From Acinetobacter phage vB_AbaP_Acibel007, in the sequence record KJ473423.1: a stretch of 42,654 nucleotides of DNA; one strand, written 5' to 3'. Shown here piece by piece: positions 1 through 42,654 of the stretch (within the stretch, counting starts at the first letter, position 1; every line of letters begins with the position of its first letter). A program made the position numbers and the translations under genes. The notes under the pieces are model-generated. The model was given only the letters and a program-made list of their open reading frames with translations, searched no databases and was not told the DNA's origin.

Positions 1-12
1 GATTGAGATATG

Positions 13-152
13 ATTGGAAGTGATTGGAGTATCTGATTGGTGAGTATAATGTCAAAAGCTAATTTTGTCTAATATTTCTGAGAGGGTGTCTCCCACTTCC
101 TCGCCCTCGACTTCCCCATAGCACTCATACGTAATCATTTCTTATGGATTGG
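13..152. repeat. Cluster of short TGATTGG / GATTGG direct repeats at the extreme left end
   Basis: TGATTGG occurs at 11-17, 21-27 and 34-40, spaced 10 and 13 bp. Variants sit at 1-7 (GATTGAG) and 146-152 (GGATTGG). No ORF support. The position is like the short-repeat arrays next to the terminal repeats of T7-like genomes. Confidence 0.5.
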
Positions 153-390
153 AATATCTGAGTGCTTATACCTTATCTTATACTGAGTCTTTGAGTCTTC
201 GACTCGTATCATTCATTGATACTCTTTGGTATGTCGCTCATTGTATAGATAGTTTGATAGAGTGTCAACATACTTATTCAACTATTTATCTATTCATTGA
301 TTCGATTCTTATATCCTTGTATAGATTAGAGTGCTTGCCTTTTATGTCTTAACTCTTATGCCTTTTTATGTGTTCATAGGTATATGCCTA

Positions 391-471
391 GATATACAGA
401 TAGTTTTATTGATAGCGATGTAGATAGCTATAAGATAGTTATTAGATAGAGATACTTATAGATATAGATAG
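391..471. repeat. Phased array of (A)GATAG repeats with ~11-12 bp periodicity
   Basis: GATAG starts at 399, 411, 423, 434, 445 and 467, with GATAC/GATAT variants at 451 and 461. That is about one repeat per helical turn in a non-coding AT-rich region. The same AGATAG word occurs twice inside the conserved 25-bp element at 11545 and 22503. Confidence 0.55.
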
Positions 472-519
472 TATTTATTTTATCTATTTATACTCTTTGG
501 TCTTCTCTTTATTCTTTAT

Positions 520-538
520 TCTTATACGTCTATCTTCT
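520..538 (-). promoter_or_regulatory. Inverted copy (19-bp core) of the conserved 25-bp AGAAGATAGACGTATAAGA element
   Basis: The + strand reads TCTTATACGTCTATCTTCT. This is the exact reverse complement of AGAAGATAGACGTATAAGA, which is found at 11548-11566 and 22506-22524. Confidence 0.5.
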
Positions 539-696
539 GATTTTCCTTAATGAATACAATAACTTATCTGATTAGAAACACGAATAAATTGATACTTTAT
601 TAACAATAGATAACATAAGCATAAGTATATAAATCAATAACTTAATAGAATTACTGTAAAGTTATGTAATAATTATAAGATTCTTTAAATAGAGTG

Positions 697-724
697 TTGA
701 CATAGTTTTTAAACTGTATATTAT
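697..724 (+). promoter_or_regulatory. Early sigma70-type promoter P1 (TTGACA-N16-TATTAT)
   Basis: The -35 hexamer TTGACA is at 697-702 and the -10 TATTAT at 719-724, 16 bp apart. The context gtGTTGACA is shared with two downstream promoters. This is analogous to the tandem A1/A2/A3 early promoters of T7. Confidence 0.6.
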
Positions 725-949
725 GACAACCATACCAAGCAAACAACGCAAGGTACTAGATAGGGATGACCTACTAGATATTCATTAACTTAATTAGATT
801 GATTGCTTAGTTTAAAGACTATGAAATGTATAGGATAGAGATAACAAGCCTACGGGTAGCCACTCTATACGGTCTTCGAAAGGTGTACCGTGGTATAAAC
901 AGCCTCCGATCAATCGAACAAGATAATGAATAATTATTTAAAAGAATGG

Positions 950-978
950 TTGACAACTTAAATCAATAGGTTTAAAGT
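950..978 (+). promoter_or_regulatory. Early sigma70-type promoter P2 (TTGACA-N17-TAAAGT)
   Basis: A perfect -35 TTGACA lies at 950-955 in gGTTGACAac context. The -10-like TAAAGT (4/6) is at 973-978. Confidence 0.45.
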
Positions 979-1059
979 TCACACTATCAAGGCATTGAGC
1001 TAGAGTTAGATCACATTAGTTGATTGATACCAAGCGATAAAATAAATTGAAATAAAGTG

Positions 1060-1088
1060 TTGACAACAAAATCAGATATGATTAAGAT
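1060..1088 (+). promoter_or_regulatory. Early sigma70-type promoter P3 (TTGACA-N17-TAAGAT)
   Basis: A perfect -35 TTGACA lies at 1060-1065 in gtGTTGACAac context. The -10-like TAAGAT (4/6) is at 1083-1088. Confidence 0.45.
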
Positions 1089-1323
1089 GCCAACCATAGC
1101 GAGTTAGCTAGACAGTAGTTGAGATGTGATGCTTTAATCGGTTGACTATCAAGACTCTGAAAGGTTACTCACTACCATGTAGACGATACATGGGTATTCA
1201 TTAACAGATTACTAATTAAATCCTTATAGGTGAAGCCTAGACCACAATACTTTTGTATGTGTGCAATGTGGTAGGTAATAGGATAAGCCATTGAGGTTGA
1301 AGTGTTATAGGTAGGCTGTGAGG

Positions 1324-1335
1324 CTGTACTCACAG
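1324..1335 (+). promoter_or_regulatory. CTGTACTCACAG motif, copy 1 (candidate phage-specific promoter or processing site)
   Basis: This is an exact 11-mer CTGTACTCACA plus R. The word recurs at 4248, 14525, 22016 and 28798, with near copies at 9877 and 24178. This copy sits in the early leader upstream of the first gene. Confidence 0.4.
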
Positions 1336-1448
1336 TTAATTCCAATACATAACACGTAAAGCTATGATAAGGTTAATGAGTTTATATTTAGCTAGGTTGG
1401 GTTGAATGCTATGCACATCGACCTAGCACTAATATAATCTTGAAGACT

Positions 1449-1550
1449 GACACAAGGTATTAGCAACAAGGCATGGGATGATGACAGCACTCGTAAGGTG
1501 TTTCCTAGCTAACGGATAATCTGATACCGCATGAGGTGATACCTTGTGTC
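1449..1550 (+). other. 12-bp perfect inverted repeat (GACACAAGGTAT / ATACCTTGTGTC) enclosing a 78-nt loop in the early leader
   Basis: Bases 1449-1460 are the exact reverse complement of 1539-1550. The structure ends 33 nt upstream of the first start codon at 1584. It is a candidate RNase III-type processing or regulatory structure, like R0.3 of T7. Confidence 0.4.
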
Positions 1551-1583
1551 AATGTTCAACCAACCAACTAACATAGGTGTATT

Positions 1584-2102
1584 ATGAAACTGTTATTAAC
1601 TACAACTGAAATCAACAAAGCAATCGAATCTATCGAACGTCGTGGTAAACAATTGGATACTGATATCCATGTGGCAGGTGTGTCAGTGTTAAAGCATGTC
1701 GCTGAACATGGCGATACAACTTTGCTTGATAAGCTTGTAGGTGCTATGCCTAAAGGTAGCCGTAAGTCTGCGTTCTGTGAGTGGGCTTTGGCTTATGGTA
1801 ATGTCCGTATGCTTGACCGTGCTAACGACGCTGATAAACCTGCTATCGAACAAGGTCGCTTGTTTGCTAAGGATAAGTCTAAAGAGTTCAATGAGGTTGA
1901 AGCTATTGCTAACAAGTGGTATGACTTCAAGCCTGAAGCTGATTTGTTGATTACCTTTGATGCTGCTGCTATGGTTGCATCCATGATGAAGCGTTTATCT
2001 AAAGCACAAAAGCAAGGTGCTGAAGTAACTGGGCATGGTGATGCACTTAAACAATTACGTGCTTTGATGCAACAACTTGAAACTCAAACTGAAGAACTTT
2101 AA
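1584..2102 (+). CDS. Hypothetical early protein (172 aa), first gene after the early promoters
   Basis: ATG start with a taGGTG SD. It holds the position of the first early (class I) gene of T7-like phages. No motif is recognised. Confidence 0.6.
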   Translation: MKLLLTTTEINKAIESIERRGKQLDTDIHVAGVSVLKHVAEHGDTTLLDKLVGAMPKGSRKSAFCEWALAYGNVRMLDRANDADKPAIEQGRLFAKDKSKEFNEVEAIANKWYDFKPEADLLITFDAAAMVASMMKRLSKAQKQGAEVTGHGDALKQLRALMQQLETQTEEL

Positions 2103-2118
2103 TCTGTAGGTGTATGCC

Positions 2119-2328
2119 ATGATTACTATAACTGAGAATTACCGTGTTAAGCATGATGTGAATGGTGTTATTGAATATGCACAGTGTCGTGTTACTGGTC
2201 GCTTTGTTAAGCATGTCGTGGCATACACTGAATTGAAGTGTTCTTCTGTACTCACAACTGCTATTGCACTTGCTATCTGTGTCAGTGCATGGGTAGTGTC
2301 ATTGTTATATATCTTTCTAAATAAATAG
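2119..2328 (+). CDS. Small early protein with C-terminal hydrophobic segment (69 aa from ATG 2119; GTG 2110 possible)
   Basis: The ORF-track start at 2110 is GTG. An in-frame ATG at 2119 has AGGTG 7 nt upstream. The C-terminus LTTAIALAICVSAWVVSLLYIF is a predicted TM helix. Confidence 0.5.
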   Translation: MITITENYRVKHDVNGVIEYAQCRVTGRFVKHVVAYTELKCSSVLTTAIALAICVSAWVVSLLYIFLNK

Positions 2329-2335
2329 GTGAAGT

Positions 2336-2836
2336 ATGTTAAACGTACCTAAAACAAATCCGAATGTAACTGTAACTTTAAACATCGGCTTAGCTGCGTC
2401 GCTGAACTGGGGTGGATATAAAGCTCAAGAGGCTAACCACGGTACAGTACAGACGCTTGTAGATGTACTCGATGCACCTCATCGTATCGCTCGTATCATT
2501 GAAGATGTACGTGATCTTGCGTATAACCCTAACGGTCAGGCGTTCTATCAGCAATGTCAGCCGTATGGTATTGATTACGGACACGATAACCGTGAAGTAA
2601 AGTACAAGGTGGTACAGTCGGGAACTGAAGCGACGTTGGTTGTACAATTTGAGGCTACAGCCCGTGACATCATTGGTCAGGTGTTTGCACTTGCTGAGAA
2701 ATATAAACAAGACTGTATCGCTGTATGGATTCACAATGATGTGAACGGTGGTATCGGTCAATTAATTGGACGTTATAACTATGTGTGGTCAGGTGGTTAC
2801 TTCAATCCCGAATACTTCATTCACTTGGAGCGTTAA
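2336..2836 (+). CDS. Hypothetical early protein (166 aa)
   Basis: ATG with an AGGTGAAG SD. It is tightly packed against its neighbours. Confidence 0.55.
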   Translation: MLNVPKTNPNVTVTLNIGLAASLNWGGYKAQEANHGTVQTLVDVLDAPHRIARIIEDVRDLAYNPNGQAFYQQCQPYGIDYGHDNREVKYKVVQSGTEATLVVQFEATARDIIGQVFALAEKYKQDCIAVWIHNDVNGGIGQLIGRYNYVWSGGYFNPEYFIHLER

Positions 2837-2929
2837 ATGCCTTACGTCATACCTGTAATTATTATATTCCAAGTGGGTTACTGGCTTGGATTCTACTGTG
2901 CAAAATTCCTTTAATAAGTGAGAAATAAT

Positions 2930-3586
2930 ATGTTTGGTTTATCTATCGTTAAAACTGCTGACCTTAACAACTTAAAAGCACGTGTAGCTGATCTTGAAAC
3001 CGATGTAGACGGTGCATTGGATAAGGTGGCTGCTTTAGACCGCAAGTATAATGGTTTGATTGATCAAGTACAACGTAACGATAAGGCTGTACGTGTTCAA
3101 CTGGATGCACTTGCAAAGCCTACAGTATGTCCGTTGTTAACTGCTGTACCTAAGCATGTAACCGACCCTGTAGGTGCATGGGAAAGTAAACAACGTGTGT
3201 TGGAAGCCCATTTGAAAAGTGCGGAGTCTGACGTGTCTGTATTCCAAAAGCAAATGGGCTTTTGGGTAGGTGCAGACATCACGCAATTAAAGTTCTACCA
3301 AGAGTTAGTGCGTAAAGCTAAGGCTAATGTTGAGCGTATTAAACAAGAGTTGTATGAACATCTAACACGTAAACCAATCATTGTGCAGTTAGCACCACCT
3401 AGTGAAACGGCTGTATTTGTACGTCATAAGAAGTACGGTACTTTAGGTCTATTGAAAGGGCATAACATTACTATCCTGAGCACAGGTAACCTGCTAGATG
3501 TAGGTGACGTAATAAATGCCCCACCTGCTGTAGTCCATAAGTTTTGGAATATTGAACTACGTGACTCGGTGAAGTTAAGTGTTTGA
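2930..3586 (+). CDS. Hypothetical early protein with N-terminal coiled-coil (218 aa from ATG 2930; track start 2918 is GTG)
   Basis: The N-terminus (ADLNNLKARVADLETDVDGALDKVAALDRKYNGLIDQVQRND) is heptad-like. Confidence 0.55.
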   Translation: MFGLSIVKTADLNNLKARVADLETDVDGALDKVAALDRKYNGLIDQVQRNDKAVRVQLDALAKPTVCPLLTAVPKHVTDPVGAWESKQRVLEAHLKSAESDVSVFQKQMGFWVGADITQLKFYQELVRKAKANVERIKQELYEHLTRKPIIVQLAPPSETAVFVRHKKYGTLGLLKGHNITILSTGNLLDVGDVINAPPAVVHKFWNIELRDSVKLSV

Positions 3587-3743
3587 TCGTTTCCATGAGG
3601 ATGGTGAGATCATCCACGAACCTGTGTACCTATGTAATGACTGTGGTGAGGAATCTCCACATTCTGAACTATTCCATATCTGTTGTTCTGAGTGTGATGC
3701 ACTCTGCCCATATTGTGAGTCTGATGACTTGGAGGAATTATAA
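3579..3743 (+). CDS. Putative small zinc-ribbon protein (54 aa, GTG start, three CxxC pairs)
   Basis: This is the only open frame filling an otherwise empty 156-nt gap. The translation ...VYLCNDCGEE...HICCSECDALCPYCESDD... contains three CxxC pairs. GGTGA lies 7 nt upstream of GTG 3579. The stop TAA at 3741-3743 overlaps ATG 3743 of the next gene (TAATG coupling). No in-frame ATG is present. Confidence 0.35.
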   Translation: MFDRFHEDGEIIHEPVYLCNDCGEESPHSELFHICCSECDALCPYCESDDLEEL

Positions 3744-4000
3744 TGGCTAAATCCAAATTAGCTCGACGTGTCCGTAAGATTCGTAACTTAAAAGGTAAGG
3801 CGTACTGTGTACCTGTAGTAAATAAACTACACTGTGAAGCATTATTAAAAGCTTTTAAAGTAGCCCGTAGTAAATTAGATCGTAGCAAATATTGGCTTAC
3901 TTGGCGAAGTGATAAAGAGTTTATCTTAGTACATAACTCGTCTGTAGACAGTGTTGGTGTATATAATCATAATGGAGGTTTCCCATGCGTGAAGCTATAA
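3743..4000 (+). CDS. Hypothetical small basic protein (85 aa)
   Basis: ATG preceded by GGAGG. It is Lys/Arg-rich (MAKSKLARRVRKIRNLKGK...). Confidence 0.55.
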   Translation: MAKSKLARRVRKIRNLKGKAYCVPVVNKLHCEALLKAFKVARSKLDRSKYWLTWRSDKEFILVHNSSVDSVGVYNHNGGFPCVKL

Positions 4001-4104
4001 CCCGTTTAACAAAGATTACACTGTACACTGCTGCATACTATTCGATTGGTGCTGTAGCTTGGCTGTGTGACCATGAAGCCAGTAAAGAGGAACATCACTT
4101 ATGA
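3985..4104 (+). CDS. Putative 39-aa membrane peptide
   Basis: ATG 3985 has GGAGG 7 nt upstream. Translation: MREAITRLTKITLYTAAYYSIGAVAWLCDHEASKEEHHL, with a hydrophobic core. The start overlaps the end of the previous gene. Confidence 0.3.
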   Translation: MREAITRLTKITLYTAAYYSIGAVAWLCDHEASKEEHHL

Positions 4105-4247
4105 AACCATATCAACCAATATTAGGTAGCCTAATACGTTGCCCTAACTGTAAGAAAGTTTATACCTCTTGTCGTTGTCTTTGGTAGTATGTTTATAGCT
4201 ACATTCTAAGGGATGTAGCCGTTAAGCATGTTGCTTAGGTCGTGAGT

Positions 4248-4259
4248 CTGTACTCACAA
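4248..4259 (+). promoter_or_regulatory. CTGTACTCACAA motif, copy 2, intergenic, 45 nt upstream of the kinase start codon
   Basis: Exact CTGTACTCACA core. It is preceded by gtcgtgagt, which resembles copy 1's ctgtgagg. Confidence 0.45.
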
Positions 4260-4292
4260 TTATATTTCGCATTTAATAAATGTAGGTGACTT

Positions 4293-5048
4293 ATGAAAGT
4301 GTTACATCCATCTTTGAATACATATACAACTCTTAAAGTTGATAGCCCTTTGTCTCGTAAATCTACGAAGTTTCTAGTATCACCTGAATTTGGCAGTACT
4401 GAATTACTTCCGCTAGTAGCTGAGGTTCTTAAAGGTTTCACACCCTATACTAATGGTTTGGGTTACTACTGGGAAGAAGATGAAGTAGCTATGGAATACC
4501 TTGGTTCAGGTTGTTTCTCAAGTGTCTTCAAACATCCTAATCGTACTGATCGAGCTATCAAATTATTCCGTAACTACCGTGAAGATAGTACCTGTTATCA
4601 GTACCTACGTTTGTGTGCAAACAAGACTATTGATTACGAATGGTGTCCTACTGTGCATAGTTTAGGGCGTATCAAGGTGATCAGTTATAACTCGAAGCAA
4701 GGTCATTGGGAAACCCGTGATTGTGCTTACGCTGAATTGGACTTACTACCTTACAACTGTAATGATAGTGCTGTTTATATGGACGATTGGTATGCTGAGT
4801 TCCGTGATGACGTTAAGGATGTATACTTCCCGTTTGGCGATATGGATTTGAAACCCGATAATGTTCTAGGTAAGGTCAACGATGAGGGTATATGTCAATA
4901 CTTTATCACTGACCCAATATGGAACTCTGAGCCTGAGCACTACGAACCCATCCCTGAACCATTAAAGGAACTGTATGTGTATCCTAAAACGAATGGTACT
5001 TTCATAAACAACCTACGGGAGAGCATTAAACATGGTCGTGTATGGTAA
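4293..5048 (+). CDS. Ser/Thr protein kinase (Hanks-type), early gene
   Basis: Glycine loop LGSGCFSSV (aa 70-78). Lys in RAIKL (aa ~90). Catalytic loop DMDLKPDNVL (HRDLKPxN-like) about 115 aa later. The position matches the early protein kinase (gp0.7) of T7-like phages. Confidence 0.7.
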   Translation: MKVLHPSLNTYTTLKVDSPLSRKSTKFLVSPEFGSTELLPLVAEVLKGFTPYTNGLGYYWEEDEVAMEYLGSGCFSSVFKHPNRTDRAIKLFRNYREDSTCYQYLRLCANKTIDYEWCPTVHSLGRIKVISYNSKQGHWETRDCAYAELDLLPYNCNDSAVYMDDWYAEFRDDVKDVYFPFGDMDLKPDNVLGKVNDEGICQYFITDPIWNSEPEHYEPIPEPLKELYVYPKTNGTFINNLRESIKHGRVW

Positions 5049-5343
5049 TATTGTAAAAGGTGGTGCTACTGTTCAAGATAGTATCTACCGTGGTATGAGT
5101 GCTATGTTTGTGCATGGCTTACGTTCTGTGCATGACTTAGGTGACGCTGTGTACTTTGAGTCTGATGTTAACGCTACACATCGTCAGCTTAAAGGTTTGG
5201 CTACTATGTCAACGTTGCAGTTAATTGCACCTTACTCTGAAATTAAACGCCCTACTAGCAATGATACTCGCATGACTCCTGATGAAGTCAAAGCTATCAT
5301 TGCTGTATGTGCTAACCCTATTTCTTCAACTGTTCAATCATAA
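5032..5343 (+). CDS. Hypothetical protein (103 aa)
   Basis: ATG with GGGAGAG 8 nt upstream. The start overlaps the kinase 3' end by 17 nt. Confidence 0.5.
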   Translation: MVVYGNIVKGGATVQDSIYRGMSAMFVHGLRSVHDLGDAVYFESDVNATHRQLKGLATMSTLQLIAPYSEIKRPTSNDTRMTPDEVKAIIAVCANPISSTVQS

Positions 5344-5353
5344 GGAGACTATT

Positions 5354-5473
5354 ATGTCTAACTCTATCCGTATCGGTCGCTTAACACTTAACATGGGTAA
5401 TGTAACTGTAGGTGTTACCCGTCACCAATTATCATTGTTCATGCAGTACAGTGCATATCAATCTAAGTTCTAA
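5354..5473 (+). CDS. Small hypothetical protein (39 aa)
   Basis: ATG 5354 is preceded by AAGGAG. The longer track ORF (5282) lacks an SD and overlaps the previous gene. Confidence 0.4.
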   Translation: MSNSIRIGRLTLNMGNVTVGVTRHQLSLFMQYSAYQSKF

Positions 5474-5542
5474 GGCTTAAATATAGCAGCACTTCGATGA
5501 GGTGCTGTTAGTATTTAATCACAGAACGTAAGGAGTTCTATC

Positions 5543-6076
5543 ATGACTAAACTTAAACAACAATTCGAAGTAGCAGGTATCGTAGGTCGCCCTGAACGTA
5601 AAGGTTGGAACTTCAAAGCTCAGAAGTCTTACCAACGTGGTCGCTTTGATAACTTAAAACCTCGTATCGGTTTCGTGTATAACCATAAGGTAGAGCAGGT
5701 TGCTCGTGCTATTGCATTCGGTTTAGAACAACAGTTAACTTACTGTCAACTTGATAACATGCACAACCAACCACCTGAAGTACCTGTATGTATTGGTAAG
5801 CTTAAAGGTAATGGTGCTACGTTGTTCCCTGATGCTAACACACGCCTCGCTATGATGGGTTTAAATGGTACTGCTGTATTACACTGGTTAGGTGCAATGC
5901 GTGTAGTAGACGAGCTATCAGGGCAACGTGGTGAGGTTATTGTAAACGATGGTACTTACATTTACACCTCTGTTGGTGTACTGCTTAACTTGGCTCAGGA
6001 TTGTGTTAAGTCTCCTGAAGCTATCCTTAACAACTACAAAGGAAGTCAACGTGTCCGTAAAGCAAAACAAATCTGA
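5543..6076 (+). CDS. Hypothetical protein (177 aa)
   Basis: ATG with a TAAGGAG SD. Confidence 0.6.
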   Translation: MTKLKQQFEVAGIVGRPERKGWNFKAQKSYQRGRFDNLKPRIGFVYNHKVEQVARAIAFGLEQQLTYCQLDNMHNQPPEVPVCIGKLKGNGATLFPDANTRLAMMGLNGTAVLHWLGAMRVVDELSGQRGEVIVNDGTYIYTSVGVLLNLAQDCVKSPEAILNNYKGSQRVRKAKQI

Positions 6077-6077
6077 T

Positions 6078-6266
6078 ATGTTTAGTATGGGTATGCGAGT
6101 CATCGTAACCAAGCCCACACAGGCTGATATCAAAGAGGGTATCAAAGGCGACATGATTGGTCATGTTGATCAAGTCACACCCTCGTTCATTCATGTAGCG
6201 TTTGAATCTAGTAATGGGCGACGTTATGTTTATCCTTTCTTTCCACATCAAATCCGTCCATTCTAA
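6078..6266 (+). CDS. Small hypothetical protein (62 aa, start uncertain)
   Basis: The first ATG follows the upstream stop. The track ORF from 5949 overlaps the previous gene and is unlikely. Confidence 0.35.
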   Translation: MFSMGMRVIVTKPTQADIKEGIKGDMIGHVDQVTPSFIHVAFESSNGRRYVYPFFPHQIRPF

Positions 6267-6276
6267 GGGGAATTAC

Positions 6277-6729
6277 ATGCAACATCTAAACGCTTTTATT
6301 AAGACACACTCACCTCAACAAGTCCGTGCTGTAGTTGATGAAGCTCAACGCTTAGGGTATACACCATACTATAAACCTAACTACAAATATGTAGAGGCTG
6401 TACTGTTCCATAGTGATGGTGGTTTATCCCTAAAGGTGTATCACACTGAAGAACACTCTGAATGGTTAGTTAGTCGTGGTTATCGCCACATCAAACAGAC
6501 TCGTCAAATCCGTCGTGATCTATGTGGTGGGACTTACTCACAGGATGGTCAGGCTGTACTCGACGTTGTAAATAAGGGTTATGTACCTAAGACCATTAAC
6601 GTACAGCCGTACAAATGGATTAAACCTACAGCTTATAATCCAATTATTAATTGGTTCGCTGAGAAGTTTATCAGTGCTTATGCTGTAGTGCGTAAGGTAG
6701 CTGTTGCATTCATTAACCACATCAAATAA
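6277..6729 (+). CDS. Hypothetical protein (150 aa)
   Basis: ATG 6277 with an AAGGGG SD. The longer track ORF would overlap the upstream gene. Confidence 0.55.
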   Translation: MQHLNAFIKTHSPQQVRAVVDEAQRLGYTPYYKPNYKYVEAVLFHSDGGLSLKVYHTEEHSEWLVSRGYRHIKQTRQIRRDLCGGTYSQDGQAVLDVVNKGYVPKTINVQPYKWIKPTAYNPIINWFAEKFISAYAVVRKVAVAFINHIK

Positions 6730-6740
6730 GGAGCTGTACC

Positions 6741-6884
6741 GTGGCTAAGCGTAAAGAAATTGTTAAGGGACTTACACCTCAAGAAGAACGCAAACTCTTG
6801 CAGTTAGAACGTCGTGAGGCTGATATGGAACGTCAGCAAGATCGTCGCTCTAAGCGTCAGGATAAGCGTAAGCAGTTCTACTAA
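6741..6884 (+). CDS. Putative 47-aa highly basic peptide (GTG start)
   Basis: AAGGAG sits 7 nt upstream of GTG 6741. The translation is rich in Arg, Lys and Glu (…RREADMERQQDRRSKRQDKRKQFY). The stop overlaps ATG 6884 (TAATG). Confidence 0.35.
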   Translation: MAKRKEIVKGLTPQEERKLLQLERREADMERQQDRRSKRQDKRKQFY

Positions 6885-7147
6885 TGGGTAGGTCTTACAA
6901 GATCAAGATTAAGTCCATACAGCATTACCGTCGCTGTGTGGATAGCTTGAAAGAGGTAGGTGTACAATTCTGCTCTAATGATGAAGATGAGTTGAAGATG
7001 CTACGCTGTAAAGATTACCGACGTAAGGCGTGGTTGTATATAGGAAGCAACAAGGTTGCATGGGTATTCGGAGCATACAGCGTGGTTAAGTACGCTAAGA
7101 CGGTTAAGCGTAAGGAAGCAATGGAGCTAATTGGAGATGCACCATAG
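6884..7147 (+). CDS. Hypothetical protein (87 aa)
   Basis: ATG translationally coupled to the upstream ORF. Confidence 0.5.
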   Translation: MGRSYKIKIKSIQHYRRCVDSLKEVGVQFCSNDEDELKMLRCKDYRRKAWLYIGSNKVAWVFGAYSVVKYAKTVKRKEAMELIGDAP

Positions 7148-7937
7148 CGAATGGTTAGACCTAGCCAAGAAAGTTCCAGTAGGTCAGAAGCGCAGACATT
7201 ATCATGGGGCCGAGTTAACTAAGGCACTAGATGTATGGAACAATGAGGACTCATGGAGTGCTTACTGTCATCGGTGTCATACCTCAGCCAAGGTACGTAA
7301 ACAGTTTGTCGAACGTGTAGATGTAACCCAACCAATATACAGGCGATATCTTGATAAGGATTGTCTGATTACTTTGGAGCAGTTACATGATAAACACTTG
7401 TTCAAATTCAAGACGTTGGTCAAGCTGTTACATGATAAGGGTATGAGTACAGTCACTATCAATGATCTTAGTCCAATGTATAATACAAAGGATGATCGTC
7501 TAGTGTTCCGCTTTAAAGGTGTGGATATTGGTAGAGACTGTACAGGGTTGTCACCTGCTAAATGGCTGATTTATGATAACCCTGATCGGGAGGGTTTCGT
7601 GTACTTGCAAGGTAAAAATCCATACTGTACACGAGAACCTGTAATATTAACTGAGGATTTATTCTCTGCACAGAAGATCAGATACTATACTGGTTACTCG
7701 ACTATGTGCTTATTAGGAACTAAATTTCCAAATGAAACAGTACAGTTCTTACTCGAACGACAAGCCGTTACTGCCACCGACGGAGATTCCGCAGGGTGGA
7801 AAGCACGTCGGCTTATTAATAGTCGTTGTGAGCTTTTTGGTATCCCTTGCTCTAGTGCATATATTCCCGACGGGTTAGACCCAAAGGATATGTCACCTGA
7901 AGCATTAATTGAAACATTCAAATTCTTGGAGAATTAA
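7137..7937 (+). CDS. DNA primase (zinc-binding + TOPRIM domains)
   Basis: An N-terminal Cys/His cluster (…SAYCHRCH…). The TOPRIM glutamate lies in ILTEDLFSAQKI and the DxD in TATDGDSAG. The track start 7131 is TTG. ATG 7137 is chosen instead. Confidence 0.75.
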   Translation: MHHSEWLDLAKKVPVGQKRRHYHGAELTKALDVWNNEDSWSAYCHRCHTSAKVRKQFVERVDVTQPIYRRYLDKDCLITLEQLHDKHLFKFKTLVKLLHDKGMSTVTINDLSPMYNTKDDRLVFRFKGVDIGRDCTGLSPAKWLIYDNPDREGFVYLQGKNPYCTREPVILTEDLFSAQKIRYYTGYSTMCLLGTKFPNETVQFLLERQAVTATDGDSAGWKARRLINSRCELFGIPCSSAYIPDGLDPKDMSPEALIETFKFLEN

Positions 7938-8166
7938 TATGCGTGCTGTATTCGTACTACCTAAAACACATGCGGAACTTAATCAGTGTATCCCTACTTC
8001 GATCAACAAACTTCAGTGATGCTACGGGAGATAAATGTGGGCAGCTTGGTAAACGTGTAACTGTTTGGTTAAATACAAAGACTTACCACCTACATACCTA
8101 TCTTGTGTTTCCACACACACAAGTAACACCAAATCAATTAGCAGGTCTACTACAGGGGTTATAAAA

Positions 8167-9504
8167 ATGTCAGACTTAAACCTACTCCGATGTATGATGG
8201 AGCGTAAGTCTTATCAATCGGCATTTGCATCCATCCCACAAGAAATGTATGACTTAACTACTCGTGCATTCCTTGCTTGGTTCAAACTGTATTACAAGCA
8301 TTATGAAGATCATGAGCGTGTTGATGTAGACACCTTGAGTAGCTTCATTCGTTTGAAAGGTAATCAATCTCAGGAACAGCTAAAGCTGACTGACCGATTA
8401 CTCAAGCAGTTACGTGAGCCATTGGATGATGCAGTCCGTGCCACAACATTAAACGCTTTGGAAGAACGTCGTCTATCAGGTGAGGCTGAGATGTTAGTCA
8501 AGCGCTATAATGATGGTGAGGAAATTGACATCATCCATGAGATGCGTAAGCTCGTACAAGCCTCGGAAGTTGCATTAGATGTACAACATGCATCATGGTG
8601 TGATACCGACGTAGGTGAGCTTATTGACGCTGATGCTGATGACTCAGGATATGTATTGGACTTCTTACCTGAAGAACTATATACCTGTATCAAAGGTATC
8701 AATGAGGGTAATAACGTAGGCGTAGCAGCACCTACAGATAAAGGTAAGACTTCGTTCTTAGTTAACCTTGCTGTATCGTTTGCTATTCAACGTCGTAACT
8801 TCATGAAGCAATGGACGATTGATCTTGAAGACCCTGAGAAGTGGTCACAGCGATTGCAAGAGAAGAATCGCTTTAGACCTGTATTATACCTTGTGAATGA
8901 GGGTACGGCTGAAGTAATCACACCGCGTGTATATCAGACAGCATTGAAAGTAACCCGTAAGGAAATGTATGAACGTCGTAAGGCAGGTACAATTACTTCA
9001 GACTTCATTGATGCTGTAGGTCGTCGTGATGCTATTCGATTGAAGAACATCCACGGTAAGTCTGTAGCGCAGGTAGCTAAGATCATTGAGGCACATGATC
9101 CGTTCTTAGTCATTACTGATATGACTGGACGTATCCGTGCTAATGGTGGCGGTGGTGGAGCTAACGATATTACACAGCTTGAAGAAGTTTGGAATGATAT
9201 GCGTATGCTTGCTGCAATGATGGACTTCATTCATGTAGGTACAGCACAGATCAGTGCCGAGGGTTTTGATAACCTGTACCCACCAGTGTCAGCATTACAG
9301 AACAGTAAGACAGGTATTCAAACCACATTGGATTTAGCATTGTGGATCGGTGCTTATGCTAACCCTGTACCTGATAATGAATTGATGCGTGGATTAGGTA
9401 CACCTAAAAACAAATTAGCAAAGAGTGGTTGTAAAGGTGGTAACCAAGTTATGACATTCTTCGAACCTGAAACAAATAATTGGGATGCGGTGACTAACTC
9501 ATGA
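8167..9504 (+). CDS. Replicative DNA helicase (DnaB/gp4 C-terminal-like)
   Basis: Walker A AAPTDKGKTSF plus a RecA-like fold. It lies immediately after the primase, as in phiKMV-like phages with split primase and helicase. ATG 8167 has an AGGGG SD. The longer upstream extension overlaps a spurious ORF. Confidence 0.8.
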   Translation: MSDLNLLRCMMERKSYQSAFASIPQEMYDLTTRAFLAWFKLYYKHYEDHERVDVDTLSSFIRLKGNQSQEQLKLTDRLLKQLREPLDDAVRATTLNALEERRLSGEAEMLVKRYNDGEEIDIIHEMRKLVQASEVALDVQHASWCDTDVGELIDADADDSGYVLDFLPEELYTCIKGINEGNNVGVAAPTDKGKTSFLVNLAVSFAIQRRNFMKQWTIDLEDPEKWSQRLQEKNRFRPVLYLVNEGTAEVITPRVYQTALKVTRKEMYERRKAGTITSDFIDAVGRRDAIRLKNIHGKSVAQVAKIIEAHDPFLVITDMTGRIRANGGGGGANDITQLEEVWNDMRMLAAMMDFIHVGTAQISAEGFDNLYPPVSALQNSKTGIQTTLDLALWIGAYANPVPDNELMRGLGTPKNKLAKSGCKGGNQVMTFFEPETNNWDAVTNS

Positions 9505-10274
9505 AAACAGGTGATGATGTAAAATGTATTAATAACTTTGGTATTTGGACGCTACGTGAGGGGCATGTATATCGTGTCCTTGATGTACGTAATACAGTAA
9601 TCCAAGTCCAAGGTAAACACGGTTGCACTAACTGGTACAAGAAAGATCGTTTCGTTAAAATTAAAGAGGGTAATCACATGGGTACATTAACTAAATCTGA
9701 AGTTAAAGTAGGCGATAAAGTAGTACGTATCAGTGGTACTGGGTTACGAGTAGGTGCGGAGTTCACAGTCATTGGTGTGCGTCCTGATGGTGCTGCTGTA
9801 CGTTTACAGGGTCAAGGTAGTGGTTGGTTCTGCATGAGTACATTCTCTATTGTAGAGCGTGTGAAGCCTCAACCGAACGTACTCACAGATGATCAAGTGT
9901 TTAAGTATTTAGCTGACGGTGTTGAACTTGAATACTTCTTCGATGATGTTTGGCACAAGATCGATAACCCGAAAGGTGTTAGTATCCAATTCATTCAAAC
10001 TACACAGTTCCGTAAGAAGCGTGAGTTAATGGAAGTGAATGGTATTGAAGTACCTAAAGGTAGTATGCGTGCAGTTCTCTTTGATGAGAAAGGTATCGGT
10101 TACGGGGTATCTTTTAATAAACGTGAAGTGTACAAAGCACCTCTTAAACAATTGGGACTCTGTGGTACTATGTATTGGACTGACCCTCAAGAAGCTCAAG
10201 AGGTATTGGAAGCATTACTCAAACCATTTGGTATGTATGCTAAACCTTTGAAATCAAACCTATTGGGGTCTTAA
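9501..10274 (+). CDS. Hypothetical protein with internal duplicated small beta-barrel-like repeat (257 aa)
   Basis: ATGA overlap with the helicase. Two ~35-aa segments share a G-D-x-V...V..V..QG pattern (aa 3-39 and 69-105). Confidence 0.55.
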   Translation: MKTGDDVKCINNFGIWTLREGHVYRVLDVRNTVIQVQGKHGCTNWYKKDRFVKIKEGNHMGTLTKSEVKVGDKVVRISGTGLRVGAEFTVIGVRPDGAAVRLQGQGSGWFCMSTFSIVERVKPQPNVLTDDQVFKYLADGVELEYFFDDVWHKIDNPKGVSIQFIQTTQFRKKRELMEVNGIEVPKGSMRAVLFDEKGIGYGVSFNKREVYKAPLKQLGLCGTMYWTDPQEAQEVLEALLKPFGMYAKPLKSNLLGS

Positions 10275-10275
10275 T

Positions 10276-11271
10276 ATGGACTTAGCATTTGTCGCTGATT
10301 ACTTGGCTAATCGCAAGAACCCTGTACAACTTGTCAAACATTTTGATGAAGTTAATGAAAAGAACATCAAATACCCACTGATCGGACAGCTTAAATATGA
10401 CGGCATTTATTGTTTACTTGTGTGCATTGGCTCTGAACTTCAGTTGTTTAGTCGTGTGGGCAAACCTCTCTACATGGAGAACCTCAACGGTTTTATGGAT
10501 GGTCAGCTTTGCAATCTTGCTGATGGTGTGTATATCGGGGAACTATGTACTAATGAGTTATCTTTAGAGGTGCTTAGTGGTTATGTATCACCTAACCGTA
10601 AGAAGCCGTGGGATGACGTAGGGACGCATAAGATCGGTGAACTAGGTTACATAGCATTCCATGATTACTTAACGGTAGATGAGCTGTTAGACGGTCACAG
10701 CGATACATCCTATCGTAACCGTTACTCAAACTTAGAAAACCGTTTGCAGAATGCAGCTATCGTTGGGTACACGGTGAAGTCTACACTGATCTATGATCGT
10801 GAACAGGCTGATGCTTACGCTGAAGACTTAATTAAACGTGGGCATGAGGGTGCTGTCTTTAAAGACCCTAATGCAGATTGGGAAGCAGGTCATAAAGGTT
10901 ATCGTGCAATGAAGATTGTACGTGGTATCCCTCCTCTTGATCTTCTATGTGTAGGTGTTGTCTATGGTAAGGGTAAACGAGCAGGTCAAATTGCTGCTCT
11001 ACGCTTCACCATGCACGGTAATGAGTTCAATGCTGATCTTGGTAAGGGTTGGACAGATGAACGTCGTGATCTACTAACACTCGCTTACCAAGAGGATCGT
11101 GGTGAGGGTTGGGATTGCAAGGTGTATAGCGGTACGCTTAACGAAGAAATGCGTAACCCTGTAGGTAAGATTTGGGAACTCAAAGCATTGCAGTATAGCT
11201 CAACTGGTAAGGCATTACGTCTACCAAAGGTTGTACGAGTACGTGAAGATAAGGAGACTCCTGATGCTTAA
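10276..11271 (+). CDS. ATP-dependent DNA ligase
   Basis: Adenylation motif QLKYDGIY (KxDG) and an EGAVFK motif. The size and position match the T7 gp1.3 family. Confidence 0.85.
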   Translation: MDLAFVADYLANRKNPVQLVKHFDEVNEKNIKYPLIGQLKYDGIYCLLVCIGSELQLFSRVGKPLYMENLNGFMDGQLCNLADGVYIGELCTNELSLEVLSGYVSPNRKKPWDDVGTHKIGELGYIAFHDYLTVDELLDGHSDTSYRNRYSNLENRLQNAAIVGYTVKSTLIYDREQADAYAEDLIKRGHEGAVFKDPNADWEAGHKGYRAMKIVRGIPPLDLLCVGVVYGKGKRAGQIAALRFTMHGNEFNADLGKGWTDERRDLLTLAYQEDRGEGWDCKVYSGTLNEEMRNPVGKIWELKALQYSSTGKALRLPKVVRVREDKETPDA

Positions 11272-11446
11272 TGTGGATGCTTTTGGTAATGAGGTAAATG
11301 AGGGTGATTCTGTGGTGTGTGTGGTGCATGAGCGTTATGGTTCAACACGGAATATACTTGTAGCAGGTAGCATTGTTAAACTTAACAAACGTACTGCTAC
11401 TATAGATATAGGTAAGCCTGATTATATCATACGTCCTAGTGATTAG
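11264..11446 (+). CDS. Hypothetical small protein (60 aa)
   Basis: ATG 11264 with AAGGAG 6 nt upstream. It overlaps the ligase stop. Confidence 0.45.
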   Translation: MLNVDAFGNEVNEGDSVVCVVHERYGSTRNILVAGSIVKLNKRTATIDIGKPDYIIRPSD

Positions 11447-11503
11447 TTTCATAAGGTAACGTGTCCATAATGTAAAGTTATGTAACTAACAGTCTGAAAA
11501 TAA

Positions 11504-11541
11504 CGTGTTTGAGGTTTTATAAGTATATGATTTCAAACACG
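11504..11541 (+). other. 9-bp perfect inverted repeat (CGTGTTTGA / TCAAACACG) hairpin immediately upstream of 25-bp element copy A
   Basis: Bases 11504-11512 are the reverse complement of 11533-11541. The loop is 20 nt. Confidence 0.4.
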
Positions 11542-11544
11542 AAT

Positions 11545-11569
11545 ATTAGAAGATAGACGTATAAGATAG
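11545..11569 (+). promoter_or_regulatory. Conserved 25-bp element ATTAGAAGATAGACGTATAAGATAG, copy A (candidate phage RNAP promoter), 25 nt upstream of the DNA polymerase ATG
   Basis: Identical at 25/25 to 22503-22527. It contains two AGATAG words 13 bp apart, and a TATAAG that resembles the -4..+1 TATAG of T7/SP6/K11-class promoters, with an AT-rich ATTAG at the 5' end. Confidence 0.5.
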
Positions 11570-11593
11570 ATAGAATCCACATAAGGAAACTGT

Positions 11594-13900
11594 ATGTTTA
11601 AACATAATTTCTTTATCCATGACTATGAAAACCAAAACCATCCTTGGTACGGTTCAATAGCATCACCACATTGTCCTGATAACTATATTGTAGCTACTGG
11701 ATATTGTATTGATGGGGGTGACATACAAGCACATTACTTTGATAGTGATGAAGAAGCTAAGTCACATAAATGGATTGACAAGTTACAAGATTGTAAGATG
11801 TATGTAGCACATAACGCTACGTTTGAAATCCAATGGATGTTACGAACTTATCCTACTCAATTCTTAGATTGGATTAAGAAAGGTGGTAAGGTATTCTGTA
11901 CACAATATGCAGAGTATATGTTAACCCATCAACTTGAGATGTATCCTAAGCTTGAAGACTGTGCTATTAAGTATGGTGGTTCTAAGAAGATTGATGAAGT
12001 TAAATTACTTTGGGAACAAGGTGTATTAACTGCTGACATTGACAAAGCTCTACTGATGAAATACTTAGCAGACCCTAAACTTGGTGACGTAGCGAATACT
12101 CGTCGTGTATGCTTCAGTCAAGTAGCTTTGTTACGTAAACACGGTATGTGGGATATGTTCATGGAACGTATGAACTCACTACTGTTTAACGCTATTGCTA
12201 GTTACCACGGCTTATATGTGGATATGGAAGTAGCTAAGCGTAACCAACAAGCTCAGGAAATTGAAATTGAAAATATTAAAGCGTCCATCTTGGATATGTT
12301 ACCTGCTGATCTTCCTGACGACTTTGAGTTCTCATTCACATCCGCATACCACTTGTCGGCATTCTTGTTCGGAGGTACGATTCAGTACAAAGCGAAAGTA
12401 AGTTATGACCCTATCAAGTATGTGAAGAAAGACTGCTATCAATTTGGTGATAAGTTTGTACCTGTCACTGATGATGAATCTATACTTGTACAGTATGAGC
12501 TTGTGTATGGTGAGGCTTTACGCTTTCTACGTGGTAAGAATGCAGGGCAGTTAAAGATAGTTAAAGTAGAGACTGCTGAGGAACTTCTGAAGTGGGGTGA
12601 TAAACAATACCGCTTCAAAGGTTTACTTGATTTCGATACACTACCTAAGATTGTGTCTGAAGCTTATGTAGGTAAGCGTGCTGAGTTCCGTGGTAAACGA
12701 GAGCTTGTAGATGGTACGCCAATCTACAGTACAGGTAAGGATAGTCTCGATGTACTTGCAGCTCATACGGATGTTGCAAAGCCATTGAAGAACTTAGCTG
12801 CACTTATCAAAGACACCACTACTTATTACCTTGTCGTTGATGACAAAGGTAAAGAGTCGGGTATGCTTCAATTCGTAGAGCCTAACGGTATCATTCATCA
12901 TCAACTTAACAACTGTGCAACTATTACAGGTCGCTTGTCAGGTAGTAAGCCTAACATGCAGAATATTCCTCGTGATGGTACATCTAAAGTTAAGGAGATG
13001 TTTAGCTCACGCTTTGGTGTTAATGGACGTATCGTTGAGGTCGATTATTCTGCTCTTGAAGTTGTAGCCCTAGCCAGTATCTCAGGTGATAAGAACTTGA
13101 TGCGGATGCTGATTGAGGGTATCGACATGCACTGTTATCGTCTAGCTGCAAAGCTTGGTGAAGACTATGAAAGTGTATTCGAGAAATGCCACAACAAAGA
13201 ACACCCTGAGCATAAGCAATACAAGCAATGGCGTACAGATATTAAACCTCGTGCCTTTGCTCACCAATATGGTGCATCTGCTGAGGGTATCGCATTTAGT
13301 ACAGGTTGTACCTTAGAGGATGCACAAGAGTTCAAGAACATTGAGTTTGAATTGTTCCCTGAATCTAACGCATTCCCTGCTAAGTTTGTACGACCGATGG
13401 TAGAGGAAACAGGAAATGCTGCACAACCCATTCGTGAGTTTGATGAAGAAAGTGGTCGTTATAATGTGTATCGTCGGGGTTACTTTCAAGCGAAGTCAGG
13501 TACTTGCTACTCATTCCGTCAATATGATAAATGGGATAAAGAGCTTCGTATTACCGTCAAAGACTACAAAGACACACAGATTGCAAACTACTGGTGTCAA
13601 GGTGAAGCATCCTTTATTGTTCAAGCTGCTTGTGGGCGAGTCATCCGTGAACTCATTAAACGAGATTTTGCAGATGGATTGGTCGTGCCGATCAATACCG
13701 TACACGATGCAATCTACTTGGATTGTGCAACGGAAGCACTTGCTAAAGAATACGGGGCGTTGGTAAGGGATATTATGGAGGCTACTCCTAAGTACCTTGC
13801 TGAAGTTATCCCTGCACTTAAAGATTGGAACTATCACTTAACACCATTCCCTGCTGCTGCTGAATGTGGGGTTAACATGATGAACAAAGAGGATATTTAA
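11594..13900 (+). CDS. DNA polymerase, family A (T7 gp5-like)
   Basis: Pol I motifs TGRLSGSKPNMQNIP (motif A region) and NTVHDAIYLD (motif C). An N-terminal 3'-5' exonuclease-like region. 768 aa. Confidence 0.95.
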   Translation: MFKHNFFIHDYENQNHPWYGSIASPHCPDNYIVATGYCIDGGDIQAHYFDSDEEAKSHKWIDKLQDCKMYVAHNATFEIQWMLRTYPTQFLDWIKKGGKVFCTQYAEYMLTHQLEMYPKLEDCAIKYGGSKKIDEVKLLWEQGVLTADIDKALLMKYLADPKLGDVANTRRVCFSQVALLRKHGMWDMFMERMNSLLFNAIASYHGLYVDMEVAKRNQQAQEIEIENIKASILDMLPADLPDDFEFSFTSAYHLSAFLFGGTIQYKAKVSYDPIKYVKKDCYQFGDKFVPVTDDESILVQYELVYGEALRFLRGKNAGQLKIVKVETAEELLKWGDKQYRFKGLLDFDTLPKIVSEAYVGKRAEFRGKRELVDGTPIYSTGKDSLDVLAAHTDVAKPLKNLAALIKDTTTYYLVVDDKGKESGMLQFVEPNGIIHHQLNNCATITGRLSGSKPNMQNIPRDGTSKVKEMFSSRFGVNGRIVEVDYSALEVVALASISGDKNLMRMLIEGIDMHCYRLAAKLGEDYESVFEKCHNKEHPEHKQYKQWRTDIKPRAFAHQYGASAEGIAFSTGCTLEDAQEFKNIEFELFPESNAFPAKFVRPMVEETGNAAQPIREFDEESGRYNVYRRGYFQAKSGTCYSFRQYDKWDKELRITVKDYKDTQIANYWCQGEASFIVQAACGRVIRELIKRDFADGLVVPINTVHDAIYLDCATEALAKEYGALVRDIMEATPKYLAEVIPALKDWNYHLTPFPAAAECGVNMMNKEDI

Positions 13901-14523
13901 TGCATATTGCATCCACTATGCCACAGGGTATATTCTGCCCGTTACCTGCTGTCAGTAACTTAGAGTTCTGTAACTTCACTTACATGTGTGTTCGTGACCC
14001 TCTTGCATTTGAGGGTGCATTACGAGTACCTGAGAACTTACAGGATATAGTTATCCCACTGTTATCTTTGATACTGGATAAGGTAGACACGGATGATTAC
14101 ATTTATGTCACAGTTAGTCGTAAACACCTACAACCTAACACATGCGGTAATCGAGCAGGTTGGCATGTGGATGGTTTCCTAAGTGATGATCAATCATTTA
14201 TTTGGTTCGATAAGTTACCTACTCAAATTGCATTGGGTGGCTTTGAGGTTAGCCCTGATCATGAACAATCATTAGAGCAGTTTGATGCCCAAGTAGATTA
14301 CGGGAATATACAGTACACTGAACCTGCTATGTTGTACGAATTAAAAGATTGTGTACATCGACCAGTCTTCAACCACACTAATGACGTTCAGTTGCGTACC
14401 TTTGTTAAGATCGTAATTAGTAAAGAACGTTTCAATGGTATAGGTAATGCTTGGAATTACCTACTACCACACATCAAACCTACTAAACAGCGTGGTGAGT
14501 CTCGTAACCACACTGTAGTTTAA
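13900..14523 (+). CDS. Hypothetical protein (207 aa)
   Basis: TAATG overlap with the polymerase and an AAGAGG SD. Confidence 0.6.
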   Translation: MHIASTMPQGIFCPLPAVSNLEFCNFTYMCVRDPLAFEGALRVPENLQDIVIPLLSLILDKVDTDDYIYVTVSRKHLQPNTCGNRAGWHVDGFLSDDQSFIWFDKLPTQIALGGFEVSPDHEQSLEQFDAQVDYGNIQYTEPAMLYELKDCVHRPVFNHTNDVQLRTFVKIVISKERFNGIGNAWNYLLPHIKPTKQRGESRNHTVV

Positions 14524-14524
14524 C

Positions 14525-14536
14525 CTGTACTCACAA
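14525..14536 (+). promoter_or_regulatory. CTGTACTCACAA motif, copy 3, intergenic, 34 nt upstream of ATG 14570
   Basis: Exact core. It is followed by CTCAAT, as in copy 4. Confidence 0.45.
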
Positions 14537-14569
14537 CTCAATTCTTAAATTTATATCGGAGATTATTTC

Positions 14570-15496
14570 ATGACTCAATCAGCTATCAACTTCTTAGACC
14601 TTGCACACGGTATCGACGTAACTACTCTTGACGACATGACTGATGTTTCATCAGGTGGTGGTGCTAAACGTGGTTTATTACCCGCAGGTGTAGCTTTTGT
14701 AGTATTCAGTTCATACATTGAGTATGGTAACCAACCACAAACTTTTGAGGGTAAAGCTAAAGACCCGCTACCTGAGTTCCGTTTAGGCTTCCACGTTGTA
14801 GGTGGCGTAGGTACTAACAAAGAGGGTGAGCTTGAAGATTATGTGCAAGATGGTTTCTGCCCTACAATCAACGCATTCGATTGTAAGTTGAGTACGAATG
14901 AGAAAGCCCGTGCTGTTGCGTACTTCAATGCGATTAACATTGCACCTAAAGGTACACACTTCATTCAGAAGTTAGGTACATTATACACAGTGGAAATTAA
15001 GATCGGTAAGAATAAGAAGACTGGTAAAGATCAGAACGAAATTGACTTCCGTAACTTACAACCCGCTGTGGATGCTGCAACACGTAAACCATATACCACA
15101 TACTGTAATGCTGCTGATGAAGTAGTACCTATGGGCGTAGTTAAACCTGAAGATGTTAAAGTCTTCTTATGGAATAAACCACCATCGGTTACTAGCGAAC
15201 AGTATCAAGCTATGTGGGATAGTATTGAAATTAAAGGTGAGTATGAAGTTAAGGATGCTGATGGTAAAGTAACTGGTAAGAAGTCTAAAAACTTCATCCA
15301 AGAGAAATGCTTATCCGCTCTGAACTTTGCAGGTTCAAGCCTAGAGCAGTTATTATCAGGAGGTGTTATGCCACCTCTTGACGCTGATGAAGCTGAGGCT
15401 GCTGATACACAAGCTAAACAGGAAGCTGTTAAGGCTGAGGTTGTTGAAGAACCTGAATCTGAAAATGAAGTTGCATTGGATGTTCCTGACCTCTAA
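14570..15496 (+). CDS. Hypothetical protein with strongly acidic C-terminal tail; possible ssDNA-binding protein
   Basis: The C-terminal ~45 aa are about 40% Asp/Glu (…DADEAEAADTQAKQEAVKAEVVEEPESENEVALDVPDL), which resembles the acidic tail of T7 gp2.5. The gene sits inside the replication module directly behind a motif copy. The assignment is an inference. Confidence 0.35.
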   Translation: MTQSAINFLDLAHGIDVTTLDDMTDVSSGGGAKRGLLPAGVAFVVFSSYIEYGNQPQTFEGKAKDPLPEFRLGFHVVGGVGTNKEGELEDYVQDGFCPTINAFDCKLSTNEKARAVAYFNAINIAPKGTHFIQKLGTLYTVEIKIGKNKKTGKDQNEIDFRNLQPAVDAATRKPYTTYCNAADEVVPMGVVKPEDVKVFLWNKPPSVTSEQYQAMWDSIEIKGEYEVKDADGKVTGKKSKNFIQEKCLSALNFAGSSLEQLLSGGVMPPLDADEAEAADTQAKQEAVKAEVVEEPESENEVALDVPDL

Positions 15497-15506
15497 TGTG
15501 ACCGAG

Positions 15507-15524
15507 TGAACCCTACGGGGTTCA
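15507..15524 (+). other. Hairpin TGAACCC-tacg-GGGTTCA, 10 nt after the stop of the preceding gene
   Basis: A 7-bp GC-rich stem with a 4-nt loop. It is followed by a second overlapping inverted repeat (TTCATTCACAGA / TCTCTGAATGAA). No clean U-tract follows. Confidence 0.35.
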
Positions 15525-15579
15525 TTCACAGAAGCGATCATTTGTGATTGTTTCTCTGAATGAATCATAGGAGACTTAA

Positions 15580-15903
15580 ATGACTGATACTAAACGTGCT
15601 ACTGGGCGTACTACCCGTATGATATTCAAGGTTGGTGAGTTTCTAGCTGCTAACCCTGATGAGACAGCTACCATTATAATTCACTCCCAATCGTGGGGTT
15701 GGATGCGTAACATGGTTAATAGTCTGCTCTCGTCGGATATGTCTACCCGTATTACCATTAAATCCTACAGTACATGGTCGTCATCGGGTATAGGTAAACG
15801 TCCTGATTATTTCTTTGATCACCACTGTTTTTATGACCAGTACCTACGGGCTAAAGCTACACTGGAATATGTAGAACAGGAGTACACAAAATATGACGTT
15901 TGA
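15580..15903 (+). CDS. Hypothetical protein (107 aa)
   Basis: ATG with a TAGGAG SD. Confidence 0.55.
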   Translation: MTDTKRATGRTTRMIFKVGEFLAANPDETATIIIHSQSWGWMRNMVNSLLSSDMSTRITIKSYSTWSSSGIGKRPDYFFDHHCFYDQYLRAKATLEYVEQEYTKYDV

Positions 15904-16864
15904 TCTAAGTCAATTTGGTTTAGATGCTAAGGCGTTACAATCTCAGGATACATACAAAACCTCAACGGCAGGTAGTGTTCTATTACTGGATGGTGATGGG
16001 AATGCTTACGAAGCTGCTGCGGGTAAAGCCAAACCTGAGACCGCCTTACGTCACTTTGAACGTAGTATTTATGAAGCTATGTTCCTAGCAGGTTGTGAGA
16101 AAGCACGAGTACATTTAACCCCTCGTGGATGCTTCAAGAATGGTCGTCATTTGCTGTTAGGTGTTAAGCCTTACCAACTACAGCGCAGTAACAATAAAAA
16201 GCCACCACTGGTCGCTGTGTTGCGTTCTGAACGTGCTATAGACTGGTTCGCTAACAATGATGATATTGAGATCATCCTGAACTATCAGATTGAAGCCGAC
16301 GATGCTTTGATGATCGACCATTACCGCATGACTAATGGAATCCTACTGAGTGCGGATAAGGATTTAAACTTGAGTCCTTATAAGTCATACAGTATGGATG
16401 ATGGTAAACATATAGTGCTACCTGATGGTGATACGTTTGGTTGGATTGATCGTAAGCACTGGTTAACACCAAGTCTTAAACCTGCATCTAAGATGATCGG
16501 TAAAGGTACTAAGTTCTTCTTATCTCAGATGCTCATGGGTGATACTGCTGATAACGTCAAAGGTATTATAAAGCTCAATGGTAAAGCGTGCGGTGAGGCA
16601 GGTGCTTATGAAGCCCTAGACCCTATCAAGGATAAACATGAAGCTGTGAACTTCGTTATTGAAGCTTACAAGAAGATTGATCAAAACATTATCCCTGAAG
16701 CTGAAGCTATGTGGTTATTGCGTAATGCACAAGATAACTCATTAAAGTTCTTTATGGAACATGACCTAACTGATAGTAACTTAAATTTCTTAAACGAATG
16801 CTACCATGACCGTAAATGGAAAATGGAAGCTGATGATTATGAGGGTGACCTAAATGAAATATAA
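15893..16864 (+). CDS. 5'-3' exonuclease (FEN/T7 gp6 family)
   Basis: The N-terminus LLLDGDGNAYEAAAG is PIN-like. The H3TH motif is LMGDTADNVKGI. 323 aa. Confidence 0.8.
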   Translation: MTFDLSQFGLDAKALQSQDTYKTSTAGSVLLLDGDGNAYEAAAGKAKPETALRHFERSIYEAMFLAGCEKARVHLTPRGCFKNGRHLLLGVKPYQLQRSNNKKPPLVAVLRSERAIDWFANNDDIEIILNYQIEADDALMIDHYRMTNGILLSADKDLNLSPYKSYSMDDGKHIVLPDGDTFGWIDRKHWLTPSLKPASKMIGKGTKFFLSQMLMGDTADNVKGIIKLNGKACGEAGAYEALDPIKDKHEAVNFVIEAYKKIDQNIIPEAEAMWLLRNAQDNSLKFFMEHDLTDSNLNFLNECYHDRKWKMEADDYEGDLNEI

Positions 16865-17417
16865 TATTCCTGAAGCTGTACAGCACGTTATTGATCAACT
16901 TAAATTGGTTGGTATTGAAGCTACGTTGGTAGGTGGTGCGTTACGTGCTGCTGCTCTTGGTGGTACATCCAATGATTATGATTTAGTTATATTTGGTGAA
17001 CGTGAGGACTTCTTCCACACTGATAAGGAGATCGAGTATTTAGGTTTCCGTAACCAACACCATGACGAATACTGTAACAACGAGGGTTATGTAGCAGATT
17101 GGCGTAAAGATGATGTGAATATCATCATGTATGATTCTTGCAAAGTAGCTGACTGGTATGCCTTGATTGAAGTGTTTGATTTAAACATCAACCAATGGTA
17201 TATCAACGAAGCAGGTGAGCTTGAGAATGATTACTATGACCCTGAAACTAAGCTCGTAAGTATTAACCCATTCCGTGATGGTCTAGGTCATGCTGAACGT
17301 CTCACCCAACGTATTGAACGCTTCCGTACTATGCTTCCCGATCTTGATTGGTCTGAGATTGAGAAGCGTCGTAAGGTTAACGATTACCTTGGTACGGAGA
17401 TCGTAAGTTATGTCTAA
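16854..17417 (+). CDS. Putative nucleotidyltransferase (Pol-beta-like NTase fold)
   Basis: The N-terminus GGALRAAALGGTSNDYDLVIF matches the GGxVRD…DxD head-domain signature of CCA-adding/polyA-polymerase-type nucleotidyltransferases. 187 aa. Confidence 0.5.
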   Translation: MKYNIPEAVQHVIDQLKLVGIEATLVGGALRAAALGGTSNDYDLVIFGEREDFFHTDKEIEYLGFRNQHHDEYCNNEGYVADWRKDDVNIIMYDSCKVADWYALIEVFDLNINQWYINEAGELENDYYDPETKLVSINPFRDGLGHAERLTQRIERFRTMLPDLDWSEIEKRRKVNDYLGTEIVSYV

Positions 17418-17859
17418 ACCTTTACAACGTATCCCACGTAGTCAGTTATTAGCTGTCACTATGTCCATCCTAGCCAAGCAAGGCGGGAAGTGTCCTATCT
17501 GCTGTCGTATGATTAACACTAAGGTTGCAGGTCGATCTTCAGACTACGTAGCCGATCATGATCATAAGACAGGTGAGATTCGTGGTGTACTTCATCGTTC
17601 CTGTAATGCTGCTGAGGGTAAGGTAGCCAATGCAGCAGGGGCGTGGGGTGCTAAGTCTATGGCGTATGAGGATATTGTCCCATTCGTTGAGGGTTTAGTT
17701 ACATACTGGAAGAACGCTGAGAAGTATGGTACTGGTATGATGTACCCTGAGCACAAAACTGATGAGCAAAAGAAAGCTGCTGCGTCATTGAAACGTCGTA
17801 AAGCTTACGCTGCAAACAAAGCTAAACAAAAGGTAAAAGATAATGCAAGTAAACGATAA
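17410..17859 (+). CDS. Endonuclease VII-type Holliday junction resolvase (HNH-like)
   Basis: CPICC…DHDHKTGEIRGVLHRSCNAAEGK matches the T4 endonuclease VII / recombination-endonuclease signature. Confidence 0.8.
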   Translation: MSKPLQRIPRSQLLAVTMSILAKQGGKCPICCRMINTKVAGRSSDYVADHDHKTGEIRGVLHRSCNAAEGKVANAAGAWGAKSMAYEDIVPFVEGLVTYWKNAEKYGTGMMYPEHKTDEQKKAAASLKRRKAYAANKAKQKVKDNASKR

Positions 17860-18034
17860 GATTACATGTGCCTATGCAGGGCAGTATCAAGGCACATATC
17901 TTACAACATTTAAAACTTATACAGCCCTCAGTACCATGCACGATCATGGACGGGACTATGTAAATCTAGTTGATGATTCAGGTGCAGAACGCACATATAC
18001 CGCTAACCGATTCGTAGTACAGGAGAACTCTTAA
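17843..18034 (+). CDS. Hypothetical small protein (63 aa)
   Basis: Translationally coupled on both sides. Confidence 0.45.
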   Translation: MQVNDKITCAYAGQYQGTYLTTFKTYTALSTMHDHGRDYVNLVDDSGAERTYTANRFVVQENS

Positions 18035-18969
18035 TGTCACAAGCCCACTTCAATAAACTGAAACCGTGGAAACAAACTGCACTACGTCTACACATGCAAG
18101 GTATGACTGCTGCTGAAATCTCTCGTGAATTTAATAATGAAATCTCAGATCGCACTATCCGAGATAACATTCAGAAACTTGCACCTCAATTTGAACGTAG
18201 TGTTGTACTTGCAGATCGTAAACCAACTATATTCGTGATTGGTGATACACAGTGTAAGCAAGGTATTGACCTCGATTATATGCATTGGATTGGGTCTTAT
18301 ATCGCATACAAGAAACCTGACATTATTGTGCATATCGGTGATCACTATGATATGGCTTCATTATCAAGTTATGATAAGGGTCAGTTAAAGGCTGAGGGTC
18401 GTCGTGTTGTAGAAGATATTGAGGCGGGTGATAAAGGTATCGAGATCATCGAATCTTATATTGCTAAGGTCAAAGGTTATAAACCACGTAAGGTTGCGAC
18501 GTTAGGTAATCATGAGCATCGTATTGATCGTTACGTTAATGATAATCCTGAGCTTGAGGGTTTCATGGGTACAGATCAATTAGCCTTTGCTAAACACGGT
18601 TGGGAAGTCTTTCCGTTCTTAACACCCGCCACTATCTGTGGTATCAACTTCGTACACTTTGTACAGAACGGTATGACGGGTAAACCGCTAGGTGGTACGA
18701 TCTTAACTCGACTGAAGAACGTGGGTGAGTCTTTCGTAATGGGGCATCAACAAACACTTGATCATTGTATCCGCTATCTACCCCTAAGTGGTCGAGCGCA
18801 GATTGGTGTTATCATTGGTGCATGTTATGAACACATGGAAGACTATAAAGGCGTACAAGGTAATCATCACTTCCGAGGTTGTGTTATGCTATATGAATGT
18901 AATGATGGTTTTGGTTTGGTTAAGCCTGTATCACTTCAACACATGAAAGATCAATTCTTAGGAGCTTAA
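18034..18969 (+). CDS. Calcineurin-like metallophosphoesterase with N-terminal HTH-like region
   Basis: MPP motifs: VIGDTQ (I), HIGDHYD (II), LGNHEHR (III, GNHE). The N-terminal ~60 aa are helix-turn-helix-like (MTAAEISREF…RTIRDNIQKL). Confidence 0.7.
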   Translation: MSQAHFNKLKPWKQTALRLHMQGMTAAEISREFNNEISDRTIRDNIQKLAPQFERSVVLADRKPTIFVIGDTQCKQGIDLDYMHWIGSYIAYKKPDIIVHIGDHYDMASLSSYDKGQLKAEGRRVVEDIEAGDKGIEIIESYIAKVKGYKPRKVATLGNHEHRIDRYVNDNPELEGFMGTDQLAFAKHGWEVFPFLTPATICGINFVHFVQNGMTGKPLGGTILTRLKNVGESFVMGHQQTLDHCIRYLPLSGRAQIGVIIGACYEHMEDYKGVQGNHHFRGCVMLYECNDGFGLVKPVSLQHMKDQFLGA

Positions 18970-18971
18970 TT

Positions 18972-19613
18972 ATGAAAATCGGTTTAATTGGTTTAGCAGG
19001 TGCAGGTAAGGACACAGCAGCATTATTGATTCAAAAGATTCTTACAGATAATGGTAAAGCATACAAGATTGATCGCTTTGCTAAGCCTCTTAAAGATGCA
19101 GCTCGTGAGGTCTTCGGTGCTACATTCGATGATCGTGATGTTAAGGAAGTACCTGTTAAGGTAGATCAAGATACCATGATTGAAGCCTCATTTAAAGCGT
19201 TACGTAAGTGCCGACTTACTGAAGCTGAAATGGATAAAGCATCTGAGTTGTTCTTTGAACACTTAGGATTTTGGAATTACCTATCCCCTCGTAAATACCA
19301 ACAGTTGCTCGGTACAGAGGTTGGACGAGCTGCACGTAGTACCGTATGGTCTGATCGAATTACGAAGTCTACAGCTAATCTGATCGTACCTGATGTACGG
19401 TTTGATGGGGAGGTTGTAGATTACAATATTCTAATCACCCGTCACCCTGTAGGGGTCGGTAGTGTACATGCTTCTGAGGTACTCGCTACAGAGATGCAGC
19501 TAGGTCTTAATGAATCTTATGATGCTATGTTCACGAACACTGGTACTATTGATGAGCTTGAGTCTAAGCTACGTACCCACATTGAAAACTTAATTAAGCA
19601 AGAGGTTATCTAA
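18972..19613 (+). CDS. Putative deoxynucleoside-monophosphate kinase (P-loop)
   Basis: The N-terminus MKIGLIGLAGAGKDTAALLI carries the G-x-x-GxGKDT P-loop typical of T4/T5-type dNMP kinases. Confidence 0.55.
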   Translation: MKIGLIGLAGAGKDTAALLIQKILTDNGKAYKIDRFAKPLKDAAREVFGATFDDRDVKEVPVKVDQDTMIEASFKALRKCRLTEAEMDKASELFFEHLGFWNYLSPRKYQQLLGTEVGRAARSTVWSDRITKSTANLIVPDVRFDGEVVDYNILITRHPVGVGSVHASEVLATEMQLGLNESYDAMFTNTGTIDELESKLRTHIENLIKQEVI

Positions 19614-19617
19614 TCGT

Positions 19618-22047
19618 ATGGATTTACTACAACGTCAGATTGATTTGGAAGAAGAATACTCAACAGCAAGTTTAGTTGCAGGCCAACAACAGATCATGGA
19701 TGCTTTCAAACAAGGACGAGCTTCTGACGTTGGTTCAGGGCGCTTGTTACTTGCTAAAGCATTCCAAGCTTCTATGGAAGACTTTGAATCATTCTTAGCT
19801 AAACCACTATCAGGTATTGGTGGTAAGTATAAGAAGTTATTAAAGATTGCAAAGCCTGAAGTATTAGTTATGGCGGGTATCCGCGAGGTTATCAATGGCT
19901 GTGCTAACCCTGAACCTATAGTAATGCAGAGCTTCTTACGTCAACTAGGTCGGATTATTGAATCTGAATCTATGTTGGTATGTATGGAGCAAGTATCTGA
20001 TGTTTATACAAATCGTACAGTAGAGTATCTTGATTCAGCAGGTACTAAATCCACTACACACCGCTACCGTACATTCCTTAAAGGCGCACAGAACATGGGT
20101 CTTAACTGGGAACAATGGACTGTAGAGGAACGTATAGGTACTGCCCGTTTACTATTGACTTGTCTTTATGAAAGTACGGGTTTATTCAAGTGGGTAGCTA
20201 ACCGTGGCACTACAGATTCTATGTATTACCTTGTGCCAAGCGAGACTTTAGAGAAACACTTTGGAGAAGTACAGAGTGCTGCTAAGGCTGTAGTTAAATA
20301 TCCACCTATGTTAGTACCGCCAATGGATTGGACTGGACAATACGACGGGGGTTATATGACAGAGTGGTTTCGTTTACACTCTCCTATGTGTGGTATCCGT
20401 TTCATTAAACCTGAACATAAGAAATGGATTATTCAGAACTTAAACAGCGAGCAATCGCTCCCTGTACGTACTGCAATGAACAAAGCACAGTCTGTACCTT
20501 ACCGTGTGAATCAGCGTGTATTGACGATTCTACGTACTGCTACGGCTATGCGTGTGGGTATCCTTGGATTACCTAGTTTCGTTGAAACACCTAAACCTGA
20601 GTTCCCATTACCGCAAGGTTGGGAAAAGGATGCAGCTACACAAGCCGAGCTTGAACAATTCCAATTTTGGAAAACTCAAATGGCTACTTACTACACTAAT
20701 GAGGCTAAACGTAAAGGTCGTCACATGGGTATCCTGTCACGTATCAATGAACTTGTGAAATATCAAGAGGAATCACGCTTATACTTCCCGACATTCATTG
20801 ACTGGCGTGGTCGTTTATACTTCCGTTCTAATCTTAACCCGCAATCATCTGATGCAGTTAAAGGCTGCTTAGAGTTCGCTGAGGGTAAAGTGTTAGGTAA
20901 AGATGGACTGCGTTGGTTAAAGGCGCATGTCGCTAACTGTTGTGGTTTTGATAAACACGACTTAGATACAAAGGTAGCTTGGACAGATGAGAACTGGTCG
21001 CAAATTGAAGATTTTATCAATAACCCCCTTGATGTTGATGCCCCTGAACCTGACACAGCATTTACATTATTGCAAGCTGCTATCGCCTTACAAGAAGCAC
21101 TCGCACTGCCTAATCCCGAACTTTATGTATGTCACGTACCTGTCGCTATGGATGCTACATGCTCAGGCTTACAGCACCTGTCTGCACTCACTCGTGACCC
21201 CGTAGGTAGTTATTACACAAACCTTGTAGATAACAAAGACAATAAAAAGTCTGACATTTACATGCGGGTTGCTGAAGTTGCTAAGAGCATGTTACCTAAG
21301 CTAATTGACGATGTGACAGTAGATCACTTTTGGAAAGTGAATGAGATCACACGTTCTATGGCTAAGAATCCTGTAATGACTTATGTGTACGGTGCAACGC
21401 TACTACGTTGTATTGATACCATTGGTTTAGCCCTATCTGAATCAGGTGTTGAACCTATTAAGAACGATGCAGGTAAAGTTGTATATAGTATGACTGCACT
21501 TGCTACACCTGTAGGGAAAGCTTTACGTAAAGGTGTTGAAGAAACTGTACCTGAATCTGCTAAGATGATGAAGTTCTTACAGACTGTGGTACGTAAACAT
21601 AAAGAGCATTGTATGCGTTGGGTTACCCCTGCGGGTGTTCCTGTAGTTAACTGGGCAGAGGGTTCTATCATCAAAACGCTTAACATCCGTTCTATGGGTG
21701 TCACCTCAGTAACTATGAAAGTAGGTACTAAGCAATATGATACTCGTTCAGCAGCAAACGGTATTGTACCCAACTTTGTACATAGTATGGACGGTTCACA
21801 TCTATGCTTAACTATTAACGAGTTCAATGGGCAGGTTCTACCTATCCACGACTCATTCGCTACCCATCCTAGTGACGTAGGTGCTATGCATGAAGCTTTA
21901 CGTAAGACATTTGCTGATATGTATAAAGCTTATGATATTAACGACTTCTTAACTTTCAATGAAGTCGATACAGAAGAATACGAAGCACCACCTCAAGGTA
22001 ATCTTGACTTGGACTCTGTACTCACAGCTCAATTTATGTTTTGTTAA
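19618..22047 (+). CDS. Single-subunit DNA-directed RNA polymerase (T7-like), 809 aa
   Basis: Catalytic motifs DATCSGLQHLSA (motif A) and PIHDSFATH (motif C). It lies at the end of the replication module directly upstream of the structural genes, which is phiKMV-type order. Confidence 0.95.
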   Translation: MDLLQRQIDLEEEYSTASLVAGQQQIMDAFKQGRASDVGSGRLLLAKAFQASMEDFESFLAKPLSGIGGKYKKLLKIAKPEVLVMAGIREVINGCANPEPIVMQSFLRQLGRIIESESMLVCMEQVSDVYTNRTVEYLDSAGTKSTTHRYRTFLKGAQNMGLNWEQWTVEERIGTARLLLTCLYESTGLFKWVANRGTTDSMYYLVPSETLEKHFGEVQSAAKAVVKYPPMLVPPMDWTGQYDGGYMTEWFRLHSPMCGIRFIKPEHKKWIIQNLNSEQSLPVRTAMNKAQSVPYRVNQRVLTILRTATAMRVGILGLPSFVETPKPEFPLPQGWEKDAATQAELEQFQFWKTQMATYYTNEAKRKGRHMGILSRINELVKYQEESRLYFPTFIDWRGRLYFRSNLNPQSSDAVKGCLEFAEGKVLGKDGLRWLKAHVANCCGFDKHDLDTKVAWTDENWSQIEDFINNPLDVDAPEPDTAFTLLQAAIALQEALALPNPELYVCHVPVAMDATCSGLQHLSALTRDPVGSYYTNLVDNKDNKKSDIYMRVAEVAKSMLPKLIDDVTVDHFWKVNEITRSMAKNPVMTYVYGATLLRCIDTIGLALSESGVEPIKNDAGKVVYSMTALATPVGKALRKGVEETVPESAKMMKFLQTVVRKHKEHCMRWVTPAGVPVVNWAEGSIIKTLNIRSMGVTSVTMKVGTKQYDTRSAANGIVPNFVHSMDGSHLCLTINEFNGQVLPIHDSFATHPSDVGAMHEALRKTFADMYKAYDINDFLTFNEVDTEEYEAPPQGNLDLDSVLTAQFMFC
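22016..22027 (+). promoter_or_regulatory. CTGTACTCACAG motif, copy 4, inside the last codons of the RNAP gene, 37 nt upstream of ATG 22065
   Basis: Exact core followed by CTCAAT. TTGACT sits 9 nt upstream. Confidence 0.45.
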
Positions 22048-22064
22048 TCAAGGAGATTACTACT

Positions 22065-22367
22065 ATGTTATTCACTATTATCGCTCTTGTTGTTCTTTCT
22101 TACATGTCAGTTAAATTATATGCTTGGGACTTGAAAAATGAGTTCACGGGTTTTGGTGACTTCCTTAAAGATTGGGTAGGTTGCTTCTCTAAAGCGGAGC
22201 TTGGTCAAGAATTTAAACTGTTTGGTTATGAGTTGGTAGAAGCGTTCAAAGCGTTCCTACTGCCTATCAAGACACTAGGTACTATTGCACTGGTCGTGTT
22301 CTCACCTATCCTACTATTTGTAGTTAATATCCTAACCGCACTTATCAAAGTACATAAACGTAAGTAA
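22065..22367 (+). CDS. Small membrane protein (100 aa, two predicted TM helices)
   Basis: ATG 22065 with an AGGAG SD. The track start 22041 is TTG. Hydrophobic stretches: IIALVVLSYMSV and TIALVVFSPILLFVVNILTALI. Confidence 0.55.
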   Translation: MLFTIIALVVLSYMSVKLYAWDLKNEFTGFGDFLKDWVGCFSKAELGQEFKLFGYELVEAFKAFLLPIKTLGTIALVVFSPILLFVVNILTALIKVHKRK

Positions 22368-22371
22368 TCAG

Positions 22372-22409
22372 AAGCCCTTGAGCCTAACCGCTTGAGGGCT
22401 TTTTTTTTT
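22372..22409 (+). terminator. Rho-independent terminator after the RNAP operon
   Basis: A 12-bp GC-rich stem (AAGCCCTTGAGC / GCTTGAGGGCTT, two G-U pairs) with a 6-nt loop, followed by a run of 10 T (22400-22409). Confidence 0.85.
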
Positions 22410-22430
22410 GTTTATCAATAACTTAACGAG

Positions 22431-22450
22431 TTACACAATGTTACACATGT
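22431..22450 (+). repeat. Tandem 10-bp direct repeat TTACACAATG / TTACACATGT between terminator and late element
   Basis: The two units differ by a 2-bp transposition (AT/TG) at unit positions 8-9 and are adjacent. Confidence 0.35.
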
Positions 22451-22502
22451 TGAATAACGTCTGTTCAATAGTGCTACGTAAGTGTATGATTTTAAATAAG
22501 TA

Positions 22503-22527
22503 ATTAGAAGATAGACGTATAAGATAG
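22503..22527 (+). promoter_or_regulatory. Conserved 25-bp element ATTAGAAGATAGACGTATAAGATAG, copy B (candidate late phage promoter), 18 nt upstream of the first late gene
   Basis: Identical to 11545-11569. It is the first element after the RNAP gene and terminator and heads the structural module. That is where a phage-RNAP late promoter is expected. Confidence 0.5.
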
Positions 22528-22545
22528 GAAAGGAGATTCAATCGT

Positions 22546-22719
22546 ATGAATATTCCAAAGTTTACAGATGATCAGATTGATTATTTAAATAGAGTATTTT
22601 CAGAGAATACAGTTATGACCTTAGACCCTAATGAGTTGTATAGACGATTAGGTAATAGACAGGTTATCCAACATATTATTCAGTGCAATGAGAATGCTAA
22701 ACGTAAGATCACATCTTAG
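22546..22719 (+). CDS. Hypothetical small protein (57 aa), first late ORF
   Basis: ATG with an AGGAG SD. It is below the ORF-track size cut-off but fills the gap before 22729. Confidence 0.45.
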   Translation: MNIPKFTDDQIDYLNRVFSENTVMTLDPNELYRRLGNRQVIQHIIQCNENAKRKITS

Positions 22720-22728
22720 GAGGTAGTT

Positions 22729-23052
22729 ATGGGTTTAGGTTCATTCCTGAAGAAATCCGTTAAAAATGCTTTCCGTGGTGGTAGTATGTGGAAATTCGCT
22801 TCTAAGGCTGCTAAGCCTGTTGAAGATCAGGTGCGTAGTATGTTAGGTCTTGATGCACTCAAAGACTTAGCAGGCGCACAGGAAGCACAACTACGGCAAC
22901 AACAGGAAGCTAATAAATTGGATGCTTCAGTGGAGTCTCAGAACGTGGCGCAGTTTGATGATACGTCAGACACAGGGTTTACAGGTACGGATTCCCGTCG
23001 CAAGAAGAAACAATCAGGTGCTTATTCACAGGCACTAGGTCTTCAGTTGTAA
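22729..23052 (+). CDS. Hypothetical protein (107 aa), possible virion-associated
   Basis: TAGGAGG SD. It lies directly upstream of the portal gene. Confidence 0.55.
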   Translation: MGLGSFLKKSVKNAFRGGSMWKFASKAAKPVEDQVRSMLGLDALKDLAGAQEAQLRQQQEANKLDASVESQNVAQFDDTSDTGFTGTDSRRKKKQSGAYSQALGLQL

Positions 23053-23061
23053 GGAGGTATT

Positions 23062-24612
23062 ATGGCTAAGTATCCTGAGATCACTTATTCACTCAAGGCA
23101 TTGTATAATCAGTATCGGGATACTTCACTACTTTCACGTATTGAAGACTATGCTTTTTGGACTATCCCTAGTGTGTTTCCAAAAGGTGATCAAGATTTTC
23201 GACAACAACAAAACCGTGCTATCGAATATGATTATCAAGCTGTAGGTGCAATGTTAGTAAACCGACTGGCTACTAAGTTGGCACGTACATTATTCCCCGC
23301 TAACCAATCGTTCTTTCGTATCGACGTTAGTGATGATTTAAAACAACTGTTTGAGCAAACGAAATTAGACAGTGTTATCGAATATGAAAACCAAGCATGT
23401 GAACAATTGTACATGAATGCATCTTATGCTCAACTTGTACAAGCAATGCGATTATTGGTTATTACTGGTGAGTGTTTACTGTATCGTTATAATAACGCAT
23501 TACGTGTATTCTCATTAAAGGATTACGTCCTTAAACGTAACAACGTTGGTGAGGTTATGGATATTGTTATCTGTGAGCATAAGTACCGTGAGGAACTTAC
23601 ACCTGATCAACGTGTCAAACTTCAGATTACAGAGTCTCAGACCCGTGTTAAACTCTATACCCGTGTTAAGCGTAAAGAGGTTTATGGTATTGTGTCTTGG
23701 CATGTAACACAGGAGATTAATGGTATCGACATTGGTACTAATACTGTGTATCGTGATAAGCTATGCCCATTCATCCCTGTCGCATGGAATCTCGTTAATG
23801 GTGATTCTTATGGTCGTGGTTATGTAGAGGATTATGCTGCTGACTTTGCTAAGTTATCAGATATGTCTCGTGAGCTTATGTCTTATGAGATGGAGTCTTT
23901 ACGTCTTCTACATATGGTTTCCCCTCAAGGGGCTGTGGATGTAGAGTCTGCTGCGAATGCCCCTAATGGTGAGTTTATTCAGGGTGACCCTAGTATGATC
24001 AAGCCTTATGAGGCAGGTTCGTACCAGAAGATTGCTGAGATTCGCAATGATCTTGAAGCTATTGAACAACGTTTAAATATCGCTTTTATGTATACAGGTA
24101 ATATGCGTGAGGGTGAACGTGTCACTGCTTATGAAATCCGTCAGAATGCTGAGGAAGCTGAGCAGGTCTTGGGAGGTGTGTACTCACAACTATCTCAAAG
24201 TATGCATTTACCATTAGCGTATTTATTACTATACGAAGTAAAACCAAACATCATGGAGGCGATTGACTCTCAGGAGATTAAACTAAATATCTTAACTGGT
24301 ATTCAGGCATTATCTCGTTCATCTGAGAACCAAGGTCTAGTAATTGCTTGTTCTGAGTTGAACGCTATTATCCCTACAATTGCACAGCTTGGTAAACGTT
24401 TTAATATTGATGCTATTGCAGATAAAGTCTTTGCATCTAATAACGTGAACATCAAAGATATTACATACACTGAGGAACAGCTACAGGCTAATGCTCGTGC
24501 TGAACAAGAAGCTATGGCTCAACAGCAGGCACAGATGACTCAAGGTATGCCACAACAACTTGCAGGGCAAGAGTCTGCTATCCAAGCAGTTCAACAAGCC
24601 CAACAATTTTAA
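23062..24612 (+). CDS. Head-tail connector (portal) protein
   Basis: 516 aa. First large late gene with an AAGGAGG SD. The C-terminus is Gln-rich. Size and position match T7 gp8. Confidence 0.8.
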   Translation: MAKYPEITYSLKALYNQYRDTSLLSRIEDYAFWTIPSVFPKGDQDFRQQQNRAIEYDYQAVGAMLVNRLATKLARTLFPANQSFFRIDVSDDLKQLFEQTKLDSVIEYENQACEQLYMNASYAQLVQAMRLLVITGECLLYRYNNALRVFSLKDYVLKRNNVGEVMDIVICEHKYREELTPDQRVKLQITESQTRVKLYTRVKRKEVYGIVSWHVTQEINGIDIGTNTVYRDKLCPFIPVAWNLVNGDSYGRGYVEDYAADFAKLSDMSRELMSYEMESLRLLHMVSPQGAVDVESAANAPNGEFIQGDPSMIKPYEAGSYQKIAEIRNDLEAIEQRLNIAFMYTGNMREGERVTAYEIRQNAEEAEQVLGGVYSQLSQSMHLPLAYLLLYEVKPNIMEAIDSQEIKLNILTGIQALSRSSENQGLVIACSELNAIIPTIAQLGKRFNIDAIADKVFASNNVNIKDITYTEEQLQANARAEQEAMAQQQAQMTQGMPQQLAGQESAIQAVQQAQQF

Positions 24613-24624
24613 TGGAGATTTAAA

Positions 24625-25365
24625 ATGACTCAAGAAGTAATTACACCTGAAGTAACCTCTGCTGCACCTGCACCTGCTGCTGTACAACCAGTGGTAGAAC
24701 CTGCTGTACAACCTGCTCAAGAAGTAGTATATCAGCAAGCTCCAAACTTCACAGGTGAATCTGTACTTGAAACTTCTATTAATATCTTCTCAAGTGGCGC
24801 AGGTATTGACGCTGTACGTTTTGAAGATGCAATTGAAAATGCAATCAAATACAATGACCCTAATTTAATTAATGTGGATGCACTTACCGCAGGTCTTAAA
24901 CCTGAGCACGCTGCTCAAGCTAAAGCATTGGCTCAAGCTGCATATCAGGAAACACAGGCTGCAATTCAACGTGCCTCACAAGAATCTATTGCTACGGCTG
25001 AACGTCTAGCAGGTGGTTCTGAACAATGGAAAAATATCAGTTCTACATTTAATACTAAAGCACCTGCTCATTTGAAAGCAGTAGTGTCACAGATGTTAGA
25101 TGCAGGTGACGTACAGAATGCTGTACAGTTCGTTATTGATACAGCAAATGGAGTAGGTCTAGTGAACAGTGGAAATGATCCGATGCAAGGCGGTGTTGGC
25201 GGTAATGGTGCTGCATCTTCAGGTATCTCACAAACAGAATATTTTGCACAATTAGCAACCCTAGAACGTGAAGCGGGTAACCGTTCATTTGAGCAGGGCG
25301 AGTACGCACACAAGTTAACTTTACTTCGTGATGCACGTAAACTAGGTCGTAATAACGGTCTTTAA
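24625..25365 (+). CDS. Scaffolding protein
   Basis: 246 aa, acidic and Ala/Gln-rich with low complexity. It lies between the portal and capsid genes, like T7 gp9. Confidence 0.7.
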   Translation: MTQEVITPEVTSAAPAPAAVQPVVEPAVQPAQEVVYQQAPNFTGESVLETSINIFSSGAGIDAVRFEDAIENAIKYNDPNLINVDALTAGLKPEHAAQAKALAQAAYQETQAAIQRASQESIATAERLAGGSEQWKNISSTFNTKAPAHLKAVVSQMLDAGDVQNAVQFVIDTANGVGLVNSGNDPMQGGVGGNGAASSGISQTEYFAQLATLEREAGNRSFEQGEYAHKLTLLRDARKLGRNNGL

Positions 25366-25383
25366 TATTAGGAGAATTTAATC

Positions 25384-26397
25384 ATGGCTCAAGGTACTAC
25401 TTATCAACCGAATACAACTCGCTCACATTGGAGTGGTGCGAACTCAGATAAAGACGATCACTTAGAACTTTATACAGGTATTGTAGATTCACGTTTCCAA
25501 TACACTCAAATCTTCCAAGGTTTGTCTGCTCAGCGTTCTACTGAATCACGTTCTAATACTATCCGTCTTGACCGTTTGAACGGTTCAAAGGTTAAGGGTC
25601 GTAAAGCGGGTGAGGCAATCGAGTCTCAGCGTGTGACTTCAGATAAAATGAACATCACAGTCGAGTGTATGATGTACATTCGTAACCCTATCGATTGGAT
25701 GGACGATTGGACTGCACCTGACTTCTTGACCGATATTGGTCGTGACAACGGTACTGAGTTTGGTCTAGCATACGATGAGGCGCACTTAATCCGTCTGATC
25801 AAAGCCCGTAACTGGGTAGCACCTGCACACTTAGCAGTGTCGTTTAAAGATGGTATGCATGTAGAGGTTGCTTTGAAAGCTGCGACTACTACTGCTGATC
25901 TTGAAGCTAACGCTGAAGCTCTTGTATATGCTCACGGTGTGCTTGTAGAGGAACTTACTAACCGTCATGTACCTTTAATGGACATGATCACTGCGGTAAC
26001 TCCTAAAGTGTTTGGTGAGCTTTTACATCACCCTAAATTGATCAACAAAGACTACGTAGCTTCTAACGGTGACTTCGCAGGTCGTCGTATCGTTGAGGTT
26101 AACGGTCTACCTATCGTACAGATGACTGCGTTTCCTAAGACTGTGGGTACTAACCATATCTTGTCTACGGAGACCAACGGTAACGCGTTTGATGTGACTG
26201 CGGATGATGTGAAAGGTGAGATGATCATTTTCTCTAAAGCGCTGTCTCTAGTCACTGTAACTGCACAGGCTTTCGTATCTGACTTTTGGAAAGATAAAGC
26301 TGAGATGTGTAACGTGTTGGACTGCTTCACTATGTTCACCGTTGATATTCGTCGTGCTGATACTGTTGGTGTTGCGTTGATCACTCGTACACCTTAA
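25384..26397 (+). CDS. Major capsid protein
   Basis: 337 aa, following the scaffold, with a strong SD. Size matches T7 gp10A (345 aa). Confidence 0.8.
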   Translation: MAQGTTYQPNTTRSHWSGANSDKDDHLELYTGIVDSRFQYTQIFQGLSAQRSTESRSNTIRLDRLNGSKVKGRKAGEAIESQRVTSDKMNITVECMMYIRNPIDWMDDWTAPDFLTDIGRDNGTEFGLAYDEAHLIRLIKARNWVAPAHLAVSFKDGMHVEVALKAATTTADLEANAEALVYAHGVLVEELTNRHVPLMDMITAVTPKVFGELLHHPKLINKDYVASNGDFAGRRIVEVNGLPIVQMTAFPKTVGTNHILSTETNGNAFDVTADDVKGEMIIFSKALSLVTVTAQAFVSDFWKDKAEMCNVLDCFTMFTVDIRRADTVGVALITRTP

Positions 26398-26406
26398 TCA
26401 TAACAC

Positions 26407-26434
26407 GGAGGGCTTCGGCTCTCCATTCAATTTT
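26407..26434 (+). terminator. T-phi-like hairpin terminator after the capsid gene (UUCG tetraloop)
   Basis: Stem GGAGGGC-ttcg-GCTCTCC (7 bp, one G-U pair), followed by ATTCAATTTT. Its position is analogous to T-phi after T7 gene 10. Confidence 0.5.
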
Positions 26435-26448
26435 AGGAGTAAAATAAC

Positions 26449-26673
26449 ATGGCTAAACTAGGCGAGACAATTGTATCCAGTGCTATCTCAGGTAAACCTT
26501 TAACTTTATCAGATAAAGCTTTTTCTTTGGTAGGACAAGCAAATGATAAGGTAGCTGCGTTAGAGGGTCAGGTTCAAGCATTACTAGCTCTTGTAGCTGC
26601 ACAAGGTATTGCCCCTACACCAGTAGAAGCACCTGTAGCAAAACCTGTTGCTAAGGCTAAGACGGGAGAGTAA
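26449..26673 (+). CDS. Hypothetical small protein (74 aa)
   Basis: TAGGAG SD. Ala/Val-rich. Confidence 0.5.
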   Translation: MAKLGETIVSSAISGKPLTLSDKAFSLVGQANDKVAALEGQVQALLALVAAQGIAPTPVEAPVAKPVAKAKTGE

Positions 26674-26675
26674 TC

Positions 26676-26861
26676 ATGGCGTTAATCAAAACGATTAATG
26701 CTGCTGATCTTCAAGGTACTAATGAGGTGAGTGTTGACTTCACCTCTGTACTTACCGCTATCAGTGGCGTTAAAACAGATACCACTGCTATACAGGCAGA
26801 CGTTACCGCTGTTAAGGCTGACGTAGCTGTTATCAAAACTAACACTACACCAACACCGTAA
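26676..26861 (+). CDS. Hypothetical small protein (61 aa)
   Basis: GGGAGAG SD. Thr/Val/Ala-rich. Confidence 0.45.
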   Translation: MALIKTINAADLQGTNEVSVDFTSVLTAISGVKTDTTAIQADVTAVKADVAVIKTNTTPTP

Positions 26862-26941
26862 ACTCGAAAGGGTTTACTTTAAGATATAATCCAAGCAACG
26901 TAAATCCCAAGTGGTCGTATTGTGGTGATTATATCTTAAAG
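26858..26941 (+). other. Compound hairpin region: GTAAAC-loop-GTTTAC stem plus 15-bp perfect inverted repeat (CTTTAAGATATAATC / GATTATATCTTAAAG) with 35-nt loop
   Basis: Bases 26877-26891 are the exact reverse complement of 26927-26941. A smaller stem at 26858-26877 overlaps the stop codon. The region lies in the 5' leader of the tail tubular A gene. Confidence 0.5.
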
Positions 26942-26965
26942 TGAATCAACCATAGGAGGTATAAT

Positions 26966-27523
26966 ATGGATATGTTAGAAGCTGTAAATACTGTATTACC
27001 TTATATGGGTGAACACGTAGTTACACGTATTGAGGGTGCAAAGCATCCATCTGTAGATTTAATCCAAGCTGCTATCAAGCGTCAGCAAGTAACATTGTTG
27101 ACTACTGGTTGGTGGTTTAATGAACTACATCTAAAGTTACTCCCTAACCAACAAGGTTTCATTGATGTGCCTGAAGATACGTTAGAAGCGTATGGTAAGA
27201 ATATCAGTGTTACGTTAGATGGTGAGCGTTTCTTCAATCTTGATGAGGGTTCACGATATTTCTCTAAACCGTTAGAAGTTAAGATTGTACGTAATGTACC
27301 TTTTGAGAAGTTACCTGAAACTGCTGCATTATATGTAACATATAAAGCTGCTATTGAGGTATATACTGCTGATCTTGGTGCTGAGGATGTACTTCAGATT
27401 CTAAACAATTATGCAAACGATAACTTGATTTCTTTTAAGGAACTCAATTTACGTCAACGGAAGTATAACAGTAAACGGACGGCGCGACAGTTCAGTTCGT
27501 ATAATCGGTTACGACACCGCTAG
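26966..27523 (+). CDS. Tail tubular protein A (T7 gp11-like)
   Basis: 185 aa. The GWWFN segment matches the GWTFN segment of T7 gp11. Position is after the capsid. Confidence 0.75.
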   Translation: MDMLEAVNTVLPYMGEHVVTRIEGAKHPSVDLIQAAIKRQQVTLLTTGWWFNELHLKLLPNQQGFIDVPEDTLEAYGKNISVTLDGERFFNLDEGSRYFSKPLEVKIVRNVPFEKLPETAALYVTYKAAIEVYTADLGAEDVLQILNNYANDNLISFKELNLRQRKYNSKRTARQFSSYNRLRHR

Positions 27524-27533
27524 GAGGTGAGCA

Positions 27534-29843
27534 ATGGCAGTACGTGAGGGTACGTATAAATCCTTATTACAAGGTGTATCGCAACAGACCCCACAAGAAC
27601 GTGCAGACGGACAATTAGGTTCACAGCTTAATATGCTGTCTGACCCTGTTACTGCATTACGTCGTCGTGGTGGTATTAAATTACATGCTGTATTAGAAGA
27701 CTTGGACAAGAGTAGTTATATTCGCATGACCGAGATTCTAGGTGATACTTATATTACCGTTATTGATACAGCTAAAGGTTCATTAAGTGTATACACTTTT
27801 GATGGTGGACTAAAGTCAACTATTCAAAATGATTATTTTAAAGCTCGTAGTAAATCTAGTATTCGTACTACAGTATCTAAGGATAATTTCTTCATTCTAA
27901 ATACTGAGTTAATCCCTACCAAACAGCTCGAAGCTGAGGCGGGTAAGAATCCTAAGCACTACGGGTACTTCAGCATTGTGTCTACAGCGTTTAGTAAAGT
28001 ATTTACTATATCTGTAACTCACCCCTCTATTGGTACTATAACTAAGACGGTTACTGCATCTAGCGACAATGCTGCTGAGGCAAGTCAGGAAAATATCGCT
28101 CGTGGTCTTGCGGATTTATTCTCTCAAGATACTACTTTTGCAGCGGTGTTTAATGTACACCGTACAGGTATAACTGTAGCGTTTGAGGTAAAGGATAAGA
28201 CGCAAACTGGTACTACAGTTGTGGACTCTACTACTGGTGTTACTTATGTTGTTAAGTCAGGTGCATCCCGTGTTGTGAATAAGGCTGAGTTACTGGGTAC
28301 ACTACCATCGGTACTTGATGGTTATATCATGGCTGTAGGTAACGTAGGTAACTCTGCATACTACAAATTCGATCATGGTGCATTACGTTGGGCTGAGACT
28401 GGTGTTTATGAGCCTAACTATAAACTTATCAATGAGCCTATGTATTGGTATCTTGATGCTGCTGATACTGTGAAGCTTGTACCGTTAGGTATTAAACCTC
28501 GTGAGGCAGGTGATGACGATAATAACCCTGACCCTAAATTCATTGGGTACGGTTTGACAGGTATTGGTAGCTACCAATCCCGTCTAGTATTATTGAGTGG
28601 TTCATACGTCAATATGAGTCAGACGCGTTACTTCAACCAATTCATGCGTACTACGGTTACTGAACTGTTAGATGATGATGCTATTGAGGTTTCTAGTTCT
28701 GCACTTAGCTCTGCACAGTTTGAATACTGTGTGCCTTATAATAAGGACTTGGTGTTAATTGCACAGACACAGCAAGCAGTGATCCCTGCTAACTCGACTG
28801 TACTCACACCTAAATCTGCGGTGATCTATCCGAGTACAAAAGTAGATTTGTCACTAGCTGCTGAACCCCAAGTTGTAGCTAGAAGTTTGTATTACACGTA
28901 TCAACGTGGGGCAGATTATTATCAAGTAGGTGAGTTTATTCCCAACACATATACCGACGCACAGTATTACAATCAGAATTTAACTGATCATGTACCACTG
29001 TACGCTACAGGTGTTTGTACATGTATTGCTGCATCTACTACTAACAACATGGTAGTGATGAGTTCAGACTCCCGTGATGTATTGGTTAATCAGTTCTTAT
29101 GGGTTGGTGAAGATCGCCCTCTGATGAGCTTCCATAAATGGGAGTACCCATTACCTGTTGTATACGCTCAGTTCATTCAAGAATACTTAATCGTGTTCAT
29201 GGATGATGGGCAGGGTAACTTAGTCATCGGTACTCAGAACGTACAGTTAAACCAATTAGATGATAAACCTATCCCATTCCTTGACTTGTATGGTTATGTG
29301 ACCATTGAGAACGGTGTTGGTGTTTTACCTGAGTATTTACTTGAGATGAAACCTGATGATATGGAGTTAGCTGCATCTATATATAATGACCGTTATCTGC
29401 GCCACCAAGAGATTGAGTTCTCGTATGATGATGAGGGTAATGTTACATGTCCTTATGATGGTGTTATCTATGTTGGTGTACGCTTCACAAGTGAGTTTAC
29501 TTTGACACCTCCTTTTATTAAGGATGAGAACGGTAAGGTCGTGGCAGGGGCTAAGAGTACGGTAGTACGCCTAGACATGGAATTTAAGAACACAGGTACG
29601 TTTAAAGTGTCCGTAAAGGATACTATGGGTGACTCATACTACAATGAGCTTGATACTGCTTTAACGTGGTCTGAGGCTGATTTAGGATATACATGGGTTA
29701 ATAGTATCGGTCAGGTATCTATCCCGTGTCGTACTCGTTTAACGTCTACACAGTGTTCTGTAGAGACTGTAGGTACAACAGATTTAAACCTTACTAACTG
29801 CAACTACTTATTAAGGTTGAATCAGAAGCATCGGAGGATTTAA
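27534..29843 (+). CDS. Tail tubular protein B (T7 gp12-like)
   Basis: 769 aa (T7 gp12 is 794 aa). Position is after tubular A. Confidence 0.8.
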   Translation: MAVREGTYKSLLQGVSQQTPQERADGQLGSQLNMLSDPVTALRRRGGIKLHAVLEDLDKSSYIRMTEILGDTYITVIDTAKGSLSVYTFDGGLKSTIQNDYFKARSKSSIRTTVSKDNFFILNTELIPTKQLEAEAGKNPKHYGYFSIVSTAFSKVFTISVTHPSIGTITKTVTASSDNAAEASQENIARGLADLFSQDTTFAAVFNVHRTGITVAFEVKDKTQTGTTVVDSTTGVTYVVKSGASRVVNKAELLGTLPSVLDGYIMAVGNVGNSAYYKFDHGALRWAETGVYEPNYKLINEPMYWYLDAADTVKLVPLGIKPREAGDDDNNPDPKFIGYGLTGIGSYQSRLVLLSGSYVNMSQTRYFNQFMRTTVTELLDDDAIEVSSSALSSAQFEYCVPYNKDLVLIAQTQQAVIPANSTVLTPKSAVIYPSTKVDLSLAAEPQVVARSLYYTYQRGADYYQVGEFIPNTYTDAQYYNQNLTDHVPLYATGVCTCIAASTTNNMVVMSSDSRDVLVNQFLWVGEDRPLMSFHKWEYPLPVVYAQFIQEYLIVFMDDGQGNLVIGTQNVQLNQLDDKPIPFLDLYGYVTIENGVGVLPEYLLEMKPDDMELAASIYNDRYLRHQEIEFSYDDEGNVTCPYDGVIYVGVRFTSEFTLTPPFIKDENGKVVAGAKSTVVRLDMEFKNTGTFKVSVKDTMGDSYYNELDTALTWSEADLGYTWVNSIGQVSIPCRTRLTSTQCSVETVGTTDLNLTNCNYLLRLNQKHRRI

Positions 29844-29844
29844 C

Positions 29845-30549
29845 ATGGCAGGCAATATGCAGGCAGGTTTATCTACTGGTATGCAAGGCACACAGGGGAT
29901 GGGTGGTCAAGTTGGTGGTATGTGGGGTGCGGTCATCGGTGGTATCGGTGGCTTCGCTCTAGGTTATAATACACCTGACTACGAGAAGATTGCCCGTGAG
30001 AAATATAATAACGAGGTAGTTAAAAATGCTATCTCGTCTTTGTTCGATATGCGTCGTGTACAGAATGTAGAGAACATGCGCACAGCACAGGCTCTCGCAG
30101 CTTATCGAGATCAACAGACAGTTACTACAAGTTCATATAACGCCCAATATGGCGCTAATGATGTGGTGGGTGCTTCTGCGGATGCTCTAAAGAATACATT
30201 AGCCTTTCAAACAGATCAGGCTATTGCACAAACATGGTTTAACTATGAAACAGGTATTGATAACTACAACATTGGTGTTGAGGGTACAGTGAACTCTGCA
30301 TTAGCAGGCTTACGTCGAACCAAAGGTGATCAGCGTACTATGGACTTAGGCGCACTCACTAAATCAGGTTTAGATATGTACAAGCAATACGGTGGTAGTT
30401 TCAATAACGCAATGGGTAACTTGTGGGGTGGTGGTTCTACAACAACTCAAGGCGTGTCAGGTGGTGGCTTAGGCGGTCTATCTGATTTTGGTTCGTTTGG
30501 TAAAGGTGGCTCAGCCAGTGGTTTAACTGGTGGTAGTTCATTAGCTTAA
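29845..30549 (+). CDS. Internal virion protein A (Gly-rich)
   Basis: 234 aa with Gly-rich termini. Position matches the gp13/14 class. Confidence 0.6.
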   Translation: MAGNMQAGLSTGMQGTQGMGGQVGGMWGAVIGGIGGFALGYNTPDYEKIAREKYNNEVVKNAISSLFDMRRVQNVENMRTAQALAAYRDQQTVTTSSYNAQYGANDVVGASADALKNTLAFQTDQAIAQTWFNYETGIDNYNIGVEGTVNSALAGLRRTKGDQRTMDLGALTKSGLDMYKQYGGSFNNAMGNLWGGGSTTTQGVSGGGLGGLSDFGSFGKGGSASGLTGGSSLA

Positions 30550-30564
30550 TATAGGAGTTTATAC

Positions 30565-33462
30565 ATGCCTACTATGGTTCAACAACCCGACTTAATTACA
30601 CCCGAAGTATCTCGACTTCAAGCGATTGATCGTCCTGTAGAACGTAGTGGGCTTAGCTCATTCCTAACAGAATTACTCCCGCAAGTTAAAGCGGGATTCG
30701 ACGAGTATCAGAAAGAAAACCGAGACCATTATATTGCGTTAGGTCGTAATGATGAGTTAAACGGTGTACAACGTGATGTGTCTATTATTGACTCTCACAA
30801 CTATAACCAAGGTAAAGAGTTCCAAAAGGTTACATCTACACAGGCTGAACAACAACAGTTATTCCGTGATACTGTAACTCAAATGGCTCGTGATGGTAAG
30901 TCTGCTGAGGAAATCTTCGATGCAGGTAAACAGTATCTCACTGGTTATACTAACGCTGTCCATGATAGTCAGCTACAATCAGATTTAAAAGAGGTGTTGT
31001 ATAATGCAGGTCTCAAAGAGAACACTGCATATCAAACTCTTATTTCCAAAACAATTAATGAAGTGGCTTTACAACGTGAACAGTTTGATTCTCAGACTCG
31101 TACTGCAAACACGTATAAGTTACTGACTGAGCAGAATCATACACCTGCACAGATTACGGAATTACTTGAGGCTCATGTACAGAAAGCATTTGCTGCTAAG
31201 ATTGCTAGTAACGTGGGTATTGACCCTAAAGAAGCTATGCAAGCTGCACAGTCTGAAGTACAGACTATGTTCAAGTATTGGGCAGGTCAGATCGACCCGT
31301 CTAGTCCTGATGCTGCTGCATTCGTAAACACTTTGAATAACACATTAGATGTAGCTGTTCAAGGTGGTATCGTGAGTATGTCCACTGTTGTCGATTTACA
31401 AAGTAATGCTAATGGTATCCGTTCACAGATTCTTGAGAACAACGGTATCCAATTAGAGAACTCTATGAAAGAGGGTATGTGGAATATTCAACGTGGTAAT
31501 GCAGAGTACAGTCACGACTTCGTACAATCACAGTTAACAGAGATTAACCGTAAAGAAGCCCAAGGTTTACTTACACCTGCTAAGGCTGCACAACTACGAG
31601 ATAACTTATTCTCCTTTGGGGAAACTCAATACAATAAGTTATTACAGGCTGAACTAGACCCTGCACAGCTAGTTAAGGGCGGTGTCTCTATGATGGAGTA
31701 TGCTGCACTTGGTAAAGGTGGTGAGGATAGCTATAGTGGTCATATCAGTAATTACTATGATGGTATTAACAATGGTGACCCTGTTGCTGCGGGTTCTGCT
31801 AAGGTTGCCCACGCTTTACGTGGTGACCCTAATGGTGAGAACTTACCGTCGCTTATGCGTAACGGTACACAGCAACTATCAAGTCAATTCGTGAGTTTCT
31901 TATCGCTACCTCAAGACCAAGCTGCTAAACAACCACATTATCAGAATGCTGTTAAAGCGTATGATAGTCTGAAAGCTACTTACATGCAATTGAAAGCTCA
32001 AGGTTCTCCTTTGGCTGAGCAATTACTTGCAGGTGTACCTGAAGATTACCGTGGTACTGTTATGGAGATGTTCGCAGGTAATGCTAATATGAACGCTAGT
32101 GCTGAAGCTCTACGTAACCCTGTTCAAACTAACCAACGTCAAAAGAACGTGTCTGAGGCTATTCAGGCTATGAACTGGGATAACGTAGGTGGTAACAAAT
32201 GGTTTGGTCGTGGTGTAGGTGGTGGTTCACGTTTACTTAGTGGTATCTCTGAGGATGTACGTGGTTCATATATGAAGAATATGGAGATGGTCTATTCAGA
32301 CTCTAAACATGCTCTTGCTAATGGTTCTACATCTGCTAATCCCGAACTACTTGTAGCTAATGCTACGGCTTTAGGTATGCACGTTAAATCCCCTGCGGGT
32401 TACAACGATGCTTTATTTACAGCAGGTGCGTCTAAGGTTTACCATAACATCACTCATAAGGGTGTTAAGTTGTCGGCTGATTATATTGGTCATGCAACTG
32501 ATGAGCTTCGTCGTACTGTGGCTAAGTCTGCAAATAGTTCTCCTGATAACGTGTTGATTCATACAGATCGTACAGGTCGCTATGTAATTGTCCAACCGTT
32601 CGATAAGAATGGTAAGTTATTAAAGGATAAGCAAGGTGATGCATTCCAAGGTGAGGTTTATAATCAGAGCCAATTCGTTAACTTAATGAAGAAAGCTTAT
32701 GATGCTGACCAAGCTAAATACAAGAAGCACACTAGCACATTTGAAACTATCGGTACTGCATTCAGTAGTAAAGGTGTTAGTGATACACTTGGTAGTACAG
32801 CTAACTACAAAGAGGATATGGCTAAGTGGCGTAAAGAGTCTAAGTCGTACACATTGAACACAGCAGGCTCACTAGGTCAGACTGTTATCTCATTACCTAA
32901 TGGTACTAAGACACAGGCTAAAATCCCTACGTTAGCATCTGTACCGTTTAATGGTAACGTACAGCTAGCTACAGCATGGCAGGGTTTCCTCAATAACTAT
33001 GAGGGGTTCAAACCTACTATAGGTGTTGTTAAAGGTACTGGTACAGACAATGACGGTTTGATCATCGGTAACGGTGTTAACCTATATGCACATCCTAAAT
33101 GGAAAGCACGTTTCCAAGCTGCACAGGGTAACCCACAAGCTTTGCTTAATCTACAGGCTGAGTTCATGTCTAATAATATGAAAGATCAGCAGTTAGAGGC
33201 TAAGCGTTTAGGTATCCCAGTAGCTACCAATAAACCGTACAATCCACAATTCATTTCAGCACAGCTACTACTTGCGGATTACAAATGGCACAACGGTAAC
33301 TATAATACCATCCGTGATATTATGTCAGCACCTACGTATAACCAAGCACTAGCTAAAATGCGTAAGTCGTCTGCATACACACACGCGGGTGATGGTCACC
33401 GTCGTAACGTTGCGCGTCGTAACATGCTTCGTGATTACTACTTAGCAATGGGTAAACTTTAA
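30565..33462 (+). CDS. Internal virion protein B (gp15-like)
   Basis: 965 aa, second of three large internal core genes. Confidence 0.65.
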   Translation: MPTMVQQPDLITPEVSRLQAIDRPVERSGLSSFLTELLPQVKAGFDEYQKENRDHYIALGRNDELNGVQRDVSIIDSHNYNQGKEFQKVTSTQAEQQQLFRDTVTQMARDGKSAEEIFDAGKQYLTGYTNAVHDSQLQSDLKEVLYNAGLKENTAYQTLISKTINEVALQREQFDSQTRTANTYKLLTEQNHTPAQITELLEAHVQKAFAAKIASNVGIDPKEAMQAAQSEVQTMFKYWAGQIDPSSPDAAAFVNTLNNTLDVAVQGGIVSMSTVVDLQSNANGIRSQILENNGIQLENSMKEGMWNIQRGNAEYSHDFVQSQLTEINRKEAQGLLTPAKAAQLRDNLFSFGETQYNKLLQAELDPAQLVKGGVSMMEYAALGKGGEDSYSGHISNYYDGINNGDPVAAGSAKVAHALRGDPNGENLPSLMRNGTQQLSSQFVSFLSLPQDQAAKQPHYQNAVKAYDSLKATYMQLKAQGSPLAEQLLAGVPEDYRGTVMEMFAGNANMNASAEALRNPVQTNQRQKNVSEAIQAMNWDNVGGNKWFGRGVGGGSRLLSGISEDVRGSYMKNMEMVYSDSKHALANGSTSANPELLVANATALGMHVKSPAGYNDALFTAGASKVYHNITHKGVKLSADYIGHATDELRRTVAKSANSSPDNVLIHTDRTGRYVIVQPFDKNGKLLKDKQGDAFQGEVYNQSQFVNLMKKAYDADQAKYKKHTSTFETIGTAFSSKGVSDTLGSTANYKEDMAKWRKESKSYTLNTAGSLGQTVISLPNGTKTQAKIPTLASVPFNGNVQLATAWQGFLNNYEGFKPTIGVVKGTGTDNDGLIIGNGVNLYAHPKWKARFQAAQGNPQALLNLQAEFMSNNMKDQQLEAKRLGIPVATNKPYNPQFISAQLLLADYKWHNGNYNTIRDIMSAPTYNQALAKMRKSSAYTHAGDGHRRNVARRNMLRDYYLAMGKL

Positions 33463-33481
33463 TTATTAGGAGGTTGTATAA

Positions 33482-36400
33482 ATGGCTAATCAAGTAGGTA
33501 TTAATAAGGACATTCAAGTTCTTCCATCTGTACAACCTGCTATCCCTGACCACGCAGCACCGACTGCGGGTGAGGGTATTCGTCCTAGTACCTATCAACA
33601 ATTAGGACAGGCAACTGAACAAGATTTAGCAGTGACGGGTGAGGAACTCCAAGATGAGGTACTACCTGAACAACCTGCATTATGGAAAGTCGCACAAGTA
33701 GTTGCACCTACAGCAAGAGACTGGGGTAATGCTATTTATGAAGACTTTAAATTTGAACGTGATATTTATTATAATTCGGATGCGGATGCACAAGAGTTCT
33801 TTGAAGCTCATGGTGAACGTAACCGAGATGAAGTAGCTTATATTCATGGCGCACGTAGCTATGAGGATATGCAATTCCGTCAACAACGTATTTTAGATCG
33901 TCGTGATGACAACGAGATTTTAGCTGCCCATCCGATTGCAGGTACTATTGCATCCGTAGTGGATGTTGATTTACCTTTAGCATTCGCACCTGCTGTGGGG
34001 CAGATTGGAGGCGCTGCTAAGTTAGGTCGCTTGACTCAACGTGGTATGCAAGCTGCTGCTCTAGGTGGTGGTGCTTACGGTCTTAACCAATTATTAGAAG
34101 ATGGGTCTACACGTACTCAATCAGAACGTAACTTAGATAGTTTGACATTCGGTTTAGTGGGTTTATTCTCACCTATCAAATATGAAGCCCGTACTACTGG
34201 TACAGCTTTAGATCAAATGGTAGATACTGAGTTAAAAGCTATTGCTCAAGAGACAACTGATACTGCTAACCGTGTAGGTAGTGCAGGTACAACTAACGTA
34301 CTAGGGCATGATATTAAAATGCCTATCTCACAACCGATTGATACCTCTAAATTAGCAGTACCTGATTGGGCTGTTCAGAACAAGGTTGTAGCTGCTCTAC
34401 AGTCGTCGGGAGACTACATGTGGTATCTTACTAAGGGGGATGCAAATCATCCCGCTAATAAGATTCTAGCAGCTCCTAGAACGCAAGGTGATAATGCTCC
34501 TTATGCTACTGCACCAGTACAAGCAACACTTGAAGCTAAATTGGTTGGTGTTGAGGACGCTATCAATGATGCAGCTATGAAGATGTATGGTACAAGTCCT
34601 AACCGCTTCTTTGGTCGTAAAGATCATACAGTTGCCCAGTACCAAGTTACTGAACAATTCGGTCAAGCAATGCAACGCTTAGATCAGGACATACTGTGGA
34701 AAATGAACTCAGGACAACCTGTAGATAAGAAAATGATTCATCAAATGATTGATGAGTCTAATGTTGCAGATGAGATCAAAGCTATTCAAAAGGCGTATGT
34801 AGATTCAGGCTTTGCTGAGACTGCATTGAGCCGAGCTAAACAAGCAGGGTTGCTAGAGAACTTAGATGATGCTGCTGCATTACATTCCCGTGCTACTTAC
34901 ATGCCTGTTAAACACAGTTATGAGCGTATGAACAACTTAATTAAAGCAGGTCAAGTTTCCGAAGATCAGTTATATAACTTCTTAGGTAAACAGATCATGC
35001 GTATGTACCCTGAAATGCAGCAAGCTATGAAGATCGTAACTAAGGCAGGTACTAAGACTGTCGAGCGTAAGTTCCAATTGACTGCTAAACAGTTAGGTCA
35101 GAACTTCTTTGAGAATCAACAGAAACTAGCACTAGGTTTATCTGAAGTACAAACAGCAGGTCTTACCAAAGATCAGATGATTACGTTACTTCGTAAATCA
35201 GGTGTTGATGATGAGAACTTAAATAAGATCGCTGATACTATCTATAAAGGTACTCAGGATGCAGGTACGGGTGTTGCTAAGCAATTCCGTAAACGTCTAT
35301 CTTGGGATTGGAATATGAAGTTCGTAGGTAAAGATGGTGGTGAGTATAGCTTAGGTGATCTTGTAGACGGTAACGCCTACATGAACTTAACTGATTACAC
35401 ACGTACTATGTCTAAACGTATTGGGCTTGCTCAGTATGGTATTAAGACCACTGCTGACCTTGACAATATACTTCAAGGTATCATGAAAGATTTACCCGCA
35501 GACGTTGACATTGCAACCGCTAAGCGTTTCTTACAGAACGTCCGAGCGCAGGCTTTAGGTCATCCTATGGGTGAGGCTGTTCCTGAGACTATCCGTTCAT
35601 TGAACACTGTGGCAGGTGCTACATTCCTATCTAATTCAGGTTTATATAACGTGGTAGATATGGCGACTCAGGTTGCTAAGATGGGATTAGTACGTACATT
35701 GCCTGAGATCATGAAAGGTCTGAAGAACATTGTGAATCCTATGAAGAAACTATCTAAGAATGAAGCTAACGATTTATATGATGTATTGACTGGTCTATTA
35801 AGTACCGATGGTCGATGGAGAAACATCACGACTCGTTATGCTGATGACTTTGAGGTTACTACTGGTATTCATGAGGCTACAGCTTATTACGGTCAGGCTA
35901 CTCGATTCATGAACTTGTCTGAGTACGTTAAACGTATGCAGATTGGTATGATCGGTGGTGTTGTCACTACTGCATTTAAGAACGCAGCTAAAGGCTCAGC
36001 TAAAGATATTAAGTACATGAAAGAAACCTTGAAAATGTCTGATGAATTAACGGAGGCTGTAATCAAGGAACACAAAGCTCATGGTACTAATATTGATATG
36101 TGGTCGAATGATGTACGTATGGCTATGGAACAGAAAGTGTTTTATGAGGCTGATAACTTAGCGCATACTATTCGTTCAGGTGAAATCCCTGCATTCATGG
36201 AACATAGTTCTGTGGGTAAGATCATCTTCCCGTTCATGTCCTTTGCTTTCGCTATGCAACAAAAGGTACTTCGTAATACTTATCAACGTGATGGTGCTGC
36301 GGGTGTGGCTTTATTAGCTGCTGTACAGTTCCCAACTGCTGCATTGATTGGTATGGCTAAGAACATTAAGAATGGTAAAGAGCCTGAAGAAGACTTGGCT

Positions 36401-36631
36401 AAGACTTCGGTTAACGCTTTGAGTATGCTAGGTACTTTCTCGTACCCGTTAGAGATCATCATGAATGGCGGTTTAAACAGTAACAGTGCTGCGTTAGCAC
36501 CTGTATCTAATGCAATGACATTAGGGCAGAAAGCTATGTCAGGTGACCTTGATTTACGGTCAATTAAGAATGCTACACCTTTGGGTAGTTTAACAGGTTT
36601 GGATTTATTCATTTCAGCTATAGAGGATTAA
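33482..36631 (+). CDS. Internal virion protein C (gp16-like ejection protein)
   Basis: 1049 aa, the largest ORF, immediately before the tail fibre. Confidence 0.65.
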   Translation: MANQVGINKDIQVLPSVQPAIPDHAAPTAGEGIRPSTYQQLGQATEQDLAVTGEELQDEVLPEQPALWKVAQVVAPTARDWGNAIYEDFKFERDIYYNSDADAQEFFEAHGERNRDEVAYIHGARSYEDMQFRQQRILDRRDDNEILAAHPIAGTIASVVDVDLPLAFAPAVGQIGGAAKLGRLTQRGMQAAALGGGAYGLNQLLEDGSTRTQSERNLDSLTFGLVGLFSPIKYEARTTGTALDQMVDTELKAIAQETTDTANRVGSAGTTNVLGHDIKMPISQPIDTSKLAVPDWAVQNKVVAALQSSGDYMWYLTKGDANHPANKILAAPRTQGDNAPYATAPVQATLEAKLVGVEDAINDAAMKMYGTSPNRFFGRKDHTVAQYQVTEQFGQAMQRLDQDILWKMNSGQPVDKKMIHQMIDESNVADEIKAIQKAYVDSGFAETALSRAKQAGLLENLDDAAALHSRATYMPVKHSYERMNNLIKAGQVSEDQLYNFLGKQIMRMYPEMQQAMKIVTKAGTKTVERKFQLTAKQLGQNFFENQQKLALGLSEVQTAGLTKDQMITLLRKSGVDDENLNKIADTIYKGTQDAGTGVAKQFRKRLSWDWNMKFVGKDGGEYSLGDLVDGNAYMNLTDYTRTMSKRIGLAQYGIKTTADLDNILQGIMKDLPADVDIATAKRFLQNVRAQALGHPMGEAVPETIRSLNTVAGATFLSNSGLYNVVDMATQVAKMGLVRTLPEIMKGLKNIVNPMKKLSKNEANDLYDVLTGLLSTDGRWRNITTRYADDFEVTTGIHEATAYYGQATRFMNLSEYVKRMQIGMIGGVVTTAFKNAAKGSAKDIKYMKETLKMSDELTEAVIKEHKAHGTNIDMWSNDVRMAMEQKVFYEADNLAHTIRSGEIPAFMEHSSVGKIIFPFMSFAFAMQQKVLRNTYQRDGAAGVALLAAVQFPTAALIGMAKNIKNGKEPEEDLAKTSVNALSMLGTFSYPLEIIMNGGLNSNSAALAPVSNAMTLGQKAMSGDLDLRSIKNATPLGSLTGLDLFISAIED

Positions 36632-36633
36632 TT

Positions 36634-38808
36634 ATGTCGTTTAATGAGAAACTATCATATACGGAGCATGTGGTCGAGTCCCCAACTACAGACTTCGCAA
36701 TTGGCTTCAAGGATTACGGGGAACAATCAGATACAATTAACGTACTTGTAAATGATGTAATAGCTACGGAGGCGGGTTACACCGTCTTCCGTAAGAATGC
36801 TCTAGTCATTGCACTTGAACCTGCTGTCACATCAGGCATTGTACGTCTACAACGTGAAACTAATATTGATAAGTCCTTTCATATCTTTAGTGCGGGTGCT
36901 AAGTTTGTCGGTGCTAATATGGACGCAAACTTTGAGCAGATTTTACACTCTCAACAAGAAACCCGTGATGGTTTTGATAAGCTGTATTCCGATGTTATGC
37001 CATTGGTTAAAGGTCTTGAAGATGCTTTAGCACAGGCTGATGCAGCGTCTCAAGCTGCTAAGGAGGCTGCTGAAGCTGCGGAGGAAGCTGCGTCCCAATC
37101 TCGAAGTGCTAGTAATGTTATTGATCGTACAGGTTTAACCCAACAAGATATTAACGATGTGTTAGGTGTTACTACCAAGCTACCCGCTGTTTGGGGTCGC
37201 GGTACTATCCCGTCTATACTAGATCGCATTAATATCAAAGACTACGGTGCTATCGGAGATGGTACTCTGCATACCTTACAGGAGTGGGTTACATCGGGAC
37301 GTTTTAGTAATCTATTAGCTATCCAAATGGTATTCCCAAATGCAACAGCTTTAACTGATAGTATTGATTGGTTAGTTACAGATTACTGCTTAGGTTTACG
37401 TAAGTGTATCTACGCACCGCGTGGTACTTATGTATTTAACCGCCCTGCGCGTACACCTCACAGTGGTAGTCCTAACCGAGTGGATTCGGGTTGCAGTTTA
37501 ATCGGAGATGGTACACACACTGTATTCACACGTTCGGATAAACGTTTAGCCACACGTATATTTAAGGTTGATGGTTCAGAGGATTATGAAGCCTATGATG
37601 ATGTTAACCGTGACGAAGCTGTATTTAACGTACATGGCTGTTATCAGATTTTCCGTAATTTCTGTATCTCTAGTAGTACCATCGGTTTCTACTTAGGGCA
37701 ATCAGCATCTAGTGCGGAGAACTCTGCGGTTTATATGTCGCAGTGGTCTGAGCTTCAGTTTAAAGGTGTTGGTACGGGTATGTTGTTCGCTGCTGCATAC
37801 GGTAACCATTATAACCGTGTAAATAATATCCACTTTATTGAGTGTGGTATTGATGTGGAGATGCGTGGTGGTAAGTATGACAGTTCGCCCACTCAGGCTA
37901 ATAACAACCGTAACACGTTCTCTAATATTCGATCTAACCGTAGTAAGGTTGGTCTGTGGTGTAAGTCGGGAGATACTAACCGCTTTACAACGTGGGATGG
38001 TGAGGGTTGTGGTGCTACACCGACTAACAACACTTTTGGTGCTATTCTAGGGTTACCCCTGAATCCTGACAATGTAGCACTTACTAATGGTGTATTTATC
38101 TTACACGGTAAAGGGCAACTTAACCGCCTTATGAACTGTGTGACTGAAGCGTGTGATGTGGAGTTATACAACGACCATTATCGTAATAGCTTCACAGGTG
38201 TAGGTTTTAAGGAGAACGTTTACTTAGGTAAGACTGTTATCAATAAACAAGTACCTGCATACTATCAGTCACCGCATACACTATTTACACCTAACTTCCA
38301 TAGTTTAGTGAACCTAAACACATGGGCTTTCCCAACAGTTACCAGTTTAGGGTTTACTGTTAAGTCGTTAAGTTTCACCAACGCTACAGGTGTTACACGT
38401 ACTTCACGGGATAATTCATCATGTTATATTGATGAGCGATTAGTAGATTTAGGCTCTGTGGTTGCTAGCGGTATCATTGAGTACATTTTATGGGCAGATT
38501 CAGATGCTAGCTCGACTGCTAATATTGAGGTAACTATCAGTGCTGATAGTGCAGCATCTAACTTGGGCTTTGCTTCTAAGTTTGCTGTAGCAGCACACCG
38601 TACAAGTGCTAAGACGCTGACACGTTATAGTTTACATACAATGTACTCTTTACGTGCGACTGGTCAAGGTACAGGGGACTCGGGCGGTGTTACTGCTACC
38701 GTTGTTCATGGGGGTAGTTCGGGTCGTGATTTGATACTACGTATTCAAGCACCTGCGTATGCTTTATCAAATGTGACTGCTACAGTACGTCGGCAGGTTA
38801 CAGGTTAA
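36634..38808 (+). CDS. Tailspike protein with C-terminal pectate-lyase-like (beta-helix) depolymerase domain
   Basis: The N-terminal ~150 aa form a gp17-like particle-binding domain. An Ala/Glu-rich linker follows (AQADAASQAAKEAAEAAEEAAS). NIKDYGAIGDGTLHT is the pectate_lyase_3 / right-handed beta-helix signature. Confidence 0.8.
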   Translation: MSFNEKLSYTEHVVESPTTDFAIGFKDYGEQSDTINVLVNDVIATEAGYTVFRKNALVIALEPAVTSGIVRLQRETNIDKSFHIFSAGAKFVGANMDANFEQILHSQQETRDGFDKLYSDVMPLVKGLEDALAQADAASQAAKEAAEAAEEAASQSRSASNVIDRTGLTQQDINDVLGVTTKLPAVWGRGTIPSILDRINIKDYGAIGDGTLHTLQEWVTSGRFSNLLAIQMVFPNATALTDSIDWLVTDYCLGLRKCIYAPRGTYVFNRPARTPHSGSPNRVDSGCSLIGDGTHTVFTRSDKRLATRIFKVDGSEDYEAYDDVNRDEAVFNVHGCYQIFRNFCISSSTIGFYLGQSASSAENSAVYMSQWSELQFKGVGTGMLFAAAYGNHYNRVNNIHFIECGIDVEMRGGKYDSSPTQANNNRNTFSNIRSNRSKVGLWCKSGDTNRFTTWDGEGCGATPTNNTFGAILGLPLNPDNVALTNGVFILHGKGQLNRLMNCVTEACDVELYNDHYRNSFTGVGFKENVYLGKTVINKQVPAYYQSPHTLFTPNFHSLVNLNTWAFPTVTSLGFTVKSLSFTNATGVTRTSRDNSSCYIDERLVDLGSVVASGIIEYILWADSDASSTANIEVTISADSAASNLGFASKFAVAAHRTSAKTLTRYSLHTMYSLRATGQGTGDSGGVTATVVHGGSSGRDLILRIQAPAYALSNVTATVRRQVTG

Positions 38809-38821
38809 TAGGAGGAATAAT

Positions 38822-39157
38822 ATGAACATTGTAGATCAGGTCTACATGGCACTGATCTACATTTGGTCAGAGCTAGATAAAATGGTAGTCGGTATGGGTT
38901 TAACAGCCTATATCGTCGCTGTATTAAAAGGTGAACGTAAACATCGTGAGGCAATATTATGCGGTGTATTCGCTATGATTGCAGGTACTGCCTTATCATT
39001 GGTAGCTACGTTCTTTGGTATTGCCCCTGATAACTTCGCAGTATCAGGTGGCGGTAGTTTAGTAGCGGGTGCTATTGGGTGGTACGGGACTGTACGTACA
39101 GTCGATAAGATTGAGAATAAATTGGGAGGTAGTAAAGATGATTCTAACTCGGAATAG
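38822..39157 (+). CDS. Holin (three predicted TM segments)
   Basis: 111 aa. TM1 ALIYIW…, TM2 LTAYIVAVL, TM3 AILCGVFAMIAGTALSLVATFFGI, then a charged C-terminus. It lies immediately upstream of the endolysin with overlap. Confidence 0.6.
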   Translation: MNIVDQVYMALIYIWSELDKMVVGMGLTAYIVAVLKGERKHREAILCGVFAMIAGTALSLVATFFGIAPDNFAVSGGGSLVAGAIGWYGTVRTVDKIENKLGGSKDDSNSE

Positions 39158-39722
39158 TTTTGACTACTTACGCAGTATCTACGGTAAATTAAGTCAGTCT
39201 CAGGTTGATGGTTTAAACTTCCTTGTTTCAAAAATGAAGCAAGCGGGTTTTACCTATCCTGAAGCTGCCTACGGTTTGGCTACTGTATATGTTGAAACTG
39301 ATAAGACATTCCAACCTATCGCAGAGCGGGGTTCGGATAAATACTTATCAAAATATGATACTGGTAAACTAGCAGTACGTTTGGGTAATACACCTGAAGC
39401 CGATGGTGATGGTCAACTGTATAAAGGGCGTGGTTATGTTCAGATCACTGGTCGAGCTAACTATAAGTTCTTCAGTACGATTACTGGTAAAGACTTAATT
39501 AAGAATCCTGACTTAGCACTAGATGCTGAGGTGTCTACTAAGATCATGACACATGGTATGCTTAATGGTTCATTCACTGGTGTAGGTTTCCGTCGTAAGC
39601 GTCCTGTGAGTCGTTATAACTTAGCGCAATACATTGCTGCTCGTAACATCATCAATGGTACAGATCGTGCTGCTGAGATCGCACAACATGCTATTGTATT
39701 CGAGAAAGCATTACGGAGTTAG
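39138..39722 (+). CDS. Endolysin, glycoside hydrolase family 19-like (lysozyme/chitinase fold)
   Basis: ATG 39138 with GGGAGG 8 nt upstream. …ETDKTFQPIAERGS…YKGRGYVQITGRANY… is the GH19 catalytic-region pattern. 194 aa. Confidence 0.75.
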   Translation: MILTRNSFDYLRSIYGKLSQSQVDGLNFLVSKMKQAGFTYPEAAYGLATVYVETDKTFQPIAERGSDKYLSKYDTGKLAVRLGNTPEADGDGQLYKGRGYVQITGRANYKFFSTITGKDLIKNPDLALDAEVSTKIMTHGMLNGSFTGVGFRRKRPVSRYNLAQYIAARNIINGTDRAAEIAQHAIVFEKALRS

Positions 39723-39723
39723 T

Positions 39724-40056
39724 ATGGATTACGGTTTACGTCATGATGGTACACCTAAAGGACGTGGTTTCTTAGGTGAGATTAGTAATACTGATGGTAG
39801 TGTTATGACTGAGTATAGTATTGGTGTAGAGTTTGACGGGGTAGAGGTAGATATACCTACTATTACACCAATGTTAGAACTCTCGGAGATTAAGCAGTTA
39901 CAGGCTATGCGGGATGGTGATGACATACCTCAAGGTATTATCCGTAAGGCTATCCAACATGCACGTATGCGTAAGGATAATGGATTACCATACTTCGCAA
40001 CCGAGGACGACTACCCACTGATTGAAGATATGCGTCGTATCATAGGAGTAGATTAA
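39724..40056 (+). CDS. Hypothetical soluble protein (110 aa) in the position where spanins are expected
   Basis: ATG 39724 with a GGAG SD. No TM segment, signal peptide or lipobox. Confidence 0.5.
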   Translation: MDYGLRHDGTPKGRGFLGEISNTDGSVMTEYSIGVEFDGVEVDIPTITPMLELSEIKQLQAMRDGDDIPQGIIRKAIQHARMRKDNGLPYFATEDDYPLIEDMRRIIGVD

Positions 40057-40415
40057 TGACTAAGAAAGTACAGAGTGCAAGCGTAAGCACGTTAAATGCG
40101 CTACATGAAGCTGTTGCTCGTTATATGCTTATGCGTATTCAGTCTGCATTCCCTGATGAGGATGCTGAACCGCAATACGACGAGGAAACTGGTGATGAGA
40201 TTCCTACATTCTTTATTCCTTTGGCTGCATCTGAGCTTCAGGTATTCGTATCGTTCTTGGATAAGAACAACATCACAGCTACACCTGACGTAGAACACAT
40301 GGCTGAACTGGCTAATGAGTTCACTGAAGACTTACGTTTAGCTCGTGAACAGAAAGCTAAATCAATTGTTAAGGTCAATGAAAACGATGCAGCACTTGCT
40401 GCGTACCTAAGTTAA
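40056..40415 (+). CDS. Putative terminase small subunit (DNA maturase A)
   Basis: 119 aa, helical and acidic. It lies immediately upstream of and coupled to the large terminase, like T7 gp18. Confidence 0.5.
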   Translation: MTKKVQSASVSTLNALHEAVARYMLMRIQSAFPDEDAEPQYDEETGDEIPTFFIPLAASELQVFVSFLDKNNITATPDVEHMAELANEFTEDLRLAREQKAKSIVKVNENDAALAAYLS

Positions 40416-40425
40416 GGAGTTCAAT

Positions 40426-42354
40426 ATGTCGTGTATCCAACAGCAAACGCTTCGACGTTTAGACTTACTGATGCCTAAATGTAAGAAGTACAACGATAAC
40501 CCTCAAGCTATTCCTTTAGAGGAACGTGAGGAATTATCAATGATGTTCGCTGCCACATTCAAGAACTTTAAAGAGTTCGCTGAGTTGGGTATGCGATACC
40601 TTGGCTTTAAGCTATCTATGATTCAAGAAGACATTGCAGAGTTCATGCAGCATGGGCAAGCTAAGCGTATGATTCAAGCTCAGCGTGGTCAAGCTAAATC
40701 GACCCTAGCTGCTTTGTACTGTATTTGGCTTCTTATCATAAACCCGACTGCCCGTACACTTATTGTGTCAGGTGGTGAGAAGCAGGCATCTGATGTTGCA
40801 TTGCTTATTATCCGAATTATTAATAACTGGTCTATCCTCTGTTGGTTACGCCCTGATGCGTCCAAAGGTGATAGAACTTCGGCTAGTGCGTTCGACGTAC
40901 ACTACAGCCTAAAAGGTATTGATAAGTCTGCGTCTGTATCTTGTGTTGGTATTACAGCTAACTTACAGGGTATGCGTGCAGACTTTATTCTAGCCGATGA
41001 TATTGAGACTCAACGTAACTCTATGACTCAGACTGAGCGTGAGAAGCTATTGCTACTTACTAAAGAGTTCGCTGCTATCTGTATCTCAGGTGAGATTATG
41101 TATTTAGGTACACCGCAGACTAAAGACTCTGTGTATCGCTCTCTCCCTGCTCGTGGTTACGACGTTCGTGTTTGGTGTGGTCGTTACCCTACCGATGAAG
41201 AACTCGAACGCTATGGAGCAGGTGTGACGATTGCACCTATGATTCATCGTGCATTAATCGAAAACCCTGACTTACAAGTAGGTGGTGGTGTTACTGGTCA
41301 ACGTGGTAAGCCTACTGACCCTGCACATATCAATGAGGAAATCTTACAAGAGAAAGAACTTGAGTATGGTGATGAGGGTTTCTCATTACAGTACATGCTC
41401 GATACAACGCTCTCAGATGCCCTCAGAACGAAGATTAAACTTTCTGATATGATTGTACTAGGCGTAGGTAAAGACGAAGTGCCTGAGTCACTACAGTACG
41501 TCGCAGACCCTAATAAGTTATTCAAGGAAAATACTGAAGCTACTAAAGACTTCCGTATGTACCATGCTGCTGCTGTATCCGATGTATTCGTACCATTTCT
41601 ACATAAGGTGATGACACTTGACCCTGCGGGTTCAGGTGGTGATGAATTGTCTTATGCTATTGGTGGTGCTACTACATCGTATATCTATTTACTTTCAGTA
41701 GGTGGGTTCGCAGGTGGTATGACTGAAAAGAATATGAACTCCGTGTTGCAGAAGATGATTGAGCATAACGTTAAGTTACTCGACATTGAGAAGAACATGG
41801 GTCATGGTACTGTTGCTATGTTATTCCTAGCACAGTTAGATAAGCTGAAGCTTCACGCTTTAACTTCAAACCCTGCAATTGATGAGTTTAAGAATCAGCT
41901 AGGTATGAGTTACAAAGAAGTACACACTGCCCTTAGTGGTATTGGTATCACCGAGTATTATGTGGTAGGTCAAAAGGAACGTCGAATCATTGATACGATC
42001 TCACCTTTGACTCGTCGCCATAAACTTGTAGTATCTACTCAAGCTATTCAAGACGATTGGAATCATTGCTTACAACATCCATCTGAGAAGCGTATGCAAT
42101 TCTCTGCTTTCTATCAATTAGGGAACATTACGTATGATCGCAATAGTTTAGTCCATGATGACCGAGCTGACTGTGTACAACGTGTGGTGGAAGTTCTAAA
42201 GGCGTTTCTAGCTAAAGATGAAGAAAAGGCTGCTGTATTGCGTCAGGAGGCTGCTCATCAAGAGTTCTTGCGTAACCCTATGGGGTATACCCACGATGGT
42301 TGGGATAACTCTAAAGGGTCTCGTAAGCGTTATCATGGGAGGTTCAAACGATGA
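40426..42354 (+). CDS. Terminase large subunit (DNA maturase B)
   Basis: 642 aa. Walker A-like QRGQAKSTLAALY. Size and position match T7 gp19. Confidence 0.85.
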   Translation: MSCIQQQTLRRLDLLMPKCKKYNDNPQAIPLEEREELSMMFAATFKNFKEFAELGMRYLGFKLSMIQEDIAEFMQHGQAKRMIQAQRGQAKSTLAALYCIWLLIINPTARTLIVSGGEKQASDVALLIIRIINNWSILCWLRPDASKGDRTSASAFDVHYSLKGIDKSASVSCVGITANLQGMRADFILADDIETQRNSMTQTEREKLLLLTKEFAAICISGEIMYLGTPQTKDSVYRSLPARGYDVRVWCGRYPTDEELERYGAGVTIAPMIHRALIENPDLQVGGGVTGQRGKPTDPAHINEEILQEKELEYGDEGFSLQYMLDTTLSDALRTKIKLSDMIVLGVGKDEVPESLQYVADPNKLFKENTEATKDFRMYHAAAVSDVFVPFLHKVMTLDPAGSGGDELSYAIGGATTSYIYLLSVGGFAGGMTEKNMNSVLQKMIEHNVKLLDIEKNMGHGTVAMLFLAQLDKLKLHALTSNPAIDEFKNQLGMSYKEVHTALSGIGITEYYVVGQKERRIIDTISPLTRRHKLVVSTQAIQDDWNHCLQHPSEKRMQFSAFYQLGNITYDRNSLVHDDRADCVQRVVEVLKAFLAKDEEKAAVLRQEAAHQEFLRNPMGYTHDGWDNSKGSRKRYHGRFKR

Positions 42355-42470
42355 TCGATAAAGAAGCAGTTACTAAGAAGTTAGAAACTATCAACGCTAG
42401 GATTAAAGATGCACAATCTATCCTAGCATTACTAAAAGCACTAAAGGAGAAATCAAATGTCAAGTATTAA
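42351..42470 (+). CDS. Putative 39-aa peptide
   Basis: ATGA overlap with the terminase stop. The ORF runs to TAA 42468-42470. Confidence 0.25.
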   Translation: MIDKEAVTKKLETINARIKDAQSILALLKALKEKSNVKY

Positions 42471-42654
42471 AGTTATTGTTGCTAATGTAGATGTACCTAA
42501 GTTAGCGAGCGGTGTGTCTAAGGCTCTAAGCGTCGCTAAGGCGGTTAGTAGCACTAAGGTATACAAAGGTAAGGATAAGGTTGAGAAAGCCCTAGATCGA
42601 GCTACTGTGGCTCTTGATGTAGGTGTAAGTATCTATCGTCTGTTCAAGCGTTAA
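42457..42654 (+). CDS. Hypothetical small protein (65 aa), last gene of the window
   Basis: AAGGAG SD. The stop codon coincides with the window end. Confidence 0.5.
   Translation: MSSIKVIVANVDVPKLASGVSKALSVAKAVSSTKVYKGKDKVEKALDRATVALDVGVSIYRLFKR

Follow-up and report, generated by a model that had tools for sequence, protein, structure and literature searches.

The GATAG array of Acinetobacter phage vB_AbaP_Acibel007 (KJ473423.1) occupies positions 391–471 of the 42,654-nucleotide stretch of DNA analysed here (the window) and has an A+T content of 74%. On the plus strand, six in-phase GATAG cores start at positions 399, 411, 423, 434, 445 and 467 (12, 12, 11, 11 and 22 bp apart), and the phase slot at 456 is empty. 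The repeated unit approximates TATWA-GATAG-yTAT. A first-pass annotation had described six GATAG and two GATAY copies of an AGATAG repeat, spaced 11–12 bp apart and one per helical turn. The six GATAG copies are indeed phased, with the 22-bp gap spanning the empty slot, and the AGATAG hexamer is found at five of them (site 411 reads TGATAG), but three GATAY sites are present (GATAT at 391, GATAC at 451 and GATAT at 461), all of which lie out of phase, 8, 6 and 6 bp from the neighbouring GATA. The periodicity held on formal analysis, with a best-fitting period of 11.25–11.5 bp (phase coherence 0.96–0.94). One copy per helical turn is only an approximation, since the period of ~11.4 bp exceeds the turn by about one base, so that the six sites spiral roughly halfway around the helix instead of occupying a single face. 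Strand polarity is strict, with six GATAG and no CTATC within 335–516. The region is non-coding, as had been proposed: open reading frames (ORFs) ahead of the first long one, at 1584, do not exceed 67 amino acids. The only overlap with the array comes from the tail of a 30-residue GTG ORF (331–423).

The repetition was evaluated with dinucleotide-preserving shuffles. In 2000 shuffles of window positions 1–700 or 335–516, no 5-mer reached seven non-overlapping copies in 73 bp or formed a chain of five with 10–13-bp spacing. When the array alone (96 bp) was shuffled, the seven-copy level was reached in 4 of 2000 cases and the five-chain level in 1 of 2000. Across the 42.6-kb window, chains of at least four are formed only by GATAG (five) and GATTG (four, at 1–35), and AGATAG is not enriched genome-wide (34 found, 27 ± 5 expected). 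The array is rich in TpA steps and contains no phased A-tracts and a single T4 run. Classical A-tract curvature is unlikely because of this lone run and because the 11.4-bp period does not match the helical repeat. As single-stranded DNA, the array folds no better than its shuffles (z = −0.68); RNA folding of the leftward transcript described below does not exceed that of shuffles (z = +0.83), and no structured RNA or hairpin was matched in Rfam at E ≤ 1. Without phased A-tracts and single-strand structure, the signal of the array lies in the words themselves. Two sigma-70-like matches inside the array (409–436 and 465–494; 9/12) are within shuffle expectation (12 found, 9.8 ± 3.4 expected).

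The array is embedded in an ordered left-end region. A single (collapsed) copy of the direct terminal repeat (DTR) is predicted at 89–334 on the plus strand by homology to Friunavirus phages with mapped ends. The reference DTRs, which are Sanger-verified in APK2 and APK128 and PhageTerm-predicted in AbTP3phi1, start with TCTCCCACCTAA 75–92 bp after the last gene and end with ...AGC/TTGCCTCT (the slash denotes the boundary). In the window, the predicted left physical end is TCTCCCAC at 89, and the right boundary is GAGTGC/TTGCC at 334/335; the boundary motif is present in Bhz21 and an IMG/VR contig as well. The predicted repeat is 246 bp long and shorter than the 357–428 bp reported for Friunavirus DTRs. 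If the DTR spans 89–334, the array starts 57 bp to the right of its boundary and 226 bp before the first TTGACA promoter. Two additional GATAG copies (248 and 256) are located inside the predicted DTR. The segment directly right of the boundary (335–390, plus strand) contains boundary repeats, TGCCTTTT(T)ATG at ~336 and 359 plus ATGCC at 384, and a TGCCTCTAT(T)G family is repeated two to four times at the DTR boundary of APK2, APK128 and AbTP3phi1. Just outside the predicted left terminus lies a conserved box, AATTTTGTCTAATATTTCTGAGAGGGTG (61–88, plus strand), with similar sequence in relatives. A box of this kind precedes the verified termini of APK2 and APK128 (AAATTTGACATATATTTGTGAAGGGG) and is also found in the IMG/VR contig; its T7 equivalent is TCTGAG. 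The SRR-like right-end flank of the predicted DTR (1–40, plus strand) carries a second phased array of GATTGA/GATTGG at 1, 12, 22 and 35, whose 4AB-P counterpart contains three in-phase copies.

To the right of the array, a stretch with 80% A+T that is pyrimidine-rich on the plus strand (472–516) is kept in 4AB-P, Bhz21 and an IMG/VR relative. Its minus strand constitutes the predicted start of a leftward transcript (AGAAUAAAGAAUAAAG...), and a TCTTTAT tandem at 506–523 continues into the leftward promoter. This predicted phage RNA polymerase (RNAP) promoter, TCAGAAGATAGACGTATA/AGAATA, is located on the minus strand (540–517), 46 bp right of the array, with a predicted start at ~522 from which transcription would read through the array and the predicted DTR. 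The A+T content is 80% at 541–696 also, and A+T-rich DNA of the kind expected at an unwinding region (472–516 and 541–696) lies next to the array. Three sigma-70-type early promoters (AAAGTGTTGACA...; 697–724, 950–978 and 1060–1088, plus strand) follow the end module. As judged by sequence comparison, the left end is a conserved module in the order cut-site box, terminal repeat (predicted at 89–334), TGCCTTTTATG boundary repeats, array (391–471), leftward promoter (540–517), A+T-rich DNA and host-type early promoters. Eight proteins were screened against Pfam, which identified a T7-like machinery with an RNAP (PF00940), a gp18-type small terminase (TerS; PF11123) and a T7-type TerL (PF22530), in agreement with the earlier placement of the array at the genome end and its comparison with the T7 arrays.

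The first-pass annotation had correctly located the AGATAG hexamer in pairs, 13 bp apart, in a 25-bp element with two internal copies (11551/11564 and 22509/22522), and a further GATAG at 11569 behind copy A. Both elements are predicted phage RNAP promoters. Copy A (11546–11569, plus strand) lies upstream of the DNA polymerase gene (ATG at 11594), and copy B (22504–22527, plus strand) follows the RNAP gene and precedes the structural genes, in synteny with paired APK2 elements at 20915 and 20949. The window promoter, TTAGAAGATAGACGTATA/AGATAG, can be aligned with the Friunavirus element TTTGAAGTTACACTTATA/GAAGGA, which is found at syntenic sites, at 14/18 and with no gaps. The three promoter copies of the window have 17–18 of 18 bases in common at −18 to −1, with TATA at −4 to −1; the leftward copy has four mismatches to the two internal copies, just one of them within −18 to −1. 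The first AGATAG of the promoter corresponds to −13 to −8 and the second to +1 to +6. Between genomes, the −13 to −8 word varies in step with all promoters of the genome concerned and with the RNAP residue that corresponds in the alignment to T7 N748, whose role in promoter specificity is established from work on T7 and T3. The −11/−10 bases and this residue are AT and N in the window, TC and K in 4AB-P and both IMG/VR contigs, TT and A in APK2, and CT and F in Bhz21. The leftward promoter occurs at the same place and in the same orientation in 4AB-P, APK2, APK128, the IMG/VR contig and, as read by eye, Bhz21; in all genomes examined, its −11/−10 bases are those of the respective genome. All three 4AB-P promoters read AGTCAG at −13 to −8, and the 4AB-P array still contains six GATAG. 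The rightward promoters of 4AB-P, Bhz21 and L042 retain AGATAG at +1 to +6, which the leftward copy (AGAATA) and the IMG/VR relative do not.

The array is real and evolutionarily maintained. In 4AB-P, the nearest relative with a genome ~88% identical, the six GATAG copies are in register with spacings of 11, 12, 12, 11 and 12 bp. A comparison of orthologous units between the window and 4AB-P yielded 25 of 25 identical core positions and 16 of 27 identical spacer positions (59%; Fisher p = 2.9e-4). The spacers inside one genome are mutually dissimilar, which speaks against recent duplication and means that homogenisation does not account for the identical cores. Selection apparently acts on the cores and their spacing and not on the whole unit. 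Indels are observed in and around the array, and the array-to-promoter distance differs between the two genomes by a 20-bp indel. When window positions 300–720 were compared with phages by blastn, 4AB-P was the only match. An exact 22-mer pattern of the array had no match in IMG/VR, and an exact 18-mer pattern had 31 matches in metagenomes, all attributable to chance and with unrelated flanks.

The left ends of other related phages contain phased arrays of different words at the corresponding place, and the comparison that the first-pass annotation had proposed thus favours the array. TTCTTAT/TCTTA arrays with a period of 11–13 bp are found in APK2, APK128, AbTP3phi1 and Bhz21. The post-DTR TTCTTATC arrays of the Friunavirus phages (APK2, APK128, AbTP3phi1 and ZC2) and Bhz21, which are not described in the Friunavirus papers examined, resemble the window array in module order, 11–13-bp period and strict polarity; the shared order comprises the DTR boundary GC/TTGCCT, boundary repeats, phased array, leftward phage promoter and early promoters. 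The plus-strand word, however, is CTTATC/TCTTAT in these phages and GATAG in the window. Bhz21 also contains CTATCT, the reverse complement of AGATAG, which gives the window and 4AB-P arrays the opposite polarity. The GATAG/CTATC counts are 6/0 in the window and 0/4 in Bhz21, and the flanking elements have the same orientation in both. An architectural role that tolerates either orientation agrees with this inverted polarity better than a signal for transcription or priming does. Moreover, phages that share the host A. baumannii use different words (GATAG in 4AB-P, CTTATC in APK2), which points to a reader encoded by the phage and not by the host. One IMG/VR relative (L040) has no regular array, only scattered AGGTAT(C), in the 560 bp between its DTR boundary motif and its leftward promoter, so a regular array is not indispensable.

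In T7, short-repeat arrays termed SRL and SRR reportedly flank the terminal repetition (Dunn and Studier, 1983). In the T7 sequence V01146, TAAAG/CCTAAAG recurs every 13 bp at 177–334, after the 160-bp terminal repeat (TR), which starts with TCTCAC, is preceded by TCTGAG and contains TTCCCCCATAG. The window array and SRL both belong to T7-like genomes with gp18/gp19-type terminase and a single-subunit RNAP, are non-coding, combine a 5–7-bp word with regular 11–13-bp spacing and variable spacers, and start tens of base pairs beyond the right TR boundary, upstream of the early promoters. Each has a different-looking array on the other flank of the repeat (GATTGG at 1–40 in the window, SRR in T7) and an adjoining gene-less phage promoter, which points left in the window but right in T7 (phiOL). 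The two differ in their unrelated words (GATAG and CCTAAAG), in the number of in-phase copies (six and ~12), in the period (~11.4 and 13 bp) and in the distance of the array start from the TR boundary (57 bp, with TR limits deduced by homology, and 15 bp). T7 repeats CCTAAAG inside its TR (17, 41 and 60) and again in SRR; in the window, GATAG occurs twice inside the predicted DTR, and the other flank contains four GATTGG-type copies. We know of no experimentally assigned function of SRL or SRR, and a full-text literature search for one found nothing.

The array very probably is an SRL-type array that flanks the terminal repeat of a T7-like replication and packaging system, as the first-pass annotation had suggested, since it lies just right of the predicted DTR, like T7 SRL and the arrays of APK2, APK128, AbTP3phi1 and Bhz21. 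The best explanation overall, to which we assign a probability of roughly 0.4, is an SRL-type, strand-polar array of putative protein-binding sites for end maturation. Tentatively, and with somewhat less than even odds, analogy suggests that the array may act as a terminase platform that marks the repeat boundary for concatemer processing. We infer protein binding, the identity of the reader and the end-maturation role of the array. A single oligomeric DNA-binding protein encoded by the phage would recognise the six in-phase cores through several of its subunits. By context and analogy, our guess for the reader of the cores is the gp18-type small terminase (window 40056–40415), which would be the most likely candidate. 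Since the cores recur every ~11.4 bp and not every helical turn, winding of the DNA around or along the reader oligomer would be expected, and the wound array would mark the repeat boundary ~60 bp away, where the terminase may cut or duplicate the repeat in the concatemer. Such end marking would functionally resemble lambda cosB, in which several short small-terminase sites lie ~50–150 bp to one side of the cosN cut site. The resemblance is a functional analogy that implies no homology: cosB has three 16-bp R sites and an IHF site in a cos system, and the window has phased 5-bp cores in a terminal-repeat system. T7-type genomes are ejected left end first, from which right-end-first packaging follows by inference. 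If so, the other flank is where a TerS site for initiation should lie, and an array on the left flank could act only when packaging terminates or the repeat is duplicated.

Transcription offers a different account. The array could act on phage RNAP in transit, as a series of pauses or roadblocks met by leftward transcripts from 540–517, as an insulator against read-through at concatemer junctions or as promoter-core decoys. We consider this unlikely, although several observations favour it. The covariation-supported leftward promoter must transcribe the array, no terminator-like site was found between the two, and the array unit resembles promoter positions −4 to +6 (TATA/AGATAG). TATAAGATAG occurs three times in the window, in two promoters and at 429 within the array. 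The T7 RNAP pause signal ATCTGTT is located exactly at the T7 TR/SRL boundary, and the reverse complement of 396–404, CTATCTGTA, matches it at six of seven positions. An experimentally mapped and active analogue of the leftward promoter is P001 of LUZ19, whose antisense RNA crosses the genome end (PMC10914365). As presented in the relevant passages of that study, P001 of the LUZ19/phiKMV group is likewise a left-end phage-RNAP promoter that opposes all genes and is conserved in the genus; it differs in promoter sequence and subfamily from the predicted promoter at 540–517. These passages do not mention a repeat array at P001 (PMC10914365). Against a role in transcription, pause signals depend on orientation, but the arrays of Bhz21 and Friunavirus have the opposite polarity with promoter orientation unchanged. 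T7 class II signals tolerate no base change, and the array units lack GTT; no exact ATCTGTT was found in the array, and its best match (CTATCTGTA, minus strand, 404–396) is lost in 4AB-P, although the signal of this RNAP may differ. The −17 to −5 binding domain is also missing from the units. Only one pair of words in the array resembles a promoter, AGATAG-CTATA-AGATAG (422–438); it is 2 bp shorter than the promoter spacing AGATAG-ACGTATA-AGATAG, and no promoter copy with five or fewer mismatches is present in 391–471. Finally, the RNAP specificity word changed in 4AB-P and the array did not.

The remaining alternatives concern replication, drift and a shared regulator. An origin component, in which the 540–517 promoter and A+T-rich DNA prime leftward synthesis as at T7 origins and the array serves as an opening or priming zone or as iterons for an initiator, is improbable. 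The layout of a promoter plus A+T-rich DNA (80% at 472–516, 74% in the array), with its many TpA steps, would suit such a zone; T7 phiOL and phiOR are likewise end-proximal, are annotated without downstream genes and have been linked to secondary origins. However, an unwinding zone requires composition and not perfectly kept cores with free spacers, and inverted polarity between lineages is awkward for strand-specific priming sites. The anatomy does not support the iteron-like origin of the first-pass annotation. Iterons are typically 17–22 bp long, lie about two helical turns apart and are bound by a cognate Rep encoded nearby. The array shares with plasmid and phage iterons the direct same-strand repeats in non-coding A+T-rich DNA, but its core is 5 bp and its unit 11–12 bp, and neither a Rep nor another initiator was identified among the eight proteins screened; T7-type replication is promoter-primed and needs no initiator. 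A minisatellite without sequence-specific function, generated by slippage or unequal exchange in dispensable terminal DNA with a word drifting by lineage, is also rather improbable. The variation of word, copy number and even array presence among relatives, the indels relative to 4AB-P and the 11-bp (2.5 copies) and 16-bp (2.3 copies) repeats called by Tandem Repeats Finder would be expected of it, whereas the perfectly kept cores beside divergent, mutually dissimilar spacers, the phase held both in two genomes and in lineages that use other words, and the strict polarity oppose it. Least probable is one regulator that reads AGATAG both at the array and at the paired sites of the two internal elements, for example in promoter modulation. 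Two exact hexamers in a 24-bp element are improbable by simple chance, copy A has its further GATAG downstream, and the +1 to +6 word is retained at rightward promoters of relatives. Nevertheless, the −13 to −8 AGATAG is the RNAP specificity word, covarying with the loop residue, and the +1 word is absent from the leftward and IMG/VR promoters; Bhz21 retains the +1 word with an array of opposite polarity that is mostly CTTATC. The single DNA-binding specificity postulated in the first-pass annotation is not supported, since 4AB-P lost the specificity word from all three promoters and kept the GATAG array.

The end-maturation reading may be combined with the leftward promoter. Array and promoter could form one device in which RNAP from ~522 runs into a terminase-loaded array at the repeat boundary and thereby marks the site of cutting and duplication, a combination that we regard as doubtful. 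If true, SRL-type arrays, which have lacked an explanation since the T7 sequence appeared in 1983, would gain a first function open to testing, together with a connection to the antisense promoter recently mapped at the left end of phiKMV-like phages. The kept cores, free spacers, kept phase and lineage-specific word amount to a natural experiment that could reveal the reader protein, for instance if array words were correlated with the TerS variants of Acinetobacter Autographiviridae. Of the packaging proteins, TerS diverges faster (40% identity to APK2, compared with 64% for TerL); this divergence is compatible with TerS as the reader and has no discriminating power. The predicted phage RNAP promoter and its specificity switch (−11/−10 AT with N, TC with K) can be used in annotation and as orthogonal expression parts. 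These phages are candidates for therapy, and engineering them calls for correct ends and a knowledge of essential cis elements. The comparison with mapped relatives predicts the physical ends of this genome, with the left end at window position 89 and a 246-bp repeat.

The phased row of GATAG repeats (window 391–471, + strand, non-coding) most probably represents an SRL-type array flanking a terminal repeat (probability roughly 0.8), the counterpart of the T7 short-repeat arrays SRL and SRR. GATAG starts at 399, 411, 423, 434, 445 and 467, with spacings of 12, 12, 11, 11 and 22 bp, and five of the six cores read AGATAG. The phased array described in the first-pass annotation is confirmed with small corrections. 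GATAY variants are present at 391, 451 and 461 but are off phase, the slot at 456 is empty, and the phase coherence of GATAG is maximal at 11.25–11.5 bp (0.96–0.94), not at 10.5 bp. Among 2000 dinucleotide-preserving shuffles of window 1–700 or of 335–516, none contained any 5-mer in a chain of five at 10–13-bp spacing or any 5-mer seven times within 73 bp. When only the 96 bp of the array were shuffled, a five-chain arose in 1/2000 and seven copies in 4/2000. Across the whole 42.6 kb, chains of at least four are formed only by GATAG in the array and GATTG at 1–35. AGATAG is not enriched genome-wide, an Rfam search returned no match, folding of the single-stranded array gave nothing significant, and sigma-70-like matches within the array are at chance level.

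The array lies in a T7-like Acinetobacter phage genome of the Autographiviridae (Beijerinckvirinae-type) that encodes a single-subunit RNA polymerase (RNAP; PF00940), a small terminase of the T7 gp18 family (PF11123) and a T7-type large terminase (PF22530). Its closest public records include vB_MZM_4AB-P (4AB-P; PP091972), which aligns to 80% of the first 25 kb at ∼88% DNA identity, and contigs of two A. johnsonii phages, AJO1 and AJO2; classical Friunavirus phages stand further away (TerL ∼63% identical). In the window, both the gene for RNAP and that for DNA polymerase are uninterrupted, whereas those of 4AB-P (15871–19061 and 24487–27499) are each annotated as two CDS, split by an inserted ORF that in the polymerase is an HNH endonuclease. 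Because the last gene's stop codon (42654) immediately precedes window base 1 and the longest ORF in the first 1583 bases is at most 67 aa, the window starts with a terminal non-coding control region.

The orthologous stretch of 4AB-P contains six GATAG in an unbroken chain with spacings of 11, 12, 12, 11 and 12 bp. In the five units that can be aligned between the two genomes, the cores are identical at 25/25 positions and the spacers at 16/27 (Fisher p = 2.9e-4), and the spacers are dissimilar to one another inside a single genome. Identical cores combined with diverged, mutually unlike spacers are the mark of selection for the word and for its spacing; a tandem duplication that is young or has been homogenised would look different. 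Scanning IMG/VR and a metagenome collection for exact patterns yielded no other relative of the array.

Different words are repeated at the same place in other phages. The Friunavirus phage APK2 carries TTCTTAT at 484, 496, 508, 519 and 530, its relatives APK128 and AbTP3phi1 carry TCTAT and CTTAT/TCTTA chains, and Bhz21 carries TCTTA at 64, 77, 88, 98 and 111. In T7, SRL repeats TAAAG/CCTAAAG every 13 bp (177–334) directly after the 160-bp repeat. The likeness to SRL/SRR suggested in the first-pass annotation is thus right in kind and position. The outcome that would have refuted that annotation, relatives devoid of any array, was not observed, although one IMG/VR relative has no regular array at the corresponding place. 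The word differs from lineage to lineage, and the interval carries it strictly on one strand, which is not the same strand in every lineage: GATAG 6/CTATC 0 in the window and 4AB-P, GATAG 0/CTATC 4 plus CTTATC 4 in Bhz21, and CTTATC 4–5/GATAAG 0 in Friunavirus.

A terminal repeat is predicted to the left of the array. For APK2 and APK128 the repeats have been confirmed by coverage analysis and by Sanger run-off sequencing (PMC8092837, PMC10219094), and that of AbTP3phi1 is a PhageTerm prediction. All three start with TCTCCCACCTAA, 75–92 bp past the last gene, with AAATTTGACATATATTTGTGAAGGGG just before, and their right end reads ...AGC/TTGCCTCTATTG (slash, boundary). The matching window landmarks are ...AATATTTCTGAGAGGGTG/TCTCCCAC at 88/89 and GAGTGC/TTGCCTTTTATG at 334/335, and the boundary motif recurs in Bhz21 and one IMG/VR contig. 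The T7 repeat starts with TCTCAC, is preceded by TCTGAG and contains TTCCCCCATAG, which resembles TTCCCCATAG in the window. Because these landmarks are shared, window 89–334 is predicted to be a 246-bp terminal repeat collapsed to one copy in the assembly, and virion DNA would be ∼246 bp longer, with its left end at 89. The assembly begins at the end of the last gene, which is not a physical end, and holds one copy of the predicted repeat. The surroundings of the predicted left terminus (61–100) read TCTGAG N9/TCTCCCAC ... TTCCCCATAG and resemble T7 TCTGAG N7/TCTCACAG ... TTCCCCCATAG (V01146 39760–39790), a sequence likeness which suggests that the terminase cut-site context is conserved across Autographiviridae subfamilies.

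The array starts 57 bp outside the predicted right boundary. Two to three copies of TGCCTTTT(T)ATG occupy the intervening 335–390 and are a candidate cut-site or boundary signal; the same family, as TGCCTCTATTG, occurs in 2–4 copies at the verified Friunavirus boundary. On the other, SRR-like flank of the predicted repeat, following the last gene, window 1–40 carries another phased array, GATTGA/GATTGG at 1, 12, 22 and 35, of which 4AB-P has three in-phase copies. Inside the predicted repeat, a strong leftward sigma-70-type promoter match (268–240, minus strand; TTGACA-17-TACAAT, 11/12), whose TTGACA is kept in 4AB-P, recalls A0 of T7, a leftward E. coli promoter whose annotated position, 224, falls within the SRL array (177–334).

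Besides the predicted genome ends, the most useful by-products of the analysis are a promoter definition with RNAP covariation and a conserved leftward promoter beside the array. The internal 25-bp element is most probably the phage RNAP promoter. Copy A (11546, + strand) precedes the DNA polymerase gene, and copy B (22504, + strand) comes just after the RNAP gene. In a gapless alignment of TTAGAAGATAGACGTATA/AGATAG with TTTGAAGTTACACTTATA/GAAGGA of APK2/APK128, which carry the element three times at syntenic sites, 14 of 18 upstream positions are identical, and the element has TATA at −4 to −1, as T7 promoters do. A third copy, TCAGAAGATAGACGTATA/AGAATA (540–517, minus strand), is found 46 bp to the right of the array and is directed leftward across it and the predicted repeat. 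Its position and orientation are kept in 4AB-P, APK2, APK128, an IMG/VR contig and, as read by eye, Bhz21. An experimentally mapped counterpart is known from the left end of LUZ19: the antisense promoter P001, which is conserved across 15 species of Phikmvvirus (PMC10914365). An upstream block, AAGTnnnTGATT... (∼−43 to −30), is common to the three window promoters (regions 11521–11545, 22479–22503 and 565–541, the last on the minus strand) and occurs in 4AB-P, Bhz21 and APK2, so the conserved element is nearer 45–50 bp than 25 bp.

All promoters of each genome examined, the leftward one included, share that genome's own −11/−10 bases: AT in the window, TC in 4AB-P and two IMG/VR contigs, CT in Bhz21 and TT in APK2. 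In the region of the RNAP (gene at 19618–22047) aligned to T7 residues ∼739–770, the residue aligned to N748, which reads −11/−10 in T7 and T3, is N, K, F and A in the same order. The window/4AB-P pair, roughly 88% identical, looks like a recent switch of RNAP specificity.

AGATAG is indeed present in the internal elements (11551/11564 and 22509/22522, plus GATAG at 11569), and the first-pass annotation had read array and elements as sites of one common regulator, which is highly improbable. On the promoter reading, the element's leading AGATAG is the word that sets polymerase specificity, and the second is initially transcribed sequence. All three 4AB-P promoters have AGTCAG, while six GATAG are retained in its array; AGATAG at +1 is missing from the leftward promoter and from those of the IMG/VR relatives; and Bhz21 keeps it with an array of opposite polarity. 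Array word and promoter words thus evolve independently. The SRL analogy stands, but neither the shared specificity nor the iteron reading is supported. A transcription-linked role, with the array providing pauses, a roadblock or an insulator for the leftward promoter or read-through, is unlikely: in its favour, the T7 RNAP pause signal ATCTGTT sits exactly at the TR/SRL boundary, but no ATCTGTT-like word is conserved, array polarity flips between lineages and the array is independent of RNAP specificity. The same flips and the conserved cores disagree with a promoter-primed origin whose A+T-rich zone includes the array, which is quite improbable even though base composition agrees. A neutral minisatellite, improbable as well, accounts for turnover between lineages but leaves the core-versus-spacer conservation unexplained.

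As a tentative mechanism, at somewhat less than even odds and by functional analogy with lambda cosB beside cosN, the array would serve as a terminase platform. A single oligomeric DNA-binding protein encoded by the phage would occupy several sites in it and organise the repeat boundary, with the gp18-type small terminase as the obvious candidate reader. Variation in the array-to-promoter distance, the one relative without a regular array and T7 SRL itself, which to our knowledge has no assigned function and on whose function a search of the accessible literature found no paper, count against such a boundary protein. Conserved cores with free spacers fit sites for an oligomeric protein, as does a polarity that is strict within a genome and inverted between lineages. 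The phase of ∼11.4 bp, kept and exceeding a helical turn, would imply wound or spiralling contacts. A lineage-specific word among phages of one host species fits a phage-encoded reader, and the location ∼60 bp from the predicted terminase cut site fits a boundary role. A further point against this mechanism is that packaging presumably reaches the left end last, in which case the array would have to act at termination or repeat duplication, not initiation.

Counting both strands, the window has just three copies of TATAAGATAG (promoter −4 to +6), one in each of the two rightward promoters and one at 429–438 in the array; the array units may have descended from promoter-core-like sequence.

Follow-up and report, generated by a model that had tools for sequence, protein, structure and literature searches.

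The genome of Acinetobacter phage vB_AbaP_Acibel007 (KJ473423.1; the whole stretch of 42,654 nucleotides was analysed and is called the window below) carries a DNA signal about 14 bp long, strand-specific and under selection, with the consensus CTGTACTCACA-R-Y-T, designated here as class A. This repeated signal of 11–14 bases is real, and it has already been known since 2014 as a set of predicted, putative promoters. Tentatively, class A may be regarded as an auxiliary promoter-type signal of early and middle genes, and its promoter function in the canonical sense is doubtful. Judging from sequence and position, the canonical cognate promoter of the phage RNA polymerase (RNAP) is probably another element of 22 bp, designated as class B.

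In the whole window six exact copies of CTGTACTCACA are found, all on the plus strand and none on the minus strand, while 0.07 copies are expected on both strands together, and at least six copies were obtained in 0 of 100 dinucleotide-preserving shuffles. Five of them had been listed as over-represented and plus-stranded by the initial annotation, and all five were recovered. The 9-mer core GTACTCACA has eight plus-strand matches, including the two near copies, at 9877 and 24178, which had also been noticed earlier and were found again by motif search. When two mismatches are allowed, the 23 matches equal the chance level (19.4 expected), and therefore only the near-exact family is meaningful. 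The sites are as follows:

1324–1337, plus strand: class A CTGTACTCACAGTT in the early leader, where the sigma-70 promoters precede it and gene 1 (ATG 1584) follows after 260 nt; published P01
2246–2259, plus strand: class A CTGTACTCACAACT inside the small ORF 2110–2328, 90 nt before ATG 2336
4248–4261, plus strand: class A CTGTACTCACAATT, intergenic, 45 nt before ATG 4293; published P02
9877–9890, plus strand: near copy ACGTACTCACAGAT (ACGTACTCACAG) inside the ORF 9501–10274
14525–14538, plus strand: class A CTGTACTCACAACT, beginning 1 nt past the upstream stop codon; ATG 14570, which opens the homolog of phiKMV ORF21, follows at 45 nt; published P03
22016–22029, plus strand: class A CTGTACTCACAGCT within the final 11 RNAP codons, coding for S-V-L-T-A, 49 nt before ATG 22065; published P04
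24178–24191, plus strand: near copy GTGTACTCACAACT (GTGTACTCACAAC) inside the head-tail connector gene, coding for G-V-Y-S-Q-L
28798–28811, plus strand: class A CTGTACTCACACCT inside the tail tubular B gene; published P05

Noncoding DNA makes up 7.3% of the genome, yet three of the six exact copies (1324, 4248, and 14525) are intergenic (binomial p ~0.007); the copy at 22016 lies within the 3' end of the RNAP gene, and those at 2246, 9877, 24178, and 28798 are inside ORFs, every in-gene copy falling in the distal half of its frame. This gene context, with start codons 4293, 14570, and 22065 downstream, is the one described by the initial annotation. The next ATG follows the motif start by 45 nt (4248 and 14525), 49 nt (22016), or 260 nt (1324), and the start codons located 45–49 nt past the motif carry Shine-Dalgarno-like sequences. 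The sense-strand copies in 5' untranslated regions are followed by A/U-rich sequence. In a logo built from 22 sites in six related phages the information is concentrated in positions 1–11 and in R12, C13, and T14, and positions 16–19 show a weak A/T run; a purine occupies position 12 in 20 of the 22 sites, and no conserved bases appear upstream of the motif, beyond the would-be -11.

The motif is common to one clade of Acinetobacter Beijerinckvirinae (Acibel007, 4AB-P, AJO1/2, Bhz21, Petty, and two IMG/VR relatives). A search for its conservation in related genomes, suggested by the initial annotation, indicated that it is not kept in coding sequence only: the intergenic copies are syntenic in 4AB-P, AJO1/2, and Bhz21 and occupy comparable slots in Petty, L051, and L052, with diverged or non-homologous flanks around them. 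The 1324 motif is kept in 4AB-P, AJO2 (CTGTACTCGCA), and Bhz21 (ATGTACTCGCA); the 4248 motif is kept in 4AB-P, AJO1 (CTATACTCACA), and Bhz21 (CTGTACTCGCA), homology to the last starting 3 nt before the motif; and at 14525 homology with 4AB-P, AJO1, and Bhz21 begins at the motif itself. The 14-mer at 2246 is identical in 4AB-P, where the flanks are diverged on both sides, and the 22016 motif is shared with two Daemvirus relatives alone, 4AB-P and AJO1, and is not kept in Bhz21, Petty, or L005.

The in-gene copies carry a signature of their own. The tripeptide V-L-T is spelled GTA-CTC-ACA in 4 of 10 cases, while 0.08 are expected (p ~1e-6), CTC being just 5% of Leu codons; the copy at 2246 is translated as V-L-T with this rare codon, and the near copy at 9877, which is kept in AJO1, is spelled in the same way. 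Phage 4AB-P has GTA-CTC-ACA copies elsewhere in its genome, and AS11 has none. Because intergenic copies are kept in relatives and the rare Leu codon is overused in in-gene copies, the motif is under selection at the DNA level, in genes as well. At 28798 the usual purine of position 12 is replaced by C, and relatives read TGTACTTACA/G; the rare CTC codon makes the Acibel007 match exact. The near copy at 24178 is identical in Petty, in Friunavirus AS11, and in many IMG/VR relatives without the intergenic motif, and it is probably kept for coding reasons.

The features that bear on the role of the phage RNAP are the following:

517–538, minus strand: class B, antisense copy at the left end
11548–11569, plus strand: class B AGAAGATAGACGTATAAGATAG preceding the DNA polymerase gene (ATG 11594), in the same slot as the AS11 promoter 10394–10413
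19618–22047, plus strand: T7-like single-subunit RNA polymerase gene, 809 aa (E=1e-67 to T7 RNAP structures)
22370–22403, plus strand: intrinsic terminator T02, between class A 22016 and class B 22506
22506–22527, plus strand: class B, past the RNAP-gene terminator and before ATG 22546, in the same slot as the AS11 promoters 21135 and 21169

The RNAP promoters of Friunavirus AS11 and AS12 were validated by primer extension (Popova et al. 2017, PMC5537680; annotated in KY268296), and class B matches them in both sequence and position. Across all lineages compared, its variable 4-nt block differs whenever the specificity loop of the RNAP differs. Minus-strand copies are present also in 4AB-P, Bhz21, and AS11, and the left-end antisense copy has a phiKMV counterpart on the minus strand at 715–727. 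For LUZ19 the antisense promoter P001 and a phage-specific promoter motif have been reported, and by position class B is laid out like the LUZ19 promoters, with an antisense copy at the left end and a copy following the RNAP gene. According to these sequence comparisons the element at 11548 is probably a canonical phage-RNAP promoter, and the one at 22506 probably the canonical late promoter.

In Merabishvili et al. 2014 study (PLoS One, Table S5B; PMC4128745) five "putative phage-specific promoters" of vB_AbaP_Acibel007, P01–P05, were predicted by MEME/PHIRE at 1316–1351, 4240–4275, 14517–14552, 22008–22043, and 28790–28825; their coordinates and sequences coincide with the five exact copies of the initial annotation. 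The 2014 list contains neither the near copy at 9877 nor the sixth exact copy at 2246, which the initial annotation missed as well. Class B is also missing from this promoter list and is unannotated.

As a promoter-type signal class A would start or re-start transcription of the early and middle blocks, at gene 1 and at 2336, 4293, 14570, and 22065, and the RNA would begin at or just after the purine of motif position 12. It would not be the canonical cognate promoter, a role probably belonging to class B, and its reader might be either the phage RNAP in a specificity-loop-independent mode or the host RNAP, alone or together with a phage factor. We infer initiation at class A from its sense-strand, gene-proximal placement, its conservation in relatives, and its decay beside class B in the ORF21 slot of Petty and L006, where a class B element is followed by only degenerate class A-like sequence. 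As expected of T7-type promoters, class A is a multi-copy conserved motif on the transcribed strand upstream of genes. Of the T7-type architecture of about 17–23 bp, however, with its binding region from -17 to -5, A/T-rich -4 to -1, and +1 purine, it possesses the purine only, since CACA stands in place of TATA and the information is limited to 11 nt plus R-Y-T. Against a canonical promoter is also the fact that class A is identical in Acibel007, 4AB-P, AJO1, Bhz21, Petty, L051, and L052 despite their differing RNAP loops, and that class B, not class A, fills the slots of the AS11 promoters (ahead of the DNA polymerase gene and past the RNAP terminator) as well as the left-end antisense slot, a LUZ19 promoter position. 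The two classes have no similarity by position weight matrix (PWM; p=0.72), in line with the initial annotation, which had kept the motif apart from a 25-bp element.

In a published cell-free assay (PMC11475235) the Acibel007 RNAP (R13) was combined with CTGTACTCACAGCTCAATTT, a 20-mer that is the 22016 site, and this pair is missing from the eight that are named as active, a weak negative, since the construct was without upstream sequence and the enzyme was perhaps non-functional. For the host RNAP, the sigma-70 promoter scan reported no promoter at any class A site, inspection of the sites revealed no hexamer placed consistently 17 ± 1 nt from TGTACT, and the strings resembling a -10 box immediately 5' of the motif are stop codons of the preceding genes. 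The promoter proposal of the initial annotation thus agrees with the 2014 prediction, the placement, and the conservation, and finds no backing in loop co-variation or among the active pairs of the cell-free assay.

Comparison with validated phage promoters gives a similarly mixed picture. The AS11 promoters and class A have the common core TGTACT-y-A-y-A followed by a purine, and both stand on the sense strand upstream of genes; however, class A has neither the conserved upstream GAAG block nor the TATA ahead of the start that the AS11 promoters possess, and it does not co-vary with the specificity loop as they do. The Acibel007 orthologs of the AS11 promoters by position and sequence are the class B copies, and the PWM comparison of class A with the AS11 promoters reaches p=0.07 only. 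In KP34 an early-leader sense promoter and a weak second-class promoter in the 3' end of the RNAP gene were described (Lu et al. 2019, PMC6834552), the latter in a position homologous to 22016 of the window, and KP34 therefore is a precedent for one single-subunit RNAP with two unrelated promoter classes. The KP34 promoters have no sequence similarity to class A (PWM p=0.50), the weak one is a single copy, unlike class A, and they were demonstrated by in vitro transcription and 5'-RACE, whereas class A is a predicted signal. The T7 class II/III promoters (TAATACGACTCACTATAGGGAGA) resemble class A in having many sense-strand copies genome-wide, some of them in genes, and in the ACTCAC hexamer, but class A is without the -17 to -12 element and TATA, and the likeness to T7 GACTCACTATA proposed by the initial annotation was not significant (PWM p=0.63). 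On structure alignment the T7 base-contact positions, which we take to be R746, N748, R756, and Q758, correspond to T, N, S, and T in the Acibel007 RNAP.

By analogy with phiKMV, class A might instead be a nick-associated site, at which a phage nicking activity would leave a localized sense-strand break in packaged DNA; this main rival is somewhat less likely, and it would be compatible with an additional role in expression. The phiKMV record has three annotated "putative bacteriophage specific promoters", each with CGACN5CCTACTCCGG on the plus strand, directly past a stop codon and ahead of a gene, and 5'-CGACN5CCTA/CTCCGG-3' is, as quoted by later papers (Kulakov et al. 2009, via PMC3517423 and bioRxiv 10.1101/619015), the localized-nick consensus of phiKMV-like phages; an over-represented motif annotated first as promoters is thus, according to these secondary sources, a nick consensus. 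The LUZ19 promoter motif is found in phiKMV at 20492, 20678, 34956, and minus 715, which mirrors class B in Acibel007. Like class A, the phiKMV nick motif stands out in its genome more than any other strand-specific repeat, and it starts just past stops and ahead of genes. The copies at phiKMV 13986 and at 14525 of the window are both directly 5' of ORF21 homologs (33% identity, E=5e-31); of the three phiKMV slots this one matches, and the capsid-gene slot has no class A copy. Both motifs share TACTC-N5-T(C/T)AA(A/T)T, and their PWM comparison (p=0.03) was the best of seven, although it fails correction for seven tests. Class A is also a few-copy conserved motif, sharply bounded, strand-specific, tolerated in genes, and constant across phages with differing RNAP loops, and several phages of the phiKMV supergroup are reported to carry nicks. 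On the other side, the phiKMV consensus is not present in class A, which has no CGAC half-site and shares only the 5-nt core and the downstream A/T element, and class A has more copies, including in-gene ones. The nick mapped in the KP34-like phage fHe-Kpn01 has no similarity to class A, and class A favours noncoding DNA, a preference which tf-type nick motifs do not have. Its in-gene skew to the 3' halves of ORFs and its decay beside class B suit a role in expression better.

It is improbable that class A is neither promoter nor nick site and serves as the binding site of another conserved factor on DNA or RNA, for example, an early DNA-binding regulator made by the phage, or an endoribonuclease or RNA-binding protein, of host or phage origin, that sets mRNA 5' ends or stability. 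Such a site would suit a motif that is invariant in phages of one host genus with differing RNAP loops, sense-only, located in 5' untranslated regions, and A/U-rich afterwards, with the 1324 and 4248 copies within small hairpins; however, the sites have no secondary structure in common and no Rfam family match, the spacing between motif and start codon ranges between 28 and 260 nt, selection in the middle of genes (9877 and 28798) is hard to reconcile with a cleavage site, and no candidate factor was found. RNase III processing sites of the T7 early-gene type, another proposal of the initial annotation, are highly improbable: the sites are spaced across the early region and the 1324 motif lies within a significant 9-bp hairpin (z=-3.2 vs shuffles), but only this copy and, weakly, 4248 (6 bp) put the motif in a hairpin, five of seven sites fold no better than shuffles, the two stems of 6–9 bp are far below RNase III substrate length, and the hairpin does not belong to what is conserved in the motif. 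A functionless by-product of chance or coding, to which the protein-level conservation of 24178 even in phages without the motif elsewhere, the single synonymous change that separates 28798 from relatives, and the overlap of 22016 with the conserved RNAP C-terminus might point, is refuted for the family as a whole by the copy excess (six exact copies vs 0.07 expected), the conservation of intergenic copies across genera, and the rare-codon excess (p ~1e-6), and has next to no probability outside 24178, a copy that may be such a by-product.

Returning to class A as an auxiliary promoter-type signal, the rival readings also have a consequence for the published annotation. There is some chance, clearly the smaller one, that the published "promoter" motif is not a phage-RNAP promoter but the counterpart of the phiKMV nick motif or a site of another conserved factor, class B being the true cognate promoter. 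If so, promoter prediction in phiKMV-like phages would be prone to repeat the mix-up of promoter and nick seen in phiKMV, and the range of site-specific nicking would reach into Beijerinckvirinae.

The window, the 42,654-bp genome of the Acinetobacter podophage vB_AbaP_Acibel007 with a T7-like RNA polymerase (RNAP) gene at 19618-22047, contains six exact copies of the motif CTGTACTCACA, designated here as class A, against 0.07 expected from dinucleotide-preserving shuffles, and none of 100 shuffles reached six. The copies and their near variants are placed as follows.

Class A copies in the window
1324, 4248, 14525; + strand; exact, intergenic
22016; + strand; exact, in the final 11 codons of the RNAP gene
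2246, 28798; + strand; exact, inside ORFs
9877, 24178; + strand; near copies, inside ORFs

The initial annotation had listed five of the exact copies and both near copies, all of which were recovered by the recount, but had overlooked the sixth at 2246; its statement that every copy lies on the + strand also holds for the six exact copies, and the observation is confirmed, with one small extension. The near copies are real too and bring the + strand count of the 9-mer GTACTCACA to eight. A search with two mismatches returned matches at chance level in the window. The + strand also carries every long ORF. Non-coding DNA makes up 7.3% of the genome and holds three of the six exact copies (p ~0.007). 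Class A ranks among the most over-represented 10-mers of this genome and is the first in its closest relative; the top-ranked 10-mer of the window is CCCTGCGGGT (21627, 32391, 41622), with all three copies inside genes.

The motif is under selection, as shown by the comparison with related genomes, which the initial annotation had proposed, and by codon use. 4AB-P and the AJO1/AJO2 contigs retain the intergenic sites together with 2246 and 22016, and Bhz21 has 1324 and 4248 (each as a CTCGCA variant) and 14525. In phage Petty four copies lie between genes, and class A stands immediately upstream of genes in two IMG/VR relatives. A scan of IMG/VR with the 14-mer CTGTACTCACAACT was uninformative, as it gave more than 118 unrelated single matches, in line with chance for a 14-mer. 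At site 2246 the 14-mer is unchanged in 4AB-P between flanks that diverged on both sides, and homology to the relatives starts at the motif at 14525 and, in the Bhz21 comparison, at 4248 too. In-gene copies are always read as V-L-T (GTA-CTC-ACA), and each of them is found in the second half of its ORF. Despite the fact that CTC accounts for only 5.2% of Leu codons, this spelling is used in 4 of 10 V-L-T tripeptides, where 0.08 would be expected. 4AB-P has three such in-gene copies, two at positions that are empty in Acibel007, and none was found in Friunavirus AS11. Two sites need caution: the near copy 24178 is kept for protein reasons even in phages lacking the motif elsewhere, and 28798 is one synonymous base apart from the relatives and has C in place of the purine seen in other copies.

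Some records of these relatives deserve attention in themselves. The 4AB-P RNAP gene (15871-19061 in record coordinates) is annotated as two pieces with an extra ORF between them, is mislabelled "N4-like", and contains a class A copy in its specificity-loop coding region (VTVLTV). In the "UNVERIFIED" AJO1 contig (KY245950) the homolog of window 4188-4336, a region that includes the class A site, appears as a tandem duplicate at 2297-2567; faulty assembly at the motif may account for this.

Class A is an already published prediction, since the five exact copies of the initial annotation coincide in coordinates and sequence with entries of Table S5B in Merabishvili et al. (PMC4128745), where they are called "putative phage-specific promoters" on the basis of MEME/PHIRE; the host promoters and terminators of that table were likewise found in the window. 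As such the motif, listed in the supplementary material of that genome paper, adds nothing new. Merabishvili et al. report no experiment on it, and the published papers on Petty and AJO2 contain nothing on it. The point of interest is the "promoter" label, which was accepted at face value elsewhere.

A second element, class B, probably identical to the "25-bp element" of the initial annotation, is absent from the 2014 promoter table.

Class B copies (AGAAGATAGACGTATAAGATAG) in the window
11548-11569; + strand; exact, before the DNA polymerase gene
22506-22527; + strand; exact, after the RNAP-gene terminator
517-538; - strand; antisense, 3 mismatches

The AS11 GenBank record describes three phage RNAP promoters confirmed by primer extension, which precede the DNA polymerase module or follow the RNAP terminator. 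They read GAAGTTGyACTwATAGAAGG and align with class B of Acibel007, 4AB-P, Bhz21, Petty and several IMG/VR relatives, so that class B of the window corresponds to validated Friunavirus promoters in both sequence and position. An antisense copy of the own promoter-type element is also present in AS11, Bhz21, 4AB-P and phiKMV, and the LUZ19 phage-specific promoters determined by ONT-cappable-seq show the same layout, antisense copy included. Across lineages, every change in the RNAP specificity loop is accompanied by a change in the 4-nt block immediately ahead of the invariant AC; in two Friunavirus sub-lineages the loop INNIAYRY goes with TTG[C/T]AC and the loop ISRIAYSY with TTACAC. According to this co-variation class B is probably the canonical cognate promoter of the phage RNAP.

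Some 60 nt before class B, just past terminator T02, a tandem GTTACACA-AT-GTTACACA lies at 22428-22452. 4AB-P and AJO1 keep this tandem, and Bhz21 has a variant; the AATGTTACA in it is identical to the beginning of the KP34 promoter. A second promoter class of KP34 type was considered for AATGTTACACA at 22437, which resembles the KP34 promoter, and was rejected, as the sequence is a single copy with near-matches at chance level. A G+C-rich hairpin with a T-rich tail directly after the capsid gene (26407-26424) occupies the place of an annotated AS11 terminator and is missing from the Acibel007 terminator table.

Class A behaves differently from class B, being identical among phages that differ in specificity loop and class B block. 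It has no similarity to class B of its own genome (PWM, p=0.72), the resemblance of its ACTCAC core to T7 promoters suggested by the initial annotation is not significant (p=0.63), similarity to the AS11 promoters (PMC5537680) is suggestive only (p=0.07), and PWM comparison with KP34 promoters, LUZ19-type promoters and tf nicks gave nothing significant. Its information content ends abruptly 11 nt ahead of the would-be start. In the 2024 enzyme screen (PMC11475235) Acibel007 RNAP was paired with the 20-mer CTGTACTCACAGCTCAATTT, and this pair is absent from the eight named active; the result is weak evidence because the element was tested without upstream DNA and the enzyme was perhaps non-functional. 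Several of these tests say that class A is not a canonical promoter of Acibel007 RNAP, and the published promoter reading, a prediction, is non-canonical at best. A sigma-70 reading was also rejected: no consistent -35/-10 was found around the motif, and the -10-like strings just upstream proved on inspection to be stop codons of preceding genes.

An expression role is nevertheless favoured by the placement of the sites on the sense strand close to genes, by the purine at position 12, by the tendency of in-gene sites to lie in the 3' halves of ORFs, by the decay of class A beside class B in Petty and a further relative (L006), and by precedents in KP34 (PMC6834552), which has one promoter in its leader and a weak one of a second class within the 3' end of its RNAP gene. 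Class A is tentatively regarded as an auxiliary promoter-type signal, a reading with somewhat less than an even chance.

By analogy, class A may instead be a nick-associated site like that of phiKMV, the other leading reading and a somewhat less probable one, which is not mutually exclusive with an auxiliary promoter. In the phiKMV record three features are annotated as "putative bacteriophage specific promoters", each holding CGACN5CCTACTCCGG on the + strand directly after a stop codon; in PMC3517423 and bioRxiv 10.1101/619015 this is the localized-nick consensus of phiKMV-like phages. The reported LUZ19 promoter motif is found in phiKMV at other places, and the phiKMV pair of RNAP and nick-consensus site in the 2024 screen is likewise not among the active ones. 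The phiKMV RefSeq record still labels these sites (6306-6343, 13979-14015, 24121-24157) as putative phage promoters. One of them is syntenic with window 14525, as each precedes the ORF21 homolog, and both motifs share TACTC-N5-T(C/T)AA(A/T)T (PWM p=0.03, the best of seven comparisons, with significance lost after correction). Nicks are reported in other phiKMV-supergroup phages; however, the mapped nick of the KP34-like phage fHe-Kpn01 (7873) is unrelated to class A in sequence, and the nick motifs of tf type are not concentrated in non-coding DNA. PHROG and Pfam searches of site-adjacent genes gave no nickase or regulator candidate and no functional clue. No terminal repeats were found in the window, so the class A sites cannot be located relative to physical ends.

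It is improbable that class A is another factor-binding or RNA element: Rfam gave no matches for its sites, and a short hairpin forms at 1324 (z=-3.2) and weakly at 4248, the others folding no better than shuffles. This folding result rules out a common RNA structure and leaves RNase III processing, proposed in the initial annotation, unsupported; such sites and a chance or coding by-product are, even jointly, very improbable, and a small remainder of probability falls to none of these readings. The copies at 1324 and 4248 share an extended 27-nt similarity (1312-1338 and 4236-4262; TAGG-yyGTGAGk-CTGTACTCACA-rTTA), in which the hairpin arises by pairing of ACTCAC with the GTGAG upstream of it, and may be a regulated subclass. 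From the first site to gene 1 runs a 250-nt non-coding leader (1335-1584), ~78% identical to Bhz21 across ~190 nt and without an Rfam match; a structured 5' UTR and a small RNA are both conceivable here.

In summary, class B AGAAGATAGACGTATAAGATAG rather than class A is indicated as the candidate sequence for Acibel007 RNAP, and the promoter of phiKMV-like phages can be sought as the repeat that follows the RNAP gene, has an antisense copy at the left end and varies together with the specificity loop. Solving the function of class A would either reveal that a single-subunit RNAP has a second promoter class, one independent of the specificity loop, or add a new subfamily to the phages whose genomes carry unexplained nicks.

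Follow-up and report, generated by a model that had tools for sequence, protein, structure and literature searches.

Three copies of a short element in the genome of Acinetobacter phage vB_AbaP_Acibel007 (a Daemvirus of the Beijerinckvirinae) are most probably cognate promoters of the T7-type single-subunit RNA polymerase (RNAP) that this phage encodes. Phage-RNAP promoters of this kind have already been proven in sister phages, but the motif named, and tested, in the literature on Acibel007 is a different one. An initial annotation of this DNA had proposed the same reading, which is supported by the positions of the element in relatives, by its change in concert with a loop of the RNAP, by homology to promoters of phages AS11 and AS12, and by a counterpart in phage LUZ19.

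Three copies of one element and their surroundings

The 25-mer ATTAGAAGATAGACGTATAAGATAG occurs exactly twice on the plus strand of the window, which is the whole stretch of 42,654 nt that was analysed (Table 1). Both the 25/25 identity of these copies and the claim that such a repeat is not due to chance had been put forward in the initial annotation, and both stand: no match was obtained in 100 dinucleotide shuffles. A third copy of a 19-nt core, AGAAGATAGACGTATAAGA, is present with 19/19 identity at 520-538 of the minus strand, and this reverse-complement copy, also reported earlier, proved to extend somewhat further at a cost of one mismatch. The mismatch spectrum of the window is gapped: three sites have at most one mismatch, whereas the next-best have six or more, near chance; a scan for weaker copies to 8 mismatches yielded only chance-level sites beyond the three. 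The element is thus of the length (about 20-25 bp) and near-identical multiplicity that characterise T7-type promoters, and the phage has its own single-subunit RNAP. No known RNA family was matched when the entire window was searched against Rfam.

Copies A and B are intergenic, co-oriented with the middle and late operons and positioned at their heads, and copy C is the exception. The spacing to start codons, first described as 18-25 nt, is 24 nt between copy A and the ATG of the DNA polymerase gene and 18 nt between copy B and the next ATG, with a ribosome-binding site, GGAAAGGAG, directly after copy B. The first late open reading frame (ORF) is followed by the head-tail connector gene and then by the remaining late genes. 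Copy B had been described as the first signal after the RNAP gene and its terminator. A terminator does precede it by about 100 nt, but copy B does not lie directly after the RNAP gene, because a 108-codon ORF (22041-22367) intervenes between that gene and the terminator. The genes from copy A through the RNAP gene to this terminator probably form one transcription unit. Copy C faces the terminal-repeat region and the late-operon 3′ end, and no minus-strand ORF of at least 50 codons is present downstream of it.

Approximately 60 nt located 5′ of all three copies are also alike, at roughly 70% identity, which is beyond what a T7-type promoter model explains.

Table 1. Coordinates of the elements and associated features in Acibel007 (unless another phage is named)
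Feature	Position	Strand	Basis or remark
Probable promoter copy C, leftward (minus-strand sequence ATCAGAAGATAGACGTATAAGA)	520-541	-	Core 19/19; 21/22 overall
Exact copies of CTGTACTCACA	1324, 2246, 4248, 14525, 22016, 28798	+	Six in the window
Probable promoter copy A (middle promoter), ATTAGAAGATAGACGTATAAGATAG	11545-11569	+	Exact 25-mer; syntenic with validated AS12 promoter before the DNA polymerase gene
Family A DNA polymerase gene, first gene 3′ of copy A	11594-13900	+	Pfam DNA_pol_A 2e-30; ORF list
Single-subunit T7-type RNAP gene, 809 aa	19618-22047	+	Pfam RNA_pol PF00940 4e-76, RPOL_N; alignment with T7 RNAP
RNAP specificity-loop codons, residues 683-707, SIIKTLNIRSMGVTSVTMKVGTKQY	21664-21738	+	Ungapped alignment; conserved VTPxGxPV anchor to T7 RLN748L
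Intrinsic terminator, end of the middle transcription unit	22370-22403	+	14-bp stem and T-run; T02 of the Acibel007 paper
Probable promoter copy B (late promoter)	22503-22527	+	Exact 25-mer; syntenic with validated AS12 promoters past the RNAP gene
First late ORF, 57 aa	22546-22719	+	ORF list; conserved in all 12 relatives
Leftward copy, Petty	518	-	DTR 1-308
Leftward copy, AS12	561-580	-	DTR 1-338
Leftward copy, AB_SZ6	656	-
Leftward copy, Aristophanes	517	-	DTR 1-184

Conserved layout and co-variation with the RNAP

If these elements are promoters, they should recur at equivalent positions in related genomes, and the element was indeed present in every relative examined. Seven complete genomes from several genera (Acibel007, 4AB-P, Bhz21, Petty, AS12, AB_SZ6, and Aristophanes) have in common a left-end copy that points leftward, a copy before the DNA polymerase gene, and at least one copy past the RNAP gene. 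Copies equivalent to copy A precede the DNA polymerase genes of 4AB-P, AJO1, Bhz21, Petty, Aristophanes, and AB_SZ6, and a homologous element lies just 5′ of the homologous first late gene in all 12 relatives with sequence past the RNAP gene. The leftward copy is found in 4AB-P and Bhz21 as well as in the phages listed in Table 1; in Petty and AS12 its bases at -4 to -1 do not follow the consensus, and judging from these bases it may therefore be weak.

The closest experimental precedent is provided by AS11 and AS12, whose phage-RNAP promoters were validated by primer extension (Popova et al. 2017, Viruses 9:188). In the GenBank record of AS12 (KY268295), features annotated as 'phage RNA polymerase promoter' are given at 10105-10124 before the DNA polymerase gene and at 20377-20396 and 20412-20431 past the RNAP gene. 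This Friunavirus belongs to the same subfamily, its RNAP is about 63% identical to that of Acibel007, and its promoter ATTTGAAGTTACACTTATAGAAGG matches the Acibel007 sequence ATTAGAAGATAGACGTATAAGATAGG at 18 of 27 positions in an ungapped alignment, with ATTnGAAG..A.AC.TATA..A shared. The arrangement is also alike, with one site before the DNA polymerase gene and others past the RNAP gene, directly preceded by an equivalent of the Acibel007 terminator. AS12 differs in having two promoters past the RNAP gene rather than one, a specificity block of TT-AC rather than AT-AG, and A rather than N at the corresponding loop residue.

We take the RNAP itself to be the trans-acting reader of the element. 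Relative to 4AB-P, its specificity loop is the most diverged 25-aa window of the protein (10 of 25 residues differ vs. 39 of 784 elsewhere), such that the loop holds 10 of the 49 substitutions (Fisher p=4e-7). Three or four of these 10 overlap a CTGTACTCACA motif within the loop codons, and therefore some may have a cause other than promoter specificity. All three copies of the element change in concert between these phages, from AGAAG-AT-AGACG in Acibel007 to AGAAG-TC-AGACG in 4AB-P/AJO1.

More broadly, core sequences differ among genomes even though the positions of the copies are the same. Positions about -8 to -12 differ between phages, are uniform across the copies in one genome, and track the residue equivalent to T7 N748, which in Acibel007 is N689 (codon 21682-21684). 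Asparagine at this residue accompanies A or G at -11 (the window, L009/L010, and Petty). At -11/-10, lysine accompanies TC (4AB-P/AJO1, L002, and L003), phenylalanine CT (Bhz21), alanine TT or TG (AS12 and L007), histidine GC (L008), and serine TC (Aristophanes). The base numbering hinges on alignment of the TATA block, in which Petty has one extra base. By comparison, the end of the element, (C/T)(G/T)TAT(A/T)A(A/G), is retained in 11 lineages. Conservation is therefore of two parts, in that the initiation block is invariant whereas the other block is specific to the lineage and co-varies with the RNAP loop, in a set of about 11 lineages that are phylogenetically non-independent. The set stays at this size because the only locus recovered by a metagenome scan duplicates L002, and because the 163 phage-database matches are almost all near-identical Friunavirus sequences.

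This pattern resembles that of T7, T3, and SP6 class II/III promoters, which have an AT-rich segment at -17 to -13, a specificity block around -12 to -7 that is read by a β-hairpin loop, and a TATA-like segment at -4 to -1. The contacts between residues and bases in T7 are known from established structural work. Just as in the switch between T7 N748 and T3 D749, a natural change at the N748 equivalent accompanies a change at -11/-10 (for T7 residue-base contacts, see PMC11880802). By analogy, the AT-rich 5′ end and the variable block (about -12 to -7) of the Acibel007 element would be read by the AT-rich loop and the specificity loop of the RNAP, whereas the conserved end, CGTATAAG, would be melted and would carry the RNA start. 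The predicted +1 is A or G within TATA-AG, unlike the GGG start of T7. Other differences from T7 are that Acibel007 has three promoters rather than 17-18, that one of them is leftward whereas those of T7 are all rightward, that the specificity loop is 3 residues shorter, and that the gene order is of the phiKMV type, with the RNAP gene at the end of the middle region. The combination of this gene order with a T7-like promoter, as suggested in the initial annotation, is supported and was already documented for sister phages. Copy A would then drive the operon for DNA metabolism, which starts with the DNA polymerase gene, includes the RNAP gene, and ends at the terminator, and copy B would drive the late operon of roughly 20 kb.

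There are also parallels with the promoters of phages of the phiKMV type. Mapping of LUZ19 by ONT-cappable-seq located four phage promoters in LUZ19/phiKMV, of which the left-end P001 is antisense (Putzeys et al. 2024, microLife 5:uqae002). As in Acibel007, promoters are few, are sited downstream of the RNAP gene, and have a layout that is conserved across the genus, whereas LUZ19 lacks a promoter before the DNA polymerase gene, its motif GgtTATGTCACacACAnnGG is unrelated in sequence, and its RNAP is only about 30% identical. For KP34, which has a phiKMV-like RNAP, the promoter is reported to be TAATGTTACAGGAGTA (Lu et al. 2019), with about four copies in a genome, past the RNAP gene and among the structural genes; the sequence is different, and its ATGTTAC core recalls tandem GTTACA motifs 60-130 nt 5′ of the Acibel007 copies rather than the 25-mer. 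No shared core was apparent when the 25-mer was compared by inspection with GgtTATGTCACacACAnnGG and TAATGTTACAGGAGTA. The 25-mer would work like the phiKMV/LUZ19 and KP34 promoters but is not a member of them by sequence.

The published motif and other rival readings

In the Acibel007 genome paper (2014), a different motif, CTGTACTCACA, is named as the phage promoter, and if this were correct the 25-mer might be a 5′-UTR or RNA-level signal. The motif was predicted by PHIRE/MEME in 2014 and again in 2024, it has ACTCAC in common with the T7 promoter, and its six exact copies are all on the plus strand, compared to about 1.6 expected even if one mismatch is allowed. Furthermore, four copies sit 25-260 nt before ORF starts. 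We nevertheless rejected CTGTACTCACA as the promoter and find this reading very unlikely, in that the motif is invariant between phages whose RNAP specificity loops differ, is absent from AS12, where the mapped promoters are of the 25-mer type, and neither precedes the DNA polymerase gene nor heads the late operon. Several copies lie within coding sequence, and one near-copy there (24178, with a single mismatch) has conserved synonymous sites in six lineages. In a 2024 cell-free screen, the Acibel007 RNAP paired with CTGTACTCACA was outside the eight active pairs, and the sequence used there as the phiKMV 'promoter' is actually the phiKMV nick-site consensus. A UTR role also fails to account for copy C, because this copy has no downstream gene.

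It is improbable, albeit somewhat less so, that a DNA-binding regulator of phage or host uses the elements as operators and that the real promoter lies elsewhere in a conserved module of about 90 nt, for example in the tandem GTTACA. The conservation of about 60 nt upstream of each copy would fit such a role, since this stretch includes TAAGTnnnTGATT, the tandem RTTACAyAAnnTTACA, and the IHF-like ATCAATAACTTA. Moreover, the tandem resembles the KP34 promoter and the LUZ19 promoter TATGTCACACACA, and a symmetric binding function would tolerate the inversion of one copy relative to all genes. However, the upstream motifs are missing at the AS12 forward promoters and in L003 and L007-L010, whereas the core is always directly before the first late gene. 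As a KP34-like promoter the tandem was rejected for its absence from several relatives and also for its orientation at copy A, where it is inverted relative to the core. Among the proteins examined, the variable block follows only the RNAP specificity loop, and 5′ ends have been mapped to the homologous elements of AS12. Even less credible is the notion of dispersed repeats that lack a function and are homogenised by gene conversion. A duplicated cassette is suggested by the similarity of the flanking sequences, but these are only about 70% alike whereas the core is 100% identical between copies within a genome, the same three positions are filled in seven complete genomes from several genera with differing cores, and the conserved and variable parts obey T7 promoter logic. 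We give almost no credence to promoters for host RNAP with sigma-70 or an alternative sigma factor. Although TATAAG recalls a -10 hexamer, neither forward copy has a -35/-10 pair in a sigma-70 consensus scan, good sigma-70 sites occur in the early region only (697-724, 950-978, and 1060-1088), and co-variation with the phage RNAP loop is not expected of a host promoter.

The 25-mer, then, is very probably read by the T7-type RNAP of Acibel007, which corrects the regulatory map of a phage that is a candidate for therapy. The RNAP had been screened for mRNA manufacture with CTGTACTCACA as its 'cognate promoter', and the 25-mer is a candidate to replace that sequence. The variants at -11/-10 (AT, TC, CT, TT, and others), together with their N, K, F, A, H, and S residues, could serve as ready-made orthogonal polymerase-promoter pairs, and this natural series offers an independent test of T7-derived specificity rules in a distant RNAP clade. 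A 2025 genome-mining study recognised four promoter classes (T7-, phiKMV-, KP34-, and Syn5-like), left 741 genomes with no definite prediction, and made no mention of Acinetobacter phages.

The predicted leftward promoter and its companions

Copy C is on the opposite strand at the non-coding left end and is conserved among relatives, as is the layout of the LUZ19 antisense promoter, from which transcription proceeds toward the right end of the genome, and copy C is predicted to fire. The report on AS11 and AS12 describes rightward promoters only, and the leftward AS12 copy is absent from it (Popova et al. 2017, Viruses 9:188). The presence of a leftward left-end promoter in two distant branches of phiKMV-type phages argues for a real function. 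Transcription from copy C would enter the non-coding terminal region and converge with late transcription on concatemeric DNA, and its likely role would be either to stop read-through before the early genes are reached or to have the concatemer junction transcribed.

A more speculative proposal, which we consider possible but doubtful, is that copy C and its neighbours constitute one cis-acting unit. Phage-RNAP transcripts that enter the terminal repeat or the concatemer junction might be needed for replication initiation or genome maturation, or might act as a roadblock that insulates the early genes from late read-through, and CTGTACTCACA might be a site-specific nick signal as in phiKMV and tf. 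The companions of the leftward promoter are a TAAGTTATTGAT box, the IHF-like sequence, the tandem GTTACA, and an AGATAG array between the promoter and the terminal repeat, and the promoter and its companions are present in every Beijerinckvirinae genome examined.

Three copies of one element

The initial annotation described a 25-bp element repeated with full identity ahead of the DNA polymerase (DNAP) gene and at the head of the late module. This repeat was confirmed, with the exact 25-mer ATTAGAAGATAGACGTATAAGATAG found at two sites in the whole window (copies A and B) and absent from 100 dinucleotide-preserving shuffles. The claimed proximity to start codons and the claimed inverted 19-bp copy at the left end (copy C) also hold. 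Beyond these copies, the best sites in a mismatch scan of the window carry at least 6 mismatches, which is the chance level. Upstream of each copy is a flank of approximately 60 nt of weaker similarity (~70%). The proposal that copy B is the first signal past the RNA polymerase (RNAP) gene and its terminator stands only in part, as the terminator is present but a 108-codon ORF also intervenes.

Features in the window
Feature	Position	Strand	Remark
Copy A	11545-11569	+	exact 25-mer
Copy B	22503-22527	+	exact 25-mer
Copy C	520-541	-	21/22 matching; 19-nt core AGAAGATAGACGTATAAGA at 520-538
DNAP gene, family A	11594-13900		ATG 24 nt past end of copy A
First late ORF, 57 codons			starts 18 nt past end of copy B; opens structural module
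Ribosome-binding site GGAAAGGAG			between copy B and 57-codon ORF
RNAP gene	19618-22047		Pfam RNA_pol 4e-76
Strong intrinsic terminator	22370-22403		between RNAP gene and copy B
108-codon ORF			between RNAP gene and copy B
Terminator-like hairpin	26407-26424		second such hairpin; after capsid gene
Published host promoters	689-734, 1052-1098
Published terminators	5487-5519, 22374-22415
CTGTACTCACA, exact	1324-1334, 2246-2256, 4248-4258, 14525-14535, 22016-22026, 28798-28808	+	six copies
CTGTACTCACA, one mismatch	24178, 37520	+
RTTACAyAAnnTTACA, tandem	22430-22445 (+), 11471-11486 (-), 655-670 (-)		60-130 nt ahead of each copy
ATCAATAACTTA	22412-22423, 634-645	+	upstream of copies B and C
TAAGTnnnTGATT box	~22478-22491, 11520-11533, 558-571 (minus strand)
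GATTGG x3	12-40		conserved in 4AB-P
GC-rich island	79-117		conserved in 4AB-P
AGATAG array	398-471		conserved in 4AB-P
Good sigma-70-like site	268->240	leftward	TTGACA-17-TACAAT
Last ORF	42457-42654

The best-supported interpretation, already favored in the initial annotation, is that the three elements are cognate promoters of the phage RNAP. Support comes from homology and synteny with phage AS12 and from co-variation with the RNAP specificity loop. In AS11 and AS12 (Friunavirus, same subfamily), Popova et al. 2017 (PMC5537680) detected promoters with MEME and verified them by primer extension, using RNA of infected cells; the AS12 GenBank record labels 10105-10124, 20377-20396, and 20412-20431 "phage RNA polymerase promoter". 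An ungapped alignment of these promoters with the window element gives 18/27 identical positions, and their two syntenic locations are those of copies A and B. By sequence, the element belongs to the Beijerinckvirinae family of promoters that was validated in AS11/AS12, and it would work like T7-type promoters. With the LUZ19 and KP34 promoter families it shares layout but not sequence membership. A precedent for copy C is provided by LUZ19, in which ONT-cappable-seq revealed four phage-specific promoters, including one antisense promoter at the early end whose transcripts head toward the right genome end, an arrangement that 15 further Phikmvvirus species share (Putzeys et al. 2024, PMC10914365).

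Lineage-specific forms and the RNAP loop

When the element was sought in related genomes, as the initial annotation had recommended, it was found at corresponding positions in lineage-specific form. Megablast groups the window with Acinetobacter podophages, vB_MZM_4AB-P (~90% identity) being the closest complete relative and the AJO1/AJO2 contigs (Daemvirus) coming next. An identical two-base difference from the window is present in all three 4AB-P copies, which lie in the left-end non-coding region (leftward), ahead of DNAP, and past the RNAP gene; AJO1 has this TC form at both sites that its contigs cover. More distant relatives carry homologous elements directly ahead of the homologous first late gene. 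Across lineages the constant part is a 3' block, (C/T)(G/T)TAT(A/T)A(A/G), and the variation between lineages falls in a block ~8-12 nt upstream of it. Every complete genome examined has a leftward copy, a pre-DNAP copy, and one or two copies past the RNAP gene. Where the ends are known, the leftward copy lies ~200-330 nt inward from the left terminal repeat (Petty 518, AS12 561-580, Aristophanes 517).

Forms of the element and the paired RNAP residue; lineages are few and related, and bases are numbered with the TATA blocks aligned
Lineage	Element	N748 equivalent	Bases at -11/-10
Window	ATTAGAAGATAGACGTATAAGATAG	N	AT
4AB-P/AJO1	AGAAG-TC-AGACGTATAAGA	K	TC
Related loci L002, L003	AGAAGTCGGACGTATAAG	K	TC
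Bhz21	GAA(A/T)GCTACA(C/T)GTATAAGA	F	CT
Petty	TTTAGAAGGGACACTTATAAGA	N	GG
Related locus L007	ATTTCTAATAGTGGTACGTATAAGA	A	TT or TG
Related locus L008	TTAGACTGCAAGCGTATAAGA	H	GC
Related loci L009/L010	TTATATTGAGGTACGTATTAGAGGA	N	AG
Aristophanes	TTTAATAATCATGCGTATTAAGA	S	TC
AS12/AB_SZ6	ATTTGAAGTTACACTTATAGAAGG	A	TT or TG

In T7 RNAP, N748 reads positions -11/-10, and the N748D change shifts the enzyme toward T3 specificity. The AT/TC dinucleotide that distinguishes the window from 4AB-P corresponds to -11/-10, a numbering that depends on the TATA alignment. Because no gap interrupts the alignment of the window and T7 enzymes between the conserved VTPxGxPV anchor and T7 R746-L-N748, N689 is the equivalent of N748, which together with R746, R756, and Q758 makes base-specific contacts from the T7 beta-hairpin (PMC11880802). 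An N at this residue accompanies A or G at -11. The window and 4AB-P enzymes differ at 49 of 809 residues, 10 of them within the 25-residue loop 683-707, more than in any other stretch of that length (Fisher p=4e-7). Three or four of these ten changes may be due to a copy of CTGTACTCACA within the 4AB-P loop codons.

Several peculiarities of the related records were also encountered. The late-promoter region of AJO1 (1803-1906) is present twice with a run of N between, reflecting either an assembly artefact or tandem late promoters like those of AS12, L007, and L008. The annotated Bhz21 DNAP start (10345) falls upstream of promoter copy 10364-10384 and is probably wrong, because an ATG at 10411 yields an N-terminus matching that of the window DNAP. 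Relative to the window, the 4AB-P DNAP and RNAP genes (15477-18489 and 23915-27105) are split by inserted ORFs. The DNAP insert bears the annotation HNH homing endonuclease, and the splits suggest intron or homing-endonuclease insertions. The RNAP halves carry the mis-annotation 'N4-like'.

Competing explanations and the published motif

A different promoter has been assigned to this phage. The Acibel007 genome paper lists five "putative phage-specific promoters" with the sequence CTGTACTCACA, and the 25-mer is not among the entries of its supplementary table (Merabishvili et al. 2014, PMC4128745). The host promoters and terminators in that paper match the window exactly in sequence and coordinates, which identifies the window as Acinetobacter phage vB_AbaP_Acibel007. 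CTGTACTCACA is a real motif, strongly over-represented in the window and exclusive to one strand, but it is unlikely to be the phage promoter. Its sequence is unchanged in 4AB-P, Bhz21, Petty, L003, L010, and Aristophanes, and it is the same in phages with different RNAP loops, while AS12 lacks it. Several copies lie inside genes, and at the near-copy at 24178 (head-tail connector gene) synonymous sites are invariant in six lineages where neighboring codons vary. Furthermore, the pair of Acibel007 RNAP and CTGTACTCACAGCTCAATTT is missing from the eight active enzymes named in a 2024 screen, whose phiKMV "promoter" is the phiKMV nick-site consensus CGACxxxxxCCTA/CTCCGG (PMC11475235). Because CTGTACTCACA shares TA/CTC with this consensus (CCTA/CTCCGG), it may serve as a signal for site-specific nicking, a sequence-based lead only. 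It also has TACT in common with the nick site of tf; both of these nick sites are likewise strand-exclusive. The practical value of the 25-mer is that it corrects the promoter assigned to Acibel007.

Other explanations for the repeats fare less well. Binding sites for a regulator are disfavored, since the variable block follows the RNAP loop and several relatives do without the upstream motifs. Homogenization of neutral repeats by gene conversion leaves unexplained why the core is 100% identical within ~70% flanks and why the three-site layout is kept across genera. Host promoters were excluded because there is no -35/-10 match at either forward copy.

For Acibel007 or Daemvirus, no earlier description of the element was found. 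Promoters go unmentioned in the 4AB-P paper, the AJO2 authors relied on a generic neural-network predictor, and the work on Aristophanes applied PhagePromoter but gives no sequences. Acinetobacter is not mentioned in a genome-mining study from 2025 that set up T7-, phiKMV-, KP34-, and Syn5-like classes, with 741 genomes remaining unresolved. The AS11/AS12 paper reports rightward promoters only (PMC5537680), and the leftward copy appears not to have been noted previously for Beijerinckvirinae.

Predicted transcription and neighboring features

If the elements are promoters, copy A would drive transcription from DNAP through the RNAP gene to the strong terminator, creating positive feedback, and copy B would drive the late operon. 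Copy C would direct leftward transcription over the AGATAG-rich array into the terminal region, where no minus-strand ORF of at least 50 codons and no terminator were found downstream of it. On concatemers this transcription would converge with late transcription. By analogy with the T7 end promoters, the leftward transcript may cover the concatemer junction. Alternatively, it may shield early genes from read-through, a role put forward for LUZ19 P001 (PMC10914365). The record opens one base past the last ORF's stop codon, and therefore has arbitrary ends and a collapsed terminal repeat.

Additional motifs accompany the copies. The tandem RTTACAyAAnnTTACA, which resembles the KP34 promoter core, varies in orientation relative to the promoter and also lies upstream of copies in 4AB-P, Bhz21, L002, and Petty. 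ATCAATAACTTA fits the IHF consensus WATCAANNNNTTR and recurs at the same places in 4AB-P, AJO1, and Bhz21. In most copies, a TAAGTnnnTGATT box precedes the promoter by 10-25 nt. This box is not accounted for by the T7-type promoter model and extends across genera to Bhz21, Petty, and, as TAAGTTATTAAT, the AS12 leftward copy.
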